From: Chthoniobacterales bacterium
GTDB lineage: Bacteria > Verrucomicrobiota > Verrucomicrobiia > Chthoniobacterales > UBA10450
Assembly (NCBI GenBank): GCA_038234295.1
Contig: JBBSUP010000001.1
Location: 3,493 to 67,492 of the forward strand
DNA length: 64,000 nt
Reading direction: 5' to 3'
The translations under genes were made by a program, and so were the position numbers. The notes under the pieces are model-generated. The model made no database searches. It saw only the letters and a list, made by a program, of their open reading frames with translations, and was not told where the DNA came from. Below are positions 1 to 64,000 of this stretch, piece by piece (within the stretch, counting starts at the first letter, position 1; every line of letters starts with the position of its first letter).

Positions 1-153
1 CGCCCGCCAGCGACTTCGACTTCCCGCCGCGCGGCTTCCGGTCCATCGCGCTCGCGTGCTATCGAGCAGATATGCGCGCCGCGTTCCGCAAACTCGCGCA
101 CGGTCGCACGCCGGACGCCCCGTGATGACCACGACTTCCGGTTGATCTTTCAT
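1..153 (-). CDS. possible short-chain dehydrogenase/reductase N-terminus, partial (runs off left edge)
   Basis: Minus-strand ATG at 153-151 reads MKDQPEVVVITG. An SDR-like continuation (RATVREFAERGAHICSIARERDGPEAARREVEVAGG) is readable only in a different frame, so frame continuity is unresolved. Only about 50 codons are visible. Confidence 0.3.
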   Translation of the reverse strand, partial: MKDQPEVVVITGRPACDRARVCGTRRAYLLDSTRARWTGSRAAGSRSRWRA

Positions 154-349
154 AAGTCTTGCACTGGCGAAGTTGAGAGTGGGCGAAATAGGTTTTATTC
201 CCGTGGCAAGACGCAATTAATACAGCCATCCTTGGTCGCACGCGCGAAAGGTCTAGGTAGTCACGATCAGGACGCCATTTCTTCTGCCCTCGCCCGTTCG
301 GCGGGGCTCCGGTTCCAATGCTGTTCTCCTCTTTGGAGCCGGGAACCGA

Positions 350-913
350 ATGGAACATTCAAAATTATTCAAAAGCGCGCCGTGCGGCAGCACCAGCTTC
401 GGCGATTTCGTTGAAGAAAATTTTGCGACCGCTTACCGCTTTGCGTTTTGTTTGAGCCTCGCGCACGAGAGCGCGAATCACCTGACCGAATCGGTCTTCG
501 GGCAAGCCCGCGAGGCGAAGGCGAATGGCGCCGATGGTGCAATTGATAAACAATGGCTGCTCGCTGCGCTCCGGCGCGAGTGGAATGGAAGCGACGATTC
601 GCCGGTCGCGACATGTTCAGAAACGCACGCATCGATTGGCGCGGTCGACGTGGCCACGTTGAATCCAGACGTCGTCCTGGAAACACTGCACGGTATGCCC
701 CTCGACCGCCGGCTGGTCTTGAGTTTATTCTACTTCGAACGGCTGAGTTATTTGGAAATCGCGGGAGTCCTCGGGCTCCCTGCGGAAGTTGTTCTGGCGC
801 GCCTCGCGGACGCAAAAATCGAAATGCGTCAGCGATTGGAAATGCGACGCACGCAAAAGCCATTCGCCTTAAAGCCACCCGTGGGCGCGGCGAAAGGCGG
901 ATCGAGTGGATAA
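350..913 (+). CDS. ECF-type RNA polymerase sigma factor
   Basis: 187-aa ORF with a region-2-like FATAYRFAFCL and a region-4 HTH LSLFYFERLSYLEIAGVLGLPAEVVLARLADAKIEMRQRL. TAA stop. The next ORF overlaps its 3' end. Confidence 0.85.
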   Translation: MEHSKLFKSAPCGSTSFGDFVEENFATAYRFAFCLSLAHESANHLTESVFGQAREAKANGADGAIDKQWLLAALRREWNGSDDSPVATCSETHASIGAVDVATLNPDVVLETLHGMPLDRRLVLSLFYFERLSYLEIAGVLGLPAEVVLARLADAKIEMRQRLEMRRTQKPFALKPPVGAAKGGSSG

Positions 914-1127
914 GGTCGCGGCCAAAATGATCCTGCAATCTTTTCGTCGCGGGACCAGCGACGAAGATGATCCCTTTTTTCGCGAAGCGCTAGCCGTATT
1001 ATCGAATGATTCGGCGCTCGCAGAATGGTTCCAGGCGGAGCAGGAATTCGATGCCGTGATGGCAGAAAAATTCGGCGATGTGCCGGTGGAAACCACGGTA
1101 AAAAAGCGACTCCTCAGTAAGGAGTAA
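906..1127 (+). CDS. truncated anti-sigma-factor-like protein (N-terminal domain only)
   Basis: 73 aa, overlapping the sigma gene by 8 nt. It aligns by eye with the first ~75 aa of the anti-sigma at 2367-3116 (shared LA.W...EQE.D and VP...K..IL) but stops at TAA before the position of the transmembrane helix. Confidence 0.5.
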   Translation: MDKVAAKMILQSFRRGTSDEDDPFFREALAVLSNDSALAEWFQAEQEFDAVMAEKFGDVPVETTVKKRLLSKE

Positions 1128-1765
1128 CCACCTGTTGCGACGCCGAGCCGCTCGTTGTAGCCGGGGGCGGTTTCGCATTCTCGAAATTACGGAGCGCAGC
1201 CAGACCGGTTGCTGACATTTGAGCAAGGCGAATCCAGCAGCGAAAAACCGAACGTCCATAAGGATAGCGACCAGACTCTTATTCTTCTCGACTGTGAGCT
1301 GACGGCGGAGATCGATGAGGAAAAGCCTTGCTTGCGGATGGAGATGTCGTGCTCGTCCCTGCGAAAACGCCGCATCGATTTACCAACACCGGCAAGACTC
1401 GCGCGACCACCTTCAGCTTTTACGCGCGACCCGCTTTTCCGCCTAACGAGCAAAGCGACTGATCAGTCCGATAACGGAAATCAACATGCTGGCGTCCCCT
1501 TCACTGTAGGCACCGGCGCCGCGGCGCTAACTTCCACGGGCGGACAACTGCTGCATCCTTCCGAGGTGTAAAGCTCGAGCAGATGGGTTTTTGTGGGCTT
1601 GCTTTCGAGGTCCCATGAAGGCGATCACAACCGGGCTGCCCAGAGCAGCGGCAAGGGAGAGCGCAAACACACTCGGATTGTCCTGCGTCTAAGAGCGGGC
1701 GGGCCGCGCATTATTCAAAACGAAAGGAAATAAGAGCAGCGCGCCATCTCTCAATTAAGCTCGCG

Positions 1766-2374
1766 ATGAAGGCGATTGGTAGAGGTCTATTTCACTCGTA
1801 TCCAGCGCGAGGCGTCGTAGTTTATGTCCCCGTGGCGAAAATCGATTCCGAGCAGTTGGTGGAAGAATTTTATGTGCCGCTTTACCGCTTTGGACTTTCG
1901 CTCAGCCGCAACCAGACGGACGCCCGCGACCTCGTTCAGCAGACCTTCTTCACTTGGGCGACGAAGGGTCATCAACTCCGAGACAGCACTAAAGTGAAGA
2001 CGTGGCTCTTCACCACCCTCTACCGCGATTTTCTCGCGAAGAAGCGGCACGCCGAGCGCTTTATCCAAGCGGAGGAGGCGTTGGATTTTATCGCCCCCAT
2101 GGATGTCGCGCCGTCCGTCGTCGACGCGCTCGATGCAGCGATCGTGCAGAAAGTTTTGCTCGCGCTGGATGACCGCTATCGCGCGCCGGTCACCTTGTTC
2201 TACATGCAGCAACATTCATATCGAGAGATCGCGGAAATCCTCACCATTCCGATCGGCACCGTGATGTCGCGCATCTCACGCGGGAAAGCCGAACTGCGCG
2301 AACGCCTGAGCGATGCGGCCGCGCTGGAGAGTCGAAAGATCGTGGAAATGGGAAGGGAAGAAGCCAATGGATAG
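1766..2374 (+). CDS. ECF-type RNA polymerase sigma factor
   Basis: 202-aa ORF with region 2 YVPLYRFGLSLSRNQTDARDLVQQTF and region-4 HTH VTLFYMQQHSYREIAEILTIPIGTVMSRISRGKAELRERL. TAG stop. The true start may be internal. Confidence 0.85.
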   Translation: MKAIGRGLFHSYPARGVVVYVPVAKIDSEQLVEEFYVPLYRFGLSLSRNQTDARDLVQQTFFTWATKGHQLRDSTKVKTWLFTTLYRDFLAKKRHAERFIQAEEALDFIAPMDVAPSVVDALDAAIVQKVLLALDDRYRAPVTLFYMQQHSYREIAEILTIPIGTVMSRISRGKAELRERLSDAAALESRKIVEMGREEANG

Positions 2375-3116
2375 CCGGGAAGCGCGTTCCATCCTGAGCC
2401 TGCACCGCGCGGGCGAGCCTGACGTGGACGAAGCGCGCCTGCAGGAAGCATTGCGTCAGGCGGAATCAGATCCCGAACTGGCGCGATGGTGGCGCGAGGA
2501 ACAAGAGCTGGATCGCATCATCGCGTCGAAGCTGGCCGCAGTGGAGGTGCCCGCTGGTCTGAAGGCGCAGATCCTATCTGCACGGGTGACACAGCCGCGG
2601 GTGATCCGTCCGAGGTGGAGCCGCGCGGTGCTGGCCGCCGCGGCATTAATTGTCGCTTTGGCGGCTCTTTTCAGTTCGTGGCGTGGACCCTTCCAGCCCG
2701 CCGTTTCGACCGCAGATTATCGCGACGAGATGGTCAGCTTCATCAAAGTGCCGCCGAATCTCGAATTGGAATCTTCCGACCTGGGGCGGCTGAAGGACTT
2801 CCTCGCGCAAGCGAATGCACCGGCACAATTCACCGTGCCGAAAAGACTGCAGAAGTACGAGCCGATCGGCTGTCGTGTGCTGCGGTTCCGCGGTGAAGAC
2901 GTGTCGCTTATTTGCTTTAAGATCGGCGGCGACAACCTCGCCCATTTGTTCGTCACCAATCCGAAAACCGTCCGGACGGGCGGGCGCGCTTCTGCGCCGG
3001 TTTTCGCGACGGAAGAAGGCTGGATGACAGCGACGTGGACGGAAGACGGGCAGGCTTATCTTCTGGCCGTCAAAGGTGATCGCGCGGCATTGGAGAAATT
3101 CCTCGGCACCTCGTGA
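2367..3116 (+). CDS. membrane-spanning anti-sigma factor
   Basis: ATG 2367 overlaps the sigma stop (ATGGATAG). 249 aa with an N-terminal cytoplasmic helical region, one hydrophobic helix (AVLAAAALIVALAALF) and a C-terminal extracytoplasmic domain. The track ORF start at 2313 is an upstream extension. Confidence 0.7.
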   Translation: MDSREARSILSLHRAGEPDVDEARLQEALRQAESDPELARWWREEQELDRIIASKLAAVEVPAGLKAQILSARVTQPRVIRPRWSRAVLAAAALIVALAALFSSWRGPFQPAVSTADYRDEMVSFIKVPPNLELESSDLGRLKDFLAQANAPAQFTVPKRLQKYEPIGCRVLRFRGEDVSLICFKIGGDNLAHLFVTNPKTVRTGGRASAPVFATEEGWMTATWTEDGQAYLLAVKGDRAALEKFLGTS

Positions 3117-3284
3117 TCATCAATTGGACGACAAAAGCGTATGACCACCGTTCATTCTTCTCCGGGGGCGGGGCGCCGTTGCGCAGATTCCCGCGCCGGA
3201 CAACCGCTCCGAGATGGGTCAATCGACGTCCCGTATACAGATGTATACAAATGATTTGAAGAAGTCAGCGAAAGAGAGATTTTC

Positions 3285-3336
3285 CCCTCGTAAATGCCGG
3301 CATAGCTCAGTTGGTAGAGCAGCTGATTTGTAATCA
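3285..3336 (+). repeat. 52-bp direct repeat, left copy (putative attL)
   Basis: CCCTCGTAAATGCCGGCATAGCTCAGTTGGTAGAGCAGCTGATTTGTAATCA is identical at 3285-3336 and 7440-7491. It comprises 11 nt of leader plus the 5' 41 nt of tRNA-Thr. Confidence 0.9.
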
Positions 3337-3368
3337 ATAATTCAGGAGCTCGAGTCTCCTAGCCGGCT
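3296..3368 (+). tRNA. tRNA-Thr(UGU)-like hybrid/degenerate copy
   Basis: The first 41 nt are identical to the tRNA at 7451-7523 (acceptor 5' arm, D-arm, anticodon loop TTTGTAA). The 3' part differs: anticodon stem GCTGA/TCAAT has a C-A mismatch, the T-arm AGGAG-CTCGAGT-CTCCT lacks a TTCGAA-type loop, and the acceptor 3' arm AGCCGGC gives an A-A mismatch. Confidence 0.45.
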
Positions 3369-3468
3369 TTAGCTATCGTTGGCTGTCATTGCAAAACAGC
3401 CGTTTACAAAAAAAACTCGAAATTGAGCTTTTGCTCTGATTGGCTTTCTTTTGCCCCCTTTTCGAGTT

Positions 3469-3494
3469 CGCGTATAGGAATCGCGTATAGGAAT
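3469..3494 (+). promoter_or_regulatory. tandem 13-bp repeat CGCGTATAGGAAT x2 (candidate arm-type recombinase or regulator site)
   Basis: Perfect tandem duplication just inside the left end of the element. A related pair, GCGTATAAGAT x2, lies just inside the right end (7382-7405). Confidence 0.4.
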
Positions 3495-3535
3495 GTCGCG
3501 CGGAGCGGTAGGAAAAGCTGGGGGAAGAATCGAAA

Positions 3536-3826
3536 TCAAAACCGCGTCGTCTCCAGTTTTTCCATGAAATCGTAGATCCGATTGCCGGGCGTTCTCGGTG
3601 GAAACAGTTCCTGCACCGGCACTCTCAGCACCTCCGCGAGATATAGCAGCGTCTTGTCATCGACGTAGGAAAGACGGGCTTCGATTTTGGAGACGCCGCT
3701 GCGGCTGATGTCCAAACCGGCGATCTGCAGTTTCGTAGCGAAGTCGGATTGCGACCAGTCCAGCGCATAACGGCGGCGCCGGACCTGGGGTCCGACATTA
3801 TTTTTGTAGCGCATTTCAGTCCCCAT
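3536..3826 (-). CDS. XRE-family helix-turn-helix transcriptional regulator
   Basis: 96 aa with the HTH DWSQSDFATKLQIAGLDISRSGVSKIEARLSYVDDKTLLYLAEVLRVPVQELF, typical of Cro/CI-type repressors. TGA stop. Confidence 0.85.
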   Translation of the reverse strand: MGTEMRYKNNVGPQVRRRRYALDWSQSDFATKLQIAGLDISRSGVSKIEARLSYVDDKTLLYLAEVLRVPVQELFPPRTPGNRIYDFMEKLETTRF

Positions 3827-3878
3827 GCGTTAGCCGACTTTTGTTTCGGCGGTCTCGAAGCTGACGCGGGAGTCCTTA

Positions 3879-4193
3879 GTGAAGTTGAAGCGGCGCATGA
3901 CACCAAAGGTCATGCTCATGGACAATCGAGCGGCGGTCGAAAAGGTGTTCTTCGGCCCATCGACGCGTAAGGAGCGCTCAAGAATTGGCGGAATATTCGC
4001 CTTTGTCGCCCTTGTCATAGGGCTGGCTGTCATGGGCAGCTCTCGTTTGCCAAAGACAAATTCCGACGGTGCGATCCTCGTGGCTTTGGGCCTGGCTGCG
4101 TTTGTTGTCCTCGGCTATGCAACCGGGAGATTTGTAGCGCGCCTGACTCGTTCGCCGGAACCGCGTTTCTTTCGCTCGTATCAGCATCAGTAA
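3879..4193 (+). CDS. small membrane protein, unknown function
   Basis: 104-aa ORF divergent from the XRE gene with two hydrophobic helices (IGGIFAFVALVIGLAVMG, AILVALGLAAFVVLGYA). No recognisable family. Confidence 0.45.
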   Translation: MKLKRRMTPKVMLMDNRAAVEKVFFGPSTRKERSRIGGIFAFVALVIGLAVMGSSRLPKTNSDGAILVALGLAAFVVLGYATGRFVARLTRSPEPRFFRSYQHQ

Positions 4194-4205
4194 ATTTGCT
4201 CCGCG

Positions 4206-4463
4206 GTGGGAGCGCCGGACCGTCGAGAGGCTTGTACGGTCCTGTCAGTTATGGAAACCGTCGCTATTGCGTTGCAGCCGCAGACCGCCACGAGCGAAAC
4301 AGAGCGTCTCGCTTATTCAGTGCAAGAGTCAGCCGATCTGCTCGGCGTGGATTACTCCAGCGTCTATCGCCTCATTCAGCGCGGTAAACTGCGCGCTTGC
4401 CGTGCGCTCCGCGGAAAGCTGCTCGTGCCACGGTCAGAACTTTTGCGCCTTCTGAAGGACTGA
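4206..4463 (+). CDS. excisionase-family / MerR-like HTH DNA-binding protein
   Basis: The C-terminal SVQESADLLGVDYSSVYRLIQRGKLRACRALRGKLLVPRSELLRLL matches the excisionase-type HTH pattern. An alternative ATG start lies at 4251. Confidence 0.7.
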   Translation: MGAPDRREACTVLSVMETVAIALQPQTATSETERLAYSVQESADLLGVDYSSVYRLIQRGKLRACRALRGKLLVPRSELLRLLKD

Positions 4464-4488
4464 GTTTTTTGCGCATTGATCAGGGAAT

Positions 4489-5358
4489 TCAATGGGCGAC
4501 ATGCCTGTCGAAGTACGCTCCGACCTTTTTGAACTGCGCCTCGATATCTGGGCTGATTCCGCATTCCTCCGCGAGCCGCGCAAACATCGGTCCCCAAAAT
4601 TCTGGCGGTGAAACGAGGCTGGTTGGCAACTCATGCGTCGCGCGGCATTCAAATGTGATTCGAACTGCATTTCGCAGCCGATTGGAATCGAGGCTACCGG
4701 TGTCGATGAGAAGCACGAGATCAATCAGATCTTTGACCCGCGAATTTGGCTGCCCCTCACGAGGAAGTGTGTAGGCGTGTAGTTTCTGCGCAAAGTGCTC
4801 CTCCCGCGCGATCGAGGGAATCGAAGGCGCAGAGATGCCCGCGAAGCCGAGCCAGTCGCGTGGTGCGACGATCTCTGGCGGCTCCTGTTGGGAATCGCCG
4901 ACACCAACGTCCAGATGAAATCTCGCGAAGATGCGGCCGGCGAGAAGCGAATCCACTGGATAGCGCGAACCACCGTAAGGGGCAGCATCCAAGTCCATTA
5001 TTGACTCTCCGATCAGAAAAGTGAAGAAATCGCCGAGATCGTCCGCCGCGGCGGTCTGCATGATTTTCAGAAGAGTCTCGGCCAAAGGCCTCGTCTCTTC
5101 CGTCACAGGCGGGCATGCGAGGCCCAGATCAATATCTTTCGTCGTGCGTGCCGCACGGAATTTCAATTCCAGCGCGTAAGCGCCTTTCAGAATCCAAGGT
5201 GGATTACCCTCGGCGAAAAGGCGCGCGAGGAGACGATCAAATGCGACCTAACGACGAATTCTTTGCAGGTCCACATGCTCCTCCCGTGCGACGGATGCCA
5301 AGCGATCTTCAAGCGCCCGGCGGAACGCAGTGGCGGTGTTGTAGCTGCGAACTTTCAA
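4489..5358 (-). pseudogene. abiEii: AbiEii/DUF1814-type nucleotidyltransferase toxin, interrupted by in-frame TAG
   Basis: The track ORF 4489-5166 starts mid-domain (KFRAARTTKDIDLGL). Extending the same frame upstream gives ..TATAFRRALEDRLASVAREEHVDLQRIRR*VAFDRLLARLFAEGNPPWILKGAYALELKF.. with TAG at 5250-5248. A candidate TTG start at 5358-5356 overlaps the AbiEi stop (TTGA). Confidence 0.7.
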
Positions 5359-5996
5359 GCGGCTTGAAGGGTATCGCGCAGCCACTGGTCGAGACCGGGT
5401 TTATCGAGAGCTGCCGCGATGTCTGTCCGGGTGATCAGTCCGCGGCTTTTCCCTGCTGCGAGGGCTTGCCGAATCATCTCACGACTTGCGTCGCCGGAGG
5501 CCACAGCATCGAGGATGGCTCGCGTCGGAGTGGTAATGTCGAAGCCGCGTTCGTGCAGAATTTCGGCGGGGGCTAGCCGAGCTTTATGAAGCGCGAGGAT
5601 TGGCGGCTGTTCGCCGCTTCGCCGAAACTCCGGCGGCACGATCATGTGAAGCTTCGCTGGATTCGCGTCAGACAGCTCCTTAATGCTAAGCGCGGTGAGG
5701 TGCGAATAGACCCCCTGCGAGACTCCGCCACGGTCGCGAGACCAAAGCCACCAGAGAATGAGCTGGCGCTCGTCGCTCAGCGGAAATCGCGTCAGCCGAT
5801 AGATGCCGCGATGCTCACGGATCCAATTGCCGCTTTGGACATGGTAGCTGTGAGTGCTTCGGGCAAATCCACTATTGATCGCCTCGACCGCCGTGAAATA
5901 ACCCTGCTGACTCTCCGCAATCTCGAATAGTCGTTCGTGGTCGGGTTTTGAAGAAGATGCATGCATGTTCAGGAATCCTGAACAAATATGCATCAT
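5355..5996 (-). CDS. abiEi: AbiEi-type antitoxin / transcriptional regulator
   Basis: The N-terminal winged-helix-like LFEIAESQQGYFTAVEAINSGFARSTHSYHVQSGNWIREHRGIYRL is typical of AbiEi_4. It sits immediately upstream of the AbiEii gene and overlaps it. A probable internal start lies near 5966. Confidence 0.8.
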   Translation of the reverse strand: MMHICSGFLNMHASSSKPDHERLFEIAESQQGYFTAVEAINSGFARSTHSYHVQSGNWIREHRGIYRLTRFPLSDERQLILWWLWSRDRGGVSQGVYSHLTALSIKELSDANPAKLHMIVPPEFRRSGEQPPILALHKARLAPAEILHERGFDITTPTRAILDAVASGDASREMIRQALAAGKSRGLITRTDIAAALDKPGLDQWLRDTLQAA

Positions 5997-6087
5997 CCTC
6001 TTAATCCACGCACTGAGAAACTACAATACGACGCGCAACGGGACATGCCGAAATCCAAGGCAAGCCTTATTGCGGCTCCTATCGCTT

Positions 6088-7347
6088 TCAGACCGCGACA
6101 TTGAAATTCACGCGCCGTGCCTGGGCGAAGCTATGATCCTGTCGCAAATGACCGTACGTTTTCATGCAAAGCGCGCCTCCGTCCTTGTGTCCAAGCCAGC
6201 GCGACACCGTCGGGATATCCACGCCGCTTTCGATACAAATCGTCGCGAATAGGTGGCGTAAATCGTGGTGTGTGATTCGCTTCATTCCGATCTTCTCGGC
6301 CGCGTGGGTCATGCTGTTCTGACATTCGAAAACGCGCATGACGGTGGCGCTTAATGGCTCATCCGGTCGCTCTTGCCGCAACTGTGTCAGCATCTCGTCC
6401 AACTGGTCAATCATGGGGATATGACGCGTTTCTCCGTTCTTCGTTGCCGTCTCAGGATCGCCCCGTACGTGGAGCTCGCGACGGCTGAAATTTACATCGG
6501 CCCAGGTGACGAACCCGGCCTCGCCAATGCGCACACCGCTGTAGGCGAGAAATCGCACCAGGTTTGCGCAATCCTTCGACTGACGCGCACCGGCCGTACG
6601 AATCTCCTCAACGAACTTCAAGAAGTTCTCACGTGATGGCAGCTCGAGGCGCTTCGCTCGCACCCTCACGCGCGAAAGCTCAGCAGCGGGATTGTCGAAG
6701 CGTGCGCCGGCCCTGATCGCCTCATCGAAGATTCCGCGTAACGTCCCGATGCTGTTGTTGACCACGGTCGGCGCGTATCGTTGCTGGTAGCGCAGGAGCC
6801 AATTCTCGCAATCCCGCTCAGTCACCTTCCGCACATCTGTCTGCATCAGCGCCGGCCAGGAGCGCCGGATGAAGTCGATCATCATCTCACGGTAATCCTT
6901 CGAACGTGGCTTCAGCGAGACGTTCGCCTTGACCTTCTCAAGGTAAACCGCCGTCGCATCGCCCACGTTCATCTTGCCGTTGGCGAACGCGGTCACCGAT
7001 TGAGCCTTTGCGCGATGCTCGCGCATCATGTCCGACAGCCGCTGTCTTGCGACCGAAAAGACGGTCGTCTTCAGGCTTTTCCAAACGAGTTTCTTACCGA
7101 CTCGAAAACGTGCGAAGTATGTACCCGATGTGCGATATCGCGTCAGGTTCTGGATCGGAGTTGCTTCCCAATCGCTTTCGTTCGGCGTGTTCACAAGACG
7201 GCCGCGCGGCGTTACGCCGCGCATTACCGCCACGCATACTGAGCCCTCCGCCAGATCTGGCCGCTCCAGCAGCGGAGCGAATCTGTCGCGGAGTCGGGAA
7301 AAGTACTCGGACGCCGAAGGGCGCGCCCTCATTCCGGTCAATTGCAA
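6088..7347 (-). CDS. int: tyrosine-type site-specific recombinase/integrase
   Basis: 419 aa. The catalytic region contains AYSGVRIGE (Arg), HDLRHLFAT (His-x-x-Arg) and GHKDGGALCMKTYGHL (Tyr). Its start lies about 100 nt from the intact tRNA-Thr. Confidence 0.9.
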   Translation of the reverse strand: MQLTGMRARPSASEYFSRLRDRFAPLLERPDLAEGSVCVAVMRGVTPRGRLVNTPNESDWEATPIQNLTRYRTSGTYFARFRVGKKLVWKSLKTTVFSVARQRLSDMMREHRAKAQSVTAFANGKMNVGDATAVYLEKVKANVSLKPRSKDYREMMIDFIRRSWPALMQTDVRKVTERDCENWLLRYQQRYAPTVVNNSIGTLRGIFDEAIRAGARFDNPAAELSRVRVRAKRLELPSRENFLKFVEEIRTAGARQSKDCANLVRFLAYSGVRIGEAGFVTWADVNFSRRELHVRGDPETATKNGETRHIPMIDQLDEMLTQLRQERPDEPLSATVMRVFECQNSMTHAAEKIGMKRITHHDLRHLFATICIESGVDIPTVSRWLGHKDGGALCMKTYGHLRQDHSFAQARRVNFNVAV

Positions 7348-7381
7348 CGCGGTGTCGACGAAACGCGTGCGTTTCTCGACA

Positions 7382-7405
7382 GCGTATAAGATTGGCGTAT
7401 AAGAT
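7382..7405 (+). promoter_or_regulatory. direct repeat GCGTATAAGAT (7382-7392 and 7395-7405), candidate arm-type site
   Basis: Two copies separated by 2 nt between the integrase start and the right-end repeat. The core GCGTATA(A/G)GA is shared with the left-end pair at 3469-3494. Confidence 0.4.
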
Positions 7406-7439
7406 GTGGTCTTTTGAGGGCGAAATGGGCTTCATTTTT

Positions 7440-7491
7440 CCCTCGTAAATGCCGGCATAGCTCAGTTGGTAGAGCAGCTGATTTGTAATCA
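7440..7491 (+). repeat. 52-bp direct repeat, right copy (putative attR)
   Basis: Identical to 3285-3336. Confidence 0.9.
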
Positions 7492-7523
7492 GCAGGTCAT
7501 CGGTTCGAACCCGATTGCCGGCT
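7451..7523 (+). tRNA. tRNA-Thr (anticodon UGU)
   Basis: 73 nt folding as a cloverleaf: acceptor GCCGGCA/TGCCGGC, D-arm GCTC-AGTTGGTA-GAGC, anticodon arm GCTGA-TTTGTAA-TCAGC, variable loop AGGTC, T-arm ATCGG-TTCGAAC-CCGAT. Confidence 0.9.
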
Positions 7524-7531
7524 CTCTGCCG

Positions 7532-9139
7532 CTACCTCCGTAGCGCGGTGCGCAGGCCGGAGGCGCGGGTCACCTGTCGGGAAATTGTCGCGCGGAGGAC
7601 GGGCTCGGTGGCCCAGATTTCAACCTCGTCGCGGGCTCGGGTGACGGCGGTGTAGAGAAGTTCGCGCGTGAGAAGCGGTGTATCGGAGTCGGGAAGGATC
7701 ACGAGGACTCGGTCGAACTCTGAGCCCTGGCTCTTGTGCACGGTGAGGGCAAACGCCGTCTCGTGCGGCGGCAGTCGCGACGGAAAAACCCGGCGGCGTT
7801 TGCGTTCGGCGGTCAGAAAAAACGCCCGGAGTTCGCCGCCGCCCTCCGGATCGGGGAGGATGATGCCGCTGTCGCCGTTGAAGAGTCCGAGGTTGTTGTC
7901 GTTCTGCGTGACGGTCAGCGGCTGACCGCGATACCAGCTCTTCTTCGGCGATAATAGTCCGGCAGCGGAGAGAATTTCTTCCGCGACGCTGTTCACGTTT
8001 TCTACCCCGTAGGTTCCATGCCGGACTGCGCAGAGAATCCGAAACTGCTGGAACCGGGTCAGAGCCTCGAAAGGGTCGTCCGTTTCGAGAGCAGGACGAA
8101 AAGCGCCGACCACTTTCTCGCGCAGTGCGTCGGCGAGTTGCGCGGCGGAGGGCAGTGGCTGCCAGCGCTTCGTGTCGCCGATTTCTTCTTTGAGAACGGC
8201 GAGAGCGACATCCGCGTCGCCGGCGTTGATGGCCGTGCTCGCTCGAAAAATTCCGCTGGTCTCCGCGAAGCGATAGCTCTTCTGCAAGGCGACCACGACT
8301 CCGTGCAGCGGTTCGTTAGGCGCAGCATTCTCGGCGGCAGCACAGATATCGGCGAGGACGCTGCCGGCTTCGACGGACGCCAGTTGATCGCGATCGCCGA
8401 GGAGGATGAGACGCCCGTCGGAGCGGACAGCCGCGAAGAGTTTTGCCATCAGAGCGAGATCGACCATGGAGGCCTCGTCAATGATGACGACATCAGCCGT
8501 GAGCAGGTTGTCGGCACGGTGTCGAAAGTAGGGAGAGCCTGGGAGATAGCCGAGCAACCGGTGGATCGTCGTAGCCTTCAGATCTTCCCGCACGACCCGA
8601 ACGGATTCCGTCAACCGGGCCGCCGCTTTGCCGGTGGGCGCCGCCAGCGCGATGCGCAGGTTCTCACCACCCGGTTGTTCGAATAGACGGGTCAGAATCT
8701 TCTTCACCGTCTGGGTCTTGCCGGTGCCGGGGCCGCCGGTGATGACCGTAAAGTTATTCCGCACCGCGCGAGCGGCTGCTAACTCCTGGAGGTCGGCAAT
8801 TTCGCCTAACGAGTCGACCTCTGCCTTCGTCGTGCGGCCGAGGATCGCGGCCGCGAGTTGCTGCTCGTATTCCCAATATCGCCGCAGATAGAGGCGATCC
8901 TCCTCAAGAATAAGCGGCGTGAAGTCTCCCGGTGCTCCCACAACGCCGCTCGCGCGCAACGTCTTCCGCAGACCCGGCGCGGCGATTTCCCCGAGCGCGA
9001 TGCAAACATGCCCCTGCGCGCGGGCGCGACTTACGAACATCGCAGCGTCGCGCACTTCCGCGGAGCCGCTGCTGGCGAGCCGTCCGAGGAAATCGCCGAA
9101 CTGCCGGTCAAGCGCGCTGAATTTCGGCTCCCCGTTCAT
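7532..9139 (-). CDS. recD: exodeoxyribonuclease V alpha subunit
   Basis: Walker A ITGGPGTGKTQTV, SF1 helicase motifs (VIIDEASMV, LILLGDRDQL) and C-terminal ALTVHKSQGSEFDRV. ATG 9139 overlaps the recB TGA (ATGA). The track ORF extension to 9421 is antisense-free read-through into recB. Confidence 0.9.
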   Translation of the reverse strand: MNGEPKFSALDRQFGDFLGRLASSGSAEVRDAAMFVSRARAQGHVCIALGEIAAPGLRKTLRASGVVGAPGDFTPLILEEDRLYLRRYWEYEQQLAAAILGRTTKAEVDSLGEIADLQELAAARAVRNNFTVITGGPGTGKTQTVKKILTRLFEQPGGENLRIALAAPTGKAAARLTESVRVVREDLKATTIHRLLGYLPGSPYFRHRADNLLTADVVIIDEASMVDLALMAKLFAAVRSDGRLILLGDRDQLASVEAGSVLADICAAAENAAPNEPLHGVVVALQKSYRFAETSGIFRASTAINAGDADVALAVLKEEIGDTKRWQPLPSAAQLADALREKVVGAFRPALETDDPFEALTRFQQFRILCAVRHGTYGVENVNSVAEEILSAAGLLSPKKSWYRGQPLTVTQNDNNLGLFNGDSGIILPDPEGGGELRAFFLTAERKRRRVFPSRLPPHETAFALTVHKSQGSEFDRVLVILPDSDTPLLTRELLYTAVTRARDEVEIWATEPVLRATISRQVTRASGLRTALRR

Positions 9140-12100
9140 GACTCGAAAATCGCGCTCAGCTTCTCCACAAACTCCCGGCTCGGCCGTTCGAAGTGCACGC
9201 CGTTCTCCGGCTGCGCCGGATCGAGTCCGCGGAGGAAAATATAAAAAGCCCCACCGAAATGGCGGTCGAAATCGTAATCCGGCAAACGCACCCGCAGGTA
9301 GCGATGAAGGGCCACGCTGTAGAGGCAGAGCTGGAGCGTGTAGAAATTTCGCTGCATCTCCGCCGCGATACTCGCAGGGCGATAAGCGGCCGTGGTCGGG
9401 CCGAGCCAGTTCGATTTCCAATCGGCAATATAGAAACGCCCACCATGCTCGAAAGTGAGATCGATGAAGCCCCTCAGAAAGCCATTGCTGAGCTGAAACT
9501 GGAGTCGTTCGATCGGCAGCGGCATCTGCGCGAGCTGGAAAGCATCGGCGAGCTTCGCGATCGTTAGGCCGCGAATCGGAAAGGAGAACTCCAGTTCCGC
9601 GATCCGGGATTCGTTAGGCACTTCGCTCAGGCTGAAACGATCCGCGCCCGCGGAAAGGGGCAGCGCCACGAGCCGCTGCACATTCTCGAGCACGATCTTG
9701 TCGAACCCATCGATGCCGTAGGCGAGCAGCCGCCGCGCAACGATCTCGCGCGCGTCGGAGAGATCGGCGAAATTTACCTTCTCCAAAATCTCATGCAGAC
9801 AGGTGCCAGCAGTAGTGCCCCGCCGGAAAGCGTGAATCCCCTGCGCCTCGACTACTTCCTCAACAACCGCCTCCACTAGCATTCCTTCGTCGAGCGGTTC
9901 CGCTTCACGTCCGCTGATCAAGCGCGTGAAACTCGTGCTCCCCCAGCTCCGATCGATCTCCACCGCAAATCGGCGTGCGGCGAGCGCGAGCGGAGCTTCC
10001 TCGTGCGCCGGTTTCCATTTCTCTTCGGTCGCTTCCGGAACCAGCGCGAAGTGGATGGCAGCGCTCGTCTCGATCCTCGGCGAGAGCGTTCCGCCCTCGT
10101 CGAGGAGGTAGGCGGGCGCGGACTTGTCGTCCTTTTCTTTCCGCTCCCAGATCATCGTGCAGCGATGCCGCGCGCGGGTCAGCGCGACGTAGAATTGCCG
10201 GAGGCGTTCGGCGCGAGCTTCCTTTTCGCGCTGTGGCTCCTCCGCCTTCGGATCGGCGACATTGAGCGTCAGCCGGCCATCCGCAGAGGCGTCGTGATAC
10301 ACTTTCGGCGCCCTCATCGTGTGCGCGACAAACGGACAAAACACGACGTCGTATTCCAGGCCCTTGCTCTTGTGCACCGTGATGATGCGCACGGCTTTCT
10401 CGTCGCTCTCCAGCCGCAGCTCGTGCTCTTCGCGCTCGGCGAAACCCCCGGCCATCTGTTTCGCGAGCCATTTCACGAGACCGTTCATGCCGAGCTGCTG
10501 CTCCATGCAGGCGGTGTGCAGCAGTTCCGCGAGATGCAGGAAGTTCGTCAGGCGGCGCTCGCCGTCGGGAAACCCAAGCAGCCGCTGGCGCACACCGTGC
10601 ACGGCGGAGAGATGCCGCAGCATCTGGACGAACCCGCGCTCACGCCAGATCTCGTGATCCTTCTGGAAACGCAGCGTCTGCGTTTCCCAAGCCTTCTCAT
10701 CGTTCATGAAACGATCGAGGTCGTTGCCGGTCTGGCCGAGCGCGTCGGTGCAGAGCGCGGCGCGCACGACCTTCTCGTAGGTCGGCTGCACCACGGCAGC
10801 GAGGATGTCGCGCAGCTCATCGGCTTCGTGCGTTGTGAAGATATTCGCGCTGCTGTAGAGCACGCTGGGCACGCGGCGATCGCGCAGCGCGATCTGCATC
10901 TCGGTTGCCTGTTGGTTCGTGCTCGTGAGCACCGCGAACTGACCCGGCGCGAGCGGCGTGCCGCCAATCGTCGCCTCGCTTCCGATCAGCCTAACGATCT
11001 CGGAAGCGACGCGCGCGGGCAGGTCAGCAACTTCTTCCGCCGTCCAAAATTGAAACGGCGGTTCTTTTTTTCCACGGACACGAAGCGGCTGGTCGTCGGC
11101 CTGCGCGTTCGCGGTGACTTTTTCGAAAACGATCTCGTCGAGCAGAAACGGCTTCGGATGATCGAAGATCGTGTTCACTGCCTCGACGAGCCGGCTTTCC
11201 GAACGCCAGTTGGTGGCGAGCGTGAACTTCCGGTCCGCTGCCGCAGCCGCTCGCATGTAGGTAAAAACATCGGCACCGCGGAAGGAGTAGATCGCCTGTT
11301 TCGGATCGCCGATATACGCGACCGGCGCGTCGCTCCCAGCGTAGATGCGCGAGAAAATCTGGTACTGCACCGGATCGGTATCCTGGAATTCGTCGATTAA
11401 GGCCGCCTGATATTTTTCGCGAATCGAGCGCGCCAGCTCCGCCCCGCCCGGTGCCGCGAGCGCATCGTCGAGGCGGGTGAGGAGGTCGTTAAAGGAGAGA
11501 ATGTTTTGCCGTTGCTTCCGTGCCGCCAGCTCCGTGCGCGCGTAGGCGAAAAAATCCACGAGCACCGCGACCGAAAACTCCGCATCGATTTCAAGCAGGC
11601 TTTCGCACAGATCGAAAATGCGTCGTTCAGGCTTTGGATGACGCGCCAGCGTGGCGCTGTGCACCGCCCGCTTGCTTAGCTTGGAGAGGCAGACCAATTG
11701 CTCGACCGTTCCGCCCTTTTCACTCAGGCAGGTGGCGAAATCGTCGAGCCACCCGCTCATCCGCACAAGGTCGGCGTGGACCCGGTTGCGCCCGATCCAC
11801 TTCGTGTCGGCGAAGAGTTGCCGCACACCCTCTTCCTCGTCCTTCCACGCTCCTCGGAGTTGCTCGAGCAACTCGTGTAAGTCAGCCGCAATTTCGCTCA
11901 GTGGACGGTTCGCTTCCGGGAGCACGCGCAGCGTGGGATTGCTCGTGAGTTCCTCGAGCAAACCAAATAATTTTGTCGGCGTGATTTTGTTCTTCAACGC
12001 GAGGAGCGCGGCAAAGCGCTCGCCTTCGTAGAAATGCTTGCGCCAGAAATCGAAGACGATTTCGTTCAACAACTCGGACTGGTTCGTGACCAGCTCGGCG

Positions 12101-12519
12101 TCGAAGAGGGTGCCGCTTTCGAAGGCCCGCTCCGCGAGCACGCGCTGACAGAAACCGTGGATGGTGAAGATCGGTGCTTCGTCGAAATTATTGAGCGCAT
12201 CCTCGAGCCGCTGCACCGCACCCGAGTCGCGCGCGTGCTTCGCGCGCAGATCCTCGAGCACCTTGTCGTCCGAGTGGCCGGAGCGAAAAGCGGCGATCGT
12301 TAGGCGCAGCTTCTCGCGGATGCGCCCGCGCAGCTCCGCGGTGGCGAGCTCGGTGAAAGTGGTGACTAGGATCCGGTCGATCGTGAGCTCCGGCCGTTCC
12401 AGGAGCAGTCGGAGGACGAGCACGGAAATGGTGAAAGTTTTGCCGGTCCCGGCGCTGGCCTCGATCAGCATCGTGCCTTTGCCGATCTCCGTGTTGGGCA
12501 AATCGAACCGCTCGCTCAT
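9136..12519 (-). CDS. recB: exodeoxyribonuclease V beta subunit (helicase-nuclease)
   Basis: 1127 aa with UvrD-type N-terminus EASAGTGKTFTI, ALIDEFQDTDPVQ and ITVHKSKGLEYDVVF. The C-terminal PD-(D/E)XK nuclease motif is GFIDLTFEHGGRFYIADWKSN. The start overlaps the recC stop (ATGA). Confidence 0.92.
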   Translation of the reverse strand: MSERFDLPNTEIGKGTMLIEASAGTGKTFTISVLVLRLLLERPELTIDRILVTTFTELATAELRGRIREKLRLTIAAFRSGHSDDKVLEDLRAKHARDSGAVQRLEDALNNFDEAPIFTIHGFCQRVLAERAFESGTLFDAELVTNQSELLNEIVFDFWRKHFYEGERFAALLALKNKITPTKLFGLLEELTSNPTLRVLPEANRPLSEIAADLHELLEQLRGAWKDEEEGVRQLFADTKWIGRNRVHADLVRMSGWLDDFATCLSEKGGTVEQLVCLSKLSKRAVHSATLARHPKPERRIFDLCESLLEIDAEFSVAVLVDFFAYARTELAARKQRQNILSFNDLLTRLDDALAAPGGAELARSIREKYQAALIDEFQDTDPVQYQIFSRIYAGSDAPVAYIGDPKQAIYSFRGADVFTYMRAAAAADRKFTLATNWRSESRLVEAVNTIFDHPKPFLLDEIVFEKVTANAQADDQPLRVRGKKEPPFQFWTAEEVADLPARVASEIVRLIGSEATIGGTPLAPGQFAVLTSTNQQATEMQIALRDRRVPSVLYSSANIFTTHEADELRDILAAVVQPTYEKVVRAALCTDALGQTGNDLDRFMNDEKAWETQTLRFQKDHEIWRERGFVQMLRHLSAVHGVRQRLLGFPDGERRLTNFLHLAELLHTACMEQQLGMNGLVKWLAKQMAGGFAEREEHELRLESDEKAVRIITVHKSKGLEYDVVFCPFVAHTMRAPKVYHDASADGRLTLNVADPKAEEPQREKEARAERLRQFYVALTRARHRCTMIWERKEKDDKSAPAYLLDEGGTLSPRIETSAAIHFALVPEATEEKWKPAHEEAPLALAARRFAVEIDRSWGSTSFTRLISGREAEPLDEGMLVEAVVEEVVEAQGIHAFRRGTTAGTCLHEILEKVNFADLSDAREIVARRLLAYGIDGFDKIVLENVQRLVALPLSAGADRFSLSEVPNESRIAELEFSFPIRGLTIAKLADAFQLAQMPLPIERLQFQLSNGFLRGFIDLTFEHGGRFYIADWKSNWLGPTTAAYRPASIAAEMQRNFYTLQLCLYSVALHRYLRVRLPDYDFDRHFGGAFYIFLRGLDPAQPENGVHFERPSREFVEKLSAIFES

Positions 12520-15500
12520 GACTGCATCGCCTGGAGGATCGGCAGGAAAATGGCGCGGGTGGTTTCCTGGAAATTCTCGCCGAGCGGCTCAGCGACATTC
12601 CGGAAAGCGAGCGCGAGATAGGGCTCTTCCGACTCCGCCGGCACGCCGCCGTCGTTTTTATCGTAATGAATCCGCTCCCAAATCTTTCGTGCCGCCGCCA
12701 GAGCGTCCTTATCGTTCAAAGAGGCCTCGGCGAAGGCGAGCGAGCTCTTCGGATAAAACGGCAGCGGTTCGCGCAGTCCGCGCCAATACAGGTCGAGCAA
12801 CTCCTGCAACCGATCCTGTGCAAACGCCGGTTCCACCGGCGCGAAATGGTGCTCCACGGGTTTCCCATATTTATCCGCCGTGATCAGGATCGACGGCGTC
12901 TCGGCTTCGCAATTTGCGACGAGATGATAGATCCACGCCGTGAACAGATCCTTCGGCTTGCACGTCGTCTGGCGGTAATGCACGAGTCGGCCGTCGTAAA
13001 TCTTGTCGAACCGCGCCCGGAGCCTGAACCCTTCAATTTCTAGCTGAACGTCGCGCGCCTCGGCCCGTCCGCTGCCGAGATGTTGCCGGACGAGTCCGCC
13101 AAACTTTTCCGCCGCGTCGATCATTTGCCGCAATCGCGATTCGCCGGCGTGACCGGGCGGGAGTTCGCCGTCCGCGCGGATCACAGGGAGCAGCTGGTCG
13201 AAGTCTTCGTCGGCCAGGGCGCGTTGCAGCAGATCCTGCTGCAGGATGTATTTGTCGAGCCCATCGATCTCGAGCGGCTCGAAATCCTCGAGCGCGTTTT
13301 CCTCCCGCGGGGTCCGAAGGTCCAGCCGCTGTTGCGCGAAAAACTTCGCCGGGTTTCCGAAGAACCTGATCAACGTTTCGGCGTCGAGCTGGCGCAATTC
13401 CGGTTCCGGTTCCCCGAGCGGTGACTGGATAAAAACTGGCGGTGTTTCGCGTTCGCCTGCGGCGGCGACACCGGCTGCGCAGTTCTCCTGCGAGTAGCTG
13501 AAGAGCCCGCCGCCAGGATGGAAATAATCAGCGCTGAACGGCTGCAGCCGATGTCGCCTAACGAGTGGCGCCGGCTCCGCGAACGCGAAACTTTCCCCGG
13601 CATAATCGAGCAACTCGCTCACGAGCACGCTCGGCGGGATGGCGCTGTTATCGCGGATCGATTGGCCGACGTAGCTGACGTAAAAGGTCTCCCGCGCCGA
13701 GAGCAGCGCCTCGAGAAACAGGTAGCGATCGTCGTCACTCGTGGAGCGATCGCCGGGGCGCGGATTTTGCGCGATCAAATCGAAACCGGGCGCGCGGGTG
13801 TGGCGCGGATACGCGGTGTCGTTCATCCCGATGAGACAGACGACGCGGAACGGCACCGTTCGCATCGGCTTGAGCGCGCAGAAGGTGACGCGCCCGTCGA
13901 GAAACCGGGCCCCGCTGTCGGCGTTTGCGAGCGCCTGCGTGAGATGCGCGAGGAGCACGTCGAGCGGGACCGCGTCGGTGAAACCGGAGAGCTCCGCGGT
14001 CTCGCCTAACGAGTCGATGACCCGGCGCAGCTGTCGCAGTTCCGGCTCGCGTTCGTCCTCCGAGGAAAAGAAACGCTGCGCGATCTGGCGGAGCGTTTCC
14101 TGCCAATCAAAGAGCGGCCGCGGATGGTCCAGCGTGCCCGCAGCGGCGAAGAGCGCTTCGCTGAATTCCACAAAACGCCCGAGCGTTTCCGCGAGGCTTC
14201 CCTCGATGTTGTCATAGGCGAGAATGCCCTCGAAAAGTTTCTCCCCCCGCGCCGGCGCGGCGTAACCGAGGAGCAACCGATCCAGCCCGGCGCGCCAGCT
14301 GTTTTCCGCAAACGCAGGCAAGCCGAACGCTGCGCGGTGCTCGGCGTCGATGCCCCAGCGGATTCCCGTTTCGGCGATCCAGGTTCGGATGGTTTCCAAA
14401 TCGGAATCGGCGATCTCGAAGCGCCGCCGAAGCGCGCTCGACTCGAGCACGGCGAGAACGCTGCTGGCAGTGAAGCGACTGCCGGCCATCTCGAGGATGC
14501 TCATGAAGGTGTCGATCACGCCGTTCTCCGCGCGCGCGCCGCGATCGGCGATCGTGAACGGGATCCGCAACGGCTCCGGCGCGGTGTCGAAAACCGCGCC
14601 AATAAAAGGCGCGTAAACCCCGATGTCCGGCGCCCTCACCACGATGTCGTGCGGCTTGAGCGCGGAATTCTGCTCGAAGAGCGCGAGCAACTGATCGTGC
14701 AGCACTTCCATCTCACGCATCGGGCTGTGGCAGGAGTGGAACTGGAGTGAATGATCGTCCGGCGCGACCGGCCGCGGCGTGTCGCCGAGCGGATTGTGAA
14801 GCTCGAAAATGTCGCGCTGGATCTGCGTGAGGACGCTGTCGTGAGGCGGCGGCTCGAAGTTTTCGATCTCCTCCGCAGGCTCGAGGTCGGTCACGGTCTC
14901 GAGAAATTGCCGGCCAAGTTTGCCGTAGGACGCGAGCAGGGGATTGCCGCGCTCGAACTGCATCTCGAGCTGCGCGCTCGGCGAGGTCTTGCGTCGGGCA
15001 CGGCTTTCTTCCCGCTCGGAACGAATGTCGCCCCACCAATGCGAGGTCGGCCGCATCACGAAAAGATGCACGTCGGTCGCGCGCGCGAGGTCTTGGAAAA
15101 GCTCGAGATAAAACGTCGGCAAAGTCGAGATGCCGAAAAGCGAAACCCGCGACGGCAGCATCTTCACGTTTTTGCCTAACGACTTCGAAAATTCCCGCGC
15201 CAGCGCCGGCGGATGCAGCCCTTTTGCTGAGCCGACCACCTCCCGCCAAAGCACCGCCTGCCAATGCGTCTCCTCGCCGCTTTCCCAGGCCAGAATCATC
15301 TTCGGCCGGAACGCGATATACTGATCGAATGAGCTCGCAATCTTCTCCGCGAGCTGGAAAAGGCGGAGCTCCGGACGGGGCTGTTCGAGATAGCGCCGAA
15401 GGTCGGCAAACTCCTCGCGGCTCACCAGCTTCGGAAGCAGATGCACGACCCGCCAGGTAAGATTTTCCCGGGCATAGAAGCGCGCGTCGGCCTGGTCGGG

Positions 15501-15734
15501 TAGCGCATTATCCAACAGCCCGGCGACGAAACGCTGCGGGAAAACGAACTCGACATTTGCACAAATTCCCAGCGCTTCCGCGAGCCGCAGCGTGATCCAG
15601 CGGCCCATTCCTGAGCTCTGCACGACCACAATTTCCGGGTCGAAAATTCCACCCGCCGGTTGCCGGACGAGCGCCGCCAGGTCCGCCAGCAGGTGCTCGA
15701 GGCGGTTGCTGGTGTGGAGCTGGAGGCCGGACAT
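12516..15734 (-). CDS. recC: exodeoxyribonuclease V gamma subunit
   Basis: About 1070 aa beginning MSGLQLHTSNRLEHLLADL (alternative ATG 15746). Length, position upstream of recB-recD and RecC-like N-terminus support the call. The track ORF extension to 15881 runs through a repeat element. Confidence 0.88.
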   Translation of the reverse strand: MSGLQLHTSNRLEHLLADLAALVRQPAGGIFDPEIVVVQSSGMGRWITLRLAEALGICANVEFVFPQRFVAGLLDNALPDQADARFYARENLTWRVVHLLPKLVSREEFADLRRYLEQPRPELRLFQLAEKIASSFDQYIAFRPKMILAWESGEETHWQAVLWREVVGSAKGLHPPALAREFSKSLGKNVKMLPSRVSLFGISTLPTFYLELFQDLARATDVHLFVMRPTSHWWGDIRSEREESRARRKTSPSAQLEMQFERGNPLLASYGKLGRQFLETVTDLEPAEEIENFEPPPHDSVLTQIQRDIFELHNPLGDTPRPVAPDDHSLQFHSCHSPMREMEVLHDQLLALFEQNSALKPHDIVVRAPDIGVYAPFIGAVFDTAPEPLRIPFTIADRGARAENGVIDTFMSILEMAGSRFTASSVLAVLESSALRRRFEIADSDLETIRTWIAETGIRWGIDAEHRAAFGLPAFAENSWRAGLDRLLLGYAAPARGEKLFEGILAYDNIEGSLAETLGRFVEFSEALFAAAGTLDHPRPLFDWQETLRQIAQRFFSSEDEREPELRQLRRVIDSLGETAELSGFTDAVPLDVLLAHLTQALANADSGARFLDGRVTFCALKPMRTVPFRVVCLIGMNDTAYPRHTRAPGFDLIAQNPRPGDRSTSDDDRYLFLEALLSARETFYVSYVGQSIRDNSAIPPSVLVSELLDYAGESFAFAEPAPLVRRHRLQPFSADYFHPGGGLFSYSQENCAAGVAAAGERETPPVFIQSPLGEPEPELRQLDAETLIRFFGNPAKFFAQQRLDLRTPREENALEDFEPLEIDGLDKYILQQDLLQRALADEDFDQLLPVIRADGELPPGHAGESRLRQMIDAAEKFGGLVRQHLGSGRAEARDVQLEIEGFRLRARFDKIYDGRLVHYRQTTCKPKDLFTAWIYHLVANCEAETPSILITADKYGKPVEHHFAPVEPAFAQDRLQELLDLYWRGLREPLPFYPKSSLAFAEASLNDKDALAAARKIWERIHYDKNDGGVPAESEEPYLALAFRNVAEPLGENFQETTRAIFLPILQAMQS

Positions 15735-15778
15735 GTTCGCGAACATATCACAGCCGCCACATGCGCCGAGCGACGCGC

Positions 15779-15866
15779 GTGGAGGGACGGGCACTGTCCC
15801 GTCCGCGTTCCGTCGGCCAGCCGGGAACGCCAGCCAGACACGGACGACACGGCGGTCGTCCCTCCA
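15779..15866. repeat. intergenic hairpin repeat, family R2 (GTGGAGGGACGGGC..GTCCCGTCCG ... GGACGACACGGCGGTCGTCCCTCCA)
   Basis: Three copies, at 15779-15866, 21603-21681 and 31040-31118. The outer arms GGAGGGACG/CGTCCCTCC and inner hairpins GGGAC..GTCCC and GACGAC..GTCGTC are self-complementary. Confidence 0.85.
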
Positions 15867-15879
15867 GCACGTCCCAGCC

Positions 15880-15948
15880 ATTGTCCGGGCGGGCGCTTCG
15901 CCTGCCTCGATTAATGAACCGGGGCAACCGAAGCGGTCGCCCTACAAT
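15880..15948. repeat. intergenic hairpin repeat, family R1 (TGTAGGGCGGGCGCTTCGCCTGCC ... GGCAACCGAAGCGGTCGCCCTACA)
   Basis: Copies at 15880-15948, 21531-21593, 30953-31000 and 37550-37604, plus a half copy at 30364-30391. The ends are inverted repeats (TGTAGGGCG / CGCCCTACA; GCGCTTCG / CGAAGCG). Confidence 0.85.
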
Positions 15949-16036
15949 CGCCTCGGCGCCGTCCGATTTAATCAGGCTTGCTTCGTGCGGAAGCGCGGTG
16001 GTATAACCGCGCGAGTTGGGGAAAGCCTGCCGAATT

Positions 16037-16624
16037 ATGAATCCTGAACAAACACCCGACCCGGCGATCCGGGTGAACTTCAATCCCGACAACCGCCCCG
16101 AAGAAGGGGAGGAAGCCGGCAAGGTCGATCGGATCCGCGATATTCTTTTCGGCACGCAGATGCGCGATTACGACGGTCGTTTCCAGCGGCTCGATGAACG
16201 CCTGGGCCGGGAAGCAGCCGAGGCCCGCGGCGAAGTGCAGCGGCGCATCGAAGGTCTCGAGACTTTTCTTAAGGCCGAAGTCCAGGCGCTGACCAACCGC
16301 CTCAACGTCGAGCAATCCGATCGCGTCAGCGCGATCGAAAAACTCGCGCAGGACCTCGCGAACACGGCGCGCGCGCTCGAGGGAAAAATCAAGGGCCTCG
16401 ACGACCAGACCGCGCGGGAGCTACACACGCTCCGCGAACAACTGCTCGAACAATCGAAGGCGCTCAACGCCGAGATCAAAGACAAGCACGACCAGATGAA
16501 AGCCGGCCTGGACCAGGAGGCGGAGAAAATCCGCAACGCCATGACCGGCCGCGAATCGCTCGCCGAGATGTTGAGCGAAGTCGCGCTGCGCCTAAAGAAC
16601 CAGTTTCACGTCCCCAGCGCCTAA
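16037..16624 (+). CDS. coiled-coil protein, unknown function (first gene of GTPase operon)
   Basis: 195 aa from ATG 16037. It shows a heptad-rich Glu/Lys/Leu/Gln composition (RLDERLGREAAEARGEVQRRIEGLETFLKAEVQALTNRL..). The stop TAA lies inside a GCCTAACGA copy, and the next gene starts 14 nt later. Confidence 0.6.
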   Translation: MNPEQTPDPAIRVNFNPDNRPEEGEEAGKVDRIRDILFGTQMRDYDGRFQRLDERLGREAAEARGEVQRRIEGLETFLKAEVQALTNRLNVEQSDRVSAIEKLAQDLANTARALEGKIKGLDDQTARELHTLREQLLEQSKALNAEIKDKHDQMKAGLDQEAEKIRNAMTGRESLAEMLSEVALRLKNQFHVPSA

Positions 16625-16637
16625 CGACCGAGCGAGG

Positions 16638-18566
16638 ATGCGCGGATCGTCTCGTGACGCGGTGGAGGAGTTCGAGGAACTCCGCCGCCTCTTGCTCAGC
16701 TCGGAGCGTAAGGAACTCGCGGAGCTGCGCGAGCAGATTACCGACAAGGAGCGGCGCTCGCAGGACATCGCCGCCGTCCTGCCCGCGGCGATAAAAATGA
16801 GCCGTGAACGCGGCGGCGAACTCGCCGGCGCGCTCCGGCCCGCGGTCGAATCTTCCGTGCAGGAATCGATCGAGCGGCGCCCGGAAACTTTCGTCAACGC
16901 GCTCCATCCGATTATCGGGCCGATCGTCCGGCGCTCGCTCGCCGAGAGCATGCGGCGGTTGCTTCAGTCGCTGAATCAATCGCTCGAGCACACCTTTTCG
17001 TGGCGCGGTTTGAAGTGGCGCTTCGAGGCGCTCCGCACCGGCAAAAGCTTCGCCGAAGTGGTGATGCTGCGGAGCCTGGTCTATCGCGTGGAGCAGGTTT
17101 TTCTCATCCATCGCGAGACGAGTCTGGCGTTGCTCCACGCCTCCGCCGATCCCGCGCTCAGTCGCGATTCCGACATGGTCGCGGGGATGCTCAGCGCGAT
17201 TCAGGATTTTGCGCGCGACTCTTTTCAGACCGGCGCCGATTCGAATCTCGAAGAGTTCCGCATCGGTGAGCTCCAGGTTTGGATCGCGCCCGGGCCGTCG
17301 GCTTATCTCGCGGCGGTGATTCGCGGAAATCCTTCGCGTGAACTGCGGACCACGCTCGAGGATGCGATCGACGGCATTCATACTTTGAAAGGCTCGGCGC
17401 TCGCGAATTTCCAGGGAGATCCCGCCGTGTTCGAGTCGCTTCGGCCCGAGCTCGAGAACTGCCTGCGCGCGCAGTATGCCGAGAAAAAAGGCAAGAGACG
17501 CCCGACCCGCGCGTGGTTTCTCATCATTTTAGCGGCATCAGTTGTCGCGGCCGCCCTGATCGCCCTCGGGCTGCACGCGCGGCATTGGTCGCGGTTCGTT
17601 AGGCAACTGCGCACCTATCCCGGCATCGTCGTGACCGAGGCCGAGCATCATTGGTTTGGGAAATCGCAGGTCGCTGGTTTGCGCGATGCCGCCTCGACCG
17701 ATCCTGCGAAGATCACCCGCGCCGCCGGTTTGGATCCGGCCGACATCGATTTCCAGTGGAAGGATTATCTCGCGCTCGACGACGCGAGCGTGCAGCGCCG
17801 TTTCGAGTCGCGCTTCGGCGTGCCGCAGGGCGCGGGTCTGAGCCTGCACCAGGGCGTGCTCACGCTGACCGGCACGCCACCTTACGAATGGCTCGATCGC
17901 GTCCGGCACGAAGGGACGCTCGTGTCCGGCGTGGACTCGATCGTCGATCAGGCCGCGAAAATTTCCTACGATCGCAATCTCGCGCAGGAGCGCTTCGAGG
18001 CGCGCTTCGGTTTGCCCGATGGAATTTATGCGCAGGTGACAGACGGCGTGCTCAGCCTTTCCGGCGAAGCCACGCACCGCTGGTTGAAACGCGTGGAGGC
18101 CGAAGCCGCGAAGTTGCCGGGCATCGATTCGGTCGATGCGAGCAACGCCGTCGATCTCGATCAGCGCGCATTTAGTCAGTCGAAATCGATCATCGAAAGC
18201 GCCTTCGTTTACTTCCTCATCAACAAGGACAACATCGCGACCGAGGGCTTCGCCGCGCTCTCGCGCTTGCCCGACGAAATCCGCCGCTGCGACACCGCCG
18301 CGCGCCGCATCGGCGTCGAGATTTCCATCGAGATCGACGGCTACGCCGACGCGGTTGGCGACGACGTCAGCAACAGCGACCTCAGCCGTCGGCGCGCGGA
18401 AAAAGTTCGTGAGTTTTTGCTCACCTGTGGCTTCGATGCGCGCATGCTCGAAGCGGTCGGCAAAGGTCGCCGCCAACCGGTCCCAGGTGAGAAGGCGCTG
18501 CCTGAGGAATCTGACCGACGCGCTGAACTTAAGGTCATCAGTCGCCCCATCGTCGCGAAGCCATGA
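16638..18566 (+). CDS. membrane protein: cytoplasmic N-terminal domain, one TM helix, two BON-like repeats, C-terminal OmpA/MotB peptidoglycan-binding domain
   Basis: 642 aa with TM helix AWFLIILAASVVAAALIALGL. There is an internal duplication RRFESRFGVPQGAGLSLHQGVLTLTGTPPYEWLDRVRHEG / ERFEARFGLPDGIYAQVTDGVLSLSGEATHRWLKRVEAEA. The OmpA-like C-terminus is IEIDGYADAVGDDVSNSDLSRRRAEKVREFL..GKGRRQPV. Confidence 0.8.
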   Translation: MRGSSRDAVEEFEELRRLLLSSERKELAELREQITDKERRSQDIAAVLPAAIKMSRERGGELAGALRPAVESSVQESIERRPETFVNALHPIIGPIVRRSLAESMRRLLQSLNQSLEHTFSWRGLKWRFEALRTGKSFAEVVMLRSLVYRVEQVFLIHRETSLALLHASADPALSRDSDMVAGMLSAIQDFARDSFQTGADSNLEEFRIGELQVWIAPGPSAYLAAVIRGNPSRELRTTLEDAIDGIHTLKGSALANFQGDPAVFESLRPELENCLRAQYAEKKGKRRPTRAWFLIILAASVVAAALIALGLHARHWSRFVRQLRTYPGIVVTEAEHHWFGKSQVAGLRDAASTDPAKITRAAGLDPADIDFQWKDYLALDDASVQRRFESRFGVPQGAGLSLHQGVLTLTGTPPYEWLDRVRHEGTLVSGVDSIVDQAAKISYDRNLAQERFEARFGLPDGIYAQVTDGVLSLSGEATHRWLKRVEAEAAKLPGIDSVDASNAVDLDQRAFSQSKSIIESAFVYFLINKDNIATEGFAALSRLPDEIRRCDTAARRIGVEISIEIDGYADAVGDDVSNSDLSRRRAEKVREFLLTCGFDARMLEAVGKGRRQPVPGEKALPEESDRRAELKVISRPIVAKP

Positions 18567-19066
18567 TCCAAAAAAAAGTCTGCATGATCGGCGCGTCCGG
18601 CGTCGGGAAAACGAGCCTGGTCGCGAAGTTCGTCCACAGCATGTTCTCGGATAAATACCTCACCACCGTCGGAGTAAAGATCGATAAAAAGACGGTCGCG
18701 GTCGACGGCGCCGAGGTCATGCTCATGATCTGGGATCTCGCGGGCGACGACGATTATCAGCGGCTCCAGACTTCGTATTTGCGCGGGACGAGCGGCTATC
18801 TTCTCGTCGCGGATGGGACGCGCGCGGTGACGCTCGATCAGGTGCTCGAAATTCAGAGGCGGGTCGCGGAGGCGGTCGGCGCGCAGGTGCCATTTCTGCT
18901 CGCGCTCAACAAAGCGGATCTCGTGAACCAGTGGGAGATCGACGAGAAGCGGATGGCCGACCTCGAGACGCGCGGCTGGAAGAGTTTTAAGACGAGCGCC
19001 AAGGAAGGCGCGAGCGTGGAAGAGGTCTTCGTCGAGCTCGGACGCCGGATGTTGCCGCCTGCCTAA
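18563..19066 (+). CDS. Ras-superfamily small GTPase
   Basis: 167 aa carrying all five G motifs: G1 GASGVGKTS, G2 Thr in YLTTVGV, G3 WDLAGD, G4 NKAD, G5 TSAK. The ATG overlaps the upstream stop (ATGA). Codons 3-5 form an A8 run (18570-18577). Confidence 0.85.
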   Translation: MIQKKVCMIGASGVGKTSLVAKFVHSMFSDKYLTTVGVKIDKKTVAVDGAEVMLMIWDLAGDDDYQRLQTSYLRGTSGYLLVADGTRAVTLDQVLEIQRRVAEAVGAQVPFLLALNKADLVNQWEIDEKRMADLETRGWKSFKTSAKEGASVEEVFVELGRRMLPPA

Positions 19067-19072
19067 CGAGTC

Positions 19073-20182
19073 ATGGCGGCCGTAAATTCTTCCGCCAGCG
19101 CCGCGCTCGAAGCGCTCGGGTTCGCTCTTTTCCTGCGCGATGAAAGCGGTTCGATTCGCCTCCACGGCGCGGGCCCCGCGTGGCTCGCCGGTCTCTGGCC
19201 TGGCCTCACCACGACGTTGCCGGTCGCGGAGGCTTCGCCGTTTCTGGAGAACTTCCTCATCGACGCCGAAGAATCCTGGAGCGCCGGCGGCGCGACCCGC
19301 GTCCAATCCGGAGCGTGGATCGAGCAAACCGCCGAGGGCGACGAAGTCTCGCTCGAGGCGACGGCGCTTACGCTCGACGGCCAGCCAGCGTTGCTGCTCG
19401 AGAAACTGGGCGAAGTTTTCGAGAAGAAAAAAGCGATCCTGCAACACGCGCGCGAGACCGTCATCGCTTACCAGCGTTTGAATTCCGAGACGCAGAAGAA
19501 GGAGATTCTCCTCAGCTGCATCGCGGAGGAAATGAACGCTGCGCTCGCCAATGTCATCACCGCGTTGCGCTTGATCGAGCTGGAAAAACATTCCGCACGC
19601 GCGCAGCAACTGCTCAGCCTCGCGCTCCGTGCGACCGAGGAACAACAGGCGCTGATCAACAAGGTCCTCAACGTTTTCGCGGCCGAACTCGAAGGTCTTT
19701 ACGGCCGCGACGGCGAGATCGCGGCGGTGGCGTCGTTAGGCCAAGCTCTGCCCGCGGCCGGCGCTGCGCTCGCCGGAGCGTTCGCGGAAAAACGTGCGCA
19801 ACTTCAGTTACCTGACGAGTCCGCCGATCTTCCCTGGGTCGCGATGAATGCCGAACATCTCGAACGCGTCGCCACGAACTTGCTCGAGAATGCGCTCGAA
19901 AACGCCCCCGCCGCCGGCGTCGTCACCGTCTCGGTAAACACCGGCGACGACACCATCGAAGTCCGCGTGCAGGACAATGGCGCGCCGCTGCCGGCAAATA
20001 CGGATGCCGATTTTTTCGCGCGTGTCACGATGACGAACGCCGAGGCTTCCGGACGGCAGTTGCGTCTGCAGTTTTGCCGCATGGCGGTGGAAAAATGCCG
20101 GGGCGAATTCGGCTTCGACGCCGAGGGCGAGGGCAACTGCTTTTGGATTCGGCTCCCGCGCGCCGCTGCTCCCGCCGCATGA
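19073..20182 (+). CDS. histidine-kinase-like protein with degenerate H-box and ATP lid
   Basis: 369 aa. The DHp-like helix KKEILLSCIAEEMNAALANVITAL has Ala where the phospho-His is expected. An N-box NLLENALENA is present, but the G1/G2 boxes are degenerate (QDNGAPL, ASGRQLRLQF). Confidence 0.7.
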   Translation: MAAVNSSASAALEALGFALFLRDESGSIRLHGAGPAWLAGLWPGLTTTLPVAEASPFLENFLIDAEESWSAGGATRVQSGAWIEQTAEGDEVSLEATALTLDGQPALLLEKLGEVFEKKKAILQHARETVIAYQRLNSETQKKEILLSCIAEEMNAALANVITALRLIELEKHSARAQQLLSLALRATEEQQALINKVLNVFAAELEGLYGRDGEIAAVASLGQALPAAGAALAGAFAEKRAQLQLPDESADLPWVAMNAEHLERVATNLLENALENAPAAGVVTVSVNTGDDTIEVRVQDNGAPLPANTDADFFARVTMTNAEASGRQLRLQFCRMAVEKCRGEFGFDAEGEGNCFWIRLPRAAAPAA

Positions 20183-21498
20183 AGACGCTGGTCCTGATCG
20201 ACAGCGACTCCCTCACCCGCACGCTCATTTCCGAGTGCTTAATGGGAAGAGATTGGCGCGTGCTCGAAGCAGAAGACGGCCAGGCCGGGCTCGATCTCGT
20301 GCTCCAACATCAGCCGGAAGCGGTCATCTGCGAGATGCGCACGCCGAAGCGCAACGGCTTCCAGGTTTGCCGCACGATTCGCGAGCAGGATCCGCAGAAA
20401 TCGACCCGCGTGATCCTCACGACGGTGAGCCGTTTCGCGAACGATCGCGAGACCGCGTTTGCGGGCGGAGCGGATGACTACCTCATCAAACCGATCGTTC
20501 CCGGGGAGCTGCTCAAAGCGCTCGCTGCCGCCGGCCAGAACGGCGCGCCGGTCGCGGAGGAATCCGCGCCCGAGCCAGTCGCAACCGGGCCGACGCTCGT
20601 GCGTTTTTGGGGCGTGCGCGGATCAATCCCGTCGCCGGGCAAGGAGACTTCCGATTACGGCGGCAACACTTCCTGCGTCGAGGTTCGCGTCGGGAATCGC
20701 ATCATCATTCTCGACGCGGGTTCGGGCATTCGCCGCCTCGGCCAATCGCTCATGAAAGAGATCACGGCCGACGGCCTCGACGTCACCATGCTGATCACGC
20801 ACACGCACTGGGATCACATCCAGGGCTTCCCGTTTTTTGTGCCCGCCTACCATCCGAAAGTGAACATTCGCATCCTCGGTTACGAGGGCGCGGTCCATGG
20901 ATTGCGGGGCGCGCTTTTCGAGCAAATGCAGACGGCGTTTTTCCCGGTCGGCCTGAACCAGATGGCGACGCATCTGACCTTCGAGGAGATGGACGACATG
21001 CAGTTCGACCTCGGCGGTTCGGTGAAAGTGCGGACGATTTTCGCGAACCATCCCGGCATCTGCCTCGGCTATCGCCTCACGACTCCGAACGGCGACGTCG
21101 TTTACATGCCCGATCACGAAGCCTACGAACGCTGCGAGTTCGAACGCCAGAAAGCGGAGAAGGAAACTTCCGAGGCCGGTCTCGAATACGCGCGCCAGCA
21201 GGATGAGAAAGTCGTCGAATTTCTCCGCGGCGCGGAAGTGGTGATCGCGGATTCGCAATACGACGCGGTCGAATATCCGACCCGGCGCGGCTGGGGCCAC
21301 ACCTGCGCGGACGACACCGCGCTCCTCGCCGCGCGGGCCGGCGCGAAACGGGTTTACCTCTTCCACCACGATCCCGACCACGACGACGCGAAGATGGCGA
21401 AGATGGTGGAGAGCGCGCAGGCGGTTGTGCGACAAAGCGGCCTGCAGGTTCAGGTCTTCGCCGCGCGCGAAGGCGAGACTTTGTCGTTAGGCAGCTAG
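20179..21498 (+). CDS. receiver-like domain (Glu at phospho-acceptor position) fused to MBL-fold metallo-hydrolase
   Basis: ATG 20179 overlaps the upstream TGA. REC-like features are LVLIDSD, ..EAVICEMRTPKRNGF (E in place of D), VILTT and YLIKP. The MBL motif is ITHTHWDHIQGFPFF. The track ORF start 20074 is an upstream extension. Confidence 0.8.
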   Translation: MKTLVLIDSDSLTRTLISECLMGRDWRVLEAEDGQAGLDLVLQHQPEAVICEMRTPKRNGFQVCRTIREQDPQKSTRVILTTVSRFANDRETAFAGGADDYLIKPIVPGELLKALAAAGQNGAPVAEESAPEPVATGPTLVRFWGVRGSIPSPGKETSDYGGNTSCVEVRVGNRIIILDAGSGIRRLGQSLMKEITADGLDVTMLITHTHWDHIQGFPFFVPAYHPKVNIRILGYEGAVHGLRGALFEQMQTAFFPVGLNQMATHLTFEEMDDMQFDLGGSVKVRTIFANHPGICLGYRLTTPNGDVVYMPDHEAYERCEFERQKAEKETSEAGLEYARQQDEKVVEFLRGAEVVIADSQYDAVEYPTRRGWGHTCADDTALLAARAGAKRVYLFHHDPDHDDAKMAKMVESAQAVVRQSGLQVQVFAAREGETLSLGS

Positions 21499-21515
21499 CC
21501 GCGGGCGACCCGCGG
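21499..21515 (+). terminator. possible terminator hairpin CCGCGGG-CGA-CCCGCGG
   Basis: Perfect 7-bp GC stem starting 1 nt after the TAG of the REC-MBL gene. The trailing T tract is poor (ATTTG). Confidence 0.35.
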
Positions 21516-21530
21516 ATTTGCTCAGGCCAC

Positions 21531-21593
21531 TGTAGGGCGGGCGCTTCGCCTGCCCCGATTCAAACTGGGCAACCGAAGCGGTCGCCCTACAAT
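21531..21593. repeat. R1 hairpin repeat copy
   Basis: TGTAGGGCGGGCGCTTCGCCTGCCCCGATTCAAACTGGGCAACCGAAGCGGTCGCCCTACAAT. Confidence 0.85.
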
Positions 21594-21602
21594 TTGCGCG
21601 CC

Positions 21603-21681
21603 GTGGAGGGACGGGCGCCGTCCCGTCCGTGTCTGGTTGAGATCGGAACCAAACGGGGACGACACGGCGGTCATCCCTCCA
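21603..21681. repeat. R2 hairpin repeat copy
   Basis: GTGGAGGGACGGGCGCCGTCCCGTCCG...GGACGACACGGCGGTCATCCCTCCA. Confidence 0.85.
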
Positions 21682-21701
21682 ATCGCGTGCTAACTTCCTC
21701 A

Positions 21702-21983
21702 ATGATGAAAGCAACCTGGCACAACACTACCCTCGCCGAGAGCGACGATACCGTGGTCGTCGAAGGCAATCACTACTTCCCCGACGATTCCCTGAAGCGC
21801 GAATATTTCCGCGCGAGCGATCAGCACAGCCATTGCCCGTGGAAAGGCGAAGCGAGCTACTACGACATCGCCGTCGACGACGACGTGAACAAAGGCGCGG
21901 CCTGGTTTTATCCCGAGCCGAAGGAAGCTGCCGCCAGCATCAAGAACCACGTCGCATTCTGGAAAGGCGTCGAAGTCGCCTAA
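21702..21983 (+). CDS. DUF427-family protein
   Basis: 93 aa from ATG 21702. The sequence KATWHNTTLAESDDTVVVEGNHYFP..CPWKGEASYYDI..AAWFYPEP matches my memory of the DUF427 pattern. The track ORF start 21594 lies inside repeat R2. Confidence 0.75.
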   Translation: MMKATWHNTTLAESDDTVVVEGNHYFPDDSLKREYFRASDQHSHCPWKGEASYYDIAVDDDVNKGAAWFYPEPKEAAASIKNHVAFWKGVEVA

Positions 21984-21995
21984 CGAGTGTAGCAC

Positions 21996-22088
21996 TGTAG
22001 ACGCTTCGCTCTGCGAAGCGCGGGTATCGGCGTCACGGCAAGCTGCGGACGGTGTTACTCCCGCGTCGCTCAGAGGGCGACGTCTACA
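21996..22088. repeat. hairpin repeat R4 (TGTAGACG...CGTCTACA with inner CGCTTCGC-TCT-GCGAAGCG)
   Basis: Self-complementary ends and an inner perfect 8-bp stem. Related end motifs (GAGGCGTCTACA) recur at 37740-37750. Confidence 0.6.
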
Positions 22089-22117
22089 GAACTTGATAGA
22101 GAATAATTCGCGATCGG

Positions 22118-24976
22118 TTATTGGAGCCGAAAAGCTTCCACTAACCCGACCCCGATCCCGCCGTCCTTCCCCGCGACGATCGCGGTGTAGTTACCCGGAC
22201 CCAACGTCTGCACGAGGGCTGACTCGAGATTCTTCGTCGGTGGAATGCCCGTCGCGAGGATCGCGGCCATCTGATCGTCCTTCCAGTTATCGTTACTCCG
22301 CACGAGGTTGCCGTCCGGGTCGCGCAATTCCAGCGTCGGATCGGCCAGCGCCCCGCTCACCCCGGCGTCGCCCAGCGACGGGCCGAGAGCTCGGACCAGG
22401 ACCGTGTTGTCGCCGGTTCCGCCCGCGAGAATGAAGCCACCAATCATCACGTTCGCGCCCGTTCCTACCTTTCCTCTGGTGCTGATGTTGGCGAACTCTG
22501 AGTCTGCGGCCCCCGCCAAGTCGTACGCTTCGACCAAGGCGACGCCGCTCCCGCCGCTCTTGCCCTTGACCACCAGGGTGTAGGTGGCACCCGGTTCCAG
22601 TTCCGCGATGATGGCTGACTCTTTGTCATTCGTCGGAGGAACGCCGGTGGCGATGATCGCCGCCTTTTGCGTCGTCTTCCAGTTATCGTTACTCGTGATC
22701 AGCGAACCATCGCCACCATGTAGCTCCAGCACCGGGTCGGCCAGCACCCCCGTGACTCCGAAATCCGCCAGGGACGGACCGATCGCGCGCAGGATCACCG
22801 TCTTGGTTTCCGTCCCAGTCACGATGAAGCCTCCGATGAGGACGTCTTCGCCGGTCTCGACGCGGAGCCGGGTGGAGATGTTTTGGAACCGATTCGGGAG
22901 GGACGGCGCGAGGGCGACGACAAAGGGCGAAAGCGAATCGACCTCGGCGCAGACGGTGCGACTGGCGAAGTCTAACGACTGCAAGTCCGTGCGATCCACT
23001 AACTCTCCGTCTTCTCCGTGCAGGATGCGAACCCGGGCAAAAACGTCTGCGTCCGTGATCGAGTTGACGGTGAAGCAAACGGTGATGGGTGCGGTAAAAG
23101 TGGCTGTGGTGTTGATGTCGTAAGCCGGCGCGCCTTCCAGAATGTTGTAACCCTCCGGAGGAAGACCGGCCGAGGAAGGTGGCACAATCGCAGCAAAGGT
23201 CGTAAAGCCGGCCTTGGTAATCGATTGGAACGTCACGGTGGCGTCGCCCGCGGGAGCCTCGACGCTCACATCACTCCCCTTCGTCGTATTCGCCGGTTGA
23301 TCTTCAAACGCCCCTATATCCGACCCATCGCCGCCCGCGGCGTTGGGGACGGAAAGATTGTTGAAAGGCCGGGGTAGTGCGCGCTGATCGGTGATGACAT
23401 CTGCGCTCTTGCCCTTATCGATCGCGGGGCTGCCTGGGAGCAGGGCATGGGTAAGTGTGGGGCCGCCGTTGTTAGCCAGGGGACCTACCTTCGGATCGAC
23501 GTTAAACTGATCGCCAGTAGCAGCGGCGCTGTTGTTAGTATTGGCGGTATTGCCGATGATGTTGTAGCCGGCGGAATCGAATCCGCTGTAAAGATCGGGT
23601 CCGTTTCCCGCGGTGTTGCCCGCAATGATCGAGTTTTGGAGTTTAGGGCGGAATAGGAATTCTCCGTTCCCGCTCCTGAGTATCTCACCGTCAAATATTC
23701 CACCACCTCCATCACGGACAAAATTACTGGCTCCGGCAGAATTATTAACAACCGTTGAATTGATGAGTTCCAGACCAGTACTAAAATTATATATCCCACC
23801 GCCCCTTTCAGCGGCAGAGTTGCCGGAAATGGTTGAATTGATTATTCTTGTTATCTGTCCGCTCTGAGTTCCCGCGTCGGATACAGAAATCCCGCCTCCC
23901 GCGCCTTGACGGCTCGGCGGAATTCCGTCGGCGGAATTGTTCGAAACCGTCGAATCAATTATCGTAACGATACCTGAGGGATTACGAATTTGAATTCCAC
24001 CGGGACCAGATGCCCCGAAATTATTTGAAACTGTCACTCTTCGGAAGGTTACGACAGCTCCTCCATTCGTATTGATACCTCCAACCGTCCCGCCGCCGGT
24101 AGCTCCGGCTACATTGCCGGAAATGATAGTATCCGACATATCTACTTCGGCTTGGAAAAAGTCGATTCCGCCATAGGCTCCCTTCGAATTATTGCCGGTG
24201 ATCTGACAATTCGTAATGACATTAGTTCCGCGATAAATAGAAATGCCGCCAGTATTGCCCGATATAGCCCGATTGTTTGAAACGATTGTGTTTCGCATTG
24301 TGAGCTTATCAACTTCGAGGTATGTGGCAAATCCTCCAGCATTATTCGCGGAGTTTTCAGTAATCAGTGAATCGTTAATGGCAACACTTTTAACTCCGTT
24401 AAAATACATTCCTCCACCACTTGAGTTAGAGTTAGTGGTTATGACATTGTTTCTGATCACCATCGAATTCAGGGTTAGATTCGCCGCCAATTGAGCATAA
24501 ATCGCTCCGCCAATTGCGTTACTAACACCGCCAAAACCGCCAACACCGTTGCCGTCCCGCAGCGTCATTCCGTTCATCGTGACATTGGCATTTTGTTGTT
24601 CCTGACCCGGATTGCCGGCTAACAGAAATATCCGGCTGGCATTGTTGCCGCTGATCGTTAAGAGATTCGCTCCCGGTCCGTTGATCGTGACGAGTCTGCC
24701 CGTTTGTCCATTGAAATGCTGATCATCGGGGGTAATCAGGATCTCTCCGGTCGTCAACGTGATCGTGCGGGCGACGTTGAAAAACGTCGGGTCGAAATTG
24801 ATCGTATCCGCCTCCCCGTTCGTGTTCGCCGCCTCGATCGCCGCGCGCAGACTCCCCGCGCCGCTATCCTTTACGTTGGTGACGGTAAAGGTCGCCGCCG
24901 CGAGCTGCAGAGCAGAGGCGAGCAGAGCGAAAGCGATGAGAATCGGCGTTTTTCCCAAGAGTTTTTTCGTTGTCAT
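22118..24976 (-). CDS. secreted right-handed beta-helix repeat protein with two C-terminal ~110-aa repeat domains (copy A)
   Basis: Signal peptide MTTKKLLGKTPILIAFALLASALQLAAA. Many N/G/T-rich ~22-aa turns (..NSA..GGGI.., ..ISGN.A..GG..) typical of parallel beta-helix or polymorphic-membrane-protein repeats. The C-terminal tandem domain is ISTR..V.TG..V.IGGFI....V..RA.GPSL...GV.G.LADP.LEL....G....NDNWK..Q.. x2. Confidence 0.75.
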   Translation of the reverse strand: MTTKKLLGKTPILIAFALLASALQLAAATFTVTNVKDSGAGSLRAAIEAANTNGEADTINFDPTFFNVARTITLTTGEILITPDDQHFNGQTGRLVTINGPGANLLTISGNNASRIFLLAGNPGQEQQNANVTMNGMTLRDGNGVGGFGGVSNAIGGAIYAQLAANLTLNSMVIRNNVITTNSNSSGGGMYFNGVKSVAINDSLITENSANNAGGFATYLEVDKLTMRNTIVSNNRAISGNTGGISIYRGTNVITNCQITGNNSKGAYGGIDFFQAEVDMSDTIISGNVAGATGGGTVGGINTNGGAVVTFRRVTVSNNFGASGPGGIQIRNPSGIVTIIDSTVSNNSADGIPPSRQGAGGGISVSDAGTQSGQITRIINSTISGNSAAERGGGIYNFSTGLELINSTVVNNSAGASNFVRDGGGGIFDGEILRSGNGEFLFRPKLQNSIIAGNTAGNGPDLYSGFDSAGYNIIGNTANTNNSAAATGDQFNVDPKVGPLANNGGPTLTHALLPGSPAIDKGKSADVITDQRALPRPFNNLSVPNAAGGDGSDIGAFEDQPANTTKGSDVSVEAPAGDATVTFQSITKAGFTTFAAIVPPSSAGLPPEGYNILEGAPAYDINTTATFTAPITVCFTVNSITDADVFARVRILHGEDGELVDRTDLQSLDFASRTVCAEVDSLSPFVVALAPSLPNRFQNISTRLRVETGEDVLIGGFIVTGTETKTVILRAIGPSLADFGVTGVLADPVLELHGGDGSLITSNDNWKTTQKAAIIATGVPPTNDKESAIIAELEPGATYTLVVKGKSGGSGVALVEAYDLAGAADSEFANISTRGKVGTGANVMIGGFILAGGTGDNTVLVRALGPSLGDAGVSGALADPTLELRDPDGNLVRSNDNWKDDQMAAILATGIPPTKNLESALVQTLGPGNYTAIVAGKDGGIGVGLVEAFRLQ

Positions 24977-25246
24977 ATGGATTTTCGTTTGGTCGTGGTA
25001 CGCGGACGGGACATCGTCCTGCAACCGGTAAGAAGCGAATTTGTGCGAAAAGCGGCCAAACTATTTTGGCCGCGGAGGGCGCGGCCCGCCTGGATGTGAG
25101 CTCGGCGTCTGACGCAGGCTCACGGCGACAGAGTGCCGTCGCGACAACTGCGGCCCAGCCCGGGAGCCTTGCCACGCTCCGTGGAGAGCGTAGTTTGATG
25201 CTGTCGTCGGGTTGCGGCTGCGGTCTGTTTTCTGCGTAGTAGCTGG

Positions 25247-25849
25247 ATGTCGCCTATGAGTGCCTCACCGCCACAGCAGTACGTCACGCAGATGCTGGTC
25301 GATTGGAGCCGCGGTAATCGCGAGGCTGCGGTTCAGCTCATGCCGCTGGTCTATGACGAGCTGCGCCTGATCGCCCGCGGTTATCTCCAGCGCGAGCGGA
25401 GCGATCATACCTTGCAAGCCACCGCGCTGGTTCACGAAGCGTATCTCCGGATGGTCGATCAAACGCAATTGACCTGGAAAAACCGCGCCCATTTCTTCGG
25501 CGTGGCGGCGCGGGTGATGCGACGGATTCTGGTCGATCACGCCCGGCGGCATCGGGCCGGGAAGCGGGGCGGCGCTTGGGCGAAAGTGGAACTGGACGAA
25601 GCGCGCCTGAGCGCTGGGTCGCGCCCGCTGGATCTGGTCGTCCTCGATGAAGCGCTCATGGATCTGGCGAAGCTCGATCCGCGGCAGAGCGAGATCGTCG
25701 AGTTGCGCTTCTTTGGCGCTCTTACGTTCGAGGAAGCGGCCGAAGTGCTCGACGTCTCGCCGCGGACGGTGCGGCGGGACTGGCGGATCGCGAAGGCGTG
25801 GCTGCGGCGGGAGATCTTTGGGGAAAAAGAGGATGCGAGCACGGCCTGA
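25247..25849 (+). CDS. ECF sigma factor of the Ser/Thr-kinase-associated type (copy A)
   Basis: 200 aa. The signature VTQMLVDWSRGNREAAVQLMPLVYDELRLIARGYLQRERSDHTLQATALVHEAYLRMVDQ is one I recognise from the TIGR02999 / ECF43-like group. Region-4 HTH is EIVELRFFGALTFEEAAEVLDVSPRTVRRDWRIAKAWL. The kinase gene overlaps its end. Confidence 0.85.
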   Translation: MSPMSASPPQQYVTQMLVDWSRGNREAAVQLMPLVYDELRLIARGYLQRERSDHTLQATALVHEAYLRMVDQTQLTWKNRAHFFGVAARVMRRILVDHARRHRAGKRGGAWAKVELDEARLSAGSRPLDLVVLDEALMDLAKLDPRQSEIVELRFFGALTFEEAAEVLDVSPRTVRRDWRIAKAWLRREIFGEKEDASTA

Positions 25850-28328
25850 GCAGTGGCCGCGGGTGAACGAACTGTTCGACGCCGCGGCTGAATTGCAGGA
25901 GCCGGAGCGGTCAAGATTCCTCGAGAAAGAATGCGCGGAAGACCGCGCGCTGCGGGTCGAAGTGGAATCGCTCCTCGCTTCGGACGCGGAGGCGTCGGAG
26001 TTCATCGAGGAACCGGTCGGAACGCTGCCGCGGGAATTGTTCTCGGACCCGAACTCGGAGATTGCCGGCCAGCAATTCGGCGCCTACCGGATCGTGCGCG
26101 AGATCGGACGCGGTGGCTTGGGGACCGTTTATCTGGCGGAGCGCGCCGATGATGAATACCGCAAAGAAGTCGCGGTCAAGCTCGTCCGGCGCGGGCTCGA
26201 CACGGATGACATTCTGCGACGCTTCCGACATGAGCGGCAAATTCTGGCCCAGCTCGATCATCCGAACATCGGGCGTCTGATCGACGGCGGGACGACCGAA
26301 AACGGGCGGCCTTACTTCGTGATGGAGTATGTGCAAGGCCGGACGCTGCTCGATTTTTGCGCTGCACAGAAGCTCGACACGAATGAGCGGCTCCGACTGT
26401 TCCGCAAAGTGTGCGCTGCGGTTTCCTACGCGCACCAGAACCTGGTGATCCACCGCGACCTGAAGCCGTCGAACATTCTGGTGACCGAGGACGGCACGCC
26501 CAAGCTGCTCGATTTCGGCATCGCCAGACTGCTGACGCCTGAGGAGAAGGCGATGACGCAGACGATACCGGCGCTGCGGGTGATGACGCCGGAGTATGCC
26601 AGCCCGGAGCAAATCAAAGGCGGCGCGATCACGACGAGCAGCGATGTGTATTCGTTAGGCGTGCTTCTCTACGAGCTGCTCACCGGCCAAAAGCCCTACC
26701 GTCTGACGAGCCGCAGCGCGGAGGAAGTCTCGCGCGCGGTCACGGACCAGGAGCCGACGCGACCTTCGAACAATCAGAAATCAGAAATCAGAAATCAGAA
26801 ATCCCTCCGGGGCGATCTCGACAACATCATTCTGATGGCGTTGCGCAAGGAACCCGAGCGCCGCTATGCCACGGTCGAGCGTTTTTCTGAAGACATCCGG
26901 CGCCAGCTCGCAGGCCTGCCGGTGAGCGCGCACCAAGACACCTTTCAATATCGGACCGCGAAGTTTGTGCGGCGGAATAAGACCGGTGTCGTCGCGGCGT
27001 TGCTCGTCCTGCTCGCTCTCGTCTCCGGCCTGATCGCGACGCTCTGGCAGGCGAGAGTGGCCCAAGCGCAACGGACGAAGGCGGAGCGCCGGTTTAACGA
27101 CGTGCGCAAGCTGGCCAATTCCAATCTCTTCGACGTCTACCCAAAGATCGAAAAGCTCGCCGGCTCGCTCGAAGCGCAGCAGGCCGTTTTACTCAATGTC
27201 CTGCAATATCTCGACAGCCTGTTCCACGAAGCGGGCGACGATCTGGAGCTGCAAAGTGAACTGGCGACCGCTTACGAAAAAGTGGGCGACGTGCAGGGGG
27301 CGAAGAACGATCAAAGCCTGGGCAATTACAAAACAGGCCTCGAGACCTATCTAAAGGCGCAAGAACTGCGCGAAGCAGTTTTTCTGGCCCATCCGCAGGA
27401 CTTGAAAGCGAAGGAAAAGTTGGCGCAAAACTACTACGTCACCGCCCGAACGCTCTGGTTTACCAACCGAACCGAGGAAGCGGCGGCCATCTACGCAAAA
27501 GGAATCAAGCTCCGGCGCGAACTGGTGGCGGCGCTGCCCGATTCCGCAGAAGCGAACAACGGCCTTGCGGTCATGCTCATCAACGCGGGCGCCATTCCCG
27601 AATTCAGCTACAAAACGACCGAAGCGCTCGTCTACTTCGACGAAGCCCTCGCCATCATCGAAAAGATGCGGGCGAAATATCCTGAGAACAGAGACTTGAA
27701 GAAGACGCTCTCGCTCGATTTGAAGTTCCTCGGCAGAACCAAAGCCGCTCTCAAGGAATATGACGAAGCGTTGGCATATCTCCAGCAGGCGCTCGCGCTC
27801 AGCCAGGAACTGGCGAAAGAGTTTCCGCAGGATTTCCGTTTGCAACGGGATGTATGGGTATCCCAAAAACAGGTCTGCCAGTTTTTTATCAACAAAGACG
27901 ATGGTGCCGGCGCCGTCCCCGCCTGCCTCCCCGCGACGAAGTTTCCGCGTCTCGCTTTGGAAAGAGAGCCCGAGAACGCGACCATCCAACATGACTTGTC
28001 GGTATCGCAATGGGATGTGGCGAGGGCGTATAACCTGGCGAAAAACCATTCCGGCGCACTCGATGCGGCCGGCGAAGCGATCGCGACCATTTCGGAACTG
28101 ATCAAGAAGCTGCCGGGAAATACCGACTACCAACGCTATCTCGCGATCTATTTGACCGCGAAAGGAGAGGCTTTGCTTGGACTGAACCAATGGGATCCGG
28201 CGCTCGCCACCTTGCGGGAGGCAGAGGAAATCCTGCGGCGCCTGAGCGAGTTGGACCCCGAGTCGACCAGCCATCAGTGGGATCTCTCGGGCGTTTACCG
28301 GCTGGCCGCCGAGGCGCATTCTGGATAG
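25833..28328 (+). CDS. Ser/Thr protein kinase - TM - TPR protein (copy A), ended by in-frame TAG
   Basis: Starts MRARPEQWPRVNELFDAAAEL. Hanks motifs are GRGGLGTVY, AVK, HRDLKPSNILV, DFGIA, SPEQ and DVYSLGVLLYELLTG. TM helix VVAALLVLLALVSGLIATL, followed by TPR-like repeats. The homologous reading frame continues beyond TAG 28326-28328 to TGA 28490. Confidence 0.85.
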   Translation: MRARPEQWPRVNELFDAAAELQEPERSRFLEKECAEDRALRVEVESLLASDAEASEFIEEPVGTLPRELFSDPNSEIAGQQFGAYRIVREIGRGGLGTVYLAERADDEYRKEVAVKLVRRGLDTDDILRRFRHERQILAQLDHPNIGRLIDGGTTENGRPYFVMEYVQGRTLLDFCAAQKLDTNERLRLFRKVCAAVSYAHQNLVIHRDLKPSNILVTEDGTPKLLDFGIARLLTPEEKAMTQTIPALRVMTPEYASPEQIKGGAITTSSDVYSLGVLLYELLTGQKPYRLTSRSAEEVSRAVTDQEPTRPSNNQKSEIRNQKSLRGDLDNIILMALRKEPERRYATVERFSEDIRRQLAGLPVSAHQDTFQYRTAKFVRRNKTGVVAALLVLLALVSGLIATLWQARVAQAQRTKAERRFNDVRKLANSNLFDVYPKIEKLAGSLEAQQAVLLNVLQYLDSLFHEAGDDLELQSELATAYEKVGDVQGAKNDQSLGNYKTGLETYLKAQELREAVFLAHPQDLKAKEKLAQNYYVTARTLWFTNRTEEAAAIYAKGIKLRRELVAALPDSAEANNGLAVMLINAGAIPEFSYKTTEALVYFDEALAIIEKMRAKYPENRDLKKTLSLDLKFLGRTKAALKEYDEALAYLQQALALSQELAKEFPQDFRLQRDVWVSQKQVCQFFINKDDGAGAVPACLPATKFPRLALEREPENATIQHDLSVSQWDVARAYNLAKNHSGALDAAGEAIATISELIKKLPGNTDYQRYLAIYLTAKGEALLGLNQWDPALATLREAEEILRRLSELDPESTSHQWDLSGVYRLAAEAHSG

Positions 28329-28655
28329 GGCGAAAAAGCCGAGGCGATCGAGAAGATTGAGAAGGCGATCGAGATCGCGCACAGGCTCGGGAAATTGGAC
28401 GCTTTAGCAGGATCGGAGGAGAAAGTCCTCGAGGAGCTGGAAGCCGAGAAAAGCCGGATTCGACAAACTCAGGTGGCCCCGGAAACCTGATAACGCGTCC
28501 CGCGACGCTGAACCGAATCGGGCGCTGCCGTCGCTCGCGTTAATCGTTCGACAGGTTCTTTCGGGTTTGCCCGACGCCGGATTGTGCCGGGCTTACTGGT
28601 CATGGTGGAATCGGGACACCGCCCTCCTCATTCAAACGACTCGACCCAGCAGAGG

Positions 28656-30050
28656 TTAATTTTTCTCGTTCGAGGAGGCCAAAGAGACGTCGCGCGAGCG
28701 ACGAGGCAGCCATGCCGGGATCGCCGCCAGGGCCAGCCAGATGGCGAACGGTGCAAATTGCACCAGACCTTTGACGAACTGGGAACCGAGGCCGAACCAT
28801 TGCTCGTGATCGAACCAGTGGCCGTAGCGCGCCAGCGCCGCCACGGTCAGGTAACAGAACGGACCGAGAAAGCGCCAGGGCAGAAAGGCAAGAAACGGCG
28901 TCAGCCAGGTCCAATACCAGGGATAGTTAGGCGAAAGCAGAAACGTGAAAACAAAGACCAGCGCTCCCGCCGCCAGCACAAACGCACCCTCTCCTTCGCC
29001 CCTGCGGAAGAGCGACCAGACCGCGAGCAGGCCAAGGATAGAGGCGGCGAACACGAAATAAGCCAGCACCGGCAGATGCGCTCCGCCGAGGAGGAAATTA
29101 GCCAGATACAAAGGAAAGTAATCGCCGCTGCCCAAACCCTCTTCCTTGGCGTAGCTGGGAAGAAATCCGAAGGCGCCCAGCCCGACGCTGGAATAGATAA
29201 GGTAGCCTGTGCCGATGGTGGCGGCTGCGACGAGCGGCATTTTCCAGTCCCAGCGCCGGTAGAGCGCCGGGAAGAGGACGAGCGGAACAAACTTCACCAG
29301 CACCGCAGCCGCGAGCCAGGCCCCGGCGAGGCCGTCCCGCTCGCGACGCCGCGCCAGGAGCGCTAGCGCGACGAAAGCGATCATCAGCGTGTCGATGTGT
29401 CCGGTGGCGGATAATTCCCAGAGTACTAGCGGGTTCCAGGCATAGACGATGATCCGTGATCGCGGCAAACCGAAGGAGGCAAGAAGGCGAGCGAGCGCCC
29501 AGATCGTCACCCCTTCCATCCCGAGCAGGGCGGCTTTAAACCAGGTGATAGTCTCGCTCACGCGCGTGATCGCGAGGAAGAAGAGCTGCGCCCCCGGCGG
29601 ATAAATCGTGTGCGCATAATCGCGGCGATTGATGTGCGGATAAATCGCCTTCTCCCGCAAAGGCGCCAGCCGGGGGTCGGCCGGAATGTAGCGATAAGGG
29701 TTAATCCCGGCAGCCTGAACGCGGCCATCCCAGACATAGCGATACATGTCGCTGGATAGGACCGGTGGCTGAAACAGGAGCACGGCGCGCAGGAGAATCG
29801 AAAGCGCGACGACGAGGAGAAAAGTGAAACGCGTGGTCGGCTGGTCCCAAAGTAATTTCGCCGCGAACAGGCAGGCGCCGCCCTGCAAAAGCGCGTATCC
29901 GGTAAAGACCGCGACCCTGCCGCTTTCGACCGCGTGAATAGCCGGCCAGAGGAGCCCGCAAATGGTCAGGCCGGCCAAAAGAAGTAAGACGTTCCGCAGA
30001 CCCTGCGGCTCAAGAGCGCGCGGCTCGGTCAGGGGAGCGGATGAAGTCAT
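28656..30050 (-). CDS. polytopic membrane glycosyltransferase (DUF2029/GT87-like)
   Basis: 464 aa with at least 9 hydrophobic helices. The loop YRYVWDGRVQAAGINPYRYIPADPRLAPLREKAIYPHINRRDYAHTIYPPGAQLFF resembles polyprenol-phosphate-sugar-dependent mannosyltransferase-type proteins. Confidence 0.6.
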   Translation of the reverse strand: MTSSAPLTEPRALEPQGLRNVLLLLAGLTICGLLWPAIHAVESGRVAVFTGYALLQGGACLFAAKLLWDQPTTRFTFLLVVALSILLRAVLLFQPPVLSSDMYRYVWDGRVQAAGINPYRYIPADPRLAPLREKAIYPHINRRDYAHTIYPPGAQLFFLAITRVSETITWFKAALLGMEGVTIWALARLLASFGLPRSRIIVYAWNPLVLWELSATGHIDTLMIAFVALALLARRRERDGLAGAWLAAAVLVKFVPLVLFPALYRRWDWKMPLVAAATIGTGYLIYSSVGLGAFGFLPSYAKEEGLGSGDYFPLYLANFLLGGAHLPVLAYFVFAASILGLLAVWSLFRRGEGEGAFVLAAGALVFVFTFLLSPNYPWYWTWLTPFLAFLPWRFLGPFCYLTVAALARYGHWFDHEQWFGLGSQFVKGLVQFAPFAIWLALAAIPAWLPRRSRDVSLASSNEKN

Positions 30051-30363
30051 CTGGTGAGAGGCGGGAAAGCGATCCCCTTATTCCCCGCCCTTTGCTGGCA
30101 GCCCGGCCTTACTCCCGCCGAGGCGCGCTCTTCCCCTCGGCGCCTGATTCTTCTTCCTCCTCGGGAGGCGACACGTCGCCGCGATCATCACTTTCCCCAT
30201 TCGATCGCTCGCCGTGGCGGGTCATCATTCTGAGCAAGGTCGCTATTCCGGTATGGAGAAGACTTTCGCAACCGTGTATCACCATACACTAGAGAAAGCG
30301 CGAAATCGGCGCCAAAAAGGCCACAAATCTTCATCCCGCAGCGAAAATCGGCGCGATGGCGAG

Positions 30364-30391
30364 ATTGTAGGGCGGGCGCTTCGCCTGCCCC
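30364..30391. repeat. R1 repeat, left half only
   Basis: ATTGTAGGGCGGGCGCTTCGCCTGCCCC without the matching right arm. Confidence 0.7.
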
Positions 30392-30487
30392 GGATTAGGC
30401 TTGTCAGAAGATTTTACCGCGGAGAGCGCAGAGGAAGCAGGAAACATGACGCTTCCTCCGCGGTTAATTTGCCGTTAACGGCTGCTT

Positions 30488-30544
30488 GCAGGAGCCGACC
30501 GGCTGGAAGCCCGTCGGCCGAGTCAGGCAGGATGCCTGACTTCC
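30488..30544. repeat. double-hairpin repeat R3 (GGAGCCGACCGGCTGGAAGCCCGTCGGCCGAGTCAGGC..GCCTGACTTCC)
   Basis: Near-identical copy at 37644-37700. Hairpins are GCCGAC..GTCGGC and GTCAGGC..GCCTGAC. Confidence 0.8.
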
Positions 30545-30548
30545 AGAG

Positions 30549-30665
30549 CAGATGATCCGGTCGAGATCCTCGGGCGACCATGACATCTCCGGGAAAGGGC
30601 AGCTTATCGAGGGTCTCGCGGAAGAGCTGAGTCAGACGAAGATCGATTCTCCACTGATAGAGATG
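30549..30665 (-). pseudogene. relic of the 3' end of priA
   Basis: The minus-strand translation ..RLTQLFRETLDKLPFPGDVMVA.. parallels the PriA C-terminus ..RLSRLIRETLDKLPFPEDVAVAVDVDPYQLL. The DNA aligns with 37747-37860 at roughly 70% by eye, and the same R3 repeat follows it as follows the real priA. Confidence 0.65.
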
Positions 30666-30952
30666 GGGAAGCAGCGATAACCACCTTGGGAATTCCAGGG
30701 GAGCGAGCGGTCGCTCTGAGGGGCTACTCTTCCGGTAAGGACTCCCTGAGACGCACGGAGGGTTCCGGCGGAAGAATTGGCTCGCGCATCGCGCTCGGCG
30801 CGCAAGGTGGACAGGACCACGTCGATAACAGATGACGAAGATGGTAGGAGCGCGCAGATGGTAGTTTTGGCGAAGCGGCCTTGCGATCGAAAGTTCGGGC
30901 CGCGAGCGCAAACGAGGCGCTGACTTCGGAAAGCTATAGCGAGCACCGGACA

Positions 30953-31000
30953 ATTGTAGGGCGGGCGCTCCGCCTGCCCTGATTCATAAACCTGGGCAAC
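30953..31000. repeat. R1 repeat copy (right arm degraded)
   Basis: ATTGTAGGGCGGGCGCTCCGCCTGCCCTGATTCATAAACCTGGGCAAC. Confidence 0.75.
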
Positions 31001-31039
31001 CACCGAGACAGGCGCCATCAAATGCCGCCCGATGTGCGT

Positions 31040-31118
31040 GTGGAGGGACGGGCGCCGTCCCGTCCGTGTGTGGTCGGCGCCGAAAAGAAACTCGGACGAC
31101 GCGGCGGTCGTCCCTCCA
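31040..31118. repeat. R2 hairpin repeat copy
   Basis: GTGGAGGGACGGGCGCCGTCCCGTCCG...GGACGACGCGGCGGTCGTCCCTCCA. Confidence 0.85.
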
Positions 31119-31228
31119 AGCGCGCGCTAAGATTAGCTACGACCTCGAAATTAACCCTCCCAAGATCCAACGGGTCCACTCTGCCCGCACCGCAAAAACA
31201 AGCGCGGGCAGAGTGTTAGCGCGATCGG

Positions 31229-34090
31229 TCACTGGAGCCGAAAAGCTTCCACTAACCCGACCCCGATCCCGCCATCCTTCCCCGCGACGATCGCGGTGTA
31301 GTTACCCGGACCCAACGTCTGCACGAGGGCTGACTCGAGATTCTTCGTCGGCGGGATCCCCGTCGCCACGATCGCGGCCATCTGCTCGTCCTTCCAGTTA
31401 TCGTTACTCCGCACGATGTTGCCGTCCGGGTCGCGCAATTCCAGCGTCGGATCGGCCAGCGCACCGCTCACCCCGGCGTCGCCCAGCGACGGCCCGAGCG
31501 CTCTGACCAGCACCGTGTTGTCGCCGGTTCCCCCCGCGAGAATGAAGCCGCCAATCATCACGTCCGCGCCCGTTCCGACTTTTCCTCGGGTGCTGATGTT
31601 CGCGAACTCTGAGTCTGCGGCCCCCGCCAAGTCATACGCTTCGACCAGGCCGACGCCGGTTCCGCCGCTCTTGCCCTTGACGACCAGGGTGTAGCTGGCT
31701 CCCGGTGCCAGTTCGGCGATGATCGCTGACTCTTTGTCGTTCGTCGGAGCAACGCCGGTGGCGATGATCGCCGCCTTTTGCGTCGTCTTCCAGTTATCGT
31801 TACTCGTGATCAGCGAACCATCACCCCCATGGAGCTCCAGCACCGGGTCGGCCAGCACCCCAGTGACTCCGAAATCCGCCAGGGACGGACCGATCGCGCG
31901 CAAAATCACCGTCTTCGTTTTCGTCCCCAGCACGATGAAGCCTCCGATGAGCACGTCTTCGCCGGTCTCGACGCGGAGCCGGGTCGAGATGTTTTGGAAC
32001 CGGTTCGGGAGCGACGGCGCGAGGGCGACGACAAAAGGCGAGAGCGAATCAACGCTCGCGCAGACCGTGTGACTGGCGAAGTCGATCGAGCTCAGGTCCG
32101 TGCGATCGACTAACTCTCCATTTTCACCGTGCAGAATCCGGACACGCTCAAACTCGTCTGCGTCCGTGATCGAATTGACGGTGAAACAAACCGTGAGCGG
32201 CGCGGTGAAGGTCGCGGTGGTGCGAATGTCGTAAGCAGGTGCGCTCTCCAGGATGGTGTAGCCCTCAGGCGGAGCCCCGGCGGAGGACGGCGGGACAATC
32301 GCACCAAAGGTCGTAAAGCCGGCCTTGGTAATAGAGTGGAAGGTAACGGTGGCATCACCAGCAGGCGCTTCCGCGGTCACATTATTGCCGGGCATTGTAT
32401 TCGCCGGCTGAACTTCGAAAGCTCCGATATCTGAACCGTCGCCCCCGGCGGCATTGGGAATGGAAGGATTATTGAATGGCCGGGGAAGTCCGCGTTGATC
32501 CGTCATGACATCGGCGCTCTTGCCCTTATCAATTGCCGGGCTATTCGATTGCAGCGCGATAGTTGGAGTCAGGCCGCCGTGGTCCGCGAGACCAACTGGG
32601 TCGAGCAGCGGATCGACATTCAACTGATCGCCCTTCGCCCCGAAACCGGTCGAGTTGGCGGAGTCCCCGATGAGGTTGTAGCCGGCAGAGATGAACGCGC
32701 CGGTAACATCTGGTCCTGTCGGTCCGGTGTTGCCCGCGATGATGGAGTTTTGAATTGTTGGAAGGAGTGTTGTTACGCGGTCATCGATGAAAATACCGCC
32801 GCCGCCGTCCTGATTACTGCTCGGATTGTTCAATTCAGAAACATTCCCCGTGATGGTCGAATTGATGACTTTTAATCCGTCCGAGAAGACCCAGATTCCG
32901 CCGCCAAGACCGTTTTCCGCCACATTGCCCGCGATGGTTGTGTTGATGATCGATATTGCCCCATTAACAGTCACAATGCCGCCGCCCACCGTGGAAGGTC
33001 GAGGTCCAGTGGTTGGACTAGGGGTGAAATAGATGGAGTGCCGGTTATTGGAAACGACGGAGTCAATCACCTCCACGCTACCGGTCGAGCGCAACTGCAT
33101 CCCGGCACCGCCGGCGGTCGCTCCTGAGTGATCGGTGTTGCCGCTCACGGTCACTCGTCGGAAAATCGCAGAATCGGAGTTAACACTCACGCCACCGATA
33201 AAACCTTCGCGACCTTCAAACGTACTGGACGGGCTGCTTCCGGCGACATTGTTTGAAATCGTCGTGTCCGTCACGGTCGCTGTCGTGGCGAAAAGACCCA
33301 AGCCGCCAATGGATCCGGCTCCGCCTGCCGGGACGACGTTCGGATCCGCCCCGGCCGAGTTTCCGGTTATCAGACAGTTTGAAATCGTGGTCTTTAAACC
33401 GTCGAAAGAAGCGCCGCCTACTTGACCTATCGCTGTATTATTGGAAACAGTGGTGTTAACGAGCGTTTTGACGTTGCTCCCGGAATCAACAATCCCCCCA
33501 CCGAAGTTAGCGTTGTTTTCCGTAAAAAGTGAACCGGATACCGTAAAATTTCTCGCTCCGTTCAGAAAAATTCCGCCACCCGAATTGGCGACCGTATTAT
33601 TCCTAATGGTGACATTCGTTAGCGTCAGCGCGGTGCCCGCGTGGACCAGGATCGCGCCGCCAGATCTGCCTTCAAGATTGATCACCGTGCCGACGCCGTT
33701 GCCGTCGCGGACCGTTAAGCCACTCATGGCCACAGTCGAATTTACGTCCACAAAAAACGGGCGGCAGACATTGTTACCGCTGATGGTTAACAGACTTGCG
33801 CCGGGTCCGTTGAATGTGACCGCTTTGCCCGGATTGGCGCCGTCCGCGGTGATTTGTATCTCGCTCGCGAGCGTGATTGTCCGCGCCACATTGAAAAACG
33901 CCGGATCGAAATTGATTGTGTCATCCTCACCGTCGGCATTTGCCTGAGCGATCACATCACGCAAGCTGCCCACGCCGCTGTCCTTGGCGTTGGTGACGGT
34001 GAAGGTCGCAGCGACGGCATTGACCGTCGACAGAATGACGGCCAGGGCGGCGATCGCGAATAATTTGGTGAGCGAAGTTTGGATTTTCAT
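31229..34090 (-). CDS. secreted beta-helix repeat protein with two C-terminal repeat domains (copy B)
   Basis: Signal peptide MKIQTSLTKLFAIAALAVILSTVNAVAA. Same architecture as 22118-24976. By my count the last ~255 aa differ from copy A at only 11 positions. Confidence 0.75.
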   Translation of the reverse strand: MKIQTSLTKLFAIAALAVILSTVNAVAATFTVTNAKDSGVGSLRDVIAQANADGEDDTINFDPAFFNVARTITLASEIQITADGANPGKAVTFNGPGASLLTISGNNVCRPFFVDVNSTVAMSGLTVRDGNGVGTVINLEGRSGGAILVHAGTALTLTNVTIRNNTVANSGGGIFLNGARNFTVSGSLFTENNANFGGGIVDSGSNVKTLVNTTVSNNTAIGQVGGASFDGLKTTISNCLITGNSAGADPNVVPAGGAGSIGGLGLFATTATVTDTTISNNVAGSSPSSTFEGREGFIGGVSVNSDSAIFRRVTVSGNTDHSGATAGGAGMQLRSTGSVEVIDSVVSNNRHSIYFTPSPTTGPRPSTVGGGIVTVNGAISIINTTIAGNVAENGLGGGIWVFSDGLKVINSTITGNVSELNNPSSNQDGGGGIFIDDRVTTLLPTIQNSIIAGNTGPTGPDVTGAFISAGYNLIGDSANSTGFGAKGDQLNVDPLLDPVGLADHGGLTPTIALQSNSPAIDKGKSADVMTDQRGLPRPFNNPSIPNAAGGDGSDIGAFEVQPANTMPGNNVTAEAPAGDATVTFHSITKAGFTTFGAIVPPSSAGAPPEGYTILESAPAYDIRTTATFTAPLTVCFTVNSITDADEFERVRILHGENGELVDRTDLSSIDFASHTVCASVDSLSPFVVALAPSLPNRFQNISTRLRVETGEDVLIGGFIVLGTKTKTVILRAIGPSLADFGVTGVLADPVLELHGGDGSLITSNDNWKTTQKAAIIATGVAPTNDKESAIIAELAPGASYTLVVKGKSGGTGVGLVEAYDLAGAADSEFANISTRGKVGTGADVMIGGFILAGGTGDNTVLVRALGPSLGDAGVSGALADPTLELRDPDGNIVRSNDNWKDEQMAAIVATGIPPTKNLESALVQTLGPGNYTAIVAGKDGGIGVGLVEAFRLQ

Positions 34091-34253
34091 AGTCTCTACC
34101 GAGCTAATGCGGAAAGCGCCCGACAAGGGGGACAAACTTTTTCGCTCCCCGAGACGGGCATTAGGGTTTACGGCGTCCGCGTAGATTGATAGGATCGCTC
34201 GAATCGCATCCGCCGCGGTGCGTTCCCAGCTTCAACCTGTCGAACACGCACGA

Positions 34254-34847
34254 ATGATTTCCGCTCCAACCCGACAGGAAGTCACCCAGGTTCTCATCGA
34301 CTGGAGCAAGGGCGAGCAGGGAGCGGCCGAACGCCTGATGCCGCTGATTTACGATGAGCTGCGCCAGGTCGCGCGCGGCTACCTGCGCCGGGAACGAGCC
34401 GACCACACTCTACAGGCGACGGGCCTCGTGCATGAAGCTTACCTCCGGTTGGTCGATCAAACTGCGACGTCCTGGCAGAATCGCGCCCAGTTTTTCGGCG
34501 TCGCCGCATGCGTGATGCGACGGCTTCTGGTCGATCATGCCCGGCGGCATCGGGCCGAGAAGCGCGGCGGGGATTGGGAAAAGGTGGAGTTTGACGATGC
34601 GCTGGCTGCCGGCCTGCCGCGCAGTCTGGACCTGGTCGCGCTGGACGAAGCGCTTCAGGAACTGGCCCGGGTCGATCCGCGCCAGAGTCAGGTGGTGGAG
34701 TTGCGCTTTTTCGGCGGCCTAACGACAGAAGAAGCGGGCGAGGTCCTGGAAGTGTCGCCCCGCACAATCAAGCGCGAATGGCGACGCGCCCGCGCCTGGC
34801 TCTACCGCGAAATCATGCGAGGAAAGGAAAGCCCGGATGCCGTGTGA
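34254..34847 (+). CDS. ECF sigma factor of the Ser/Thr-kinase-associated type (copy B)
   Basis: MISAPTRQEVTQVLIDWSKGEQGAAERLMPLIYDELRQVARGYLRRERADHTLQATGLVHEAYLRLVDQ. ATG 34254 was chosen by alignment with copy A; the track start is 34218 (GTG). Confidence 0.85.
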   Translation: MISAPTRQEVTQVLIDWSKGEQGAAERLMPLIYDELRQVARGYLRRERADHTLQATGLVHEAYLRLVDQTATSWQNRAQFFGVAACVMRRLLVDHARRHRAEKRGGDWEKVEFDDALAAGLPRSLDLVALDEALQELARVDPRQSQVVELRFFGGLTTEEAGEVLEVSPRTIKREWRRARAWLYREIMRGKESPDAV

Positions 34848-37479
34848 CCGGCAGCAGGTCAACGATCTTTTCGACGCTGCCGTTGAGCTTGCGGAGACCG
34901 AACGAACCAATTTTCTCGAGCGCGAGTGCGCGGGAAATATCGAGTTGCGGACCGAGGTGGAGTCCCTTCTCGCGGCCGATGCGGACCTTTCCCGCTTCAT
35001 CGAAAAACCGCTCCTCTCCATCCCGCTGGAGATTTTCCCGGACGCAAACACAGAGCTGGCCGGGCAGCAGATCGGCTCCTATCGGATCGTGCGCGAGATC
35101 GGGCGTGGCGGGCTGGGCACGGTCTACCTGGCGGAGCGGGCGGACGAAGCCTATCGCAAGGAGGTCGCGATCAAACTCATTCGCCGCGGCCTCGACACGG
35201 AAGACATCCTCGGTCGCTTCCGGAACGAGCGGCAGATTCTCGCGCAGCTCGACCATCCCAACATCGCGCGCCTGATTGATGGTGGAACGACCGCCGACGG
35301 CCTGCCTTTCTTCGTGATGGAGTACGTGCCGGGCCGGACGCTGCTCAAGTTTTGCGACGCGCAGCAACTCGACACCAACGCTCGGCTCCAGCTTTTTCGG
35401 CAGGTTTGCGCCGCGGTTTCCTACGCCCATCAGAACCTCGTCATTCATCGCGATCTGAAGCCGTCGAACATCCTCGTGACGGAGGATGCGAAGCCCAAGC
35501 TGCTCGATTTCGGCATCGCCAAGCTCCTGACCAGCGACGAGGAAGCTCTCACCCAGACCATCCCGGGCCTGCGGGTCATGACGCCGGAGTATGCCAGTCC
35601 CGAGCAGATCAAAGGCGAGCGCATCACGACGAGTAGCGATGTTTACTCGTTAGGCGTGGTCCTTTACGAGCTTTTGACCGGCCAGAAGCCGTATCGGCTC
35701 ACCAGCCGGAGCGCAGAGGAAATCGCCCGCGCCATCACCGAGCAGGTGCCGGAGCGACCCAGCACGGTGGTTTCCGACGAGACGGGATCACTCGGCCGCC
35801 GCGAGCATCGCGCCCTGCGCGGCGACCTCGACCGGATCGTGCTCATGGCGCTGCGCAAGGAGCCCGAGCGCCGCTACAGCTCGGCGGCCGCCCTGGCGGA
35901 CGACATCGAGCGGCACCTGACCGGTCTTCCCGTGGTGGCACATCAGGACACCTTCACTTACCGGGCGTCGAAGTTCGTGCGCCGCCATAAAGCAGGCACC
36001 TTCGCCACCGCCCTCATTCTGCTCGCGATCCTCGCCGGCATCGCTGGGACGCTCTGGGAGTCGCGGCAGGCCAATTTGCAAAGAGCCAGGGCGGAGAGGC
36101 GTTTCGACGATGTGCGCAAGCTGGCTAACTCAAACCTGTTCGATGTCTATCCCGAGGTGGAAAACCTGGCGGGGTCGCTGAAAGCCCGAGAAAAGATTCT
36201 GCTCAATGCCCTCCATTATCTCGATAGCCTGGCGAAGGAAGCGGGCGGCGATCTCGACCTGCAAAGCGAGCTAGCCACCGGTTATGAGAAAGTCGGTGAT
36301 GTGCAGGGGGCGTTGAATAATTCGAACCTCGGAAATACCAAGGCCGGGCTAGAGACTTACCGCAAAGCCAACGCGCTGCGAGCTGCGGTCGTGGCTGCTC
36401 GTCCGCACGATTTCGAAGCGAAAGAGAAACTGGCCTGGAACGGTTACACCATTTCCCGAACCCTTTGGATGGATAGCCAGACTAAAGAGGCGGAGGAAGA
36501 ATTCGAGAAGACTCTCGGATTGCAGCGCGCGCTCGTCGCAGCTCGGCCCGATTCGCCGGAACTAAAAGACAAGCTAGCGATAACTCTGATCGATTACGCG
36601 GCCATCCCGTCATTCAACTCTGAATCGGAGAAAGCTCTTACCCTTCTCAACGAAGCCCTCGCGATCGTCGATCAATTGCGAGAGAAAAATCCGGCGGATC
36701 CGACTTTTAAGAAAACCAAGGCCCGTCTCCTCCGACTCCTGAGCAGACAAAAAGACGCTGTGGGAGACTATGTGGGTGGATTGGCAGCGCTCCAGACCTC
36801 TCTCGCTCTCAGCAAGGAGGCAGCGCAACAGTCACCGGACGACTTCCGGGCGCAGCGCGCGGTTTGGCTGACTGAGTGCATGACCTGCGAGCACTTCATC
36901 GACCAAGGCAACGGCGCGGAAGCCGTCCGAGTAGGTGAAGGAACGATCGAGTTCCCAAGACGGGCGCTGGAGAAGGAGCCCGAGAACGGGGTCGTTGCTT
37001 ATGACTTGGCGATCTCATATTTCAATCTGGCCAGAGCCCATCGGCTGACTGGTAACTTCCAGGAAACGACCACCAAGGCCGACGCGGCCCTCGAGGTGAT
37101 GTCAAAACTGAGCGCAAAATCGCCTGACGATGCAGATTACAAACGCAACCTCGCGATTTACAAAACGGAAAAGGCACGCGCTCAGATCGCCCTCCGCCAA
37201 TCGGACGACGCGCTGGCCGGTCTCCGTGAAGCCGAGGAGATCATGCGACCGATTGTCGCAGCGGACCCGAATTCGGCCACCAGTCTGGGCGATCTGGGGA
37301 TGGCTTATCGGCTCCAAGCGCAGGCGCAGCAGCAGAAAGGCAATCACCACGAAGCCGCCGGAATGGTGGATAAAGCCATCGCCATTGTGCGGCGGGTGAA
37401 GGAACAGAAGTCCCTGCGAGACTCCGAGAAAGACCTCCTCGCGGACTTGGAGAAGGAAAAAGCCGAATACCTCCGCTGA
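34837..37479 (+). CDS. Ser/Thr protein kinase - TM - TPR protein (copy B, full length)
   Basis: 880 aa with the same Hanks motifs as copy A (HRDLKPSNILV, DFGIA, DVYSLGVVLYELLTG). TM helix FATALILLAILAGIAGTL, then TPR repeats. It overlaps the sigma gene by 11 nt. Confidence 0.88.
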   Translation: MPCDRQQVNDLFDAAVELAETERTNFLERECAGNIELRTEVESLLAADADLSRFIEKPLLSIPLEIFPDANTELAGQQIGSYRIVREIGRGGLGTVYLAERADEAYRKEVAIKLIRRGLDTEDILGRFRNERQILAQLDHPNIARLIDGGTTADGLPFFVMEYVPGRTLLKFCDAQQLDTNARLQLFRQVCAAVSYAHQNLVIHRDLKPSNILVTEDAKPKLLDFGIAKLLTSDEEALTQTIPGLRVMTPEYASPEQIKGERITTSSDVYSLGVVLYELLTGQKPYRLTSRSAEEIARAITEQVPERPSTVVSDETGSLGRREHRALRGDLDRIVLMALRKEPERRYSSAAALADDIERHLTGLPVVAHQDTFTYRASKFVRRHKAGTFATALILLAILAGIAGTLWESRQANLQRARAERRFDDVRKLANSNLFDVYPEVENLAGSLKAREKILLNALHYLDSLAKEAGGDLDLQSELATGYEKVGDVQGALNNSNLGNTKAGLETYRKANALRAAVVAARPHDFEAKEKLAWNGYTISRTLWMDSQTKEAEEEFEKTLGLQRALVAARPDSPELKDKLAITLIDYAAIPSFNSESEKALTLLNEALAIVDQLREKNPADPTFKKTKARLLRLLSRQKDAVGDYVGGLAALQTSLALSKEAAQQSPDDFRAQRAVWLTECMTCEHFIDQGNGAEAVRVGEGTIEFPRRALEKEPENGVVAYDLAISYFNLARAHRLTGNFQETTTKADAALEVMSKLSAKSPDDADYKRNLAIYKTEKARAQIALRQSDDALAGLREAEEIMRPIVAADPNSATSLGDLGMAYRLQAQAQQQKGNHHEAAGMVDKAIAIVRRVKEQKSLRDSEKDLLADLEKEKAEYLR

Positions 37480-37549
37480 CGGCGAGTCTTATCCGCGGAT
37501 GCGGGCGCGCGGCGGCAGCGCGTCGAATCGGCGCGGGTGCGACGCGGTT

Positions 37550-37604
37550 ATTGTAGGGCGCTTCGCCTGCCTTGATGGATGAACCGAAGCGATCGACCTA
37601 CAAT
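37550..37604. repeat. R1 repeat copy (shortened)
   Basis: ATTGTAGGGCGCTTCGCCTGCCTTGATGGATGAACCGAAGCGATCGACCTACAAT. Confidence 0.8.
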
Positions 37605-37643
37605 ATGACGCTTTTTCTGCGGTGGTTTGTGTTCGCGCCACTG

Positions 37644-37700
37644 GTAGGAGCCGACCGGCTGGAAGCCCGTCGGCCGAGTCAAGCTGGAAGCCTGACTTCC
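37644..37700. repeat. R3 double-hairpin repeat copy
   Basis: GTAGGAGCCGACCGGCTGGAAGCCCGTCGGCCGAGTCAAGCTGGAAGCCTGACTTCC. Confidence 0.8.
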
Positions 37701-37746
37701 GCAGGCTGCGGGCGGCGCGACTCTCGCGCCTCCCAGAGGGAGGCGT

Positions 37747-39990
37747 CTACAACAGCTGATATGGATCGACGTCTACCGCGACGGCGACGTCTTCGGGGAA
37801 GGGTAACTTATCCAGGGTTTCGCGGATCAGGCGGCTAAGTCGGAGAATAGCTTCGCCGCGGATGAGGATGTGGAAGCGATAACTACCCTGGAGCTTCTCC
37901 AAAGGCGCGGGCGCCGGGACGCCCAGGATATACTCGTCAGACAACGCTTCTTTCAGCCGGCGGTAGAGTGTGTCGGCGGAAAAGCTGGCACGGGCTTCAT
38001 GCTCGGAGCGGATGGTGAGCAGGACGGCGTGGCGGAAGGGCGGAAAATCACAGCGTTCGCGGAATTCCAGCTCCTGCTCGAAGTAACCGGCGAAATCATG
38101 GTGGCGCGCGAACTGAATCGACGGGCTAAACGGCGTGTAGGTCTGCACAAAGACTTCGCCCGGTTCCTCCCCGCGACCCGCGCGTCCGGCGACCTGAGTG
38201 AGTAACTGGAAAGTTCTTTCGCCCGCGCGGAAATCGGGCATGTGCAGGGCGAGGTCGGCGTTGATGATTCCGACGAGAGTTACATTCGGGAAATGGAGTC
38301 CTTTCGCGATCATCTGGGTGCCGACGAGGATATCGATCTTGCCCGCGCGGAAAGCGTGCAGGGTTTCGCGATAAGCGTCTTTGCGGGTCATGGAGTCGGC
38401 GTCCATTCGTTTCACCACCGCCTGCGGAAAGATCGCGCTGACCGTGGCCTCGACCTTTTCCGTCCCGAAGCCCGCATAGATGAGCGCGTTTTCCCCGCAT
38501 TCCGGGCAGCGTTTCGGAACCGCCGCGGTGTGGCCGCAGAGGTGGCAACTGAGGCGCGCGTTCGAGCGATGGAAGGTAAGAGCGACGCTGCAGTTCGGGC
38601 AGTCTCGCGCTTTCCCGCAATGGCTGCAGAGGAGTGAGGTGGAGAAGCCGCGGCGGTTGAGAAAAAGAATCGTCTGCTCGCTTTTCGTGAGGCGAACCTC
38701 GATCGCGCTTCGCAGTTTCTCCGAGAGAATGGCGGCGGCTTTTTCTTTCCGGCGCTCGAGCCGCAGATCGACGATCCGAATGAGCGGCATCTGGCAATCG
38801 TCGACCCGCTGGGTGAGCTGGCTGAGGAGGTATTTCCCGCGCTGCGCATTCGCATAGCTCTCGAGCGACGGCGTGGCCGTGCCGAGAACGACGACGCAGT
38901 TTTCCATCTTCGCCCGCACGACCGCCACATCGCGAGCGTGATAACGGGGCGCTTCCTCCTGCTTGTAGGAGGTCTCATGTTCTTCATCGACCACGATGAG
39001 CCCGAGATTTTCGAGCGGCGCGAAAACCGCGCTGCGCGCGCCGATGACGATGCGGGCGCGACCGCTGTGGAGCTTGTGCCATTCGTCGTGCCGCTCCCCT
39101 TCGGAGAGATGACTGTGCAAGACCGCGATCGTTTCCGGCGCCTCGGAGAAACGGCTCTTGAAACGTTCCACCGTCTGCGGCGTGAGCGAGATTTCCGGGA
39201 CGAGGACGATCGCGGTTTTGCCGCGCGCGAGGGTGGCGCGGATCGCCTGAAGATAGACCTCGGTCTTGCCACTGCCGGTCACGCCGTGGAGGAGAATAGG
39301 CGGATGCGTCGCGGGATTTTCGAGTGCGTTCTCGATCGCTTTGAGCGCCGCGAGTTGCTCGGCGTTCATGACCAGATCGGCGTCGGCGAGGAATTGCTCG
39401 GTGCCGTGCGGATCACGCGCGACCGCCTGCTCACGCAGGTCGACGAAGCCACGGGTGACGAGCGCGCGCAGGGTGGAGTTATCGAGCGAGGTGTCGCGGA
39501 GGAGATCGGCCGCAGGGGTTGGGGCACTTAATTGCGTGATCGCCTCGAGCAGCTCGGCCTGGCGCGGCGCGCGCCGGCGTAATTTCTCCAGCTCATCCGG
39601 CGTGGCCGCGCGCACCAGCCTAACGAAAAGCTGTTTCTTCCAGCCCACCTCGGCTTTGCGAATCACCTGCGGGAGCAAACTGCGCATGACCGTTTCGAGC
39701 GGGCAGCAGTAGTAGGTCGACATCCAGCGAGCGAGCTCGATCAGGGCCGGACTCAGCACCGGCTTTTCGCCTAACAATGCCAGGAGCGGCTTGATTCCTT
39801 TCGCCGGGCTCGCTGCCAGCGTGGCGACGACCGTGGCGAGAAGTTGTTTCTCGCGGAAGGGAACGCGGACGCGCGAGCCGACGCCGACTTTCCCGGCCAG
39901 CTCCGGCGGCACGGCGTAGTCGAGCTCGCGCCGGATCGAGCGATCGATCACGACACGGACGAAACTGTGGGAATTAGGTTGCTCAGCCAA
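37747..39990 (-). CDS. priA: primosomal protein N' (replication restart helicase)
   Basis: 747 aa with Walker A LLHGVTGSGKTEVY and DEAH-type VVDEEH. Cys-rich zinc-binding insert CSHCGKARDCPNCSVALTFHRSNARLSCHLCGH..CPECG. TAG stop. Confidence 0.92.
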   Translation of the reverse strand: MAEQPNSHSFVRVVIDRSIRRELDYAVPPELAGKVGVGSRVRVPFREKQLLATVVATLAASPAKGIKPLLALLGEKPVLSPALIELARWMSTYYCCPLETVMRSLLPQVIRKAEVGWKKQLFVRLVRAATPDELEKLRRRAPRQAELLEAITQLSAPTPAADLLRDTSLDNSTLRALVTRGFVDLREQAVARDPHGTEQFLADADLVMNAEQLAALKAIENALENPATHPPILLHGVTGSGKTEVYLQAIRATLARGKTAIVLVPEISLTPQTVERFKSRFSEAPETIAVLHSHLSEGERHDEWHKLHSGRARIVIGARSAVFAPLENLGLIVVDEEHETSYKQEEAPRYHARDVAVVRAKMENCVVVLGTATPSLESYANAQRGKYLLSQLTQRVDDCQMPLIRIVDLRLERRKEKAAAILSEKLRSAIEVRLTKSEQTILFLNRRGFSTSLLCSHCGKARDCPNCSVALTFHRSNARLSCHLCGHTAAVPKRCPECGENALIYAGFGTEKVEATVSAIFPQAVVKRMDADSMTRKDAYRETLHAFRAGKIDILVGTQMIAKGLHFPNVTLVGIINADLALHMPDFRAGERTFQLLTQVAGRAGRGEEPGEVFVQTYTPFSPSIQFARHHDFAGYFEQELEFRERCDFPPFRHAVLLTIRSEHEARASFSADTLYRRLKEALSDEYILGVPAPAPLEKLQGSYRFHILIRGEAILRLSRLIRETLDKLPFPEDVAVAVDVDPYQLL

Positions 39991-40153
39991 GGGTTGCGTG
40001 AATTGCTTCTGCCCGTGATTCTCCGCGCCGCGCTCCTACTTATCCAGCGAGGATCCGAGGACGTTGTCGCGTCCGCTGTCTCAGCGGACTCTTGCGAGCG
40101 CATAAGGCGCTGCGCTGAGGACAGCGCACGCTACAGCCTGCGCGCCGACGCCA

Positions 40154-40756
40154 ATGATCCGATTCATCTTTAAGCTCATCATCTGTCTCCTGCTCGCCGC
40201 CGGAGTGGGGACCGCGGTCGCGGCCTGGCGCTCGGGCGATCCCTTCTACACGCTTTTTGAATGGGTGAGCCCGGCGCGTTTCCAGCAATACGATCAGCTC
40301 ATCCGCGCGGTCGCGGCCCCGAACAAGCTCGACCCGATGCTGGTGAAGGCGGTGGTCTGGCGGGAGAGCCGGTTCGACCCGAAAAAATTCGGCGGCGCGG
40401 GCGAGCGCGGACTGATGCAGGTGAGCGAGATCGCGGCGCAGGAATGGGCGACGGAGGAGAAGATCGAGAACTTCCACGCGGAAGAACTTTTCGATCCGAA
40501 GACCAACCTCGAGGCGGGCGCGTGGTATCTGCACCGGGCGATGATGCATTGGCAGGCGCAACGGGATCCGACGCCGTTTGCGCTCGCAGAATACAACGCG
40601 GGCGCGAGCCGGGCGCAGCGTTGGGCCGCCGCGGACGCGAAGAGCTCGATCACGGCGAGCGAGTTTCAGCGCAATATCGATTTTCCCGGGACGAAAAATT
40701 ACGTCGCCTCGATTCTCGAGCGCTATCGGTTTTATCAGCGGCGCGGAAGGATGTGA
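40154..40756 (+). CDS. lytic transglycosylase (SLT domain), membrane-anchored
   Basis: N-terminal hydrophobic anchor MIRFIFKLIICLLLAAGV. SLT catalytic region LVKAVVWRESRFDPKKFGGAGERGLMQV and AEYNAGASRA. Confidence 0.85.
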   Translation: MIRFIFKLIICLLLAAGVGTAVAAWRSGDPFYTLFEWVSPARFQQYDQLIRAVAAPNKLDPMLVKAVVWRESRFDPKKFGGAGERGLMQVSEIAAQEWATEEKIENFHAEELFDPKTNLEAGAWYLHRAMMHWQAQRDPTPFALAEYNAGASRAQRWAAADAKSSITASEFQRNIDFPGTKNYVASILERYRFYQRRGRM

Positions 40757-40779
40757 CGCCGTCACCGAAGGAACTCGTT

Positions 40780-40918
40780 GTCATCCTGAGCGAAGCGTAG
40801 CGGAGTCGAAGGATCCCGTCGGGTTTCCCTGCCACGACGTTGCGGAACTGTGCGATCGGAGCTTCCCGGCAGCCCAACGGGATCCCTCGACTGCGCCTTC
40901 GGCTTCGCTCGGGATGAC
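40780..40918. repeat. ~140-bp long inverted-repeat element (GTCATCCTGAGCGAAGCG..GTCGAAGGATCCC / GGGATCCCTCGAC..CGCTCGGGATGAC)
   Basis: The two arms are largely complementary over about 40 nt each. The arm sequence belongs to a VILSEAKDP-type repeat class that I recall as widespread in soil bacteria. Confidence 0.7.
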
Positions 40919-40932
40919 GATTCGTGGGGGAA

Positions 40933-41088
40933 CTCCGGGTAGCGCACACGTCTCGTGGGCTGGCGACGGTGTTCCACCGTCGCGAACTTTCCTCAAAGCG
41001 CACCATCTCCCTGACGCCCGGGTTTTCAGGAAAGTTCGTCGCGCTGGAACAGCGCGACCAGCCCACGGGACGTGGGCGCTACCCGGAG
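40933..41088. repeat. ~155-bp long inverted-repeat element (CTCCGGGTAGCGCACACGTCTCGTGGGCTGG / CCAGCCCACGGGACGTGGGCGCTACCCGGAG)
   Basis: Outer arms of about 30 nt are complementary. Two inner perfect hairpins are GCGACGGTG-TTC-CACCGTCGC and GTCGCGCTG-GAA-CAGCGCGAC. Confidence 0.7.
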
Positions 41089-41102
41089 CCGCCGCGCGAC
41101 AC

Positions 41103-42264
41103 TCAGGGACGCGTTATGCGCAGGCGCAGGAACAATTGCGCGGCATTGTTGCGTGCGACCCTGGCTCTGATCGTTTGCACGTTCGCGGTCGTGGCCAGGA
41201 TTTCGTTCGTGGCCGCGGCGGCGGACCAATTCGCGAGGTCGCTCGATTGCTCGACGAGATACTGGATGTCCAAGGCCGTTGTAACCTTCGTATAGGTGAG
41301 GGTGAGGTCGTTCCCTTCGAGCGCCACCTGCGGCAATGCCGCGACGTCGGGGACGAGCGGCTGCGCGTGCAGGCCATACTCGAGCAGATTCGCGAGGCCG
41401 TCGCCATCGAGATCGCCTAACGAGTCCGTGACGCTGTAAATCCAGGCGAGTTTCGTGGAGATGCGCGTCGGATAAAGTCCGCTCGGAACAGGCGCGTCGC
41501 CGGTGACCAAAGCGTAAACCGCGGGTTGCCTTCGTCGGAAACGTAGAGGCCGCGGGTGTCGAAAAGCGCCGCGTTAAAACCGCCACTGCCGCTCGCGTCC
41601 AGATAGAACGGTCCATCCACCGTGTAGTGAGTCCCCGCGAGTTTCCAGACGCCGCCATCCTCGATAAAAGCCGCGCCGCCGGAGTCGCCGCTCGAGAGGT
41701 GCGCTTCTTCCGCGAGGCCGCCGGCGTCGAAAGGTCCACGAAGCAGTTCGTCGTCCGGGCCGAGCGCAACGATCTCGCTGATCACGTTCGTGCCCCGGCG
41801 TCGCACGCCATCGCCCGGGCCCCAATTCCAGCCCGCGAGGTTGCCGTTCACGAGATGATCGGAGCCGCGCTGCGTGCCGCGGCCGATCACGACGGTGAGT
41901 TTGCCCGCCTCGTCAGCCTGGGTGTAAAGCGGAGCGAAGGTCGGGAAAGTTTCGGTCACCTGCCAGAGATCGAGGTCGCTGTTCGGATCGGCGAATCCTC
42001 GCACGACGCTGTAGTTTAGTGCCCCAAAAGTGAAAACCGAGCCGCCCGCGTTGCCGATATGTTTCGCGCTCAGGAAAAAATGCGGCGCGATCGGCGTGCC
42101 GCGAAAACCGCCCCAGAATCCTTCGAACTGCCAGCCGCTACCGGCGAGCTCGCGGTCGGCGCGATGGTGTTGGCCGCGGGGTCGCCGGTCCGTTCGAGAA
42201 TAACCGCGCGCGCCGGCAGCGGCGCGACGATAAAACAAGCAGCGATGAGGAGGGCAACGCGCAT
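41103..42264 (-). pseudogene. secreted trypsin-like serine protease with C-terminal extension, apparently split over three frames
   Basis: The signal peptide ORF (42264-42070: MRVALLIAACFIVAPLPARA), the catalytic body (42340-41417 frame: LSAKHIG, DLDLWQV, SSGDSGGAAF) and the C-terminal part (41510-41103: YPTRISTKLAWIYSV..DLDGDGLANLLEYG..) are contiguous but in different frames. Shifts lie near 42150 and 41515. Confidence 0.55.
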
Positions 42265-42276
42265 GACTGAGATAAC

Positions 42277-45200
42277 TCAATGAGGCGGCAAAACGCATCG
42301 AACGCGCGTGCCCCCGCCCTGTCGCGATACCGCTTCGCAAGTCGCGCCGATCGCGTTCGCGCGATAACTCATGATGTGAAGTCCCATCCCCTTCGGGGCG
42401 GGTTTGGCAGGCAGGCCCTTGCCGTCGTCGTCGACGGTGAGAATGAGGCCGCGGCGGTTGCGCAGCAGCGAGATGACGATCTCCTTCGGCTGCGCGTGCT
42501 TGAGCGAGTTGGTCACGGCTTCCTGCGCGATGCGGTAGAGATTTAACGAGACGACGTCGTCACGAATCCGGATCGGCTTCGGACATTCAAAGCGACAGGT
42601 GACACCGTCATGTGTGCGGAAGGCGAGCTCGCGGAGCGCGTTTGTGAGGCCAGAGAGGCCGAGCTCAACCGGATGCAAACCGCGTGCGAGGTCGCGCGCG
42701 AGCCCGACGTTGTCATTGACGATTTTTGCGGCCTCGGTGAGCGCTTTGACCTCGGCGACTTTTTTCGGGCCGAGGTTTTGCGCGGTTGATTGGAGGAAAA
42801 GCGCGGCCGCCGCGAGTTCCTGGCAGAGGCTGTCGTGGAGATCCTGGCCGATGCGGCGCTTCTCGCGCTCGCTGACGTGCAAGATCTCCTGCTCGAGATT
42901 GGACCGGCGATCGATCTCCTCTTGGAGCTGCCGATTGGCTGCAGTCAGCGCGGCGGTGCGCTCTTTCACCCGGCGCTCGAGGTCGAGCTGGGTCTGTTTC
43001 AGGCGCTCGCCGGATTCCCAACGTTCGGTGGCGTCTTGCGCGACTTTGGCGAAACCGCGGTGATTCCCCGCGTCGTCGTCGAGCCGGCGCATGGCGCCGT
43101 CGACCCAGACGCGGCTGCCGTCCTTGCGTAGGTGCCAGCGGCAATCGCTGGCGGAGCCGTCGCGCAGAGCGATTGCGCGCTCTTTTTCCTCCCGGCCGTT
43201 GGCGATGTCTTCGGGAGTGAAAATGAGTTCGCCGGTTTGGCCGACTGCTTCCTCCGCCGACCACCCAAAAATCCGCTCCGCGCCCGCGCTCCAATAGCTG
43301 ATGCAGTTGTCCAGCCCGATCAGGAACATGGCGTAATCGCGCGCCCCTTCGACGAGCAGCCGGAAGCGTTCCTCCGCGGCTTGCAACTGCGCCACCCGCT
43401 CGCGCTCCGCGGTCAGATCCTGGGCCACACCCGCGACCCGGGTGACGACGCCGTTCTCGTCGCGAATGGGGAATCCAGTGTCGCGAATCCAGCGGACCGC
43501 GCCATCGCTCGGCCGGACGATGCGGTATTCGACCGTCGCGCCCTCGCCGCTGATGAGGTGATCGAGAGTCCCTGCGAGCCGCGACCGATCGTCGGGATGG
43601 AGGAGTTCGTTCCAGCGCTGCGGATTGCGCATGGCGACGACGCGCGATTCTCCCCACATCGCCTCGAAAGCCGGGCTGAGGTATTCCAGCTGGCGGGTTT
43701 TGGCGTTGGTGATCCAGAGCGTGTCGGCAGAGTTTTCGGCGAACTGCCGGAAGCGCTCTTCGGATTCGCGCAGAGCCTCGACCGCCTGCTTGCGGTCGGT
43801 GATGTCGCGAGTCACGCCGCCCACGCCTTTGATCGCGCCGCCATCGGCGAGGAGCGGGAAGAAGATGTACTCGTAGATCCGCGGCCCGAGCGCACTCGTG
43901 TAGAGGGTTTCGTCCTTGTGCGAATCCCCCGTTTCGATCACCTGCCGAATCTGCCGCTGCAGCTTCGTCGCCAGCTCCGGCGGGTAATCGAGCTCGTGAA
44001 AATTCCGGCCAAGCGCCTGCTCGAGCGAGAGCCGCCAGAGATCGAGGAGCGACTGGCTGATGTAGGTGAAACGGCCCGCGAGATCGAACTCGTAAAGAAA
44101 ATCGGGCACCGCCGCCATGACGGTGTCGAACTTGTGCAACTGCGCGACGGCCTGCTCGTTCGAGGCGCGGAGCTCATCCTCCGCGCGCTTGCGGCGGGTG
44201 ATGTCGATGAAGGTCGCGACCACGCCCCCGATATGGTCGTCGGCGGTGCGATACGGGGCGATGCGCACGAGATACCATTGGTCGTCGGTGAGGCGCACTT
44301 CGCGCTCGATCCCGGCGAGATTTTCCAGTACTTTCTCGGCATCCCCGACGAGGGCGTCGTAGGCGAGCTTGTGTGTGATGTCGGAGAGCGGGCGGCCGAT
44401 GTCGGCGGGAATCAGGTTGAAGACTTTTTGCGCGCTCGGGGTGAAACGCTGGACGCGCAATTGCCGGTCCAGAAAGATGGTGCCGATATCGGTCGAGGCC
44501 ATCAGGTTGGTGAGCTCCGCGTTTGTCCGGCTCAAGTCTTCGACGCTGCTCTTGAGCTCGTCGTTGACCGTGATCAGCTCTTCGTTCAGCGACTGGAGCT
44601 CTTCCTTGCTCGTCTCCAGCTCTTCGGTCGCGGACCGCATCTCTTCGTTCACCGCCTGGAGCTCTTCTTTGGAAGCTCGCAGCTCTTCGTTGCTGGCTTC
44701 GTTCTCTTCGCTGGCGTCGTTGAGCTGGCGCTTGAGGGCTTCAAGTTCCGCTTCGAGATCGCGGGTGACCGCGTCGTGCGAGACGGGCGCTTCCGGGGCC
44801 GCGGTGGCCTTCTCCTTTTTCTCGAAAAGGACGAGGTAAAAACCCTGCTCGACATCCTCCGCCCGGATCGGCCGGACCTGCAGGGCGATCACTTCGCGCG
44901 TGCCCTCGAACTCGACGGTGACCGGCGTGCCGTTGATCGGCTCCTTCGTTTGTGCAGCGCGGAAGAGGGCGGTGCGCGCCTCGATCTTCAACGCTGGATC
45001 GATCGCCTTGAGCAGGTTTGCCGTCGGCTCGCCCGGAGCGAAGTGAAGATAACGCCCGGCGTGCTCAGAGAGGTGAACGATGTCGTGCGCCTGGTTTACC
45101 ACGACCGACGGCGGGCCGTACTGCTCGAGTAATTTCAGGTGCAGCTCGCCGAAGAGCGCGGCGCGCCGTTCCTGGCCGGCGTGGGCCGACTCCCGCGTCT

Positions 45201-46896
45201 CGGTCGCCACCTTGCTCGCCTTCGTCGTCGTGAGGGCGGGGATTTGGCGGATCCCTGACACGACGGGAACGGAAGCCGCGAGATCCGACGCGCCCGCCGG
45301 CAAGAGCGGAATCTTCCAGCTCGGCCGCGGCACCGAGCGGCGGACGTAGAGGCGATGCTTCGCGTCCACGGGCGAGAAAAGCGCGTGCACGTTGCTCCCG
45401 CTCTCCGCGCCGCCGATGAAGAGAAGTCCACCGGAACGGAGCGAAAAATGGAAGAGATCGAACACCACTTCCTGCGCTTTCGGGTTGAGATAGATAAGGA
45501 GGTTGCGGCAGGAAATGAGGTCGAGATTCGAGAATGGGGTGTCGCTGAGGAGATTGTGCGCGGCGAAGAGCACCTTTTCGCGCAGGGTCCCGCGCACCCG
45601 GTAGCGCCCGTGGTCTTGGGCGAAAAAGCGGCGCAACCTTTCCGATGACACGTCCGCTTCGATCGTCACTGGATAGCTTCCCTGGCGCGCGTCGTTGATC
45701 GCCTGAGCATCGAGATCGGTCGCGAAAATCTGGATCGACGGCGGGTGCTCGAGACGCTCGGCGTGTTCGCAGAGCAGCATCGCGATCGAGAACGCTTCCT
45801 CACCCGTGGCGCAGCCGGCCGCCCAGACGCGGATTTGATCGTCCTTCGTTTTGCCGGCGAAAAGCTGCGGGACGTTTGCCTCGAGCGCAGCAAAGGAAGC
45901 ACGATCGCGGAAGAAATGCGTGACCCCGATGAGGAGATCGTGGAGCAGCTCCTTCGCTTCTGCCGGATGGCTGCGAAGAAATTTCTGATATTCCGGAATG
46001 CTCTCCATCGAATTCACCTGCAGCCGGCGCGCGATCCGGCGCAGGAGGGTGGCGCGCTTGTAATGCACGAAATCGTGCCCGGTTTGTTGGCGTAGAATCG
46101 TCAGCACCTCGCGGAGCGCGGCCTCATCCCGGGACTCGCGGGTTTCCACCGCCACCGTCTCGCCGCCGGGCGCTTCGTGCACTTTCGCGTCGGGCGTTTC
46201 CGCTTCCAGGATCTCCGGCGGGAGCTGCATCCGGCGCTCATTGTGCACAAACTCAAGGAGCTTCGGCGCCATCTCCGCCACCGACAGCACCCAATCGACC
46301 ATCCCGGTTCCGATCGCCGTCAGCGGCATGCTCTCGTGCTCCGCTTCCGTCGGATCCTGCGCGATCGTCACCCCGCCCTGAGCGCGGACGTGTTTCAACC
46401 CGATCACGCCATCCGAGTCCGTCCCCGAGAGAATGATGCAGACCGAGCGCTGCCCGTAGGCCTGCGCGAGGGTGCGAAAGAAAAGATCGATCGTGACCCG
46501 GCGGCCCGGCGCCTGTTGCGGCTCGAGGAGCCGGAGTGAGCCCTCTTCGAGCGCGAGCTGTTTGTTCGGCGGGATCACGTAGACGTGGTTCGGCCGGACT
46601 GGCACGGTCTCGTTCACCTGCATCACCGGCATGGCGGTTTTTTGCTGCAGGATGCTCGCGAGATTGCTCTCGTGATCCGGCGCGAGGTGCATCACCACGA
46701 CAAAGGCAAGGCCGCTGTCCGGCGCCATGTCGGTGAAAAATTGCTGGAGCACCGCGATCCCACCGGCGGAGGCGCCGAGGCCGACGACGGCGACGGGTTC
46801 ATCGCGGTCGCGGAGCTTCGCCGCGCCCTGACGCGCATTCTCCGTTGTCTCGTCGGTCGCAGCGGGATCGGGCGCGTCAGTGGGCGGGTTGGACAT
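42277..46896 (-). CDS. CheB methylesterase - CheR methyltransferase - PAS repeats - HisKA_3/HATPase hybrid sensor kinase
   Basis: 1539 aa from ATG 46896. CheB-like VVGLGASAGGIAVLQQFF..ILSGTDSDGVIGL, CheR-like FFRDRASF..VWAAGCATGEEAFSIAMLL, a long coiled coil and several PAS blocks. H-box DLHDSLCQELAAAAL and ATPase DDDGKGL..GMGLHIMSYRA. The track extension to 47352 is Arg/Gly-rich noise. Confidence 0.85.
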   Translation of the reverse strand: MSNPPTDAPDPAATDETTENARQGAAKLRDRDEPVAVVGLGASAGGIAVLQQFFTDMAPDSGLAFVVVMHLAPDHESNLASILQQKTAMPVMQVNETVPVRPNHVYVIPPNKQLALEEGSLRLLEPQQAPGRRVTIDLFFRTLAQAYGQRSVCIILSGTDSDGVIGLKHVRAQGGVTIAQDPTEAEHESMPLTAIGTGMVDWVLSVAEMAPKLLEFVHNERRMQLPPEILEAETPDAKVHEAPGGETVAVETRESRDEAALREVLTILRQQTGHDFVHYKRATLLRRIARRLQVNSMESIPEYQKFLRSHPAEAKELLHDLLIGVTHFFRDRASFAALEANVPQLFAGKTKDDQIRVWAAGCATGEEAFSIAMLLCEHAERLEHPPSIQIFATDLDAQAINDARQGSYPVTIEADVSSERLRRFFAQDHGRYRVRGTLREKVLFAAHNLLSDTPFSNLDLISCRNLLIYLNPKAQEVVFDLFHFSLRSGGLLFIGGAESGSNVHALFSPVDAKHRLYVRRSVPRPSWKIPLLPAGASDLAASVPVVSGIRQIPALTTTKASKVATETRESAHAGQERRAALFGELHLKLLEQYGPPSVVVNQAHDIVHLSEHAGRYLHFAPGEPTANLLKAIDPALKIEARTALFRAAQTKEPINGTPVTVEFEGTREVIALQVRPIRAEDVEQGFYLVLFEKKEKATAAPEAPVSHDAVTRDLEAELEALKRQLNDASEENEASNEELRASKEELQAVNEEMRSATEELETSKEELQSLNEELITVNDELKSSVEDLSRTNAELTNLMASTDIGTIFLDRQLRVQRFTPSAQKVFNLIPADIGRPLSDITHKLAYDALVGDAEKVLENLAGIEREVRLTDDQWYLVRIAPYRTADDHIGGVVATFIDITRRKRAEDELRASNEQAVAQLHKFDTVMAAVPDFLYEFDLAGRFTYISQSLLDLWRLSLEQALGRNFHELDYPPELATKLQRQIRQVIETGDSHKDETLYTSALGPRIYEYIFFPLLADGGAIKGVGGVTRDITDRKQAVEALRESEERFRQFAENSADTLWITNAKTRQLEYLSPAFEAMWGESRVVAMRNPQRWNELLHPDDRSRLAGTLDHLISGEGATVEYRIVRPSDGAVRWIRDTGFPIRDENGVVTRVAGVAQDLTAERERVAQLQAAEERFRLLVEGARDYAMFLIGLDNCISYWSAGAERIFGWSAEEAVGQTGELIFTPEDIANGREEKERAIALRDGSASDCRWHLRKDGSRVWVDGAMRRLDDDAGNHRGFAKVAQDATERWESGERLKQTQLDLERRVKERTAALTAANRQLQEEIDRRSNLEQEILHVSEREKRRIGQDLHDSLCQELAAAALFLQSTAQNLGPKKVAEVKALTEAAKIVNDNVGLARDLARGLHPVELGLSGLTNALRELAFRTHDGVTCRFECPKPIRIRDDVVSLNLYRIAQEAVTNSLKHAQPKEIVISLLRNRRGLILTVDDDGKGLPAKPAPKGMGLHIMSYRANAIGATCEAVSRQGGGTRVRCVLPPH

Positions 46897-47030
46897 TTTC
46901 TTGAGCGAACGGCGGGACGACCACGAGGCCTTACCTTCCGGGCCAATATCGCAGTCTGCGCCCCGGCTGGTCGCAATGCAATGCGCAGGCGGGCCGGTGC
47001 AGACAGAACGTGCCAGCGATTCGGCCGCCT

Positions 47031-47330
47031 TTACCCCTGCGCCGGTGAGGCGTCGGCGTGTCCGGTACGGCCGTCGCACGCGAAATCCTGCGGCTCCATC
47101 ATGATCCACTCGATCGGCACCGCCGGGCATCCTTCGGTCGGGCATTCCAACCGCAAATCCGACATCCGGCGCCGGACGCGCACGACCTTGATCGCCCGCC
47201 CGGTGATGACCTCCCCGCAGCGGCGACAGCGCCGCTCCTCGTCGATCGAATCCCAATGGTGGAAAATGTCGAGCGCCTGGAGTGCGGCGAGCTTCGCCGC
47301 GGGCGAAAGCGAGACAGGTTCCGGCCACAT
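47031..47330 (-). CDS. small Cys4 (zinc-ribbon-like) protein, unknown family, paralog 1
   Basis: 99 aa: ..KLAALQALDIFHHWDSIDEERRCRRCGEVITGRAIKV....LRLECPTEGCPAVPIEWI. It is about 40% identical by eye to the divergent ORF at 47447-47845. Confidence 0.55.
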   Translation of the reverse strand: MWPEPVSLSPAAKLAALQALDIFHHWDSIDEERRCRRCGEVITGRAIKVVRVRRRMSDLRLECPTEGCPAVPIEWIMMEPQDFACDGRTGHADASPAQG

Positions 47331-47446
47331 GCGCTGAGATTATTCTTTGCACCCGGCATCTCCAATCGGGCGCGAGACGGAGCCGCTCCTAAGGAAAACT
47401 TCTAGCCGCTCTGGCGCTCGCCGGTGTTTTTCCCGGGATTAAGATT

Positions 47447-47845
47447 TTGACCGAGCCGAGGAGTCGGAAGCCGCCCGATTGCGCCAGGCGGCCGGTCGCA
47501 TTCATTCCTGCACCGGTGAACAAGCGGATTCCATTGGATCGGAAGTTATCTGCGTTGCAGGCGAGCGACACCTATCGCCGATGGAATTCACTCGATGACC
47601 AGCGCGTCTGCATCCTCTGCGGGCACCTCATCACCGGCCGCATGATCGAGGTCTGGGAAAGCACGCGCGGGATTCTGCACCTGCACTGCCCGACCCCGGG
47701 TTGCACGAGTAAACCCCGCGACTGGTTCTATCATGGCGTAGCTCGCGCTGCGCGGATACGGGTCACCCAAAGCCGGGGGCCCATCCTCGGCTTTGGTTAC
47801 AAGTCCCAGGCTGCGAGCGCGAAGCCGAGCGCGCGCCGCGCCTAG
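47447..47845 (+). CDS. small Cys4 (zinc-ribbon-like) protein, unknown family, paralog 2
   Basis: ..KLSALQASDTYRRWNSLDDQRVCILCGHLITGRMIEV....LHLHCPTPGCTSKPRDWF. The track start is TTG 47447; in-frame GTG 47516 would give an N-terminus matching paralog 1. Confidence 0.55.
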   Translation: MTEPRSRKPPDCARRPVAFIPAPVNKRIPLDRKLSALQASDTYRRWNSLDDQRVCILCGHLITGRMIEVWESTRGILHLHCPTPGCTSKPRDWFYHGVARAARIRVTQSRGPILGFGYKSQAASAKPSARRA

Positions 47846-48162
47846 ACTTTTGCCTGCGAATCCCGCGGCTTGTCGGGCGTTCTTTCCGGCGGTTTTCCGG
47901 GCATCTTCGGTCCCCCGACTGCTTCCTTCGGGTCGTTCACATTCCCTGAATCGGAGCCGCCCTTTTTCGACATGCTGTGCTGCGCGCCTCCGCCCTCCTG
48001 GTGCCGCCGCTCTCCCGCTTCGTGTTTCGCGGATTGATCCTCCTCAAGTTTCCGCCTTTTCTGCTCGCGGGCGTTATCGGTGAGCTCGTCGATCGGCGCC
48101 GACGCAGTGTCGTGGGCGCTCTGTTTGTCCTTGCTGGTGTGTTCTTTTCCTTCTTGGTCCAT
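47842..48162 (-). CDS. possible small hydrophilic Lys/Glu/Asp-rich protein
   Basis: 106 aa from ATG 48162 (MDQEGKEHTSKDKQSAHDTASAPIDELTDNAREQKRRKLEEDQSAKHEAGERRHQEGG..). No motif; composition resembles desiccation or stress-type proteins. Confidence 0.35.
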   Translation of the reverse strand: MDQEGKEHTSKDKQSAHDTASAPIDELTDNAREQKRRKLEEDQSAKHEAGERRHQEGGGAQHSMSKKGGSDSGNVNDPKEAVGGPKMPGKPPERTPDKPRDSQAKV

Positions 48163-48391
48163 GCCCAAGGAAACGCTGGCCGCGACCGTTTGGGATGCCT
48201 CAGCTTTCCTGCTCGACTCCTGGCCATTCCAAGTTTCCCTCTCGAACAGACCCCGATTTGAGCATCTTTCTGCGCGAGGAAGGGTCGGCCGAATCGAAGC
48301 CAGTCGAGAGTACCGCCGTGGAAACGAATAAGTAGGTCGCCGCAAATGAAGGCGGGATTTGGTCCCGTTTCTCTCGGCCGATTCGTTCTGT

Positions 48392-48507
48392 AAAACCACC
48401 GGCCGGCCAGCGCGCGATCCTCTTTTATACTATGAAGAATGAAACAGTGCAGAAAACGAGCACACGCGCGCGCGCCAGCGGGGGCTGACCGTGTTCTCGT
48501 TAGGCGG
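48392..48507 (+). repeat. ~105-bp intergenic repeat, family E, copy 1
   Basis: The start AAACCACCGGCCGGC and the end CACACGCGCGCGCGCCAGCGGGGGCTGACCGTGTTCTCGTTAGGCGG match copies at 51414-51515 and 53197-53303. It ends 9 nt before the ATG of the next gene. Confidence 0.65.
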
Positions 48508-48515
48508 CTCAGGAT

Positions 48516-48881
48516 ATGGAACGTTTCCGCCAGATAATCGAACTCGTCGGAAGCGCGGTCGACGCCGTGGGGGTGCTCGTTCTGATAATCGGCGCCCTCT
48601 ATGCGACGATCGGATTTCTTTTTCGCAGGCAGACCGGGGGGGACAGCCCCTATCACACTTACCGGAGGAACATGGGGAAGGCGATCCTTCTGGGGTTGGA
48701 ATTTCTGGTGGCCGCGGACATCATTCGGACAGTCATCGTCTCACCGACCATCGAGCATGTTCTCGCGTTAGGTCTGGTCGTGCTCGTTCGCACGTTTCTA
48801 AGCATGTCTCTTGAAGTGGAGTTGGAGGGGCGATGGCCGTGGCAACGCGCTGGAGTTCGGAATGATCGCCCTGCCGCCTGA
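48516..48881 (+). CDS. DUF1622-family membrane protein
   Basis: 121 aa with hydrophobic helices and GKAILLGLEFLVAADIIRTV..LVVLVRTFLSMSLEVE, which I recall as the DUF1622 pattern. Confidence 0.75.
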   Translation: MERFRQIIELVGSAVDAVGVLVLIIGALYATIGFLFRRQTGGDSPYHTYRRNMGKAILLGLEFLVAADIIRTVIVSPTIEHVLALGLVVLVRTFLSMSLEVELEGRWPWQRAGVRNDRPAA

Positions 48882-49288
48882 CCATGCACGAAAGGCGCCA
48901 GTCTGAATCACCGACCAGGAAGGACAGCGACCCGCTCCGCGTCTCGCCGCGATGCAAGGATTTCTTAATGAAGCATTCCGGGTCTGCGCGCTCGACTTTG
49001 CTCCCAAAGAAATCGAACCGCAGTTAAGTCTCTCCGCGGAAGCGTCTGGTGTGAGCGGTGACTAAGTCCGCCTCCTGCGGTTTTTTTGCACGCTCTTGCG
49101 CGATGCAATCAACCTAAGCCCTTCAGCCGGGCTCTTCACGCCCTTGGAAGAAGGGCGCAGATCTGGAGTCGACCGCGGCGGCCTGGGCTTGGGTCGCCTT
49201 CCTGTTCATTGGCTTTCGAAGCGCATGGGGCTCCCTGCCCCGCCAGCGGCGGAGTTATTTTCATTGTCAGCCTGCCCCCCGTGTAATA

Positions 49289-49681
49289 GTGAAAGACTTC
49301 ATGCCCGCCGTTCGTGTTCTCGTCGTGGAAGATCATCCTGATACCGCGCAGGGCATAAAGAGATACTTGGAGTTAACCGGTCACCGGGTGGAGGTCGCCT
49401 CTGATGTCAAGTCGGCCTTAGACCTTGCCGTAACCTTCGACTTCGAGGTCCTGGTTTGTGATTTAATGCTGCCGGATGGCACCGGTTGGGAACTGATGGA
49501 AACGCTCTGTAAGCAGAGGCCCGTCCGCGGGATTGCTTTCTCTGCCTATGGTGAACCGGAAGACCTCGCGAGGAGCAAGGCATATGGATTCGCCGAGCAC
49601 ATCGTCAAAGGCTCATCGGCGGAGACGCTGGTGGGCGCGATTAGCCGCCTGGCTGGTGCGCAGGCGCAAGCGGCGAATTGA
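49289..49681 (+). CDS. single-domain response regulator (CheY-like receiver)
   Basis: 130 aa with VLVVEDHPD, EVLVCDLMLPDGTGWEL (phospho-Asp present), GIAFSAYG and HIVKG. Confidence 0.85.
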   Translation: MKDFMPAVRVLVVEDHPDTAQGIKRYLELTGHRVEVASDVKSALDLAVTFDFEVLVCDLMLPDGTGWELMETLCKQRPVRGIAFSAYGEPEDLARSKAYGFAEHIVKGSSAETLVGAISRLAGAQAQAAN

Positions 49682-49690
49682 AGCGAAGAT

Positions 49691-50827
49691 TTACTTCGGC
49701 GCCGCGGGGAGTGTGAAGCTGAAGGTCGCGCCGGAGCCGTGGACGCTCTCTGCGCTCACTGTGCCTCCGTGAGCTTCCACGATCTGTTTCACAATCGTAA
49801 GCCCGAGCCCGCTACCTTCTTTCTCCGGATCGCTCGCCAGTTTATGGAAAACGCTCGAGAGCAATTCCAGGGGAATCCCCGCACCATTATCCTGCACGAC
49901 ACAGGTCACCGCGCCCGCCTCTTCGCGCGCGCTAATCACAATCCGGCCGCGGGCCGCGTATTTAAAAGCGTTGCCGAGCAAGTTCTGAAAGACCTGAGAG
50001 ATGAGGCCGGCATCAGCGAAGACGGTGAGGACATGCGAGATCTCGTTCATCACCTCGATGTCGTGTTTCGATGAAACCGCTTTTAGATCCAGGACCAGCC
50101 GCTGGACCAAAGGCCAGAGTTCAAATGTGCGCCGCTCCGGTTGAAACGAACTCCCCCTGCCGGAAGGTTGCGCCTTGGTCTTGAGCACCTTTTGAACCAG
50201 GCTCTCCACTCGCCCGAGATTCCGGCGCAGGCCGGCAAAGATCTCGTCCGTGGCCGGGGAATTAGCTTCACCAAACTCCTCTTTCAGCGCGTCGGTTAAT
50301 AAGGAAACGGCGTTCAGCGGCGTGCGCAGATCGTGCGCGATGAAGGCGAGATGTTCGTCCTCCTGCTCTTTGCGAATCAGCGCCTGCTGCGCCGCAAAGG
50401 CGGTCACTGCCAGGCGCACGGCTTCGTCGATGCGGTGATTGATAATGCGTGCGGCCTCGCCCACGACGAAAAGGTCATGCCGGTCTGCCACCGTGATGAA
50501 GGCCGTGCGCAGGAGATTGTATTCCGCCACCACTTCACCCACATCCAAGCCATCGTGAAAACGCTGCACTCCATGCACTGGCGGACTGCCCTTGGTATGA
50601 TCGACGGAAAGAGCGCCGGCGCTGCTGAACGCGAGATCGCGTGTAATCTCAGCGATGAGGCCCGGGAGGTGATCGGTGATCGTCGGCTTATCGAGCTGTA
50701 GGTCACGCAGGAGCTCGTTGGCATGGGACCGCCATTCACTGATGATCTCTTCCTGGCAGCCTTCGAAGACCACGGCGAGATGTTCGACGGTGCAATGTTC
50801 CTGAGCCGGCACTCCTGAACTTGCCAT
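49691..50827 (-). CDS. sensor histidine kinase
   Basis: 378 aa with H-box FIAHDLRTPLNAV, N-box FQNLLGNAFKYA, G1 VQDNGAGIP and G2 GSGLGLTIVKQIVEAHGG. Convergent with the receiver gene. Confidence 0.88.
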   Translation of the reverse strand: MASSGVPAQEHCTVEHLAVVFEGCQEEIISEWRSHANELLRDLQLDKPTITDHLPGLIAEITRDLAFSSAGALSVDHTKGSPPVHGVQRFHDGLDVGEVVAEYNLLRTAFITVADRHDLFVVGEAARIINHRIDEAVRLAVTAFAAQQALIRKEQEDEHLAFIAHDLRTPLNAVSLLTDALKEEFGEANSPATDEIFAGLRRNLGRVESLVQKVLKTKAQPSGRGSSFQPERRTFELWPLVQRLVLDLKAVSSKHDIEVMNEISHVLTVFADAGLISQVFQNLLGNAFKYAARGRIVISAREEAGAVTCVVQDNGAGIPLELLSSVFHKLASDPEKEGSGLGLTIVKQIVEAHGGTVSAESVHGSGATFSFTLPAAPK

Positions 50828-50905
50828 ACGACATGGGTAATAGCAGCCGAGAACTTCTTGCCGGCTGAGCGACCAGTTGGCGCGGGTGAGGCACCCAGCA
50901 CCGCG

Positions 50906-51005
50906 CTAAGTCAAAGCGGCCTCAGCCACCGAGTGCCGCGGCAGATCGATCGTGAAGACGCAGCCGGAGCCGGGCACCTCGCGCACGCTCAGAGTTCCCT
51001 TTACT
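50906..51005 (-). pseudogene. remnant of a histidine-kinase C-terminus
   Basis: The minus-strand translation ends ..GGVVKGTLSVREVPGSGCVFTIDLPR, the typical last strand-helix of a HATPase_c domain. Nothing kinase-like lies upstream. Confidence 0.4.
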
Positions 51006-51121
51006 ACACCTCCACGCTGCGCCGCTGTGCGCCTCGCGCGGCCAGACAAACGGGCCTGGCACCCGGTCGTGTTCCACCTGATTTCGCCCACCGGTGTAGA
51101 ACTCCCAACGCTAGGCGATGC

Positions 51122-51268
51122 TTTGCCCAGTGGCGCAGTGTCGAAGACTACGAAGCCATGTTCAAGAATCCTGCCGTTCTACCGCACATGCAGCAGGCAG
51201 CCGCTCTCGCCAAGTTTGAGCATGGCTTATATGAGGTCGTTGATACTGCAACGACCGGAGACGCCTAA
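51122..51268 (+). pseudogene. possible remnant of an ABM (antibiotic-biosynthesis-monooxygenase-like) domain gene
   Basis: Only the C-terminal FAQWRSVEDYEAMFKNPAVLPHMQQAAALAKFEHGLYEVV looks ABM-like. Upstream residues in this frame are Arg/Pro-rich noise, and a plausible continuation sits in another frame. Confidence 0.35.
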
Positions 51269-51413
51269 CCCAGGCGTGAAGCTGAAGCGAAACGGCGTCC
51301 GACCCCGCTTCTTATGCTTCAAACCTTTCCCCGAAAAACCGCGCGATGGCAAACGCGTGGCCGAGATTGCGGATCAATTCGTCAAAGGCAGCGCCGCCTA
51401 ATCAGGCAATAAG

Positions 51414-51515
51414 CAAACCATTGGTCGGCGTACGCTCAAGTCTCTCATGACTTACCTCACATCCCGCAACCCCGCGCGCCCTTGCCAGCAGTAGCTGATC
51501 TTGTTCCCGTCCGGC
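51414..51515 (+). repeat. family E intergenic repeat, copy 2 (3' end degenerate: CGTCCGGC instead of CGTTAGGC)
   Basis: Aligns over about 100 nt at roughly 70-75% by eye with 53197-53303 (..GGTCGGCGTACGCTCAAGTCTCTCATGACT...GCCAGCAGTAGCTGATCTTGTTCCCGTCCGGC). Confidence 0.65.
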
Positions 51516-51617
51516 GCAGAGAGCGAAAATCCGCTGAGTCGTTGCGAAATGCCAGGAATGCGACGAACGGTCGCGCTCCCTTCGAATCACTCGTTGCGGC
51601 TGACGTGGGAGAAGACC

Positions 51618-53066
51618 ATGAAAGAGAAATCCGCAACGGTTGAGAAAAAACAGAGCGCATTTAAACGCTTTGTCCCGGCAATCGCATTGCTCGTGGCCGG
51701 CGCTCTCGTTGTTCTGCTTTGGTGGACTGCTCCTTTGCTGCGGACTGCGACGGGGTCGGTCAGCAGCGCCGTGTGCGCGGGAGTATTCATCTCTGGGCTC
51801 GATCCGGAGCAAGTCTATCGCGAGGAACAGTTGCCAAATCCGGGTATATCCAAGTTGAATTGGGCTCTGCGTTACACGGTTGACCGGGCGCGCAGAGAGG
51901 TTAGCACGACGATTTTAGGTCGGTTTGAGTCTCGGGCTGTTTACCGCGAAGGCTTCGGCTGTCACCTCGTGTTAGGAGACTCGCCGTCAATCATCGACCG
52001 GGCCATTCCACCCGTGGCGATTCCTGAGGTTAAAGGAAACGTCCCGCCACTGGTCGAAGCAATCGATCCACGATTATCATCGGCGCTTGATGCGGCGTTT
52101 GCGGAAGTCGATCCCCGCGGGTGGCGCCAGACCAAGGCTGTCGTGGTGCTGCGGAATGGCAAGCTCATTGCCGAGCGTTACGCGTCGGGCTATGGCGTGA
52201 ACACCGCCATTTGGGGCCACTCGCTGACGAAATCGGTGACGAATGCGCTGATCGGTATTCTGGTCCGAGAGGGCAAGCTGGAAGTCGATGAGGCTGCGCC
52301 GGTGGCCGCGTGGCAGTCGCCGAGCGACCCCCGGCGCGGTATCACCTTGAATCAATTGCTGCGGATGAGCAGCGGACTGCCGCCGGACGAGAACAACGAT
52401 ACGATTACGCTGGCCACGCGCATGTGGTTTCTGGAGCCGGACTCAGTGGCCTTTGCGGCGAGCCAGCGACTTGCCGCAGTGCCCGGCACGCGTTGGGCCT
52501 ACAGTAACCTCGGCTACGCGCTACTTTCCGGCGTGGTCCGCGATGCCGCGGGCGACGGCGAGCCGAGCCGGACGCTTGCGTTTATCCGGAAAGAACTTTT
52601 TCAGCCTGTAGGCATGGAGCACGCCACGCTGGAATTTGATTCGGCCGGGACACCGGAGGGAAACGCTTTCCTCTTCGCGACGGCGCGCGACTGGGCGCGC
52701 TTCGGTCAACTTTATTTGGATGACGGCTTGGTCCAAGGCCGCCGCATACTCCCCGAAGGCTGGGTAAAATATAGCGTTAGGCCAACACTCGATACCGGCT
52801 ATGGCGCCGGCTTTTGGACTAACCTGAAGAAGGATGGCGAGATTCCCTATTGGGGGATCGAATGGGGGTTGCCCAGTCTGCCGCCGGATACCTATTTCGG
52901 ACGTGGCGCGCTGGGCCAGTACATCGTCATCGTGCCGTCGAAGCGAATTGTGGTGGTGCGCCTCGGCCTGAGCCATGACACGAGTGCGGGCGTAGGGAAG
53001 TTAGCTGCGTCGATTCTCCAAGCGCTGGAGTCTCAACCCGGCGAGCTTCCAGGATCGAGCCGTTAA
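51618..53066 (+). CDS. beta-lactamase-related serine hydrolase (class C / PBP4*-like family), membrane-anchored
   Basis: 482 aa from ATG 51618. N-terminal helix FVPAIALLVAGALVVLLWW and Ser-x-x-Lys motif GHSLTKSVTNALIG. Length and composition fit the family. Confidence 0.8.
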   Translation: MKEKSATVEKKQSAFKRFVPAIALLVAGALVVLLWWTAPLLRTATGSVSSAVCAGVFISGLDPEQVYREEQLPNPGISKLNWALRYTVDRARREVSTTILGRFESRAVYREGFGCHLVLGDSPSIIDRAIPPVAIPEVKGNVPPLVEAIDPRLSSALDAAFAEVDPRGWRQTKAVVVLRNGKLIAERYASGYGVNTAIWGHSLTKSVTNALIGILVREGKLEVDEAAPVAAWQSPSDPRRGITLNQLLRMSSGLPPDENNDTITLATRMWFLEPDSVAFAASQRLAAVPGTRWAYSNLGYALLSGVVRDAAGDGEPSRTLAFIRKELFQPVGMEHATLEFDSAGTPEGNAFLFATARDWARFGQLYLDDGLVQGRRILPEGWVKYSVRPTLDTGYGAGFWTNLKKDGEIPYWGIEWGLPSLPPDTYFGRGALGQYIVIVPSKRIVVVRLGLSHDTSAGVGKLAASILQALESQPGELPGSSR

Positions 53067-53196
53067 CGGGCGCTTCCATCATTCGATAGGGTGCATTCCT
53101 ACGAGGCGTCGTCAAAACAGAGAACGCACCATTCGCGCACACCGAGCGAGGGGTCATTCCAGTGTCGCGCGAACCAAGACCTGACCTTACGATGCA

Positions 53197-53303
53197 GCTA
53201 ACCGCTGGCCGGCATACGCTCAAGCTTTTCATGACTCGAATCTCATCTCGCGCTCCCACACGGGCCCTGGTCAGCGGCGGCTGATCTTGCTCTCGTTAGG
53301 CCG
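53197..53303 (+). repeat. family E intergenic repeat, copy 3
   Basis: GCTAACCGCTGGCCGGCATACGCTCAAGCTTTTCATGACT...GGTCAGCGGCGGCTGATCTTGCTCTCGTTAGGCC. Its termini CTAAC / GTTAG are inverted. It ends 15 nt before ATG 53319. Confidence 0.7.
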
Positions 53304-53318
53304 CACCACCAACTCCCG

Positions 53319-54020
53319 ATGTCTGCCCCAACGTTTTTCGAGAACGCAAAGGCCTTCCACCGCTGGCTTGAGGCGCACGCGTCCTCGAAGACGGAGTTGC
53401 TCGTTGGCTTTCGCAAGGTCGGCTCCGGCCGGCCGAGCATTTCCTGGCCCGAATCTGTCGATGAAGCTCTCTGTTTTGGCTGGATCGACGGCGTTCGCAA
53501 GCGCATCGACGATCAGGCTTACTCCATCCGGTTCACGCCGAGGAAGCCAACGTCGATCTGGAGCGCAGTCAACATCGCGAAGGTTGAAAAACTGCGAAAA
53601 GAAGGGCGAATCACGCCCGCCGGTGAGCAAGCATTCGCGCATCGCCAGGAGCACAAATCTGTCGTTTATGCCTACGAACAGGCGCATACGGCTGAGTTCT
53701 CGGTCCAGGAACTCCGCGCTTTTAAGCAGAAGAAGGAAGCATGGGAGTTCTTCAAGGCCACTCCACCCGGCTATAAAAAGGTCATGCTTCATTGGGTAAC
53801 CACCGCGAAGAGGGCAGAGACAAGGGCTTCGCGCTTCGCCACGCTTATCAGTGCATGTGTCTCAGGCAAGCGTTTGCGGCAGAGTCACGAGTGCTGTCTA
53901 ACCATGCGACGATGCAACCAACCCCTGGCTCGTCACGGCCAGCCCTTCCATTCTTGCCAGTCGCAGACTCGCCGTAGAGAGCGGTCAATGATCTTGTTTT
54001 CGTTAGGCCCCAAAACATGA
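53319..54020 (+). CDS. YdeI/OmpD-associated family protein
   Basis: FFENAKAFHRWLEAHASSKTELLVGFRKVGSGRPSISWPESVDEALCFGWIDGVRKRIDDQAYSIRFTPRKPTSIWSAVNIAKVEKL matches my memory of the YdeI family. The last ~35 aa read into a partial E-type repeat and may not be native. Confidence 0.75.
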   Translation: MSAPTFFENAKAFHRWLEAHASSKTELLVGFRKVGSGRPSISWPESVDEALCFGWIDGVRKRIDDQAYSIRFTPRKPTSIWSAVNIAKVEKLRKEGRITPAGEQAFAHRQEHKSVVYAYEQAHTAEFSVQELRAFKQKKEAWEFFKATPPGYKKVMLHWVTTAKRAETRASRFATLISACVSGKRLRQSHECCLTMRRCNQPLARHGQPFHSCQSQTRRRERSMILFSLGPKT

Positions 54021-54517
54021 GTAGCTTCGAGAGTATCACGATGAGGGAAGTCGAGTCTTCCGATCTCGAGACTTTCTACGAGCAGCAACTCGACCCGGAA
54101 GCCATTAGGATGGCAGCGTTCGTCTGTGATGACCCAACGGACAGAATAGCTTTCGCCGCCCATTGGGAGAAGATTTTGCATTCGTCACAGATTACCCAGA
54201 GAACGATCGTGGCCGAGGGACCAGTCGCTGGTCACATCGCGTGCTATCCGGATGGCGAGAAATTAGAAGTCACCTATTGGCTGGGACGGGAGTTCTGGGG
54301 AAGAGGCTTAGCGACTCAAGCGCTCCAGAGAATGCTTCACCTTGTGGTCGAGCGGCCGCTCTTCGCAAGGGCCGCAGCGGACAACATCGGGTCGCTAAGA
54401 GTGCTACAGAAATGCGGTTTTAAAATCAGCGGGGAAAACATAGATTTCGCCAAGGGCAGAGGCGAAGACACAGAAGAGTACATTCTTCGCCTGGATCTTG
54501 AGCAAGCAAATGATTGA
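54017..54517 (+). CDS. GNAT-family N-acetyltransferase
   Basis: 166 aa. The acetyl-CoA-binding region is WLGREFWGRGLATQALQRMLHLV, and the C-terminus is AADNIGSLRVLQKCGFKISGE, typical of RimJ/RimL-like GNATs. The ATG overlaps the upstream TGA. Confidence 0.85.
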   Translation: MSSFESITMREVESSDLETFYEQQLDPEAIRMAAFVCDDPTDRIAFAAHWEKILHSSQITQRTIVAEGPVAGHIACYPDGEKLEVTYWLGREFWGRGLATQALQRMLHLVVERPLFARAAADNIGSLRVLQKCGFKISGENIDFAKGRGEDTEEYILRLDLEQAND

Positions 54518-54703
54518 ATTAGCCTCACCATCCGACAGAGACAACGGACGGGAATTGACCTCACTTCGCAGGGGCCGGCTCCGCTCCGCGACTTTTCCTC
54601 GATTCAGGTCATCAGCACGCTCGCGCGCGCATCTCATCTTTAACTTTAGGCACTTTCGCAGAAATGAAGCGAGACTACATCACGCACAACCAACACCTCA
54701 TAT

Positions 54704-55093
54704 ATGGAAGAAGTAACTGGCATTGGAGGCATTTTCTTTAAGGCGCGCGACCCGGCACGGATGGCGGCCTGGTATCGCGACCATCTCGGAGTCCGCAACC
54801 AGGAGGGTTTCGCTGACTTCACGTGGCGCCTCCATGATCAGCCCGAGGAGGTCGGTCACACCGCCTGGGCTCTGTTCTCCGCGGACACGGACCATTTCGG
54901 AGCTGGTGCGGCACCATTCATGATTAACTATCGGGTTGAAAATCTGGATCGTATGCTGGAGCAACTGCGCGCCGCCGACGTCACGATCGACAAGGTAGAG
55001 GACTCCGACTATGGACGTTTCGCCTGGGTGTCAGACCCAGAAGGTAATCGGGTTGAGTTGTGGCAGCCAACAGCCGAACAGAATCAGGTCTAA
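54704..55093 (+). CDS. VOC-family (glyoxalase/bleomycin-resistance fold) protein
   Basis: 129 aa: GIGGIFFKARDPARMAAWYRDHLGV...DSDYGRFAWVSDPEGNRVELWQP, the characteristic paired beta-alpha-beta-beta-beta module ends. Confidence 0.85.
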   Translation: MEEVTGIGGIFFKARDPARMAAWYRDHLGVRNQEGFADFTWRLHDQPEEVGHTAWALFSADTDHFGAGAAPFMINYRVENLDRMLEQLRAADVTIDKVEDSDYGRFAWVSDPEGNRVELWQPTAEQNQV

Positions 55094-55155
55094 TGTCGCG
55101 GCTGGCCAGTCCGCTCCCCATATCCGGAAGGGCTGATCTTGTTCTCAACCGGCCT
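55089..55155 (+). repeat. short variant of family E repeat
   Basis: TCTAATGTCGCGGCTGGCCAGTCCG...GGGCTGATCTTGTTCTCAACCGGCC shares the GCTGGCC and GGCTGATCTTGTTCTC blocks. It starts at the VOC gene stop codon. Confidence 0.5.
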
Positions 55156-55402
55156 CGCGCGAAACTTGGAGCCAATCATCATCGATTTTAAGTGGACGGG
55201 AGAGGATCTCCTCACTGCGCGCTGGCGGCACTTCCGGCACGTCTGTCGCCTTTTATTCCGGTGAGCGATGCATATAATCACTTTCTGCACCATGGCTGTC
55301 AGTATCTACAGTCTCATGAGCGGAGGTTTTTAAGCGTCCAGACCGAGACCCTGACATCCAGTGGACCATTTCTTCAGAGCGGCTGATCCGACACTGTTCC
55401 TG

Positions 55403-55882
55403 GTGAACGCGAGACCGTATGAGTCCGCCGATCTGCGCAGAGTCATTGAGACTTACACCACTTCGATTCACCATCTGGCTGCGCCTTACTATTCTCCTGA
55501 ACAGATCGCGGCCTGGGCGCCTGTAGAACCCGACCTGGCGCGCTGGGAGGAGCGGTTGGCTGCTCTTCACAGCGTGGTCGCCGAGTGCGGCGGCGTGCTG
55601 GCTGGCTTCGCCTCTTACACCGAAGAGGGCTACCTCGACTTTCTTTTTACTCACCCAAGCTTTGCCCGCCGCGGCGTAGCCAGGTTACTCTATCAGTCAG
55701 TAGAGTCGGCGCTCCATTCCCTTGGCGTGAACGAGGTGACGAGTCATGTCAGCCTGGCCGCGCGTGCTTTTTTCGAGCACCAGGGCTTCGTGGTCGATGC
55801 GGAAGAGTGCGTCGAATGCAGAGGGGTATTCCTTCGGCGCTTCGCGATGCACAAGCGGCTCGAGTTGGAGGGCGACCACTAG
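55403..55882 (+). CDS. GNAT-family N-acetyltransferase
   Basis: VNARPYESADLRRVIETY.. with the acetyl-CoA site LFTHPSFARRGVARLLYQSVE. GTG 55403 is preferred because an E-type 3' block (GAGCGGCTGATCCGACACTGTTCCTG) ends immediately before it; the track start is GTG 55361. The TAG stop abuts the IS end. Confidence 0.8.
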   Translation: MNARPYESADLRRVIETYTTSIHHLAAPYYSPEQIAAWAPVEPDLARWEERLAALHSVVAECGGVLAGFASYTEEGYLDFLFTHPSFARRGVARLLYQSVESALHSLGVNEVTSHVSLAARAFFEHQGFVVDAEECVECRGVFLRRFAMHKRLELEGDH

Positions 55883-55950
55883 AGCGTGTCGTGCACTTTT
55901 GTTGAGGAAAAGGCTGTACTTTTTGAAGGCGAAGGTGCAGCAAGCTTGGG

Positions 55951-56226
55951 ATGGGAAAAAAACCAAGCGGCAAAGTGCGCAGTTATCCGAGTGATATCAG
56001 CGACGAGGAGTGGGAGTTTTGCGTGGCATATCTGACGTTGATGAACGAGCAAGCGCCGCAGCGCGAACACTCTCTGCGGGCGATCTTCAATGCCTTGCGC
56101 TGGATGGTGCGAGCCGGTTGTCCGTGGCGGCTGCTACCTCATGACTTGCCTCCTTGGACGGCGGTCCATCAGCAAACCCAGCGCTGGATCGAGCGGGCTG
56201 TTTTGAAGCGATGGCGCACGATTTGA
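55951..56226 (+). CDS. IS5-family transposase, N-terminal ORF (DUF4096-type HTH)
   Basis: [15 protein letters not shown]....[47 protein letters not shown] is typical of the IS5/IS1182-type OrfA. Confidence 0.85.
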
Positions 56227-56756
56227 GAATGATGCTCCGGGAGTTGGCGGGGCGCGGGAGTCAACCCACGGCGGTCATTCTCGATGGGCGCACCGCGCAG
56301 TCGACCCCGGAGAGCGGAGCGCGGGCCGGTTACGATGGGCACAAGCGGCGCAAAGGCTCGAAGGTGCATATCGCCGTCGATACCTTAGGGCACCTGCTGG
56401 CCTTGAAAGTGACTCCCGCCAACGAGTCGGAACGAGCGCAGGTCGGCGCCCTAGCCGAGGCGGTGCAAGCCGCCACGGCCGGCAATGTCGAGCTCAGCTA
56501 CGTCGATCAAGGCTACACCGGGCCCAACCCGCACGCAGAGGCCGCCCAACAAGGCATCCAACTCATCGTGGTCAAACTCGCGGCCGCCAAGCGTGGGTTC
56601 GTCCTCCTGCCGCGGCGCTGGGTGGTCGAACGCTCCTTTGCCTGGGCCGCCCGTTTTCGCCGCCTCGCGCGCGACTCCGAGCGACTCGCTCCCACCTTCG
56701 CCGGCTTCCATTGGCTTGCCTTCCTCTGCCTCATGCTTAACTCGTTATTCCGTTAA
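56154..56756 (+). CDS. IS5-family transposase, DDE catalytic ORF
   Basis: [11 protein letters not shown] (D), [36 protein letters not shown] (D) and [22 protein letters not shown] (E) form the DDE_Tnp_1 pattern. It overlaps OrfA by 73 nt in the -1 frame. I could not find a canonical slippery heptamer. Confidence 0.85.
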
Positions 56757-56774
56757 AGTGCATGACACGCTCTA

Positions 56775-56893
56775 GTGCAATGGAACGGGAAATTCTGAAA
56801 CGGAGCGTCGCTCCGTTGATCCTGGTCATGCAGAAGCATGACCCTCCGGAGGGACGCGCTTCCCCGCGTACAGCTTCTTCTGTTCCAGTGCAC
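56775..56893. repeat. 119-bp compound-hairpin element with terminal inverted repeats GTGCAATGGAAC / GTTCCAGTGCAC
   Basis: The termini are complementary at 11 of 12 positions. Inner hairpins are ACGGAGCG-TC-GCTCCGT, GGTCATGC-AGAA-GCATGACC and CCCTCCGGAGGG. Confidence 0.6.
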
Positions 56894-57163
56894 TAAATTG
56901 CGGTTGGCTTAGCAGTTCACCTTCAGTCGTCTCCGTCCGCGGCAAGCGCGGGCCACATCTTCGGAACAGGCAAAAGCTTTAAGGGGTTACCCCAAAATTG
57001 GCGCTTGGCCGCGTGCGTCCTAACTCGCAGTCAGCTGAGCATTTAACTCAGCACCCGCCTGCTCCGCCCTCGGTCGGCTCATTAAAAATAAACCCAAACA
57101 CAGCCGCGCGGAGCCCGACCCGCGTTTCTAAACATGCCGCCCTATCGGGCTGAGCACCTAATT

Positions 57164-57550
57164 ATGAAACGAACCGCACTCACCTTCCTTTGTCTTTCTG
57201 CCTTCGCGCTCTCCGCGATCGCCGAGGATAACACCGATGCAACCCCAACCCCGGCCGATAATTCGGGACGGAATACCCGCGATCGCTCCGGCGACTCTAA
57301 AACCTCGGGCGACCAGTCAAACAGCTCTGACGCCATCAAAATCACTGCCGCGATCCGTCGCGCGGTGATGGATGATGACTCGTTGAGCATGACGGCGAAG
57401 AACGTCAAGATCATCACCGCCGATGGCGTGGTGACTTTGCGTGGCCCGGTGGAGACCGCCGCGGAGAAAGCCACCATCGCAAAACTCGCCGAGGCCAATG
57501 CCGGCGGCGCGAAAGTCATGGACCAGCTGGAAATCAAGCGGTCCGAATAA
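57164..57550 (+). CDS. secreted BON-domain protein
   Basis: Signal peptide MKRTALTFLCLSAFALSAIA, a low-complexity Ser/Asp/Asn linker, then a BON-like ITAAIRRAVMDDDSLSMTAKNVKIITADGVVTLRGPVETAAEKATIAKLA. Confidence 0.8.
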   Translation: MKRTALTFLCLSAFALSAIAEDNTDATPTPADNSGRNTRDRSGDSKTSGDQSNSSDAIKITAAIRRAVMDDDSLSMTAKNVKIITADGVVTLRGPVETAAEKATIAKLAEANAGGAKVMDQLEIKRSE

Positions 57551-57585
57551 AGTCAGTCAACCAATAGAAAAAACACCAAATCATT

Positions 57586-58113
57586 ATGTCTAAAACTCAA
57601 GTTTTCTGCATCGCCCAGAGTCACTCACAAGCCGAACAAATCGTCGAGCGCCTGCAGGCTTCCGGATTTCCGCCCGCGGAAATCTCGATTCTGCTCCCTG
57701 ATACCGAGGGCAAACACGATATCGGCCACGTCAAAGCAACCAAGGCGCCGGAAGGCGCGACCACCGGCGCCGCTACTGGCGGTGTGACCGGCGGAGTCAT
57801 CGGCCTGCTCGCGGGCATCGGCGCGCTTGCTATCCCAGGCGTCGGTCCTTTGATCGCGGCGGGCCCGATCATGGCCGCGCTCAGCGGTGCTGCCATCGGC
57901 GGTGCGACCGGCGGAATCGTCGGCGGCCTCATCGGTCTCGGGATTCCAGAGATCGAAGCGAAACGCTACGAGGAAAAGCTCAAATCCGGTAACTACCTCA
58001 TCGCCGTGCATGCGCACGACGACGACCAGGAAGATCGCGCCAAAAAGATCTTCGAGGACGCCGATGCCGAAGACATCACCACCTCGGATATGTCTTCGAC
58101 GCCGAACAGCTAG
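57586..58113 (+). CDS. glycine-zipper membrane protein (general-stress-protein-like)
   Basis: 175 aa with an N-terminal small alpha/beta domain. The central region GAATGGVTGGVIGLLAGIGALAIPGVGPLIAAGPIMAALSGAAIGGATGGIVGGLIGLGIP is a glycine zipper. Acidic C-terminus. Confidence 0.65.
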   Translation: MSKTQVFCIAQSHSQAEQIVERLQASGFPPAEISILLPDTEGKHDIGHVKATKAPEGATTGAATGGVTGGVIGLLAGIGALAIPGVGPLIAAGPIMAALSGAAIGGATGGIVGGLIGLGIPEIEAKRYEEKLKSGNYLIAVHAHDDDQEDRAKKIFEDADAEDITTSDMSSTPNS

Positions 58114-58138
58114 GCCTCAAAGCTCGAGAAAAATCAGG

Positions 58139-58174
58139 AACGCCCCGGGTCGAAAGGCTCGGGGCGTTTTCTTT
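58139..58174 (+). terminator. rho-independent terminator
   Basis: AACGCCCCG-GGTCGAAAGGCT-CGGGGCGTT followed by TTCTTTG, 26 nt after the TAG of the preceding gene. Confidence 0.75.
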
Positions 58175-58443
58175 GTCGGCGTCATCAGTGAAACAAGCGG
58201 GATGCTGCGAGAGCGGACGCCGGGTAAGATCACGTCGTGAGCTACGAGGAGCTGATCCTTCGAAGAAATAATGAAGTCGGCGGGTCTTCCCAACGCGCCG
58301 GCTCAGCCGGAGCACACGCGGTGAACTTCTTCTCCGAGCTAAAGCGGCGTAACGTTTGCAGAAGCCCGGGCTGGACAAAAGCGGACGGGCTGGATGGAAA
58401 TCGGCTCGTTGAGTTCCGCGTTTTCAGATAAAAGGGAAATGTC

Positions 58444-60573
58444 ATGCCGTCCGATTCTTTTTCTGAACTCAAAGCCGAAATCGGCCACGTCCTCTTCATC
58501 GACATCGTGGGCTACTCGAAGTTGCTCATCAATGAGCAGAGCGAGGTGCTGCGGGATCTGAATGAAATGGTGCGCCATCTTCCGCAGGTCGAGGCCGCGG
58601 AACAAGCGGGAAAATTGATTCGGTTGCCGAGCGGCGACGGCATGGCGCTGGTTTTTCGCGATGACCTCGAAGCTCCCGCGCTCTGCGCGCTGGAGATCAG
58701 CCGCGTCGTCAAAGCTTCACCCGCCATTCAACTGCGCATGGGCATTCACAGCGGACCGATTAACGAGATCTCGGATGTGAATGAGCGCATCAACATTGCC
58801 GGCGGAGGAATCAACGTCGCCCAACGAGTCATGGATTGCGGCGATGCCGGTCACATCCTCCTCTCGAAACGCGTCGCTGATGATCTGGCGCAATACCGGC
58901 ATTGGCAGCCGCTCCTGCACGAGCTGGGCGAGTGCGAGGTGAAACACGGAGTTCGCATTTCGGTCGTCAATCTCTACACCGAAGAGCTGGGGAACGCGGA
59001 GCTACCGGCGAAGTTCAAGTCTGCAGGAGTGGCTGCCGCACCGGCACCGAGCAAATTGTCTCGCAAGCATCTGGTGCTTCTGAGTGGAGTCGCGGCGGCG
59101 CTCCTCGTCGGCTTCCTGATCTTTTCGCTCTCGCGAAAGAGCGGATCATCGACGAGCGCGTCGGAGCCAGCGCGCGGTGCGATCTCAGTGGCGGCTCCCC
59201 AGAAAAGCATCGCCGTGCTGCCCTTCATGAACATGAGCGGAAACGCCGGCGACGAGTACTTGAGTGATGGGATGACTGAGGAGCTGCTCAGCAGCCTAAC
59301 GAAGGTGAAAGAACTGCGCGTGCCCGGGCGGAGTTCCTGTTTCGCTTTCAAGGGCATGTACGAGGAGGACATCTTCCGCAAGGTCGGCCAGCAATTGCAC
59401 GTCAACGCGGTTCTGGAAGGGAGTGTCCGCAAGGCCGGCGAGAAGCTGCGAATCACCGCGCAACTCATTAACGTGGCCGATGGTTATCATCTTTGGTCGG
59501 AGACTTACGACCGCGACATGTCTGACATCCTCGCGGTCGAAACCGATGTCGCGCAACGCGTGGTGCAGGCACTGAAAGTGCAACTCGGCGTCGAGGGGGC
59601 GCGCGCCTTGGCGAAAAAGCCAACTGAAAATCCGGAAGCCCACCGCCTCTACCTGCTGGGCCGTTACCATTTCGACAAGTTCACGCGCGCAGGCTGGACC
59701 AGCGCGCTCCGCTGCTTTGAACAAGCCATTCAACTCGATCCCACCTACGCCCTCGCTTATTGCGGACTGGCTGATACCTACGCCACTGCTGGAGGGCAGT
59801 TGATGCCAGGCAAGGAGGCCTGGGCCAAAGAAAGGGAATTTGCGGAGAAAGCGCTGGCGCTCGATCCGAATCTTGCCGAGGCGCATCTCTCCATGGCGAC
59901 AGCTCTCTTTAGCCTGCTCGATCCGCACGCCTCCGAGAAGGAACTCGACCGCGCGGTGGAATTGAGTCCCAAGCTGCTTTTCATCTATGACCAATATGGC
60001 TGGACCTTCGCGGAAATGGGTCGGTTCGACGAGGCGATCGCGGCGGAGAAGAAGGCGGTGGAATTCGATCCGCTGAACCCGTTTACGAATACTGAGCTCG
60101 GGTTTCTTCTTTACTGGGCGCGTCGCTACGACGAAGCGATTGTGCAGATTCGCAAGACCTTGGAATTGGACCCCAATAATGCCTGGGCCTACTCGGTCTT
60201 GGGCTGGTGCTCGATCTGGAAAGGCAACGAGGCAGAGGCCATAGCGGCGTTTCAGAAAGCTACCACGCTGGATGACCTGCCATGGTATATCGGTTCTCTC
60301 GGCTACGCCCACGCCGTCGCGGGGGATCGTGCCAAAGCTGAGCAGATATTGGGCAAGTTGGATGAGCTGGCCAAGCAGCACTATGTCTCACCAGCCAACC
60401 GCGCGGCGGTTTATCTGGGCCTGGGAGAAAAGGAAAAAGCTTTGGATTGGCTGGAGAAGGCTTGGGACGATCGGGATCCCATCTTTTGGTGGAACCAAGA
60501 CCAGCTTTACGACAGCGTGCGCCACGAACCGCGCTTCGAGGCGCTTCTGAAAAAGATAAGCCTCGACCGATGA
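58444..60573 (+). CDS. class III adenylate/guanylate cyclase domain - TM - TolB-like periplasmic domain - TPR protein
   Basis: The N-terminus IGHVLFIDIVGYSKLL...GDGMALVF..RMGIHSGP is a cyclase homology domain. TM helix LVLLSGVAAALLVGFLIF. It then has KSIAVLPFMNMSGNAGDEYLSDGMTEELLSSLTK..LWSETYDR and TPR repeats. Confidence 0.85.
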   Translation: MPSDSFSELKAEIGHVLFIDIVGYSKLLINEQSEVLRDLNEMVRHLPQVEAAEQAGKLIRLPSGDGMALVFRDDLEAPALCALEISRVVKASPAIQLRMGIHSGPINEISDVNERINIAGGGINVAQRVMDCGDAGHILLSKRVADDLAQYRHWQPLLHELGECEVKHGVRISVVNLYTEELGNAELPAKFKSAGVAAAPAPSKLSRKHLVLLSGVAAALLVGFLIFSLSRKSGSSTSASEPARGAISVAAPQKSIAVLPFMNMSGNAGDEYLSDGMTEELLSSLTKVKELRVPGRSSCFAFKGMYEEDIFRKVGQQLHVNAVLEGSVRKAGEKLRITAQLINVADGYHLWSETYDRDMSDILAVETDVAQRVVQALKVQLGVEGARALAKKPTENPEAHRLYLLGRYHFDKFTRAGWTSALRCFEQAIQLDPTYALAYCGLADTYATAGGQLMPGKEAWAKEREFAEKALALDPNLAEAHLSMATALFSLLDPHASEKELDRAVELSPKLLFIYDQYGWTFAEMGRFDEAIAAEKKAVEFDPLNPFTNTELGFLLYWARRYDEAIVQIRKTLELDPNNAWAYSVLGWCSIWKGNEAEAIAAFQKATTLDDLPWYIGSLGYAHAVAGDRAKAEQILGKLDELAKQHYVSPANRAAVYLGLGEKEKALDWLEKAWDDRDPIFWWNQDQLYDSVRHEPRFEALLKKISLDR

Positions 60574-60728
60574 GCGCCGAGAGCGAACAGCGCAAGGTCC
60601 GACAGGATCCGAGCTTTCAGGACTTCGCCAAGCGCCTGGGGTTGGTTGACTACTGGAAACAGAATCGCTGGCCCGATCCGTGCCATCCAATTCCGGAACG
60701 CGGCCCTGATTCCTTCACCTGCCAATGA
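60570..60728 (+). CDS. 52-aa ORF resembling the extreme C-terminal tail of this TPR family (possible gene remnant)
   Basis: The ATG overlaps the cyclase TGA. ..RQDPSFQDFAKRLGLVDYWKQNRWPDPCHPIPERGPDSFTCQ repeats the DPRF..LL motif that also ends the neighbouring paralogs. Confidence 0.3.
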   Translation: MSAESEQRKVRQDPSFQDFAKRLGLVDYWKQNRWPDPCHPIPERGPDSFTCQ

Positions 60729-60771
60729 ATCGGCTCGTTGAGTCCCACGGTTCCAGATAGAAGGAAATTCC

Positions 60772-60945
60772 ATGCCGCCGGATTCGCCCTCTGAACTGAA
60801 AGCCGAAATCGGCCACGTGCTCTTCATCGACATCGTGGGCTACTCGAAGTTGCTCATCAATGAGCAGAGCGAGCTGCTGGAGCACCCGCGCTTTCAGGCG
60901 CTGTTGAAATTGCCCGCTACTGACGGCCTGTCGGCCGCGCGATGA
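60772..60945 (+). pseudogene. internally deleted paralog of the cyclase-TPR gene (57 codons)
   Basis: The upstream region and first 33 codons (60728-60872) nearly duplicate 58399-58554 (MPPDSPSELKAEIGHVLFIDIVGYSKLLINEQSE). They are then joined directly to a C-terminal-type motif, LLEHPRFQALLKLP. The TGA overlaps the next ATG. Confidence 0.55.
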
Positions 60946-62987
60946 ATGAATTCCTGCAACGCCTGAAGCAGCGCAAGCTAGTGCAATGGACGCTGGCTTA
61001 CGTCGCCGCGGCCTTCGCCTTACTACAAGGGATCGATATTGTCGCGCAGCGCTTCGGCTGGCCCGAACAAACGATGCGCTTCGTTATTATCGCGCTCAGC
61101 ATCGGGCTGTTCGTCACGCTGGTGCTGGCCTGGTATCACGGGGAGCGCGGCGCGCAGCGGATCAACGGCACGGAGCTTCTGATTTTGGCGCTCTTACTCG
61201 CAATCGGCGGCGGATTTCTCTGGCGATTTGGCGGCGTGGCGCGCGCGCCGGTCGTCACATCCGCCGCTGCCCCCGCGGCGATACCTGCTACTTCCATTTC
61301 CGAGAAATCGATCGCGGTGCTGCCATTCGTTAGTCTCAGCAAAGACGAGGACAACATGTTCTTCGCTGACGGTGTGCAGGACCAAATCCTGACCAACCTT
61401 GCCAAAGTCGCCGGGCTGAAGGTCATCAGCCGCACGAGTGTAATGCAATACCGCAACGCGGCGGCGCGGAATCTTCGGGAGATCGCACAACAGCTCGGTG
61501 TCATCCATGTCCTGGAGGGAAGCGTGCAACGCGCCGCCGGCAAAGTCCGCGTCACCGCGCAGCTCATCGACGCGCGCAACGATGCCCACGAATGGGCGGA
61601 GAACTACGATCGGCCGATCGATGATGTGTTTGCCATCCAGAGTGAGATCGCAAAAACCATCGCCGAGCAACTTCAGGTTCATATTTCGCCAAATGAAGAA
61701 GCGGCCATGTCACGCGCGCCGACTACCGATCTGGTTGCGCAAAACCTGTACGTCAGAGCGAGGGAGCTCTCAACAGCCGGGCCCAATGACCCAAATGGAA
61801 AACAGGACCTGCTCGATGCGGTGCGGCTCGTTAACGAAGCGCTTGCCCGGGACCCGAGATTTTTTCTCGCCTACATCTCGCTAGCGCAAATCCACGACAA
61901 CCTCTACTGGGGCGGGTTTGATCACACTCCGACCCGGTTGGAGCTGGAGGAGGCGGCAATTGAAAGTGCCGCGCGTTTGCAGCCAGACGCCGGAGAAGTC
62001 CACCTCGTGCGCGCGTTGTACGCATACCACGCCCATCGCGACTATGACCGCGCTCGCGCCGAGCTGGAGATTGCAGGTAAAACCCTGCCCAATGACCCGC
62101 AGGTATATTACTTCACTGCACTCATCGATCGGCGACAAGCCCGGTGGGAGGACGCCCTGCGCAATTTTGATCGCGCACTCGAACTTGACCCACGCAACTT
62201 AACTCGGATGGATGAGGCTGGTCAGATCTACCAAGGTCTGCGGCGCTATGCCGAGTCGAGCCGCCTCTACCAACAAGCTGTCGCAATCCGCCCCGACTAC
62301 TACTTTGTTCGTTCACAGCTTGCGACAAACGCATTTTGGGAACGCGCGGACACGGGGCCGCTTGAAAAGCTCGCCAGCAATGGTGCACCCGAGCAAACCG
62401 AGATGGCGCAGCAAGCCGCTCCCGATCTTTTGTTGTGTGCGCTTGCCAAACGCGACCGGTCAACGGCGATGCGCGCTGTTGCTGCGATGCGACCCGAAGG
62501 CTTCCAGGATACCGGCAGCAATCTATTGCTACCGCGGGAATGGTTTGCGGGACTGGTCGCGCGAACGTTCGGCGACAAAGCCGCAGCCGACGCCGCCTTC
62601 AAACGCGCGCGCGCGATTATCGAAAAAACTCTGGGTGAACAAACTGATTACGCCGCGGGGTGGAGTTTCCTCGGTCTGATCGATGCCGCCCTTGACCGCA
62701 AAGACGATGCAATCCGGGAAGGACGTCATGCCTGCGAATTACTGCCTACCTCAGCAGACGCGCTCACTGGCCCTTTCTTAGTTCAAAATCTCGCATTGAT
62801 CTACACCTGGACGGGCAATAAGGACCTCGCATTACAGGAGCTTAGTAAAGCGGCCGAACTTCCATTCGGCATCAGCTATGGCGAACTGAAGCTCTTGCCA
62901 ATGTGGGATCCGCTCCGCGGTGACCCGCGCTTCGAGAAAATTGTCGCCTCGCTCGCGCCCAAGGAAACGAAGCCGAAACAACCATGA
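60942..62987 (+). CDS. membrane-anchored TolB-like domain - TPR protein
   Basis: 681 aa with two N-terminal helices. It has EKSIAVLPFVSLSKDEDNMFFADGVQDQILTNLAKVAGLKVISRTS...AHEWAENYDRPIDDVFAIQSEIAKTIAEQL, TPR repeats, and a C-terminal DPLRGDPRFEKIV. Confidence 0.85.
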   Translation: MNEFLQRLKQRKLVQWTLAYVAAAFALLQGIDIVAQRFGWPEQTMRFVIIALSIGLFVTLVLAWYHGERGAQRINGTELLILALLLAIGGGFLWRFGGVARAPVVTSAAAPAAIPATSISEKSIAVLPFVSLSKDEDNMFFADGVQDQILTNLAKVAGLKVISRTSVMQYRNAAARNLREIAQQLGVIHVLEGSVQRAAGKVRVTAQLIDARNDAHEWAENYDRPIDDVFAIQSEIAKTIAEQLQVHISPNEEAAMSRAPTTDLVAQNLYVRARELSTAGPNDPNGKQDLLDAVRLVNEALARDPRFFLAYISLAQIHDNLYWGGFDHTPTRLELEEAAIESAARLQPDAGEVHLVRALYAYHAHRDYDRARAELEIAGKTLPNDPQVYYFTALIDRRQARWEDALRNFDRALELDPRNLTRMDEAGQIYQGLRRYAESSRLYQQAVAIRPDYYFVRSQLATNAFWERADTGPLEKLASNGAPEQTEMAQQAAPDLLLCALAKRDRSTAMRAVAAMRPEGFQDTGSNLLLPREWFAGLVARTFGDKAAADAAFKRARAIIEKTLGEQTDYAAGWSFLGLIDAALDRKDDAIREGRHACELLPTSADALTGPFLVQNLALIYTWTGNKDLALQELSKAAELPFGISYGELKLLPMWDPLRGDPRFEKIVASLAPKETKPKQP

Positions 62988-64000
62988 ACCCGCGCAACTT
63001 CTTCACCGAGCTCACGCGGCGCAACGTTTACAAGGTCGCGGCCGCTTATGCGGTGGTCTCGTGGCTGCTGATCCAGGCGGCTTCGATCATACTTCCTACA
63101 TTCGAAGCGCCAGGCTGGACGATGAAGGTTCTCATCGCGGCACTCGCGGTCGGTTTTCCTATTGCCGTCGTTCTGGCGTGGGCGTTTGAGATCACACCGG
63201 AAGGAATCGTCCGCGCCGAAGATGTCATTCCTAACAAGTCGATCGCGCGCCGGACGGGGCGGAAGCTCGTCGGGATCACGATGGCATTGGCAGTCATCGC
63301 AGCGGGTTTGCTGGGGTGGCAACTGGTAGAGCGCGACCGTTGGGCGCGCCGCGCGGAGGACACTGCCGCACCGATTGGACGGCCCAGAGGTCCGTTCCTA
63401 CCAGTCCCGGAGAAATCGATCGCGGTGCTGCCGTTTGATAATCTGAGCGACGAGAAAGGGAACGCCTACTTTGCGGAAGGGGTGCAGGACGAAATCCTGA
63501 CCCGACTGGCCAAGGTCGCGGATCTGAAAGTGATCTCGCGCACCTCGACGCAGCGCTTCAAAAGCGCGCCGGAAAACCTACCGGAGATCGCGCGGCAACT
63601 CGGAGTCGCTCACATCCTCGAAGGCAGCGTGCAGAAAGCCGCCGACCAAGTGCGGGTGAACGTGCAGCTCATTCACGCCGCGAGCGACGCGCATCTCTGG
63701 GCCGATACCTTCGATCGTAAACTGACCGACATCTTCGCGGTCGAGAGCGAGATCGCAAAAACCATCGCCGACACTTTGCAGGTGAAGCTGACCGGGTCGG
63801 AGAAAATCCAGCTCGCGAAAAAACCGACAGCGAACCCCGAAGCCTATGAGCTTTATCTCAAGGGGCGCTTCTTCTGGAACAAACGCACCGGCCCCGATCT
63901 ACGAAAAGCGATCGACTACTTCACCGGTGCGATCGCGAAGGACGCGGCTTACGCGCTGGCCTACGCCGCGCTGGCCCAAACCTGGGTTTTGCTGCCGGCC
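62984..64000 (+). CDS. membrane-anchored TolB-like domain - TPR protein, partial (continues past window)
   Basis: ATG 62984 overlaps the upstream TGA. The frame is open to the window end: MNPRNFFTELTRRNVYKVAAAYAVVSWLLIQ..EKSIAVLPFDNLSDEKGNAYFAEGVQDEILTRLAKVADLKVISRTS..AHLWADTFDRKLTDIFAVESEIAKTIADTL. It is not in the ORF track because no stop codon is reached. Confidence 0.85.
   Translation, partial: MNPRNFFTELTRRNVYKVAAAYAVVSWLLIQAASIILPTFEAPGWTMKVLIAALAVGFPIAVVLAWAFEITPEGIVRAEDVIPNKSIARRTGRKLVGITMALAVIAAGLLGWQLVERDRWARRAEDTAAPIGRPRGPFLPVPEKSIAVLPFDNLSDEKGNAYFAEGVQDEILTRLAKVADLKVISRTSTQRFKSAPENLPEIARQLGVAHILEGSVQKAADQVRVNVQLIHAASDAHLWADTFDRKLTDIFAVESEIAKTIADTLQVKLTGSEKIQLAKKPTANPEAYELYLKGRFFWNKRTGPDLRKAIDYFTGAIAKDAAYALAYAALAQTWVLLPA

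Follow-up and report, generated by a model that had tools for sequence, protein, structure and literature searches.

The soil Chthoniobacterales carry a nine-base word, GCCTAACGA, whose persistence reflects a constraint on DNA rather than protein: our comparison shows that a DNA-level force keeps its density on both strands at about 0.3-1.6 copies per kb. It also shows that the word imposes rare codons wherever the protein tolerates them (Ser-Leu-Gly, x-Val-Arg-x, x-Leu-Thr-x, Pro-Asn-Asp/Glu and Ala-stop), and that it has entered the clade's temperate phages, where it reaches near-host saturation. By analogy with the DUS and USS signals of other bacteria, we tentatively suggest that GCCTAACGA may be a lineage-specific double-stranded 'self' word of an uptake/transformation pathway.

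Copies of GCCTAACGA in the window

Within the window, the whole stretch of 64,000 nucleotides analysed, which belongs to a Chthoniobacterales (Verrucomicrobiota) genome, GCCTAACGA occurs in 25 exact copies (13 plus, 12 minus). Dinucleotide-preserving shuffles of the window gave an expectation of 0.41 (61-fold excess) and never more than 4 copies, and an order-3 Markov model gave 0.37. An earlier note, made from the letters alone, had listed the same 25 copies, each with matching coordinate and strand, and had correctly put the expectation at well under one; the enrichment test against a Markov background that it proposed was positive. Its six one-mismatch copies were an undercount, since we found 14, and the one placed at 52773 starts at 52774. 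Altogether, 39 sites match at no more than one mismatch (25 of them exact) versus 12 expected; the one-mismatch class, taken whole, is at chance level, and each single variant occurs 0-3 times. The word has sharp edges (CCTAACGA, n=26; GCCTAACG, n=26; full 9-mer, n=25). No flanking position holds more than 0.15 bit, and the surroundings are not conserved, which bears out the view that it is not a dispersed longer repeat. The copies, and an integrated element used as a negative control within the window, are as follows.

1441..1449, +, intergenic, between an ORF ending at 1127 and an ECF sigma gene (1766-2374)
8313..8321, -, recD, sense; xxG CCT AAC GAx (Pro-Asn-Asp/Glu)
8804..8812, +, recD; mRNA TCG TTA GGC (Ser-Leu-Gly)
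9561..9569, -, recB, sense; xGC CTA ACG Axx (Leu-Thr)
9611..9619, -, recB, sense; Pro-Asn-Asp/Glu frame
10989..10997, +, recB; mRNA xTC GTT AGG Cxx (Val-Arg)
12297..12305, -, recB, sense; Leu-Thr frame
13556..13564, +, recC, Val-Arg frame; alignment column 939, common to 4 other genomes
14004..14012, +, recC, Ser-Leu-Gly; alignment column 779, kept in 24 genomes
15174..15182, +, recC, Ser-Leu-Gly; alignment column 334, common to 5 other genomes
16619..16627, +, gives Ala-stop (GCC TAA) of gene 16016-16624
17596..17604, -, OmpA-domain gene 16638-18566, Val-Arg frame
19061..19069, +, gives Ala-stop of Ras-like GTPase gene 18563-19066
19733..19741, -, HATPase gene 19073-20182, Ser-Leu-Gly
21484..21492, -, REC-metallo-beta-lactamase gene 20074-21498, C-terminus, Ser-Leu-Gly
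21978..21986, +, gives Ala-stop of DUF427 gene 21594-21983
26652..26660, -, Ser/Thr kinase 25647-28328, Ser-Leu-Gly
34717..34725, +, ECF sigma gene 34218-34847, Leu-Thr frame
35647..35655, -, paralogous Ser/Thr kinase 34837-37479, Ser-Leu-Gly
39618..39626, +, priA (37747-39990, minus strand), Val-Arg frame
41415..41423, +, ORF 41103-41510 (minus strand), Ser-Leu-Gly
48497..48505, -, intergenic, 11 nt upstream of DUF1622 gene 48516-48881
53293..53301, -, intergenic, upstream of OmdA-domain ORF 53319-54020
54000..54008, -, OmdA-domain ORF 53319-54020, near C-terminus, in frame, Ser-Leu-Gly
59294..59302, +, cyclase/TPR gene 58444-60573, Leu-Thr frame
3296..7524, no strand, integrated element free of the word, between two tRNA-Thr(TGT) genes; HTH, AbiEii/AbiEi, tyrosine integrase

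Neither this tRNA-flanked island nor the IS of the window holds a copy, and the recBCD block is the richest. Positions agree with the earlier note on all regions it had called free of the word (integrase island, both beta-helix genes, cheB/cheR kinase gene, IS and last 4.7 kb) and on the three genes ending GCC TAA CGA (16619, 19061, 21978); to its eight Ser-Leu-Gly readings, all upheld, a ninth was added in the OmdA-domain ORF (54000). TTA, which it had thought rare, makes up 3% of Leu codons, and GCCTAACGA contains 20% of all TTA codons.

Distribution among relatives and phages

GCCTAACGA tops the 9-mer counts of about three dozen species-level relatives (0.3-1.6 per kb), and in this clade of soil Verrucomicrobia it recurs about once per 1-3 kb on both strands. 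Pooled over 713 kb from 40 sources (compared loci were 23 kb long), 460 copies were found versus 6.4 expected; a further 69 came from unrelated soil-metagenome loci at random genomic positions (115 kb). Sister Verrucomicrobia and all outgroups had 0 copies. Conservation of the word itself, beyond that of its genes, had been proposed as a check, and it holds across the three dozen or so related species. The bearing clade (soil Chthoniobacterales) is monophyletic, and one sublineage (CADCTA01, JACDCC01) has apparently lost the word secondarily: it is gone completely, with no halo of remnants, and no dialects were detected in the motif-less relatives. In the pooled loci, over-representation is 71 for exact copies and 0.6 for those with one mismatch, which amounts to a 114-fold drop; the published figures are 92-fold (USS) and 82-fold (DUS) (PMC1939737). 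The literature that we searched makes no mention of the word in this phylum.

A temperate phage family of the clade with a CI-like repressor carries GCCTAACGA at 0.19-0.48 per kb and writes it in 28-42% of compatible peptides. USS likewise accumulates in temperate Pasteurellaceae phages (PMC6776037). In one phage (phage A), two opposite copies bracket non-coding DNA that lies upstream of genes presumed to encode the terminase. Separately, a viral contig has four copies within a 230-bp non-coding stretch, resembling a protein-binding array.

Constraint on DNA, spacing and density

Throughout the compared loci the word overrides codon choice. Among Ser-Leu-Gly contexts, 136 of 208 (65%) are written TCG TTA GGC, where codon usage predicts 0.4% (9 of 19 in the window alone); the corresponding counts are 107/143 for Pro-Asn-[Asp/Glu], 109/209 for Leu-Thr and 56/145 for Val-Arg, with codon-usage expectations of 0.4-6.6% across the four contexts. 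Orthologous sites retain the word across species in which change at the synonymous sites nearby has reached saturation. At recC alignment column 779, for instance, 24 genomes preserve TCG TTA GGC between variable adjacent codons, and a relative without the motif (L027) spells the same Ser-Leu-Gly as TCG CTC GGC. Four reading frames, stop codons and intergenic sites all host the word, which points either way with respect to transcription (237:204), much as the earlier note had described from the window (every frame, both orientations), with all open frames in use.

No strand or GC-skew polarity emerged from the skew test that had been suggested. Pooled strands stand at 251:209 without heterogeneity between loci (p=0.61), G-rich versus C-rich strands at 222:237 without GC-skew correlation, and the window itself at 13:12 although its GC skew is uniformly positive. 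Adjacent copies are direct in 196 cases and opposite in 224. Gaps below 300 bp are scarce (42 observed versus 83.8 +/- 7.3 under random placement), and close convergent pairs are virtually absent from the pooled loci (one with a gap of at most 30 nt). Intergenic DNA is not enriched: it makes up about 13% of the sequence and holds 4-11% of copies. Density is 0.89 per kb in genes common to at least 15 genomes versus 0.38 in unshared genes, and 0.35 in the quartile of genes with the most atypical codon usage; together with the empty island, this gave the proposed comparison of core genes and islands the expected sign. Enrichment in genome-maintenance genes, also claimed earlier, holds in so far as recBCD is the richest block, but is confounded with gene conservation.

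Known signals and candidate functions

The footprints of GCCTAACGA match, on comparison, those of DUS and USS and in part those of cyanobacterial HIP1, and they speak against Chi/KOPS-type polarity, against a peptide or RNA motif, against a dispersed repeat and against repair bias of a purely neutral kind. Like the 9-bp USS core of Pasteurellaceae (AAGTGCGGT / ACAAGCGGT), the word is non-palindromic, occurs near once per kb on both strands, lies mostly within genes, shaping the encoded peptides in several frames, drops steeply in over-representation at the first mismatch (92-fold for USS, 114-fold here), is denser in core than accessory genes, is accumulated by temperate phages and is conserved at family level. 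It differs in its phylum and in lacking an extended AT-rich flanking consensus and terminator association. With the DUS of Neisseriaceae (GCCGTCTGAA and dialects; receptor ComP) it shares a short, asymmetric, strand-neutral and clade-wide form, depletion in mobile elements and a bias to genome-maintenance genes (recBCD in the window); a further likeness is strong enrichment, hundreds-fold in such words and 61- to 71-fold as measured here. Unlike DUS, it has no detected dialects in motif-less relatives. Terminators hold about half of DUS/USS copies and, among inverted-repeat copies, over 90%, whereas terminator-type inverted pairs of GCCTAACGA are essentially absent. The likeness to DUS and USS drawn in the earlier note is partly supported: enrichment, strand neutrality, conservation, the lower density in unshared genes and the 114-fold drop favour it, and it fails for terminator-forming inverted pairs and extended AT-rich flanks.

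Were GCCTAACGA such an uptake word, a DNA-binding component of the natural-transformation pathway (DNA uptake or processing) would recognise it, conspecific fragments bearing it would be preferentially taken up or recombined, and uptake bias with homologous replacement would spread and keep copies (molecular drive, weak selection). A single copy per fragment would suffice, which we propose as the reason for the rarity of close copies, and freshly acquired DNA would lack the word until resident long enough. We know of no ComP-like receptor for it; a pilin-signature scan of the compared loci gave no match, and no transformation in Verrucomicrobia surfaced in the literature searched. Every measured footprint would also be expected from another cis-acting genome-wide function, a HIP1-like or Chi-like one included, as HIP1, ambiguous for 30 years, illustrates.

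HIP1 (GCGATCGC), a palindromic octamer containing known methylation sites, is the model for a rather unlikely alternative to uptake, in which a lineage-specific DNA-binding protein or orphan methyltransferase would bind or modify GCCTAACGA for chromosome housekeeping (nucleoid architecture, methyl-directed repair, or self-marking against a defence nuclease). Both words are hyper-abundant across a large clade, sit in every frame of coding sequence, persist at sites in ORFs beyond what codon conservation accounts for and are spaced non-randomly; the excess of GCCTAACGA falls in the 15-300-fold range reported for HIP1, and the missing terminator pairs and the four-copy viral array fit as well. 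However, GCCTAACGA is asymmetric, and a symmetric methylation or dimer-binding model therefore fails to carry over; to our knowledge, it has no known methyltransferase. The function of HIP1, long obscure, is itself now being linked to transformation by recent work, so that this alternative partly collapses into the uptake explanation. Distinctly less probable is a Chi-like role, in which RecBCD of the window would read the word in single-stranded DNA and switch from degradation to recombination, marking self, and phages would copy it to escape. Chi, the crossover hotspot instigator of RecBCD/AddAB, too is a short asymmetric self-marker over-represented in core DNA; recBCD is encoded in the window and all GCCTAACGA-bearing loci, and properly oriented copies lie about 1 per 3 kb, a density comparable to that of Chi in E. 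coli. The paired copies of phage A would suit this role, as would the carriage of the word by phages, Chi being over-represented in phages dependent on host recombination (PMC3784561). But Chi sites are described as strand-biased with replication, whereas GCCTAACGA is strand-neutral in the window and in the pooled, homogeneous loci. A 60-70-fold saturation with bent codons also far exceeds the modest Chi excess, estimated at about 7-fold in E. coli. Nor is loss of the word mirrored in RecC: the motif-less sublineage has kept the protein and shows nothing unusual at the columns that do not vary among motif-bearing genomes, with 5 and 9 private changes (none shared) against 0-8 for the controls.

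We regard as very unlikely a functionless by-product of mutation, mismatch-repair or gene-conversion bias that regenerates the word in any DNA replicating there, phages included. Near-host saturation in phages, complete remnant-free disappearance from a sublineage in which the enzyme behind it could have been lost, and the precedent of Elhai's ratchet model for HIP1 speak for it. A one-position repair bias cannot reach a 60-fold rise of a 9-mer, all nine positions being needed, and the one-mismatch class is near expectation rather than depleted. Under a neutral generator, moreover, copies should be placed independently of one another, but close pairs occur at half the random rate; and density tracks gene conservation and codon typicality, so that long residence or selection is needed. 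The idea that GCCTAACGA traces back to a peptide, an RNA motif or a mobile, dispersed repeat, prompted by the many copies encoding Ser-Leu-Gly, a conserved kinase subdomain among them, is hardly credible: it is refuted by the use of four frames, stops and intergenic sites in both orientations, by rare codons chosen against codon usage and by information-free flanks.

Abundance and boundaries of the word

The earlier note had counted 25 exact copies of the 9-mer GCCTAACGA (reverse complement TCGTTAGGC) in the window, and a recount reproduced them copy for copy with identical coordinates, 13 on the plus and 12 on the minus strand. Dinucleotide-preserving shuffles gave an expectation of 0.41 copies and a maximum of 4, Markov models of order 1-3 an expectation of 0.28-0.37, and the word is the most frequent 9-mer of the window despite a G+C content of 57-64%. 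In a pool of 713 kb from 40 sources, 460 copies were found versus 6.4 expected, which is an over-representation of two orders of magnitude.

The boundaries of the word are sharp. Each of its 8-mer sub-words is present 26 times in the window (versus 25 for the full 9-mer), the word accounts for roughly every second CCTAA or CTAAC pentamer there, and none of its 27 single-mismatch variants exceeds three copies. Six one-mismatch copies had been reported before; the window in fact holds 14, and the class as a whole is at chance level. The information content of the flanks does not exceed 0.15 bit per position, either in the window or among 459 pooled copies, so the word is not a piece of a longer repeat, in agreement with the original description. 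Given these flanks and the location of at least 89% of the copies within genes, it does not resemble dispersed repeats of the REP or MITE type either.

Expressing over-representation as (observed - expected)/expected, we obtained 71 for the exact word in the pool and about 0.6 for its 27 one-mismatch variants together (248 found where about 153 are expected), so that the value falls 114-fold. The corresponding values from perfect to one-mismatch copies are 183 to 2.0 (92-fold) for the Pasteurellaceae uptake signal sequence (USS) and 392 to 4.8 (82-fold) for the Neisseriaceae DNA uptake sequence (DUS) (Bakkali, PMC1939737). The mismatch spectrum of GCCTAACGA thus has the same shape as those of USS and DUS, with an abrupt fall after the perfect match. 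The word GCTGTAGAG also appears over-represented in the pool, but both of its window copies lie in recB and the excess is most likely due to the pooling of orthologous recB sites, not to a second motif.

Persistent maintenance of the word in coding DNA

Among the 460 pooled copies, 237 are read in mRNA sense and 204 in antisense. All four stop-free frames are occupied, and further copies end genes.

Frames of the word in the pool: copies, share of compatible peptide contexts written with the word, and share expected from codon usage
TCG TTA GGC, Ser-Leu-Gly: 143 copies; 136/208 contexts (65%); expected 0.4%
xTC GTT AGG Cxx, Val-Arg: 60 copies; 56/145 contexts (39%); expected 0.6% (core codon pair)
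xGC CTA ACG Axx, Leu-Thr: 108 copies; 109/209 contexts (52%); expected 1.0% (core codon pair)
xxG CCT AAC GAx, Pro-Asn-Asp/Glu: 110 copies; 107/143 contexts of Pro-Asn-[Asp/Glu] (75%); expected 6.6% (core codon pair Pro-Asn)
GCC TAA, Ala-stop at gene ends: 19 copies

The codons that the word imposes are rare (TTA 3.0% and CTA 2.7% of Leu, AGG 3.7% of Arg). In the window alone, 9 of the 19 Ser-Leu-Gly contexts contain it, or 6 of 15 when recBCD is left aside. The proteome is bent too: Ser-Leu-Gly and Pro-Asn-Asp/Glu are 1.5-3 times commoner than their own permutations, and motif-compatible tripeptides are rarer in motif-less relatives. As the earlier note had claimed, both Ser/Thr kinases of the window carry the word at the same Ser-Leu-Gly, and three genes of the 16-22 kb block end in its TAA (16619, 19061 and 21978).

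Across 46 aligned RecC orthologues, the word recurs at column 779 in 24 genomes, at 1211 in 17, at 1153 in 12 and at 472 in 9, while adjoining synonymous positions vary freely (GAC, GAT, GAG, GAA; ACC, ACG). The motif-less relative L027 writes the same RecC Ser-Leu-Gly as TCG CTC GGC. Retention of the word amid variable synonymous sites, together with the codon and frame data, excludes a peptide or RNA motif and shows that the nucleotide word itself is persistently maintained. An origin as a peptide, an RNA element or a mobile repeat, to which we assign a negligible probability, is ruled out by the use of several frames and both orientations, by the rare codons and by flanks devoid of information.

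The word is strand-neutral. The pooled strand ratio of 251:209 is homogeneous among 33 loci (chi-square 29.2, 32 df, p=0.61), strand use is correlated neither with GC skew nor with the fraction of genes on a strand, and copies are split 222:237 between the locally G-rich and C-rich strands; in the window the 13:12 division persists despite a positive GC skew throughout. A strand-skew check proposed earlier revealed no polarity, with GC skew serving as proxy for complete replichores. A skew of 65-75%, as known for the RecBCD/AddAB signal Chi, is excluded, whereas the data are still compatible with 55:45.

Neighbouring copies are arranged directly in 196 and oppositely in 224 cases, and only one of these 420 pairs is convergent and at most 30 nt apart, near enough for a hairpin. 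Copies keep apart at short range (loci of up to 23 kb and the 64-kb window were covered): gaps below 300 bp number 42 versus 83.8 +/- 7.3 under random within-locus placement, and 24 versus 53.6 after removal of orthologous duplicates.

Word density increases with gene conservation, from 0.38 per kb in genes confined to a single locus to 0.89 per kb in genes common to at least 15 genomes; the quartile of least typical codon usage has the lowest value (0.35 per kb). In the window, 17 copies lie in about 34 kb of genes with typical codons and none in about 18 kb of atypical ones, a split with a probability of about 0.0009. The depletion in foreign DNA seen by the earlier note is in line with this gradient: no copy occurs in the DDE transposase gene or in the 4.2-kb integrated element at 3296-7524, which is bounded by tRNA-Thr(TGT) genes (3296-3368 and 7451-7524) and encodes an HTH regulator, an AbiEii/AbiEi toxin-antitoxin pair and a tyrosine integrase. 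The motif-richest block of the window is recBCD, with 9 copies in 8.3 kb versus 3.3 expected from the window average, an enrichment that is confounded with the conservation gradient. Intergenic copies amount to between 4% (a local-frame method that is too lenient) and 11% (counting by gene calls), and to 3 of 25 in the window, with non-coding DNA making up about 13% of the sequence. Given this spread, the word can be called not enriched between genes, as distinct from depleted there.

Distribution among relatives, soil contigs and phages

The window codes for RecD, RecB and RecC, and a RecC search over one genome per GTDB species returned 67 loci. The nearest RecC belongs to a Verrucomicrobiota MAG (92% identity); identities are 52-73% for dozens of Chthoniobacterales/Spartobacteria MAGs and 31-47% for outgroups, proteobacterial and other. 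In most Chthoniobacterales loci, GCCTAACGA is the commonest 9-mer and reaches 10-28 copies per 23 kb, or 0.3-1.6 per kb; it leads in about three dozen species-representative genomes. In two of the fetched loci (L020, L023), runs of a AACCCCAAC-type short tandem repeat rank among the top 9-mers. The word is missing from the loci of other Verrucomicrobia (L025, L027, L031, L046) and from the outgroups, and lone stray copies occur in L052 and L057. That is, the conservation in relatives that had been suggested as a check is found: a family-level clade carries the word, and outside it there are only strays.

When RecC is clustered by neighbour joining, the motif carriers group in a single clade whose sisters lack the motif. 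Nested within this clade is a sublineage (CADCTA01 and JACDCC01) with no copy in L012 and one in L013, next to the sister L060 (JACCTI01) with 0.43 per kb. Secondary loss is the simplest explanation, with the weak support that a single-gene tree gives. Neither a substitute hyper-abundant 8-10-mer (a dialect) in L012, L013, L027, L046, L025 and L031 nor an excess of decayed copies in the motif-less relatives was found. The pair L012/L013 versus L060 amounts to a natural loss experiment and offers a route, through phyletic profiling, to the reader, the putative protein that recognises the word.

An independent sample came from a metagenome scan seeded with a frequent 14-mer extension of GCCTAACGA, which recovered soil contigs of unrelated genomic location. 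In sixteen of these there are 3-11 copies each, with 69 non-seed copies in 115 kb (strands 33:36), which supports a genome-wide distribution. One 2.6-kb soil contig (L255) with three copies has a G+C content of 73%, far above the rest of the clade, and the word may extend to other lineages. A further contig (L193, ERZ1370068 contig-2054) has 10 copies in 3.2 kb (1697-4926; 3 per kb); since it lacks long ORFs, its assembly probably being riddled with frameshifts, these copies cannot be placed in genes.

We scanned IMG/VR with the frequent 14-mer, two-copy gapped patterns being judged too insensitive, and obtained 60 matches, 55 of them single-copy chance matches and 5 multi-copy contigs. Three of the five (IMGVR_UViG_3300015158_000019, 3300043503_000001 and 3300011244_000005; L129-L134) represent one tailed-phage family with 78-79% capsid-protein identity, which presumably infects the motif clade. 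Its matches to phage families include a head maturation protease and endonuclease VII; from size and gene order, terminase, portal, capsid and tape-measure genes are probable as well. One member codes for a CI/LexA-type HTH-S24 repressor, indicating a temperate lifestyle. There are 15 copies in the 40.2 kb of one nearly complete contig (0.37 per kb), 8 in the 28.5 kb of another (0.28 per kb), and 0.19-0.48 per kb in the 21-kb phage segments. A copy directly downstream of the capsid gene is kept in all three phages, copies lean to the sense strand (about 20:7), and 28-42% of compatible peptides are written with the word, near the level of the host window. In a further viral contig of 54-56% GC (L135, IMGVR_UViG_3300010366_000067), four copies that alternate in orientation lie in a non-coding stretch of 230 bp (3683-3910) and look like a binding-site array.

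Temperate Pasteurellaceae phages gain USS up to host-like levels and large lytic phages do not (PMC6776037), and lambdoid phages without recombinases of their own over-represent Chi (PMC3784561). With both precedents, the phage copies point to a real, host-linked signal, but do not choose between uptake and Chi models.

Relation to known genomic words

Four classes of functional short genomic repeats are given as known in the HIP1 literature: Chi, AIMS, uptake sequences and HIP1, the iterated word of Cyanobacteria. The likeness to DUS and USS drawn in the earlier note holds for abundance and over-representation, strand equality, frames and core versus island density, and extends to conservation in the clade, to the mismatch drop and to accumulation in temperate phages; terminator placement in inverted pairs and extended flanks, both traits of DUS and USS, are missing. 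The footprints are an asymmetric word, sharply delimited at 9-10 bp and present about once per kb, strand-neutral use, a steep fall with mismatches, tolerance of coding frames with reshaping of peptides, the conservation gradient, temperate-phage accumulation, clade-wide presence with loss in a sublineage, and diminishing returns at short spacing. Since these are the footprints of DUS and USS, we tentatively favour, at somewhat less than even probability, a self-DNA recognition word of an uptake or transformation pathway, which would be maintained by uptake bias, recombination and weak selection. Competent cells of the DUS and USS systems preferentially import DNA that bears their word, and in the DUS system a ComP-type minor pilin is the motif-specific receptor; a scan for pilin and PilT signatures found none in the recC-flanking loci and short metagenome contigs, a sample so small that this null is uninformative.

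Most of the footprints are common to HIP1, and we consider an architectural or methylation-linked element of that kind possible though unlikely. As in HIP1, sites are conserved between genomes beyond codon conservation, as at the four RecC columns. HIP1 is however a palindromic octamer, whereas GCCTAACGA differs from its own reverse complement; an orphan methyltransferase target within the word and a periodicity of 10-90 kb are further traits of the HIP1 type. HIP1 itself has been tied to transformation in recent preprints. GCCTAACGA is thus asymmetric like DUS and USS, embedded in coding DNA like HIP1, and makes no use of terminators. The presence of recBCD in the window would suit a Chi-like signal for this enzyme, but Chi is biased in orientation, co-directionally with replication, and GCCTAACGA is not, in the window or in the 33 loci; its saturation is also far above any known Chi excess, and the RecC of motif-less lineages does not stand out at the alignment columns that are invariant in motif-bearing genomes, which makes this reading improbable. 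Nor does the pooled strand ratio show the strong skew, switching at origin and terminus, of KOPS and AIMS. A functionless repair or conversion bias is very improbable: it conflicts with the short-range repulsion of copies and the density gradient with gene conservation, and a single-position repair bias is unable to enrich a 9-mer 60-fold.

To our knowledge, clade-wide hyper-abundant words are very rare, with DUS, USS and HIP1 as the textbook cases. Each of these is a model for DNA-level selection or molecular drive that reshapes genomes and proteomes. Across 8 million full texts, the GCCTAACGA string turned up only in primers and unrelated constructs, and searches for uptake sequences or competence in Verrucomicrobia or Chthoniobacterales nothing relevant. 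As far as we could determine, GCCTAACGA is an undescribed member of this small class in a new phylum, a fourth case from mostly uncultured soil bacteria that allows a test of uptake-type drive or selection as a general explanation of such words. From it one would predict that these organisms undergo natural transformation or have some other system that reads DNA genome-wide. That it is the first sequence-specific code for self-DNA uptake or transformation outside Proteobacteria (and outside Cyanobacteria, should HIP1 qualify), spanning an entire clade of uncultured, soil-dominant Chthoniobacterales and copied by its temperate phages, is possible, at a probability below even; if true, genes would move among soil Verrucomicrobia to a large and so far unrecognised extent by self-preferential transformation. 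The 9-mer would also serve as a simple host tag for assigning metagenomic contigs and phages to the clade.

The window has further features.

Further features of the window
18563-19066: gene for a bacterial small GTPase of the Ras/Roc family, in an operon-like block
22118-28328 and 31229-37479: paralogous cassettes, each with a 968-aa beta-helix-like ORF beside a Ser/Thr kinase with TPR repeats
15892-15950, 21540-21600, 30364-30400, 30953-30990 and 37550-37585: small intergenic repeat GGCAGGCGAAGCGCC(C)GCCCTACAAT

The partners of the GTPase in its block are an OmpA-domain protein, a histidine-kinase-like ATPase and a REC-metallo-beta-lactamase protein. The beta-helix-like ORFs have internal repeats, with CGATAACTGGAA twice per gene, and the second cassette also contains an ECF sigma gene. 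The small repeat, present in five copies between genes, is a GC-rich hairpin adjoining a TACAAT box, possibly a terminator, a REP-like sequence or an element associated with promoters.

Follow-up and report, generated by a model that had tools for sequence, protein, structure and literature searches.

What kind of system is encoded by five closely spaced genes of a Chthoniobacterales bacterium, and is it a new one? The genes (g1 to g5, Table 1) lie in the window, the whole stretch of 64,000 nucleotides analysed here from contig JBBSUP010000001.1. All five open reading frames of the original prediction were present in the ORF listing, on the + strand and at the coordinates it had assigned, and Pfam gave matches to OmpA, Ras, HATPase_c, Response_reg and Lactamase_B_2. 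The tight coupling of the genes is real as well.

Table 1. Coordinates of the five genes and of their domains and motifs (positions in the window).
Feature	Residues	Position	Strand	Description
g1		16037..16624	+	cytoplasmic coiled-coil protein, 195 aa; equivalent of 'DUFY' in the Group 1 Rup neighbourhood
g2		16638..18566	+	membrane anchor, 642 aa; equivalent of 'DUFX:OmpA'
g2, N-terminal part	1-146	16638..17075	+	long cytoplasmic helices
g2, cytoplasmic domain	147-256	17076..17405	+	longin/roadblock-like domain (beta-beta-alpha-beta-beta-beta-alpha)
g2, TM helix	292-314	17511..17579	+	single TM helix AWFLIILAASVVAAALIALGLHA, read from sequence, with KKGKRRPTR just before it
g2, tandem repeats	385-503	17790..18146	+	two tandem repeats of ~55 residues, periplasmic, possibly BON-like
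g2, OmpA-like domain	561-620	18318..18497	+	core of the OmpA-like peptidoglycan-binding domain
g3		18563..19066	+	Rup-type small GTPase, 167 aa
g4		19073..20182	+	kinase-like output protein with PAS-fold N-domain
g4, N-terminal part	1-139	19073..19489	+	PAS-fold N-domain (aa 1-113), then a helix
g4, degenerate H-box		19508..19546	+	LLSCIAEEMNAAL; Glu152 at the position of the phospho-acceptor His
g4, HATPase_c-like domain		19850..20164	+	N-box NLLENALENA retained
g5		20179..21498	+	receiver and MBL-fold hydrolase, 439 aa
g5, receiver domain	1-125	20179..20553	+	Pfam Response_reg, 7e-19
g5, MBL domain	140-439	20596..21498	+	MBL-fold hydrolase domain; Pfam Lactamase_B_2, 3.4e-14

As read from the sequence, the TAA stop codon of g1 is followed by 13 nt, with GAGG inside, and then by the ATG of g2; g3 ends in TAA, 6 nt ahead of the ATG of g4; and the g2/g3 and g4/g5 junctions are both ATGA overlaps. 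The intergenic gaps are thus 13, -4, 6 and -4 nt, so the two overlaps agree with the original prediction, and its gaps of 14 and 7 nt are each one off. Because the genes overlap or nearly abut, their co-expression as one operon is very likely, as had been proposed.

Repeat clusters were found on either side of the block (15778-15948 and 21531-21681), far above chance (0 expected), and had been taken to bracket it. Their presence on both flanks is real, but a bracketing role is not borne out: the same families recur within the window at about 30367 and at 30956-31117 and were absent from all 163 of the related loci, so they are not specific to the block. They are dispersed genome-specific hairpins outside the signalling system, and their position is incidental.

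The gene neighbourhood was followed across 80 genome loci from at least 10 phyla (at least 586 genome stretches were matched). All three genes of the core trio (g1, g2 and g3 type) were detected in 75 loci, each time in this order, and the g1 homologues of the 80 loci stand directly upstream of the g2 homologue. The trio loci include Verrucomicrobiota, Acidobacteriota, Chloroflexota, Clostridia and Nitrospirota, as well as Cyanobacteria, Desulfobacterota, Proteobacteria, Armatimonadota and Binatia. The full five-gene block, in the same order, was present in 13/13 complete Chthoniobacterales loci, and part of it was seen on two short metagenome contigs. In Chthoniobacterales the receiver-MBL gene always comes directly after the gene for the kinase-like protein. 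The flanks differ among the loci examined for this (L001, L002 and the window). Judged by gene order, then, the five genes form a conserved unit.

Anti-phage defence is another possible reading: a membrane sensor like the peptidoglycan anchor ZorB of Zorya would act through the GTPase as a switch on the MBL domain as a nuclease effector. PADLOC weakly matched g1 to the coiled-coil tails of ZorA and g2 to the OmpA-like part of ZorB, and nuclease activity is conceivable for an MBL fold. However, these matches do not exceed 21 bits and are confined to coiled-coil or OmpA-like segments, giving no support to such a role, and no real defence-family match was obtained with PADLOC for g3, g4 or g5. 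Furthermore, vertical inheritance is suggested by the occurrence of the block in every complete locus recovered for the order, its surroundings in the window are housekeeping genes (PriA, an aminotransferase and RecB/RecC-like genes) and not a defence island, and the outputs in other phyla are a kinase, a cyclase or a sigma-54 activator. We consider a defence function highly improbable.

The first four genes are already known as a combination. The Group 1 Rup neighbourhood was outlined computationally by Wuichet & Søgaard-Andersen (Genome Biol Evol 2014; PMC4316618, section 18, Table S2) and consists of a DUFY coiled-coil protein, a DUFX-TM-OmpA protein, a Gln-less Rup GTPase and, last, an output protein in which a Gln is invariant. 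On sequence, the window block matches it feature by feature: the gene order is DUFY > DUFX-TM-OmpA > Rup, the G3 catalytic Gln is absent from the GTPase, and g4 is of histidine-kinase type with an invariant Gln in its N-terminal region. The claim that the combination was undescribed therefore fails for four of its five parts. Like the 2014 set, the block is known from genes alone and not from experiment. It differs from that set in belonging to Verrucomicrobiota, a phylum not among the 27 members given, in having a clade-wide pseudokinase, and in having a fifth gene, for a receiver and an MBL hydrolase, within the conserved block. The tables of the 2014 paper hold no Verrucomicrobia and no lactamase, and its description includes neither the receiver-MBL gene nor a degenerate phosphorelay. 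In addition, DUFX was given no fold there, and no PAS fold was noted for the N-domain of the output protein.

Within the core, the Pfam scan of g1 gave weak coiled-coil-type matches and nothing else; its conserved motifs are DRIRDILFGxQMRDY at the N-terminus and TGRxxLAExLSExALRL at the C-terminus. An alternative start for g1 is a TTG at 16016. The product of g3 matched Ras (Pfam, 5.9e-35) and carries the motifs G1 GASGVGKT, G3 DLAGD, G4 NKAD and G5 SAK. Its best solved relatives are Rab8, Sec4 and Rab1. In DLAGD an Asp stands where the catalytic Gln is expected, and Gln67 of Rab8 aligns to Asp62. This residue is Glu or Asp in 68/78 GTPases of the system and Gln in only one of the 78. The product of g3 is a Rab-like small GTPase without a catalytic Gln of its own.

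The anchor g2 has a cytoplasmic N-domain, one TM helix and a periplasmic region. The OmpA match is clear (Pfam 3.8e-10, 40.4 bits vs a cut-off of 27.2), and the motif for OmpA-type peptidoglycan binding has its Asp and Arg in the segment GYADAVGDDVSNSDLSRRRAEKV. The original prediction also described two BON-like repeats. Two tandem repeats do exist (aa 385-439 and 449-503, 55 residues each, underlain by DNA direct repeats D8 and D19 with a spacing of 192 nt), but their BON-like character is borne out only in part: Pfam BON was sub-threshold (E 0.036-0.069, 14-15 bits vs a cut-off of 27) and matched the second repeat only.

For the N-domain of g2 the Pfam scan gave no model, and at E<=1e-3 its family counts 4,416 cluster representatives (50% identity). 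In the AlphaFold2 model, helices span aa 5-146, with lower confidence at aa 60-120. The following domain (aa 147-256) is the best-conserved part of g2 (YRVEQVFLIHRETG...MLxAIQDFxRDSF), with block-mean pLDDT values mostly of 72-97 and of 66 at aa 191-200. Its Foldseek matches that were examined were overwhelmingly of longin/roadblock fold and mostly small-GTPase regulators: Mon1-Ccz1 (1.9e-4), MglB, LAMTOR/Ragulator, TRAPP, AP sigma and zeta-COP. These matches are modest (E 2e-4 to 5e-3, target-normalised TM 0.46-0.68). The domain thus models as longin/roadblock, the fold of known small-GTPase regulators, which is new here. On sequence, the anchor may be a GEF, a GAP or a mere tether.

Such a fold invites comparison with known GTPase systems. 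MglB is the Roadblock/LC7 GAP of MglA, and MglA/MglB of Myxococcus and Thermus resemble the window system in combining a small Ras-superfamily GTPase with a roadblock-type partner and in their links to receiver-domain proteins. The block could be mainly a spatial or polarity regulator, or a regulator of an envelope machine, in which the anchor, held by peptidoglycan, positions the GTPase at a site in the cell and the enzyme genes are accessory. The roadblock/longin-like fold of the anchor, its peptidoglycan-binding part and the coiled-coil partner fit this reading, as does the control of polarity by MglA-type GTPases (PMC4316618). The window system differs from MglA/MglB in that its roadblock/longin-like domain is fused to a membrane/peptidoglycan anchor and has no Pfam Robl_LC7 match, and in that its output is an enzyme, not motility machinery. 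The GTPase, which is Rab/Ras-like and not MglA-like, argues against a polarity regulator, and so do the proteins sharing the N-domain of g4, 61 of which were found in the 80 loci. Those scanned bear signalling domains, and in most of them the outputs are enzymatic or transcriptional, an indication that what is conserved as output is signal transduction. We therefore regard a polarity role as unlikely.

The actinobacterial conservon (CvnA-D / Mfp) is likewise an operon with a membrane sensor, a histidine-kinase-like protein, a roadblock-fold protein and a small GTPase, the latter having been proposed as a switch that replaces a response regulator. In contrast, the window block has no DUF742 (CvnC), its roadblock-like domain lies inside the membrane anchor and is not a separate protein, its GTPase is of a different family, and it has a peptidoglycan-binding domain and a coiled-coil partner. 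In structure, the anchor domain is matched best by the eukaryotic regulators Mon1-Ccz1, TRAPP and Ragulator/LAMTOR, and the GTPases closest to g3 are Rab8, Sec4 and Rab1; in sequence, there is next to no similarity to the longin/roadblock regulators (8-23% identity over the regions aligned by Foldseek). If the output protein lends a Gln, and perhaps an Arg, in trans, this would resemble the dual-finger mechanism of TBC RabGAPs, but the window system has no TBC fold and its Gln and Arg lie on a helix after the PAS domain. The mechanistic resemblance to these eukaryotic regulators we infer by analogy only.

The fourth gene is where the loci diverge. Its domains vary among histidine kinase, hybrid kinase, HD-GYP, adenylate cyclase, SpoIIE/PP2C, sigma-54 activator and PAS/GAF; the N-domain is shared. 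The AlphaFold2 model of g4 aa 1-139 (pLDDT 81, pTM 0.73) gave Foldseek matches that were nearly all PAS or LOV domains, so this N-domain models as a PAS fold, which is also new here. In the helix past it (LQxAR[ED]), Gln124 is invariant, both in an alignment of 62 sequences (the 61 proteins and the window) and in alignments A5 and A6; Ala126 and Arg127 are nearly invariant.

Does phosphotransfer persist in Chthoniobacterales? The protein g4 has a Pfam HATPase_c match (6.7e-15), and HisKA is sub-threshold. It had been called His-less, and indeed Glu152 occupies the H-box position at which relatives in other phyla (LLHCIIHDLSQPL) have His. Among the 120 closest g4 homologs, none of the 116 with a readable motif has the acceptor His (Glu in 106, Asp in nine, Gln in one). 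The G1 box reads DNGAPLP and the G2 box RQLRLQFCR, both degenerate in comparison with DDEGPGLP and GKAGLGLYFC of other phyla. This decay of the G1 and G2 ATP-lid motifs is clade-wide in Chthoniobacterales, and other phyla keep His, DxGxG and GxGLGL. The motifs thus mark the Chthoniobacterales kinase as a clade-wide pseudokinase, a new observation.

The receiver had been described as Asp-less. This is correct for the window, where the alignment to solved receivers (3t6k, ArlR) places Glu52 at their acceptor Asp, but not for the system, since Asp is retained in 14 of 16 g5 orthologs, the others having Ala (L009) and Glu (window); the change to Glu is peculiar to the window genome. In place of the acidic pair g5 has D8-S9, and the position equivalent to CheY D13, which binds metal, is Ser or Asn in 16/16 orthologs and Asp in the wider receiver-MBL family. 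Neither the conserved Thr nor the conserved Lys has been lost. The receiver could therefore still be phosphorylated, by acetyl phosphate or another kinase, where Asp is retained, with g4 as a phosphatase or scaffold and the GTPase merely modulating an ordinary two-component output. The retained N-box of g4 is compatible with such a phosphorelay, as are three Acidobacteriota-type loci (L019, L084 and L085) in which the kinase, with its His, and the receiver-MBL protein, with its Asp, are both canonical and lie in the same Rup cluster, an ancestral-looking arrangement. Against it stand the acceptor residues of the window and L009, the loss of the metal-binding Asp from every ortholog, and a g4 that lacks His in all readable close homologs and has degenerate G1 and G2 boxes. 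A persisting phosphorelay is, in our estimation, quite improbable, and the kinase-receiver pair is most likely a phosphorylation-independent adaptor.

The metal site of the MBL domain is, by comparison, intact and invariant (alignment A4): HTHWDH at aa 208-213 and later His and Asp residues. This HxHxDH pattern with its later ligands is shared with MBL phosphodiesterases of RNase Z/ElaC/PhnP type, which were the best PDB profile matches of g5 (RNase Z and ElaC1 first, 4e-7 to 1e-6), although the similarity is weak, with partial alignments at E 4e-7. Unlike those enzymes, the MBL domain of g5 is fused to a receiver, and the score of the protein against the NCBIfam RNase Z model (59 bits) is far under the cut-off of 293 bits. 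The domain is a probable phosphodiesterase or nuclease of RNase Z/ElaC type. The receiver-MBL family has at least 592 metagenome matches, and most members do not adjoin Rup genes.

Based on the above results, we consider it probable that the block is a small-GTPase signalling system of the Group 1 Rup kind, in a form specific to Chthoniobacterales, acting by a mechanism of which we infer every functional step. The core is the coiled-coil protein, the inner-membrane anchor and the Gln-less Rab-like GTPase, in an order conserved over many phyla, followed by an output protein in which a PAS-like N-domain and a helix with the invariant Gln are joined to lineage-dependent signalling enzymes. The anchor would report an envelope or peptidoglycan-linked state across the membrane. 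Its longin/roadblock domain would act on the nucleotide state of the GTPase, as MglB, Ragulator and Mon1-Ccz1 do on theirs, possibly with assistance from the coiled-coil protein. GTP-bound Rup would then switch the output protein by binding to its PAS/helix module. Gln124, possibly with Arg127, may complete the active site of the GTPase in trans, a GAP role for the output protein that is hypothesised in the literature; signalling and switch-off would therefore be coupled. The output of most phyla is an enzyme, be it a functional histidine kinase or some other. In Chthoniobacterales, the signal of the GTPase would be passed by protein contact through g4 and the receiver of g5 to the intact MBL domain. 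The idea of a GTP-gated, phosphorylation-independent module tied to the cell wall, put forward in the original prediction, fits the comparative data on the missing acceptor His, the degenerate G1 and G2 boxes and the lost metal-binding Asp of the receiver. The widespread Rup module would thus have a form particular to Chthoniobacterales, a soil lineage, in which the kinase is without its catalytic residues and a metallo-hydrolase partner has been gained.

The operon comprises five plus-strand reading frames, g1 to g5, encoding, in order, a coiled-coil protein, a membrane anchor, a small GTPase, a kinase-like protein and a receiver fused to a metallo-beta-lactamase (MBL) fold. All five were found where they had been predicted, and a Pfam scan backed the domain calls made for the OmpA, GTPase, kinase-like and receiver and MBL parts. 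Reading of the junctions in the sequence gave TAA, 13 nt including GAGG, and ATG for g1/g2; ATGA overlaps for g2/g3 and g4/g5; and TAA, 6 nt and ATG for g3/g4. The spacing is therefore 13, -4, 6 and -4 nt, so that both predicted overlaps stand and the gaps given earlier as 14 and 7 nt are each one nucleotide shorter.

Features of the operon, with window coordinates for genes and residue ranges for the protein repeats
Feature	Position	Strand	Evidence
g1	16037-16624	+	ORF; coiled-coil-type noise only (Pfam)
g2	16638-18566	+	ORF; OmpA 3.8e-10 (Pfam)
g3	18563-19066	+	ORF; Ras 5.9e-35, Roc 2.9e-23 (Pfam)
g4	19073-20182	+	ORF; HATPase_c 6.7e-15, HisKA sub-threshold (Pfam)
g5	20179-21498	+	ORF; Response_reg 7e-19, Lactamase_B_2 3.4e-14 (Pfam)
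g2 periplasmic repeats	aa 385-439, 449-503	+	DNA repeats, 192-nt spacing

The Rup family of prokaryotic Ras-superfamily GTPases was defined by Wuichet and Søgaard-Andersen (Genome Biol Evol 2014; PMC4316618). Group 1 of this family has a conserved four-gene neighbourhood that includes a cytoplasmic coiled-coil protein; a second member with a conserved domain without known identity, a TM helix and OmpA (DUFX:OmpA); a Rup GTPase without the catalytic Gln of G3; and an output protein, either GGDEF/EAL or histidine kinase, whose N-terminal region carries an invariant Gln proposed to be supplied in trans to the GTPase (PMC4316618). Table S2 of that paper gives the order DUFY>DUFX:OmpA>Rup, DUFY being the coiled-coil type, and the 27 Group 1 members in the table include no Verrucomicrobia, Acidobacteria or lactamase-type gene. 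The authors stated in 2014 that no Rup member had been experimentally characterised (PMC4316618), and our search of a limited set of papers found no later experimental work on Rup GTPases.

The GTPase g3 contains the Ras-superfamily motifs G1 (GASGVGKT), G3 (DLAGD), G4 (NKAD) and G5 (SAK), and the G1-G5 motifs are conserved among 78 GTPases of such systems. No Gln follows DxxG in G3; Asp62 of g3 aligns with the catalytic Gln67 of Rab8, and this position is occupied by Glu or Asp in 68 of the 78 GTPases and by Gln in one. It should be noted that residue 12 of g3 (window 18596-18598), the P-loop equivalent of Ras Gly12, is Ser, as in 15/78 GTPases including that of the window, while Phe is found in 54/78. 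Ras-like proteins seldom have a bulky residue here, and it may influence the catalysis of hydrolysis.

The other genes correspond to the Group 1 description as well. Homologues of g1 lie directly 5' of the anchor gene in 80 genome loci, as an adjacent DUFY gene does, and g2 matches DUFX:OmpA in architecture (conserved domain, TM helix, OmpA) and in gene order. The fourth gene, g4, encodes a signalling output with an N-terminal Gln: Gln124, in the motif LQxAR[ED], is conserved in an alignment of 62 sequences (61 homologues and the window) and in two further homologue alignments of this region (A5 and A6). Taxa named in the 2014 paper, namely Nitrospira, a filamentous cyanobacterium and Gammaproteobacteria, also yielded homologous loci (GTPase E 1e-48 to 1e-57). 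On the gene features above, we consider it very probable that the operon is of the Group 1 Rup kind. The original prediction had not recognised the five-part combination as a described system; its outline had in fact been published in 2014 (PMC4316618). What is new here is the variant with a pseudokinase and a disabled-receiver MBL protein, the folds modelled for two previously 'unknown' domains, and a much larger spread and output diversity.

To describe this spread, genomes were scanned at one per species; at least 600 stretches matched, of which at least 586 were confirmed. The best 80 of these at least 586 loci were annotated using the window's own proteins. The g1-g2-g3 trio had identical order in all 75 loci in which the three genes were detected, the remaining five being short or ending within g2. 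Neighbourhood conservation, which had been proposed as a check, is borne out for this trio by these 75 loci, and the 80-locus survey excludes chance adjacency of the operon genes. The best 80 loci belong, among other taxa, to Verrucomicrobiota, Acidobacteriota, Chloroflexota (Dehalococcoidia), Clostridia, Nitrospirota, Cyanobacteria, Desulfobacterota, Gamma- and Betaproteobacteria, Mariprofundaceae, Armatimonadota and Binatia. The best-matching genome loci were Chthoniobacterales MAGs, and the closest g4 homologues came from Chthoniobacterales or Verrucomicrobiota. The cytoplasmic N-domain of g2 (aa 1-287), for which there is no Pfam model, defines a large and strikingly well conserved family of 4,416 representatives of 50%-identity clusters at E ≤ 1e-3 and of 1,621 at E ≤ 1e-30.

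The best 80 loci contained 61 proteins with the N-domain of g4. In the scanned sample this domain was fused to a histidine kinase, a hybrid kinase with receiver and Hpt, HD-GYP, an adenylate/guanylate cyclase, SpoIIE/PP2C, a sigma-54 AAA+ activator with HTH_8, PAS only, or GAF and kinase. Outputs are therefore more varied than the pair of types given in the 2014 paper. Most proteins recovered by a g4 N-domain profile search were short or fragmentary; the search was used for alignments, not as a census of outputs. Some Acidobacteriota-type loci (L048 5764-6258, L049 5831-6271 and L069 5713-6189) also encode stand-alone PAS-like g4 N-domains, with no enzyme domain, just 5' of the coiled-coil gene, and the protein P0389 (147 aa, 32 member sequences) is of the same stand-alone type.

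An AlphaFold2 model of the g2 N-domain was built from 62 diverse homologues (mean pLDDT 78; most blocks within aa 147-256 average 72-97, with a dip to 66 at aa 191-200). It consists of long helices followed by an alpha/beta unit of the order beta-beta-alpha-beta-beta-beta-alpha. Foldseek matches in the PDB were overwhelmingly longin/roadblock folds, mostly regulators of small GTPases: Mon1-Ccz1 (1.9e-4), MglB with MglA, LAMTOR/Ragulator, GATOR1, FLCN-FNIP, TRAPP Bet5/Trs23, AP sigma and zeta-COP, dynein LC7 and Asgard Roadblock. The scores were modest (target-normalised TM 0.46-0.68), so the longin/roadblock fold of the modelled cytoplasmic domain is likely rather than proven. On the periplasmic side, the OmpA domain scored 40.4 bits in Pfam (cut-off 27.2) and has the peptidoglycan-binding Asp and Arg (GYADAVG...LSRRRAEKV). 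The two BON-like repeats predicted for g2 are real as repeats; their similarity to BON was sub-threshold and confined to the second one (E 0.036-0.069, 14-15 bits, cut-off 27). A look-alike N-terminal motif was noticed in g1 (IRDILFG.Q..DY..RF.RLEERL; aa 25-60, window 16109-16216) and g2 (LR.LLLGPE....L..L..RLDD; aa 4-35, window 16647-16742). Homology of the two segments was not supported: BLASTP gave no match, and hhalign aligned exactly both segments with an E of 0.1 and a probability of 0.6%.

The longin/roadblock fold would also suit a role in polarity or in an envelope machine similar to that of MglA/MglB, against which the occurrence of enzyme outputs across phyla argues. MglA/MglB has a stand-alone Roadblock/LC7 partner, whereas the operon products have no Robl_LC7 Pfam match and the roadblock/longin-like fold, seen only by structure, lies inside a membrane anchor, unlike MglB. 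Furthermore, g3 best matches Ras and Rab, not the MglA-type GTPase. The actinobacterial conservon (CvnA kinase, CvnB roadblock, CvnC DUF742, CvnD GTPase) differs too, in that no operon product matches DUF742 or Robl_LC7.

The N-domain of g4 was modelled as a PAS fold (pLDDT 81, pTM 0.73), with Foldseek matches to LOV, FixL, DosP and ARNT domains. Its C-terminal helix (aa 114-137) presents Gln124 together with the nearly invariant Ala126 and Arg127. TBC RabGAPs use a dual finger, and the Gln and Arg of g4, one helical turn apart, may be likened to it by analogy.

In other phyla, the kinase part of g4 homologues has an H-box (LLHCIIHDLSQPL) and G1 (DDEGPGLP) and G2 (GKAGLGLYFC) boxes of canonical kinases. 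In every Chthoniobacterales sequence they are degenerate: the H-box reads LL[SH]C[IV][AS][ED][ED]M, G1 DNGxx and G2 xLxLQFC. The window g4 has Glu152 at the position of the phospho-acceptor His. Its N-box is kept, and its G1 (DNGAP) and G2 (RLQFC) depart from the DEGPG and GLGLYFC of other phyla, so that its boxes as a set are not those of a canonical kinase. Among the 120 closest database homologues, the acceptor position was Glu in 106, Asp in nine, Gln in one and His in none, the other four being fragments without the H-box motif. The prediction of a His-less kinase-like protein thus extends from the window to its relatives, and, judged by these motifs, g4 is a clade-wide pseudokinase in Chthoniobacterales.

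The receiver-MBL gene follows g4, overlapping or abutting it, in all 13 complete Chthoniobacterales loci (L001, L002, L004-L009, L011-L013, L015 and L016) and also in two short metagenome contigs (L099 and L119). Among the loci with neighbours listed, the flanks of the five-gene block differ between L001, L002 and the window. The g5 receiver does not have the residue set of a canonical one: Glu52 occupies the acceptor position and D8-S9 replaces the acidic pair, with the Thr and Lys present. In 16 clade orthologues, the acceptor is Asp in 14, Ala in one (L009) and Glu in the window only. The predicted Asp-less receiver is therefore correct for the window and is not a property of the system. 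The L009 orthologue (10655-12163; AVLCALRLP) represents a second independent loss besides the window Glu. The metal-binding residue equivalent to CheY D13 or PhoB D10 is Ser or Asn in all 16 orthologues and Asp throughout the wider receiver-MBL family. The lost metal-binding residue and the drift of the acceptor would fit relaxed selection on phosphorylation. A residual phosphorelay through g4 and g5 is possible, given the acceptor Asp kept in most orthologues; it is disfavoured by a kinase that is both His-less and lid-less and by the lost metal ligand.

The MBL domain of g5 scored 53 bits against Lactamase_B_2 (Pfam cut-off 27), and its metal ligands (HTHWDH at aa 208-213 and later His/Asp) fall in columns that are invariant in the homologue alignment A4. 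A direct sequence search of this domain against the PDB gave no matches; by profile only, its best solved relatives were RNase Z and ElaC1, with weak, partial alignments (4e-7 to 1e-6). Against the NCBIfam model of RNase Z, the tRNA 3' endonuclease (TIGR02651), g5 scored 59 bits, far below the cut-off of 293.

The receiver-MBL family, with the motifs HTHWDHIQGFPFF and GGNTSCVE, is large, with matches in at least 592 metagenome stretches, and our search of a limited set of papers found no description of receiver-MBL response regulators. Among the matches listed, most members do not adjoin Rup genes, and some lie beside ordinary kinases. Domain order and fusion state vary across the family: L088, L089 and L121 have separate REC and MBL genes next to a kinase, and MBL precedes REC in L129, L133 and L135-L140. 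Receiver-MBL genes are associated with Rup clusters in at least three ways, namely downstream of the pseudokinase (Chthoniobacterales), 5' of g1 (the Acidobacteriota-type loci L019, L084 and L085) and downstream of a protein with the g4 N-domain (L158). The L019 kinase retains its His and G boxes, and the receivers of L019, L084 and L085 retain DDD...D. The L019 type looks like a working ancestor, with a Rup-controlled kinase and the receiver-MBL protein as its cognate regulator, and the Chthoniobacterales form looks like a derivative in which the partnership was kept and the chemistry lost.

The block had been described as bracketed by two repeat families. Two families of GC-rich intergenic hairpin repeats, with the cores GGAGGGACGGGCRCYGTCCCGTCC and GTAGGGCGGGCGCTTCGCC / GGGCAACCGAAGCGGTCGCCCTACA, do occur on both sides (15778-15948 and 21531-21681), well above chance. 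The same families recur at 30367-30379 and 30956-31117 in the window and were absent from all 163 fetched related loci, including those holding the same operon, which rules the repeats out as part of the system. Their excess over chance in the window and their absence from the 163 loci mark them as dispersed intergenic elements restricted to this genome or to near relatives, and they look like REP-type elements. The repeat just 3' of g5 forms a hairpin with 30-nt arms and could serve as a terminator.

The G+C content across the window is 56-65%. In an Rfam scan of the window, two tRNA genes (3296-3368 and 7451-7523) were the sole matches, with no RNA element within or close to the operon, and a promoter/terminator scan was uninformative (one promoter-like site, 0.8 expected). 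Directly upstream of the operon, two very long minus-strand ORFs (9136-15881; 1127 and 1121 aa) encode products that, with motifs judged by eye, resemble a RecB/AddA-type helicase-nuclease and a RecC-type partner, respectively. A DUF427 (NTP_transf_9) gene lies directly 3' of the operon in the window (21702-21983) and in L002 (11020-11298); since it is absent from L001, it is probably local synteny outside the system. Further on, a minus-strand gene (22118-25024) encodes a 968-aa secreted-looking protein of the parallel beta-helix type, rich in Gly/Asn/Ser repeats, with a module of ~130 aa present twice at its C-terminus (DNA repeats D1 and D2, 396-nt spacing). At 25247-28328, the start of an 893-aa ORF, Ser/Thr-kinase-like and with a TPR-like tail, is overlapped by an ORF for an ECF-type sigma factor (200 aa), and the two look, from translation, like a coupled regulatory pair.

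We also considered an anti-phage defence system. PADLOC gave low-scoring matches of coiled-coil and OmpA segments to ZorA and ZorB and no match of g4 or g5. The operon is surrounded by housekeeping genes, and the block recurs across the order as far as it was sampled. This explanation was rejected.

From the observed anatomy, conservation and motif states and the modelled folds, we suggest the following mechanism for the Rup operon, which as a whole we hold to be somewhat better than an even bet. The anchor g2 would span the inner membrane with its OmpA-like domain on peptidoglycan and convey an envelope-linked state to its longin/roadblock domain in the cytoplasm. This domain, perhaps with g1, would set the nucleotide state of Rup. 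Rup-GTP would then engage the PAS/helix module of g4, where Gln124, with or without Arg127, would complete GTP hydrolysis. In this lineage, the g4 scaffold may relay the state to g5 by contact, switching its putative phosphodiesterase or nuclease activity. The functional intuition of the original prediction, a phosphorylation-independent, GTP-gated module tied to the cell wall, was broadly sound. More speculatively, and with rather low confidence, a Rab-like GTPase circuit widespread in bacteria may follow the same logic as eukaryotic small-GTPase regulation: a longin/roadblock platform at the membrane would control the nucleotide state, a trans Gln of the effector, perhaps with Arg, would complete catalysis, and the Chthoniobacterales two-component pair would have become a phosphorylation-independent adaptor that switches an RNase Z-like phosphodiesterase on a cell-wall signal.

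Rup systems are very common, with hundreds of genome loci in at least 10 phyla and thousands of protein clusters, and none of them is known to have been studied at the bench. If the module is an ordinary envelope-stress sensor, the value of the present analysis is mainly in annotation. The longin/roadblock fold, which regulates Rab, Rag and Arf-family GTPases in eukaryotes, is now linked by modelling to a Rab-like bacterial GTPase, and the proposed trans-acting Gln is placed on a defined helix. With these fold assignments, a hypothesis ten years old can be approached by simple mutagenesis and binding assays. The analysis also draws attention to the receiver-MBL response regulators as a large and unstudied family. 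Finally, the Chthoniobacterales form represents a natural experiment in which the phosphorelay is disabled and the partners are kept, which makes it well suited to asking how a GTPase signal passes without phosphate.
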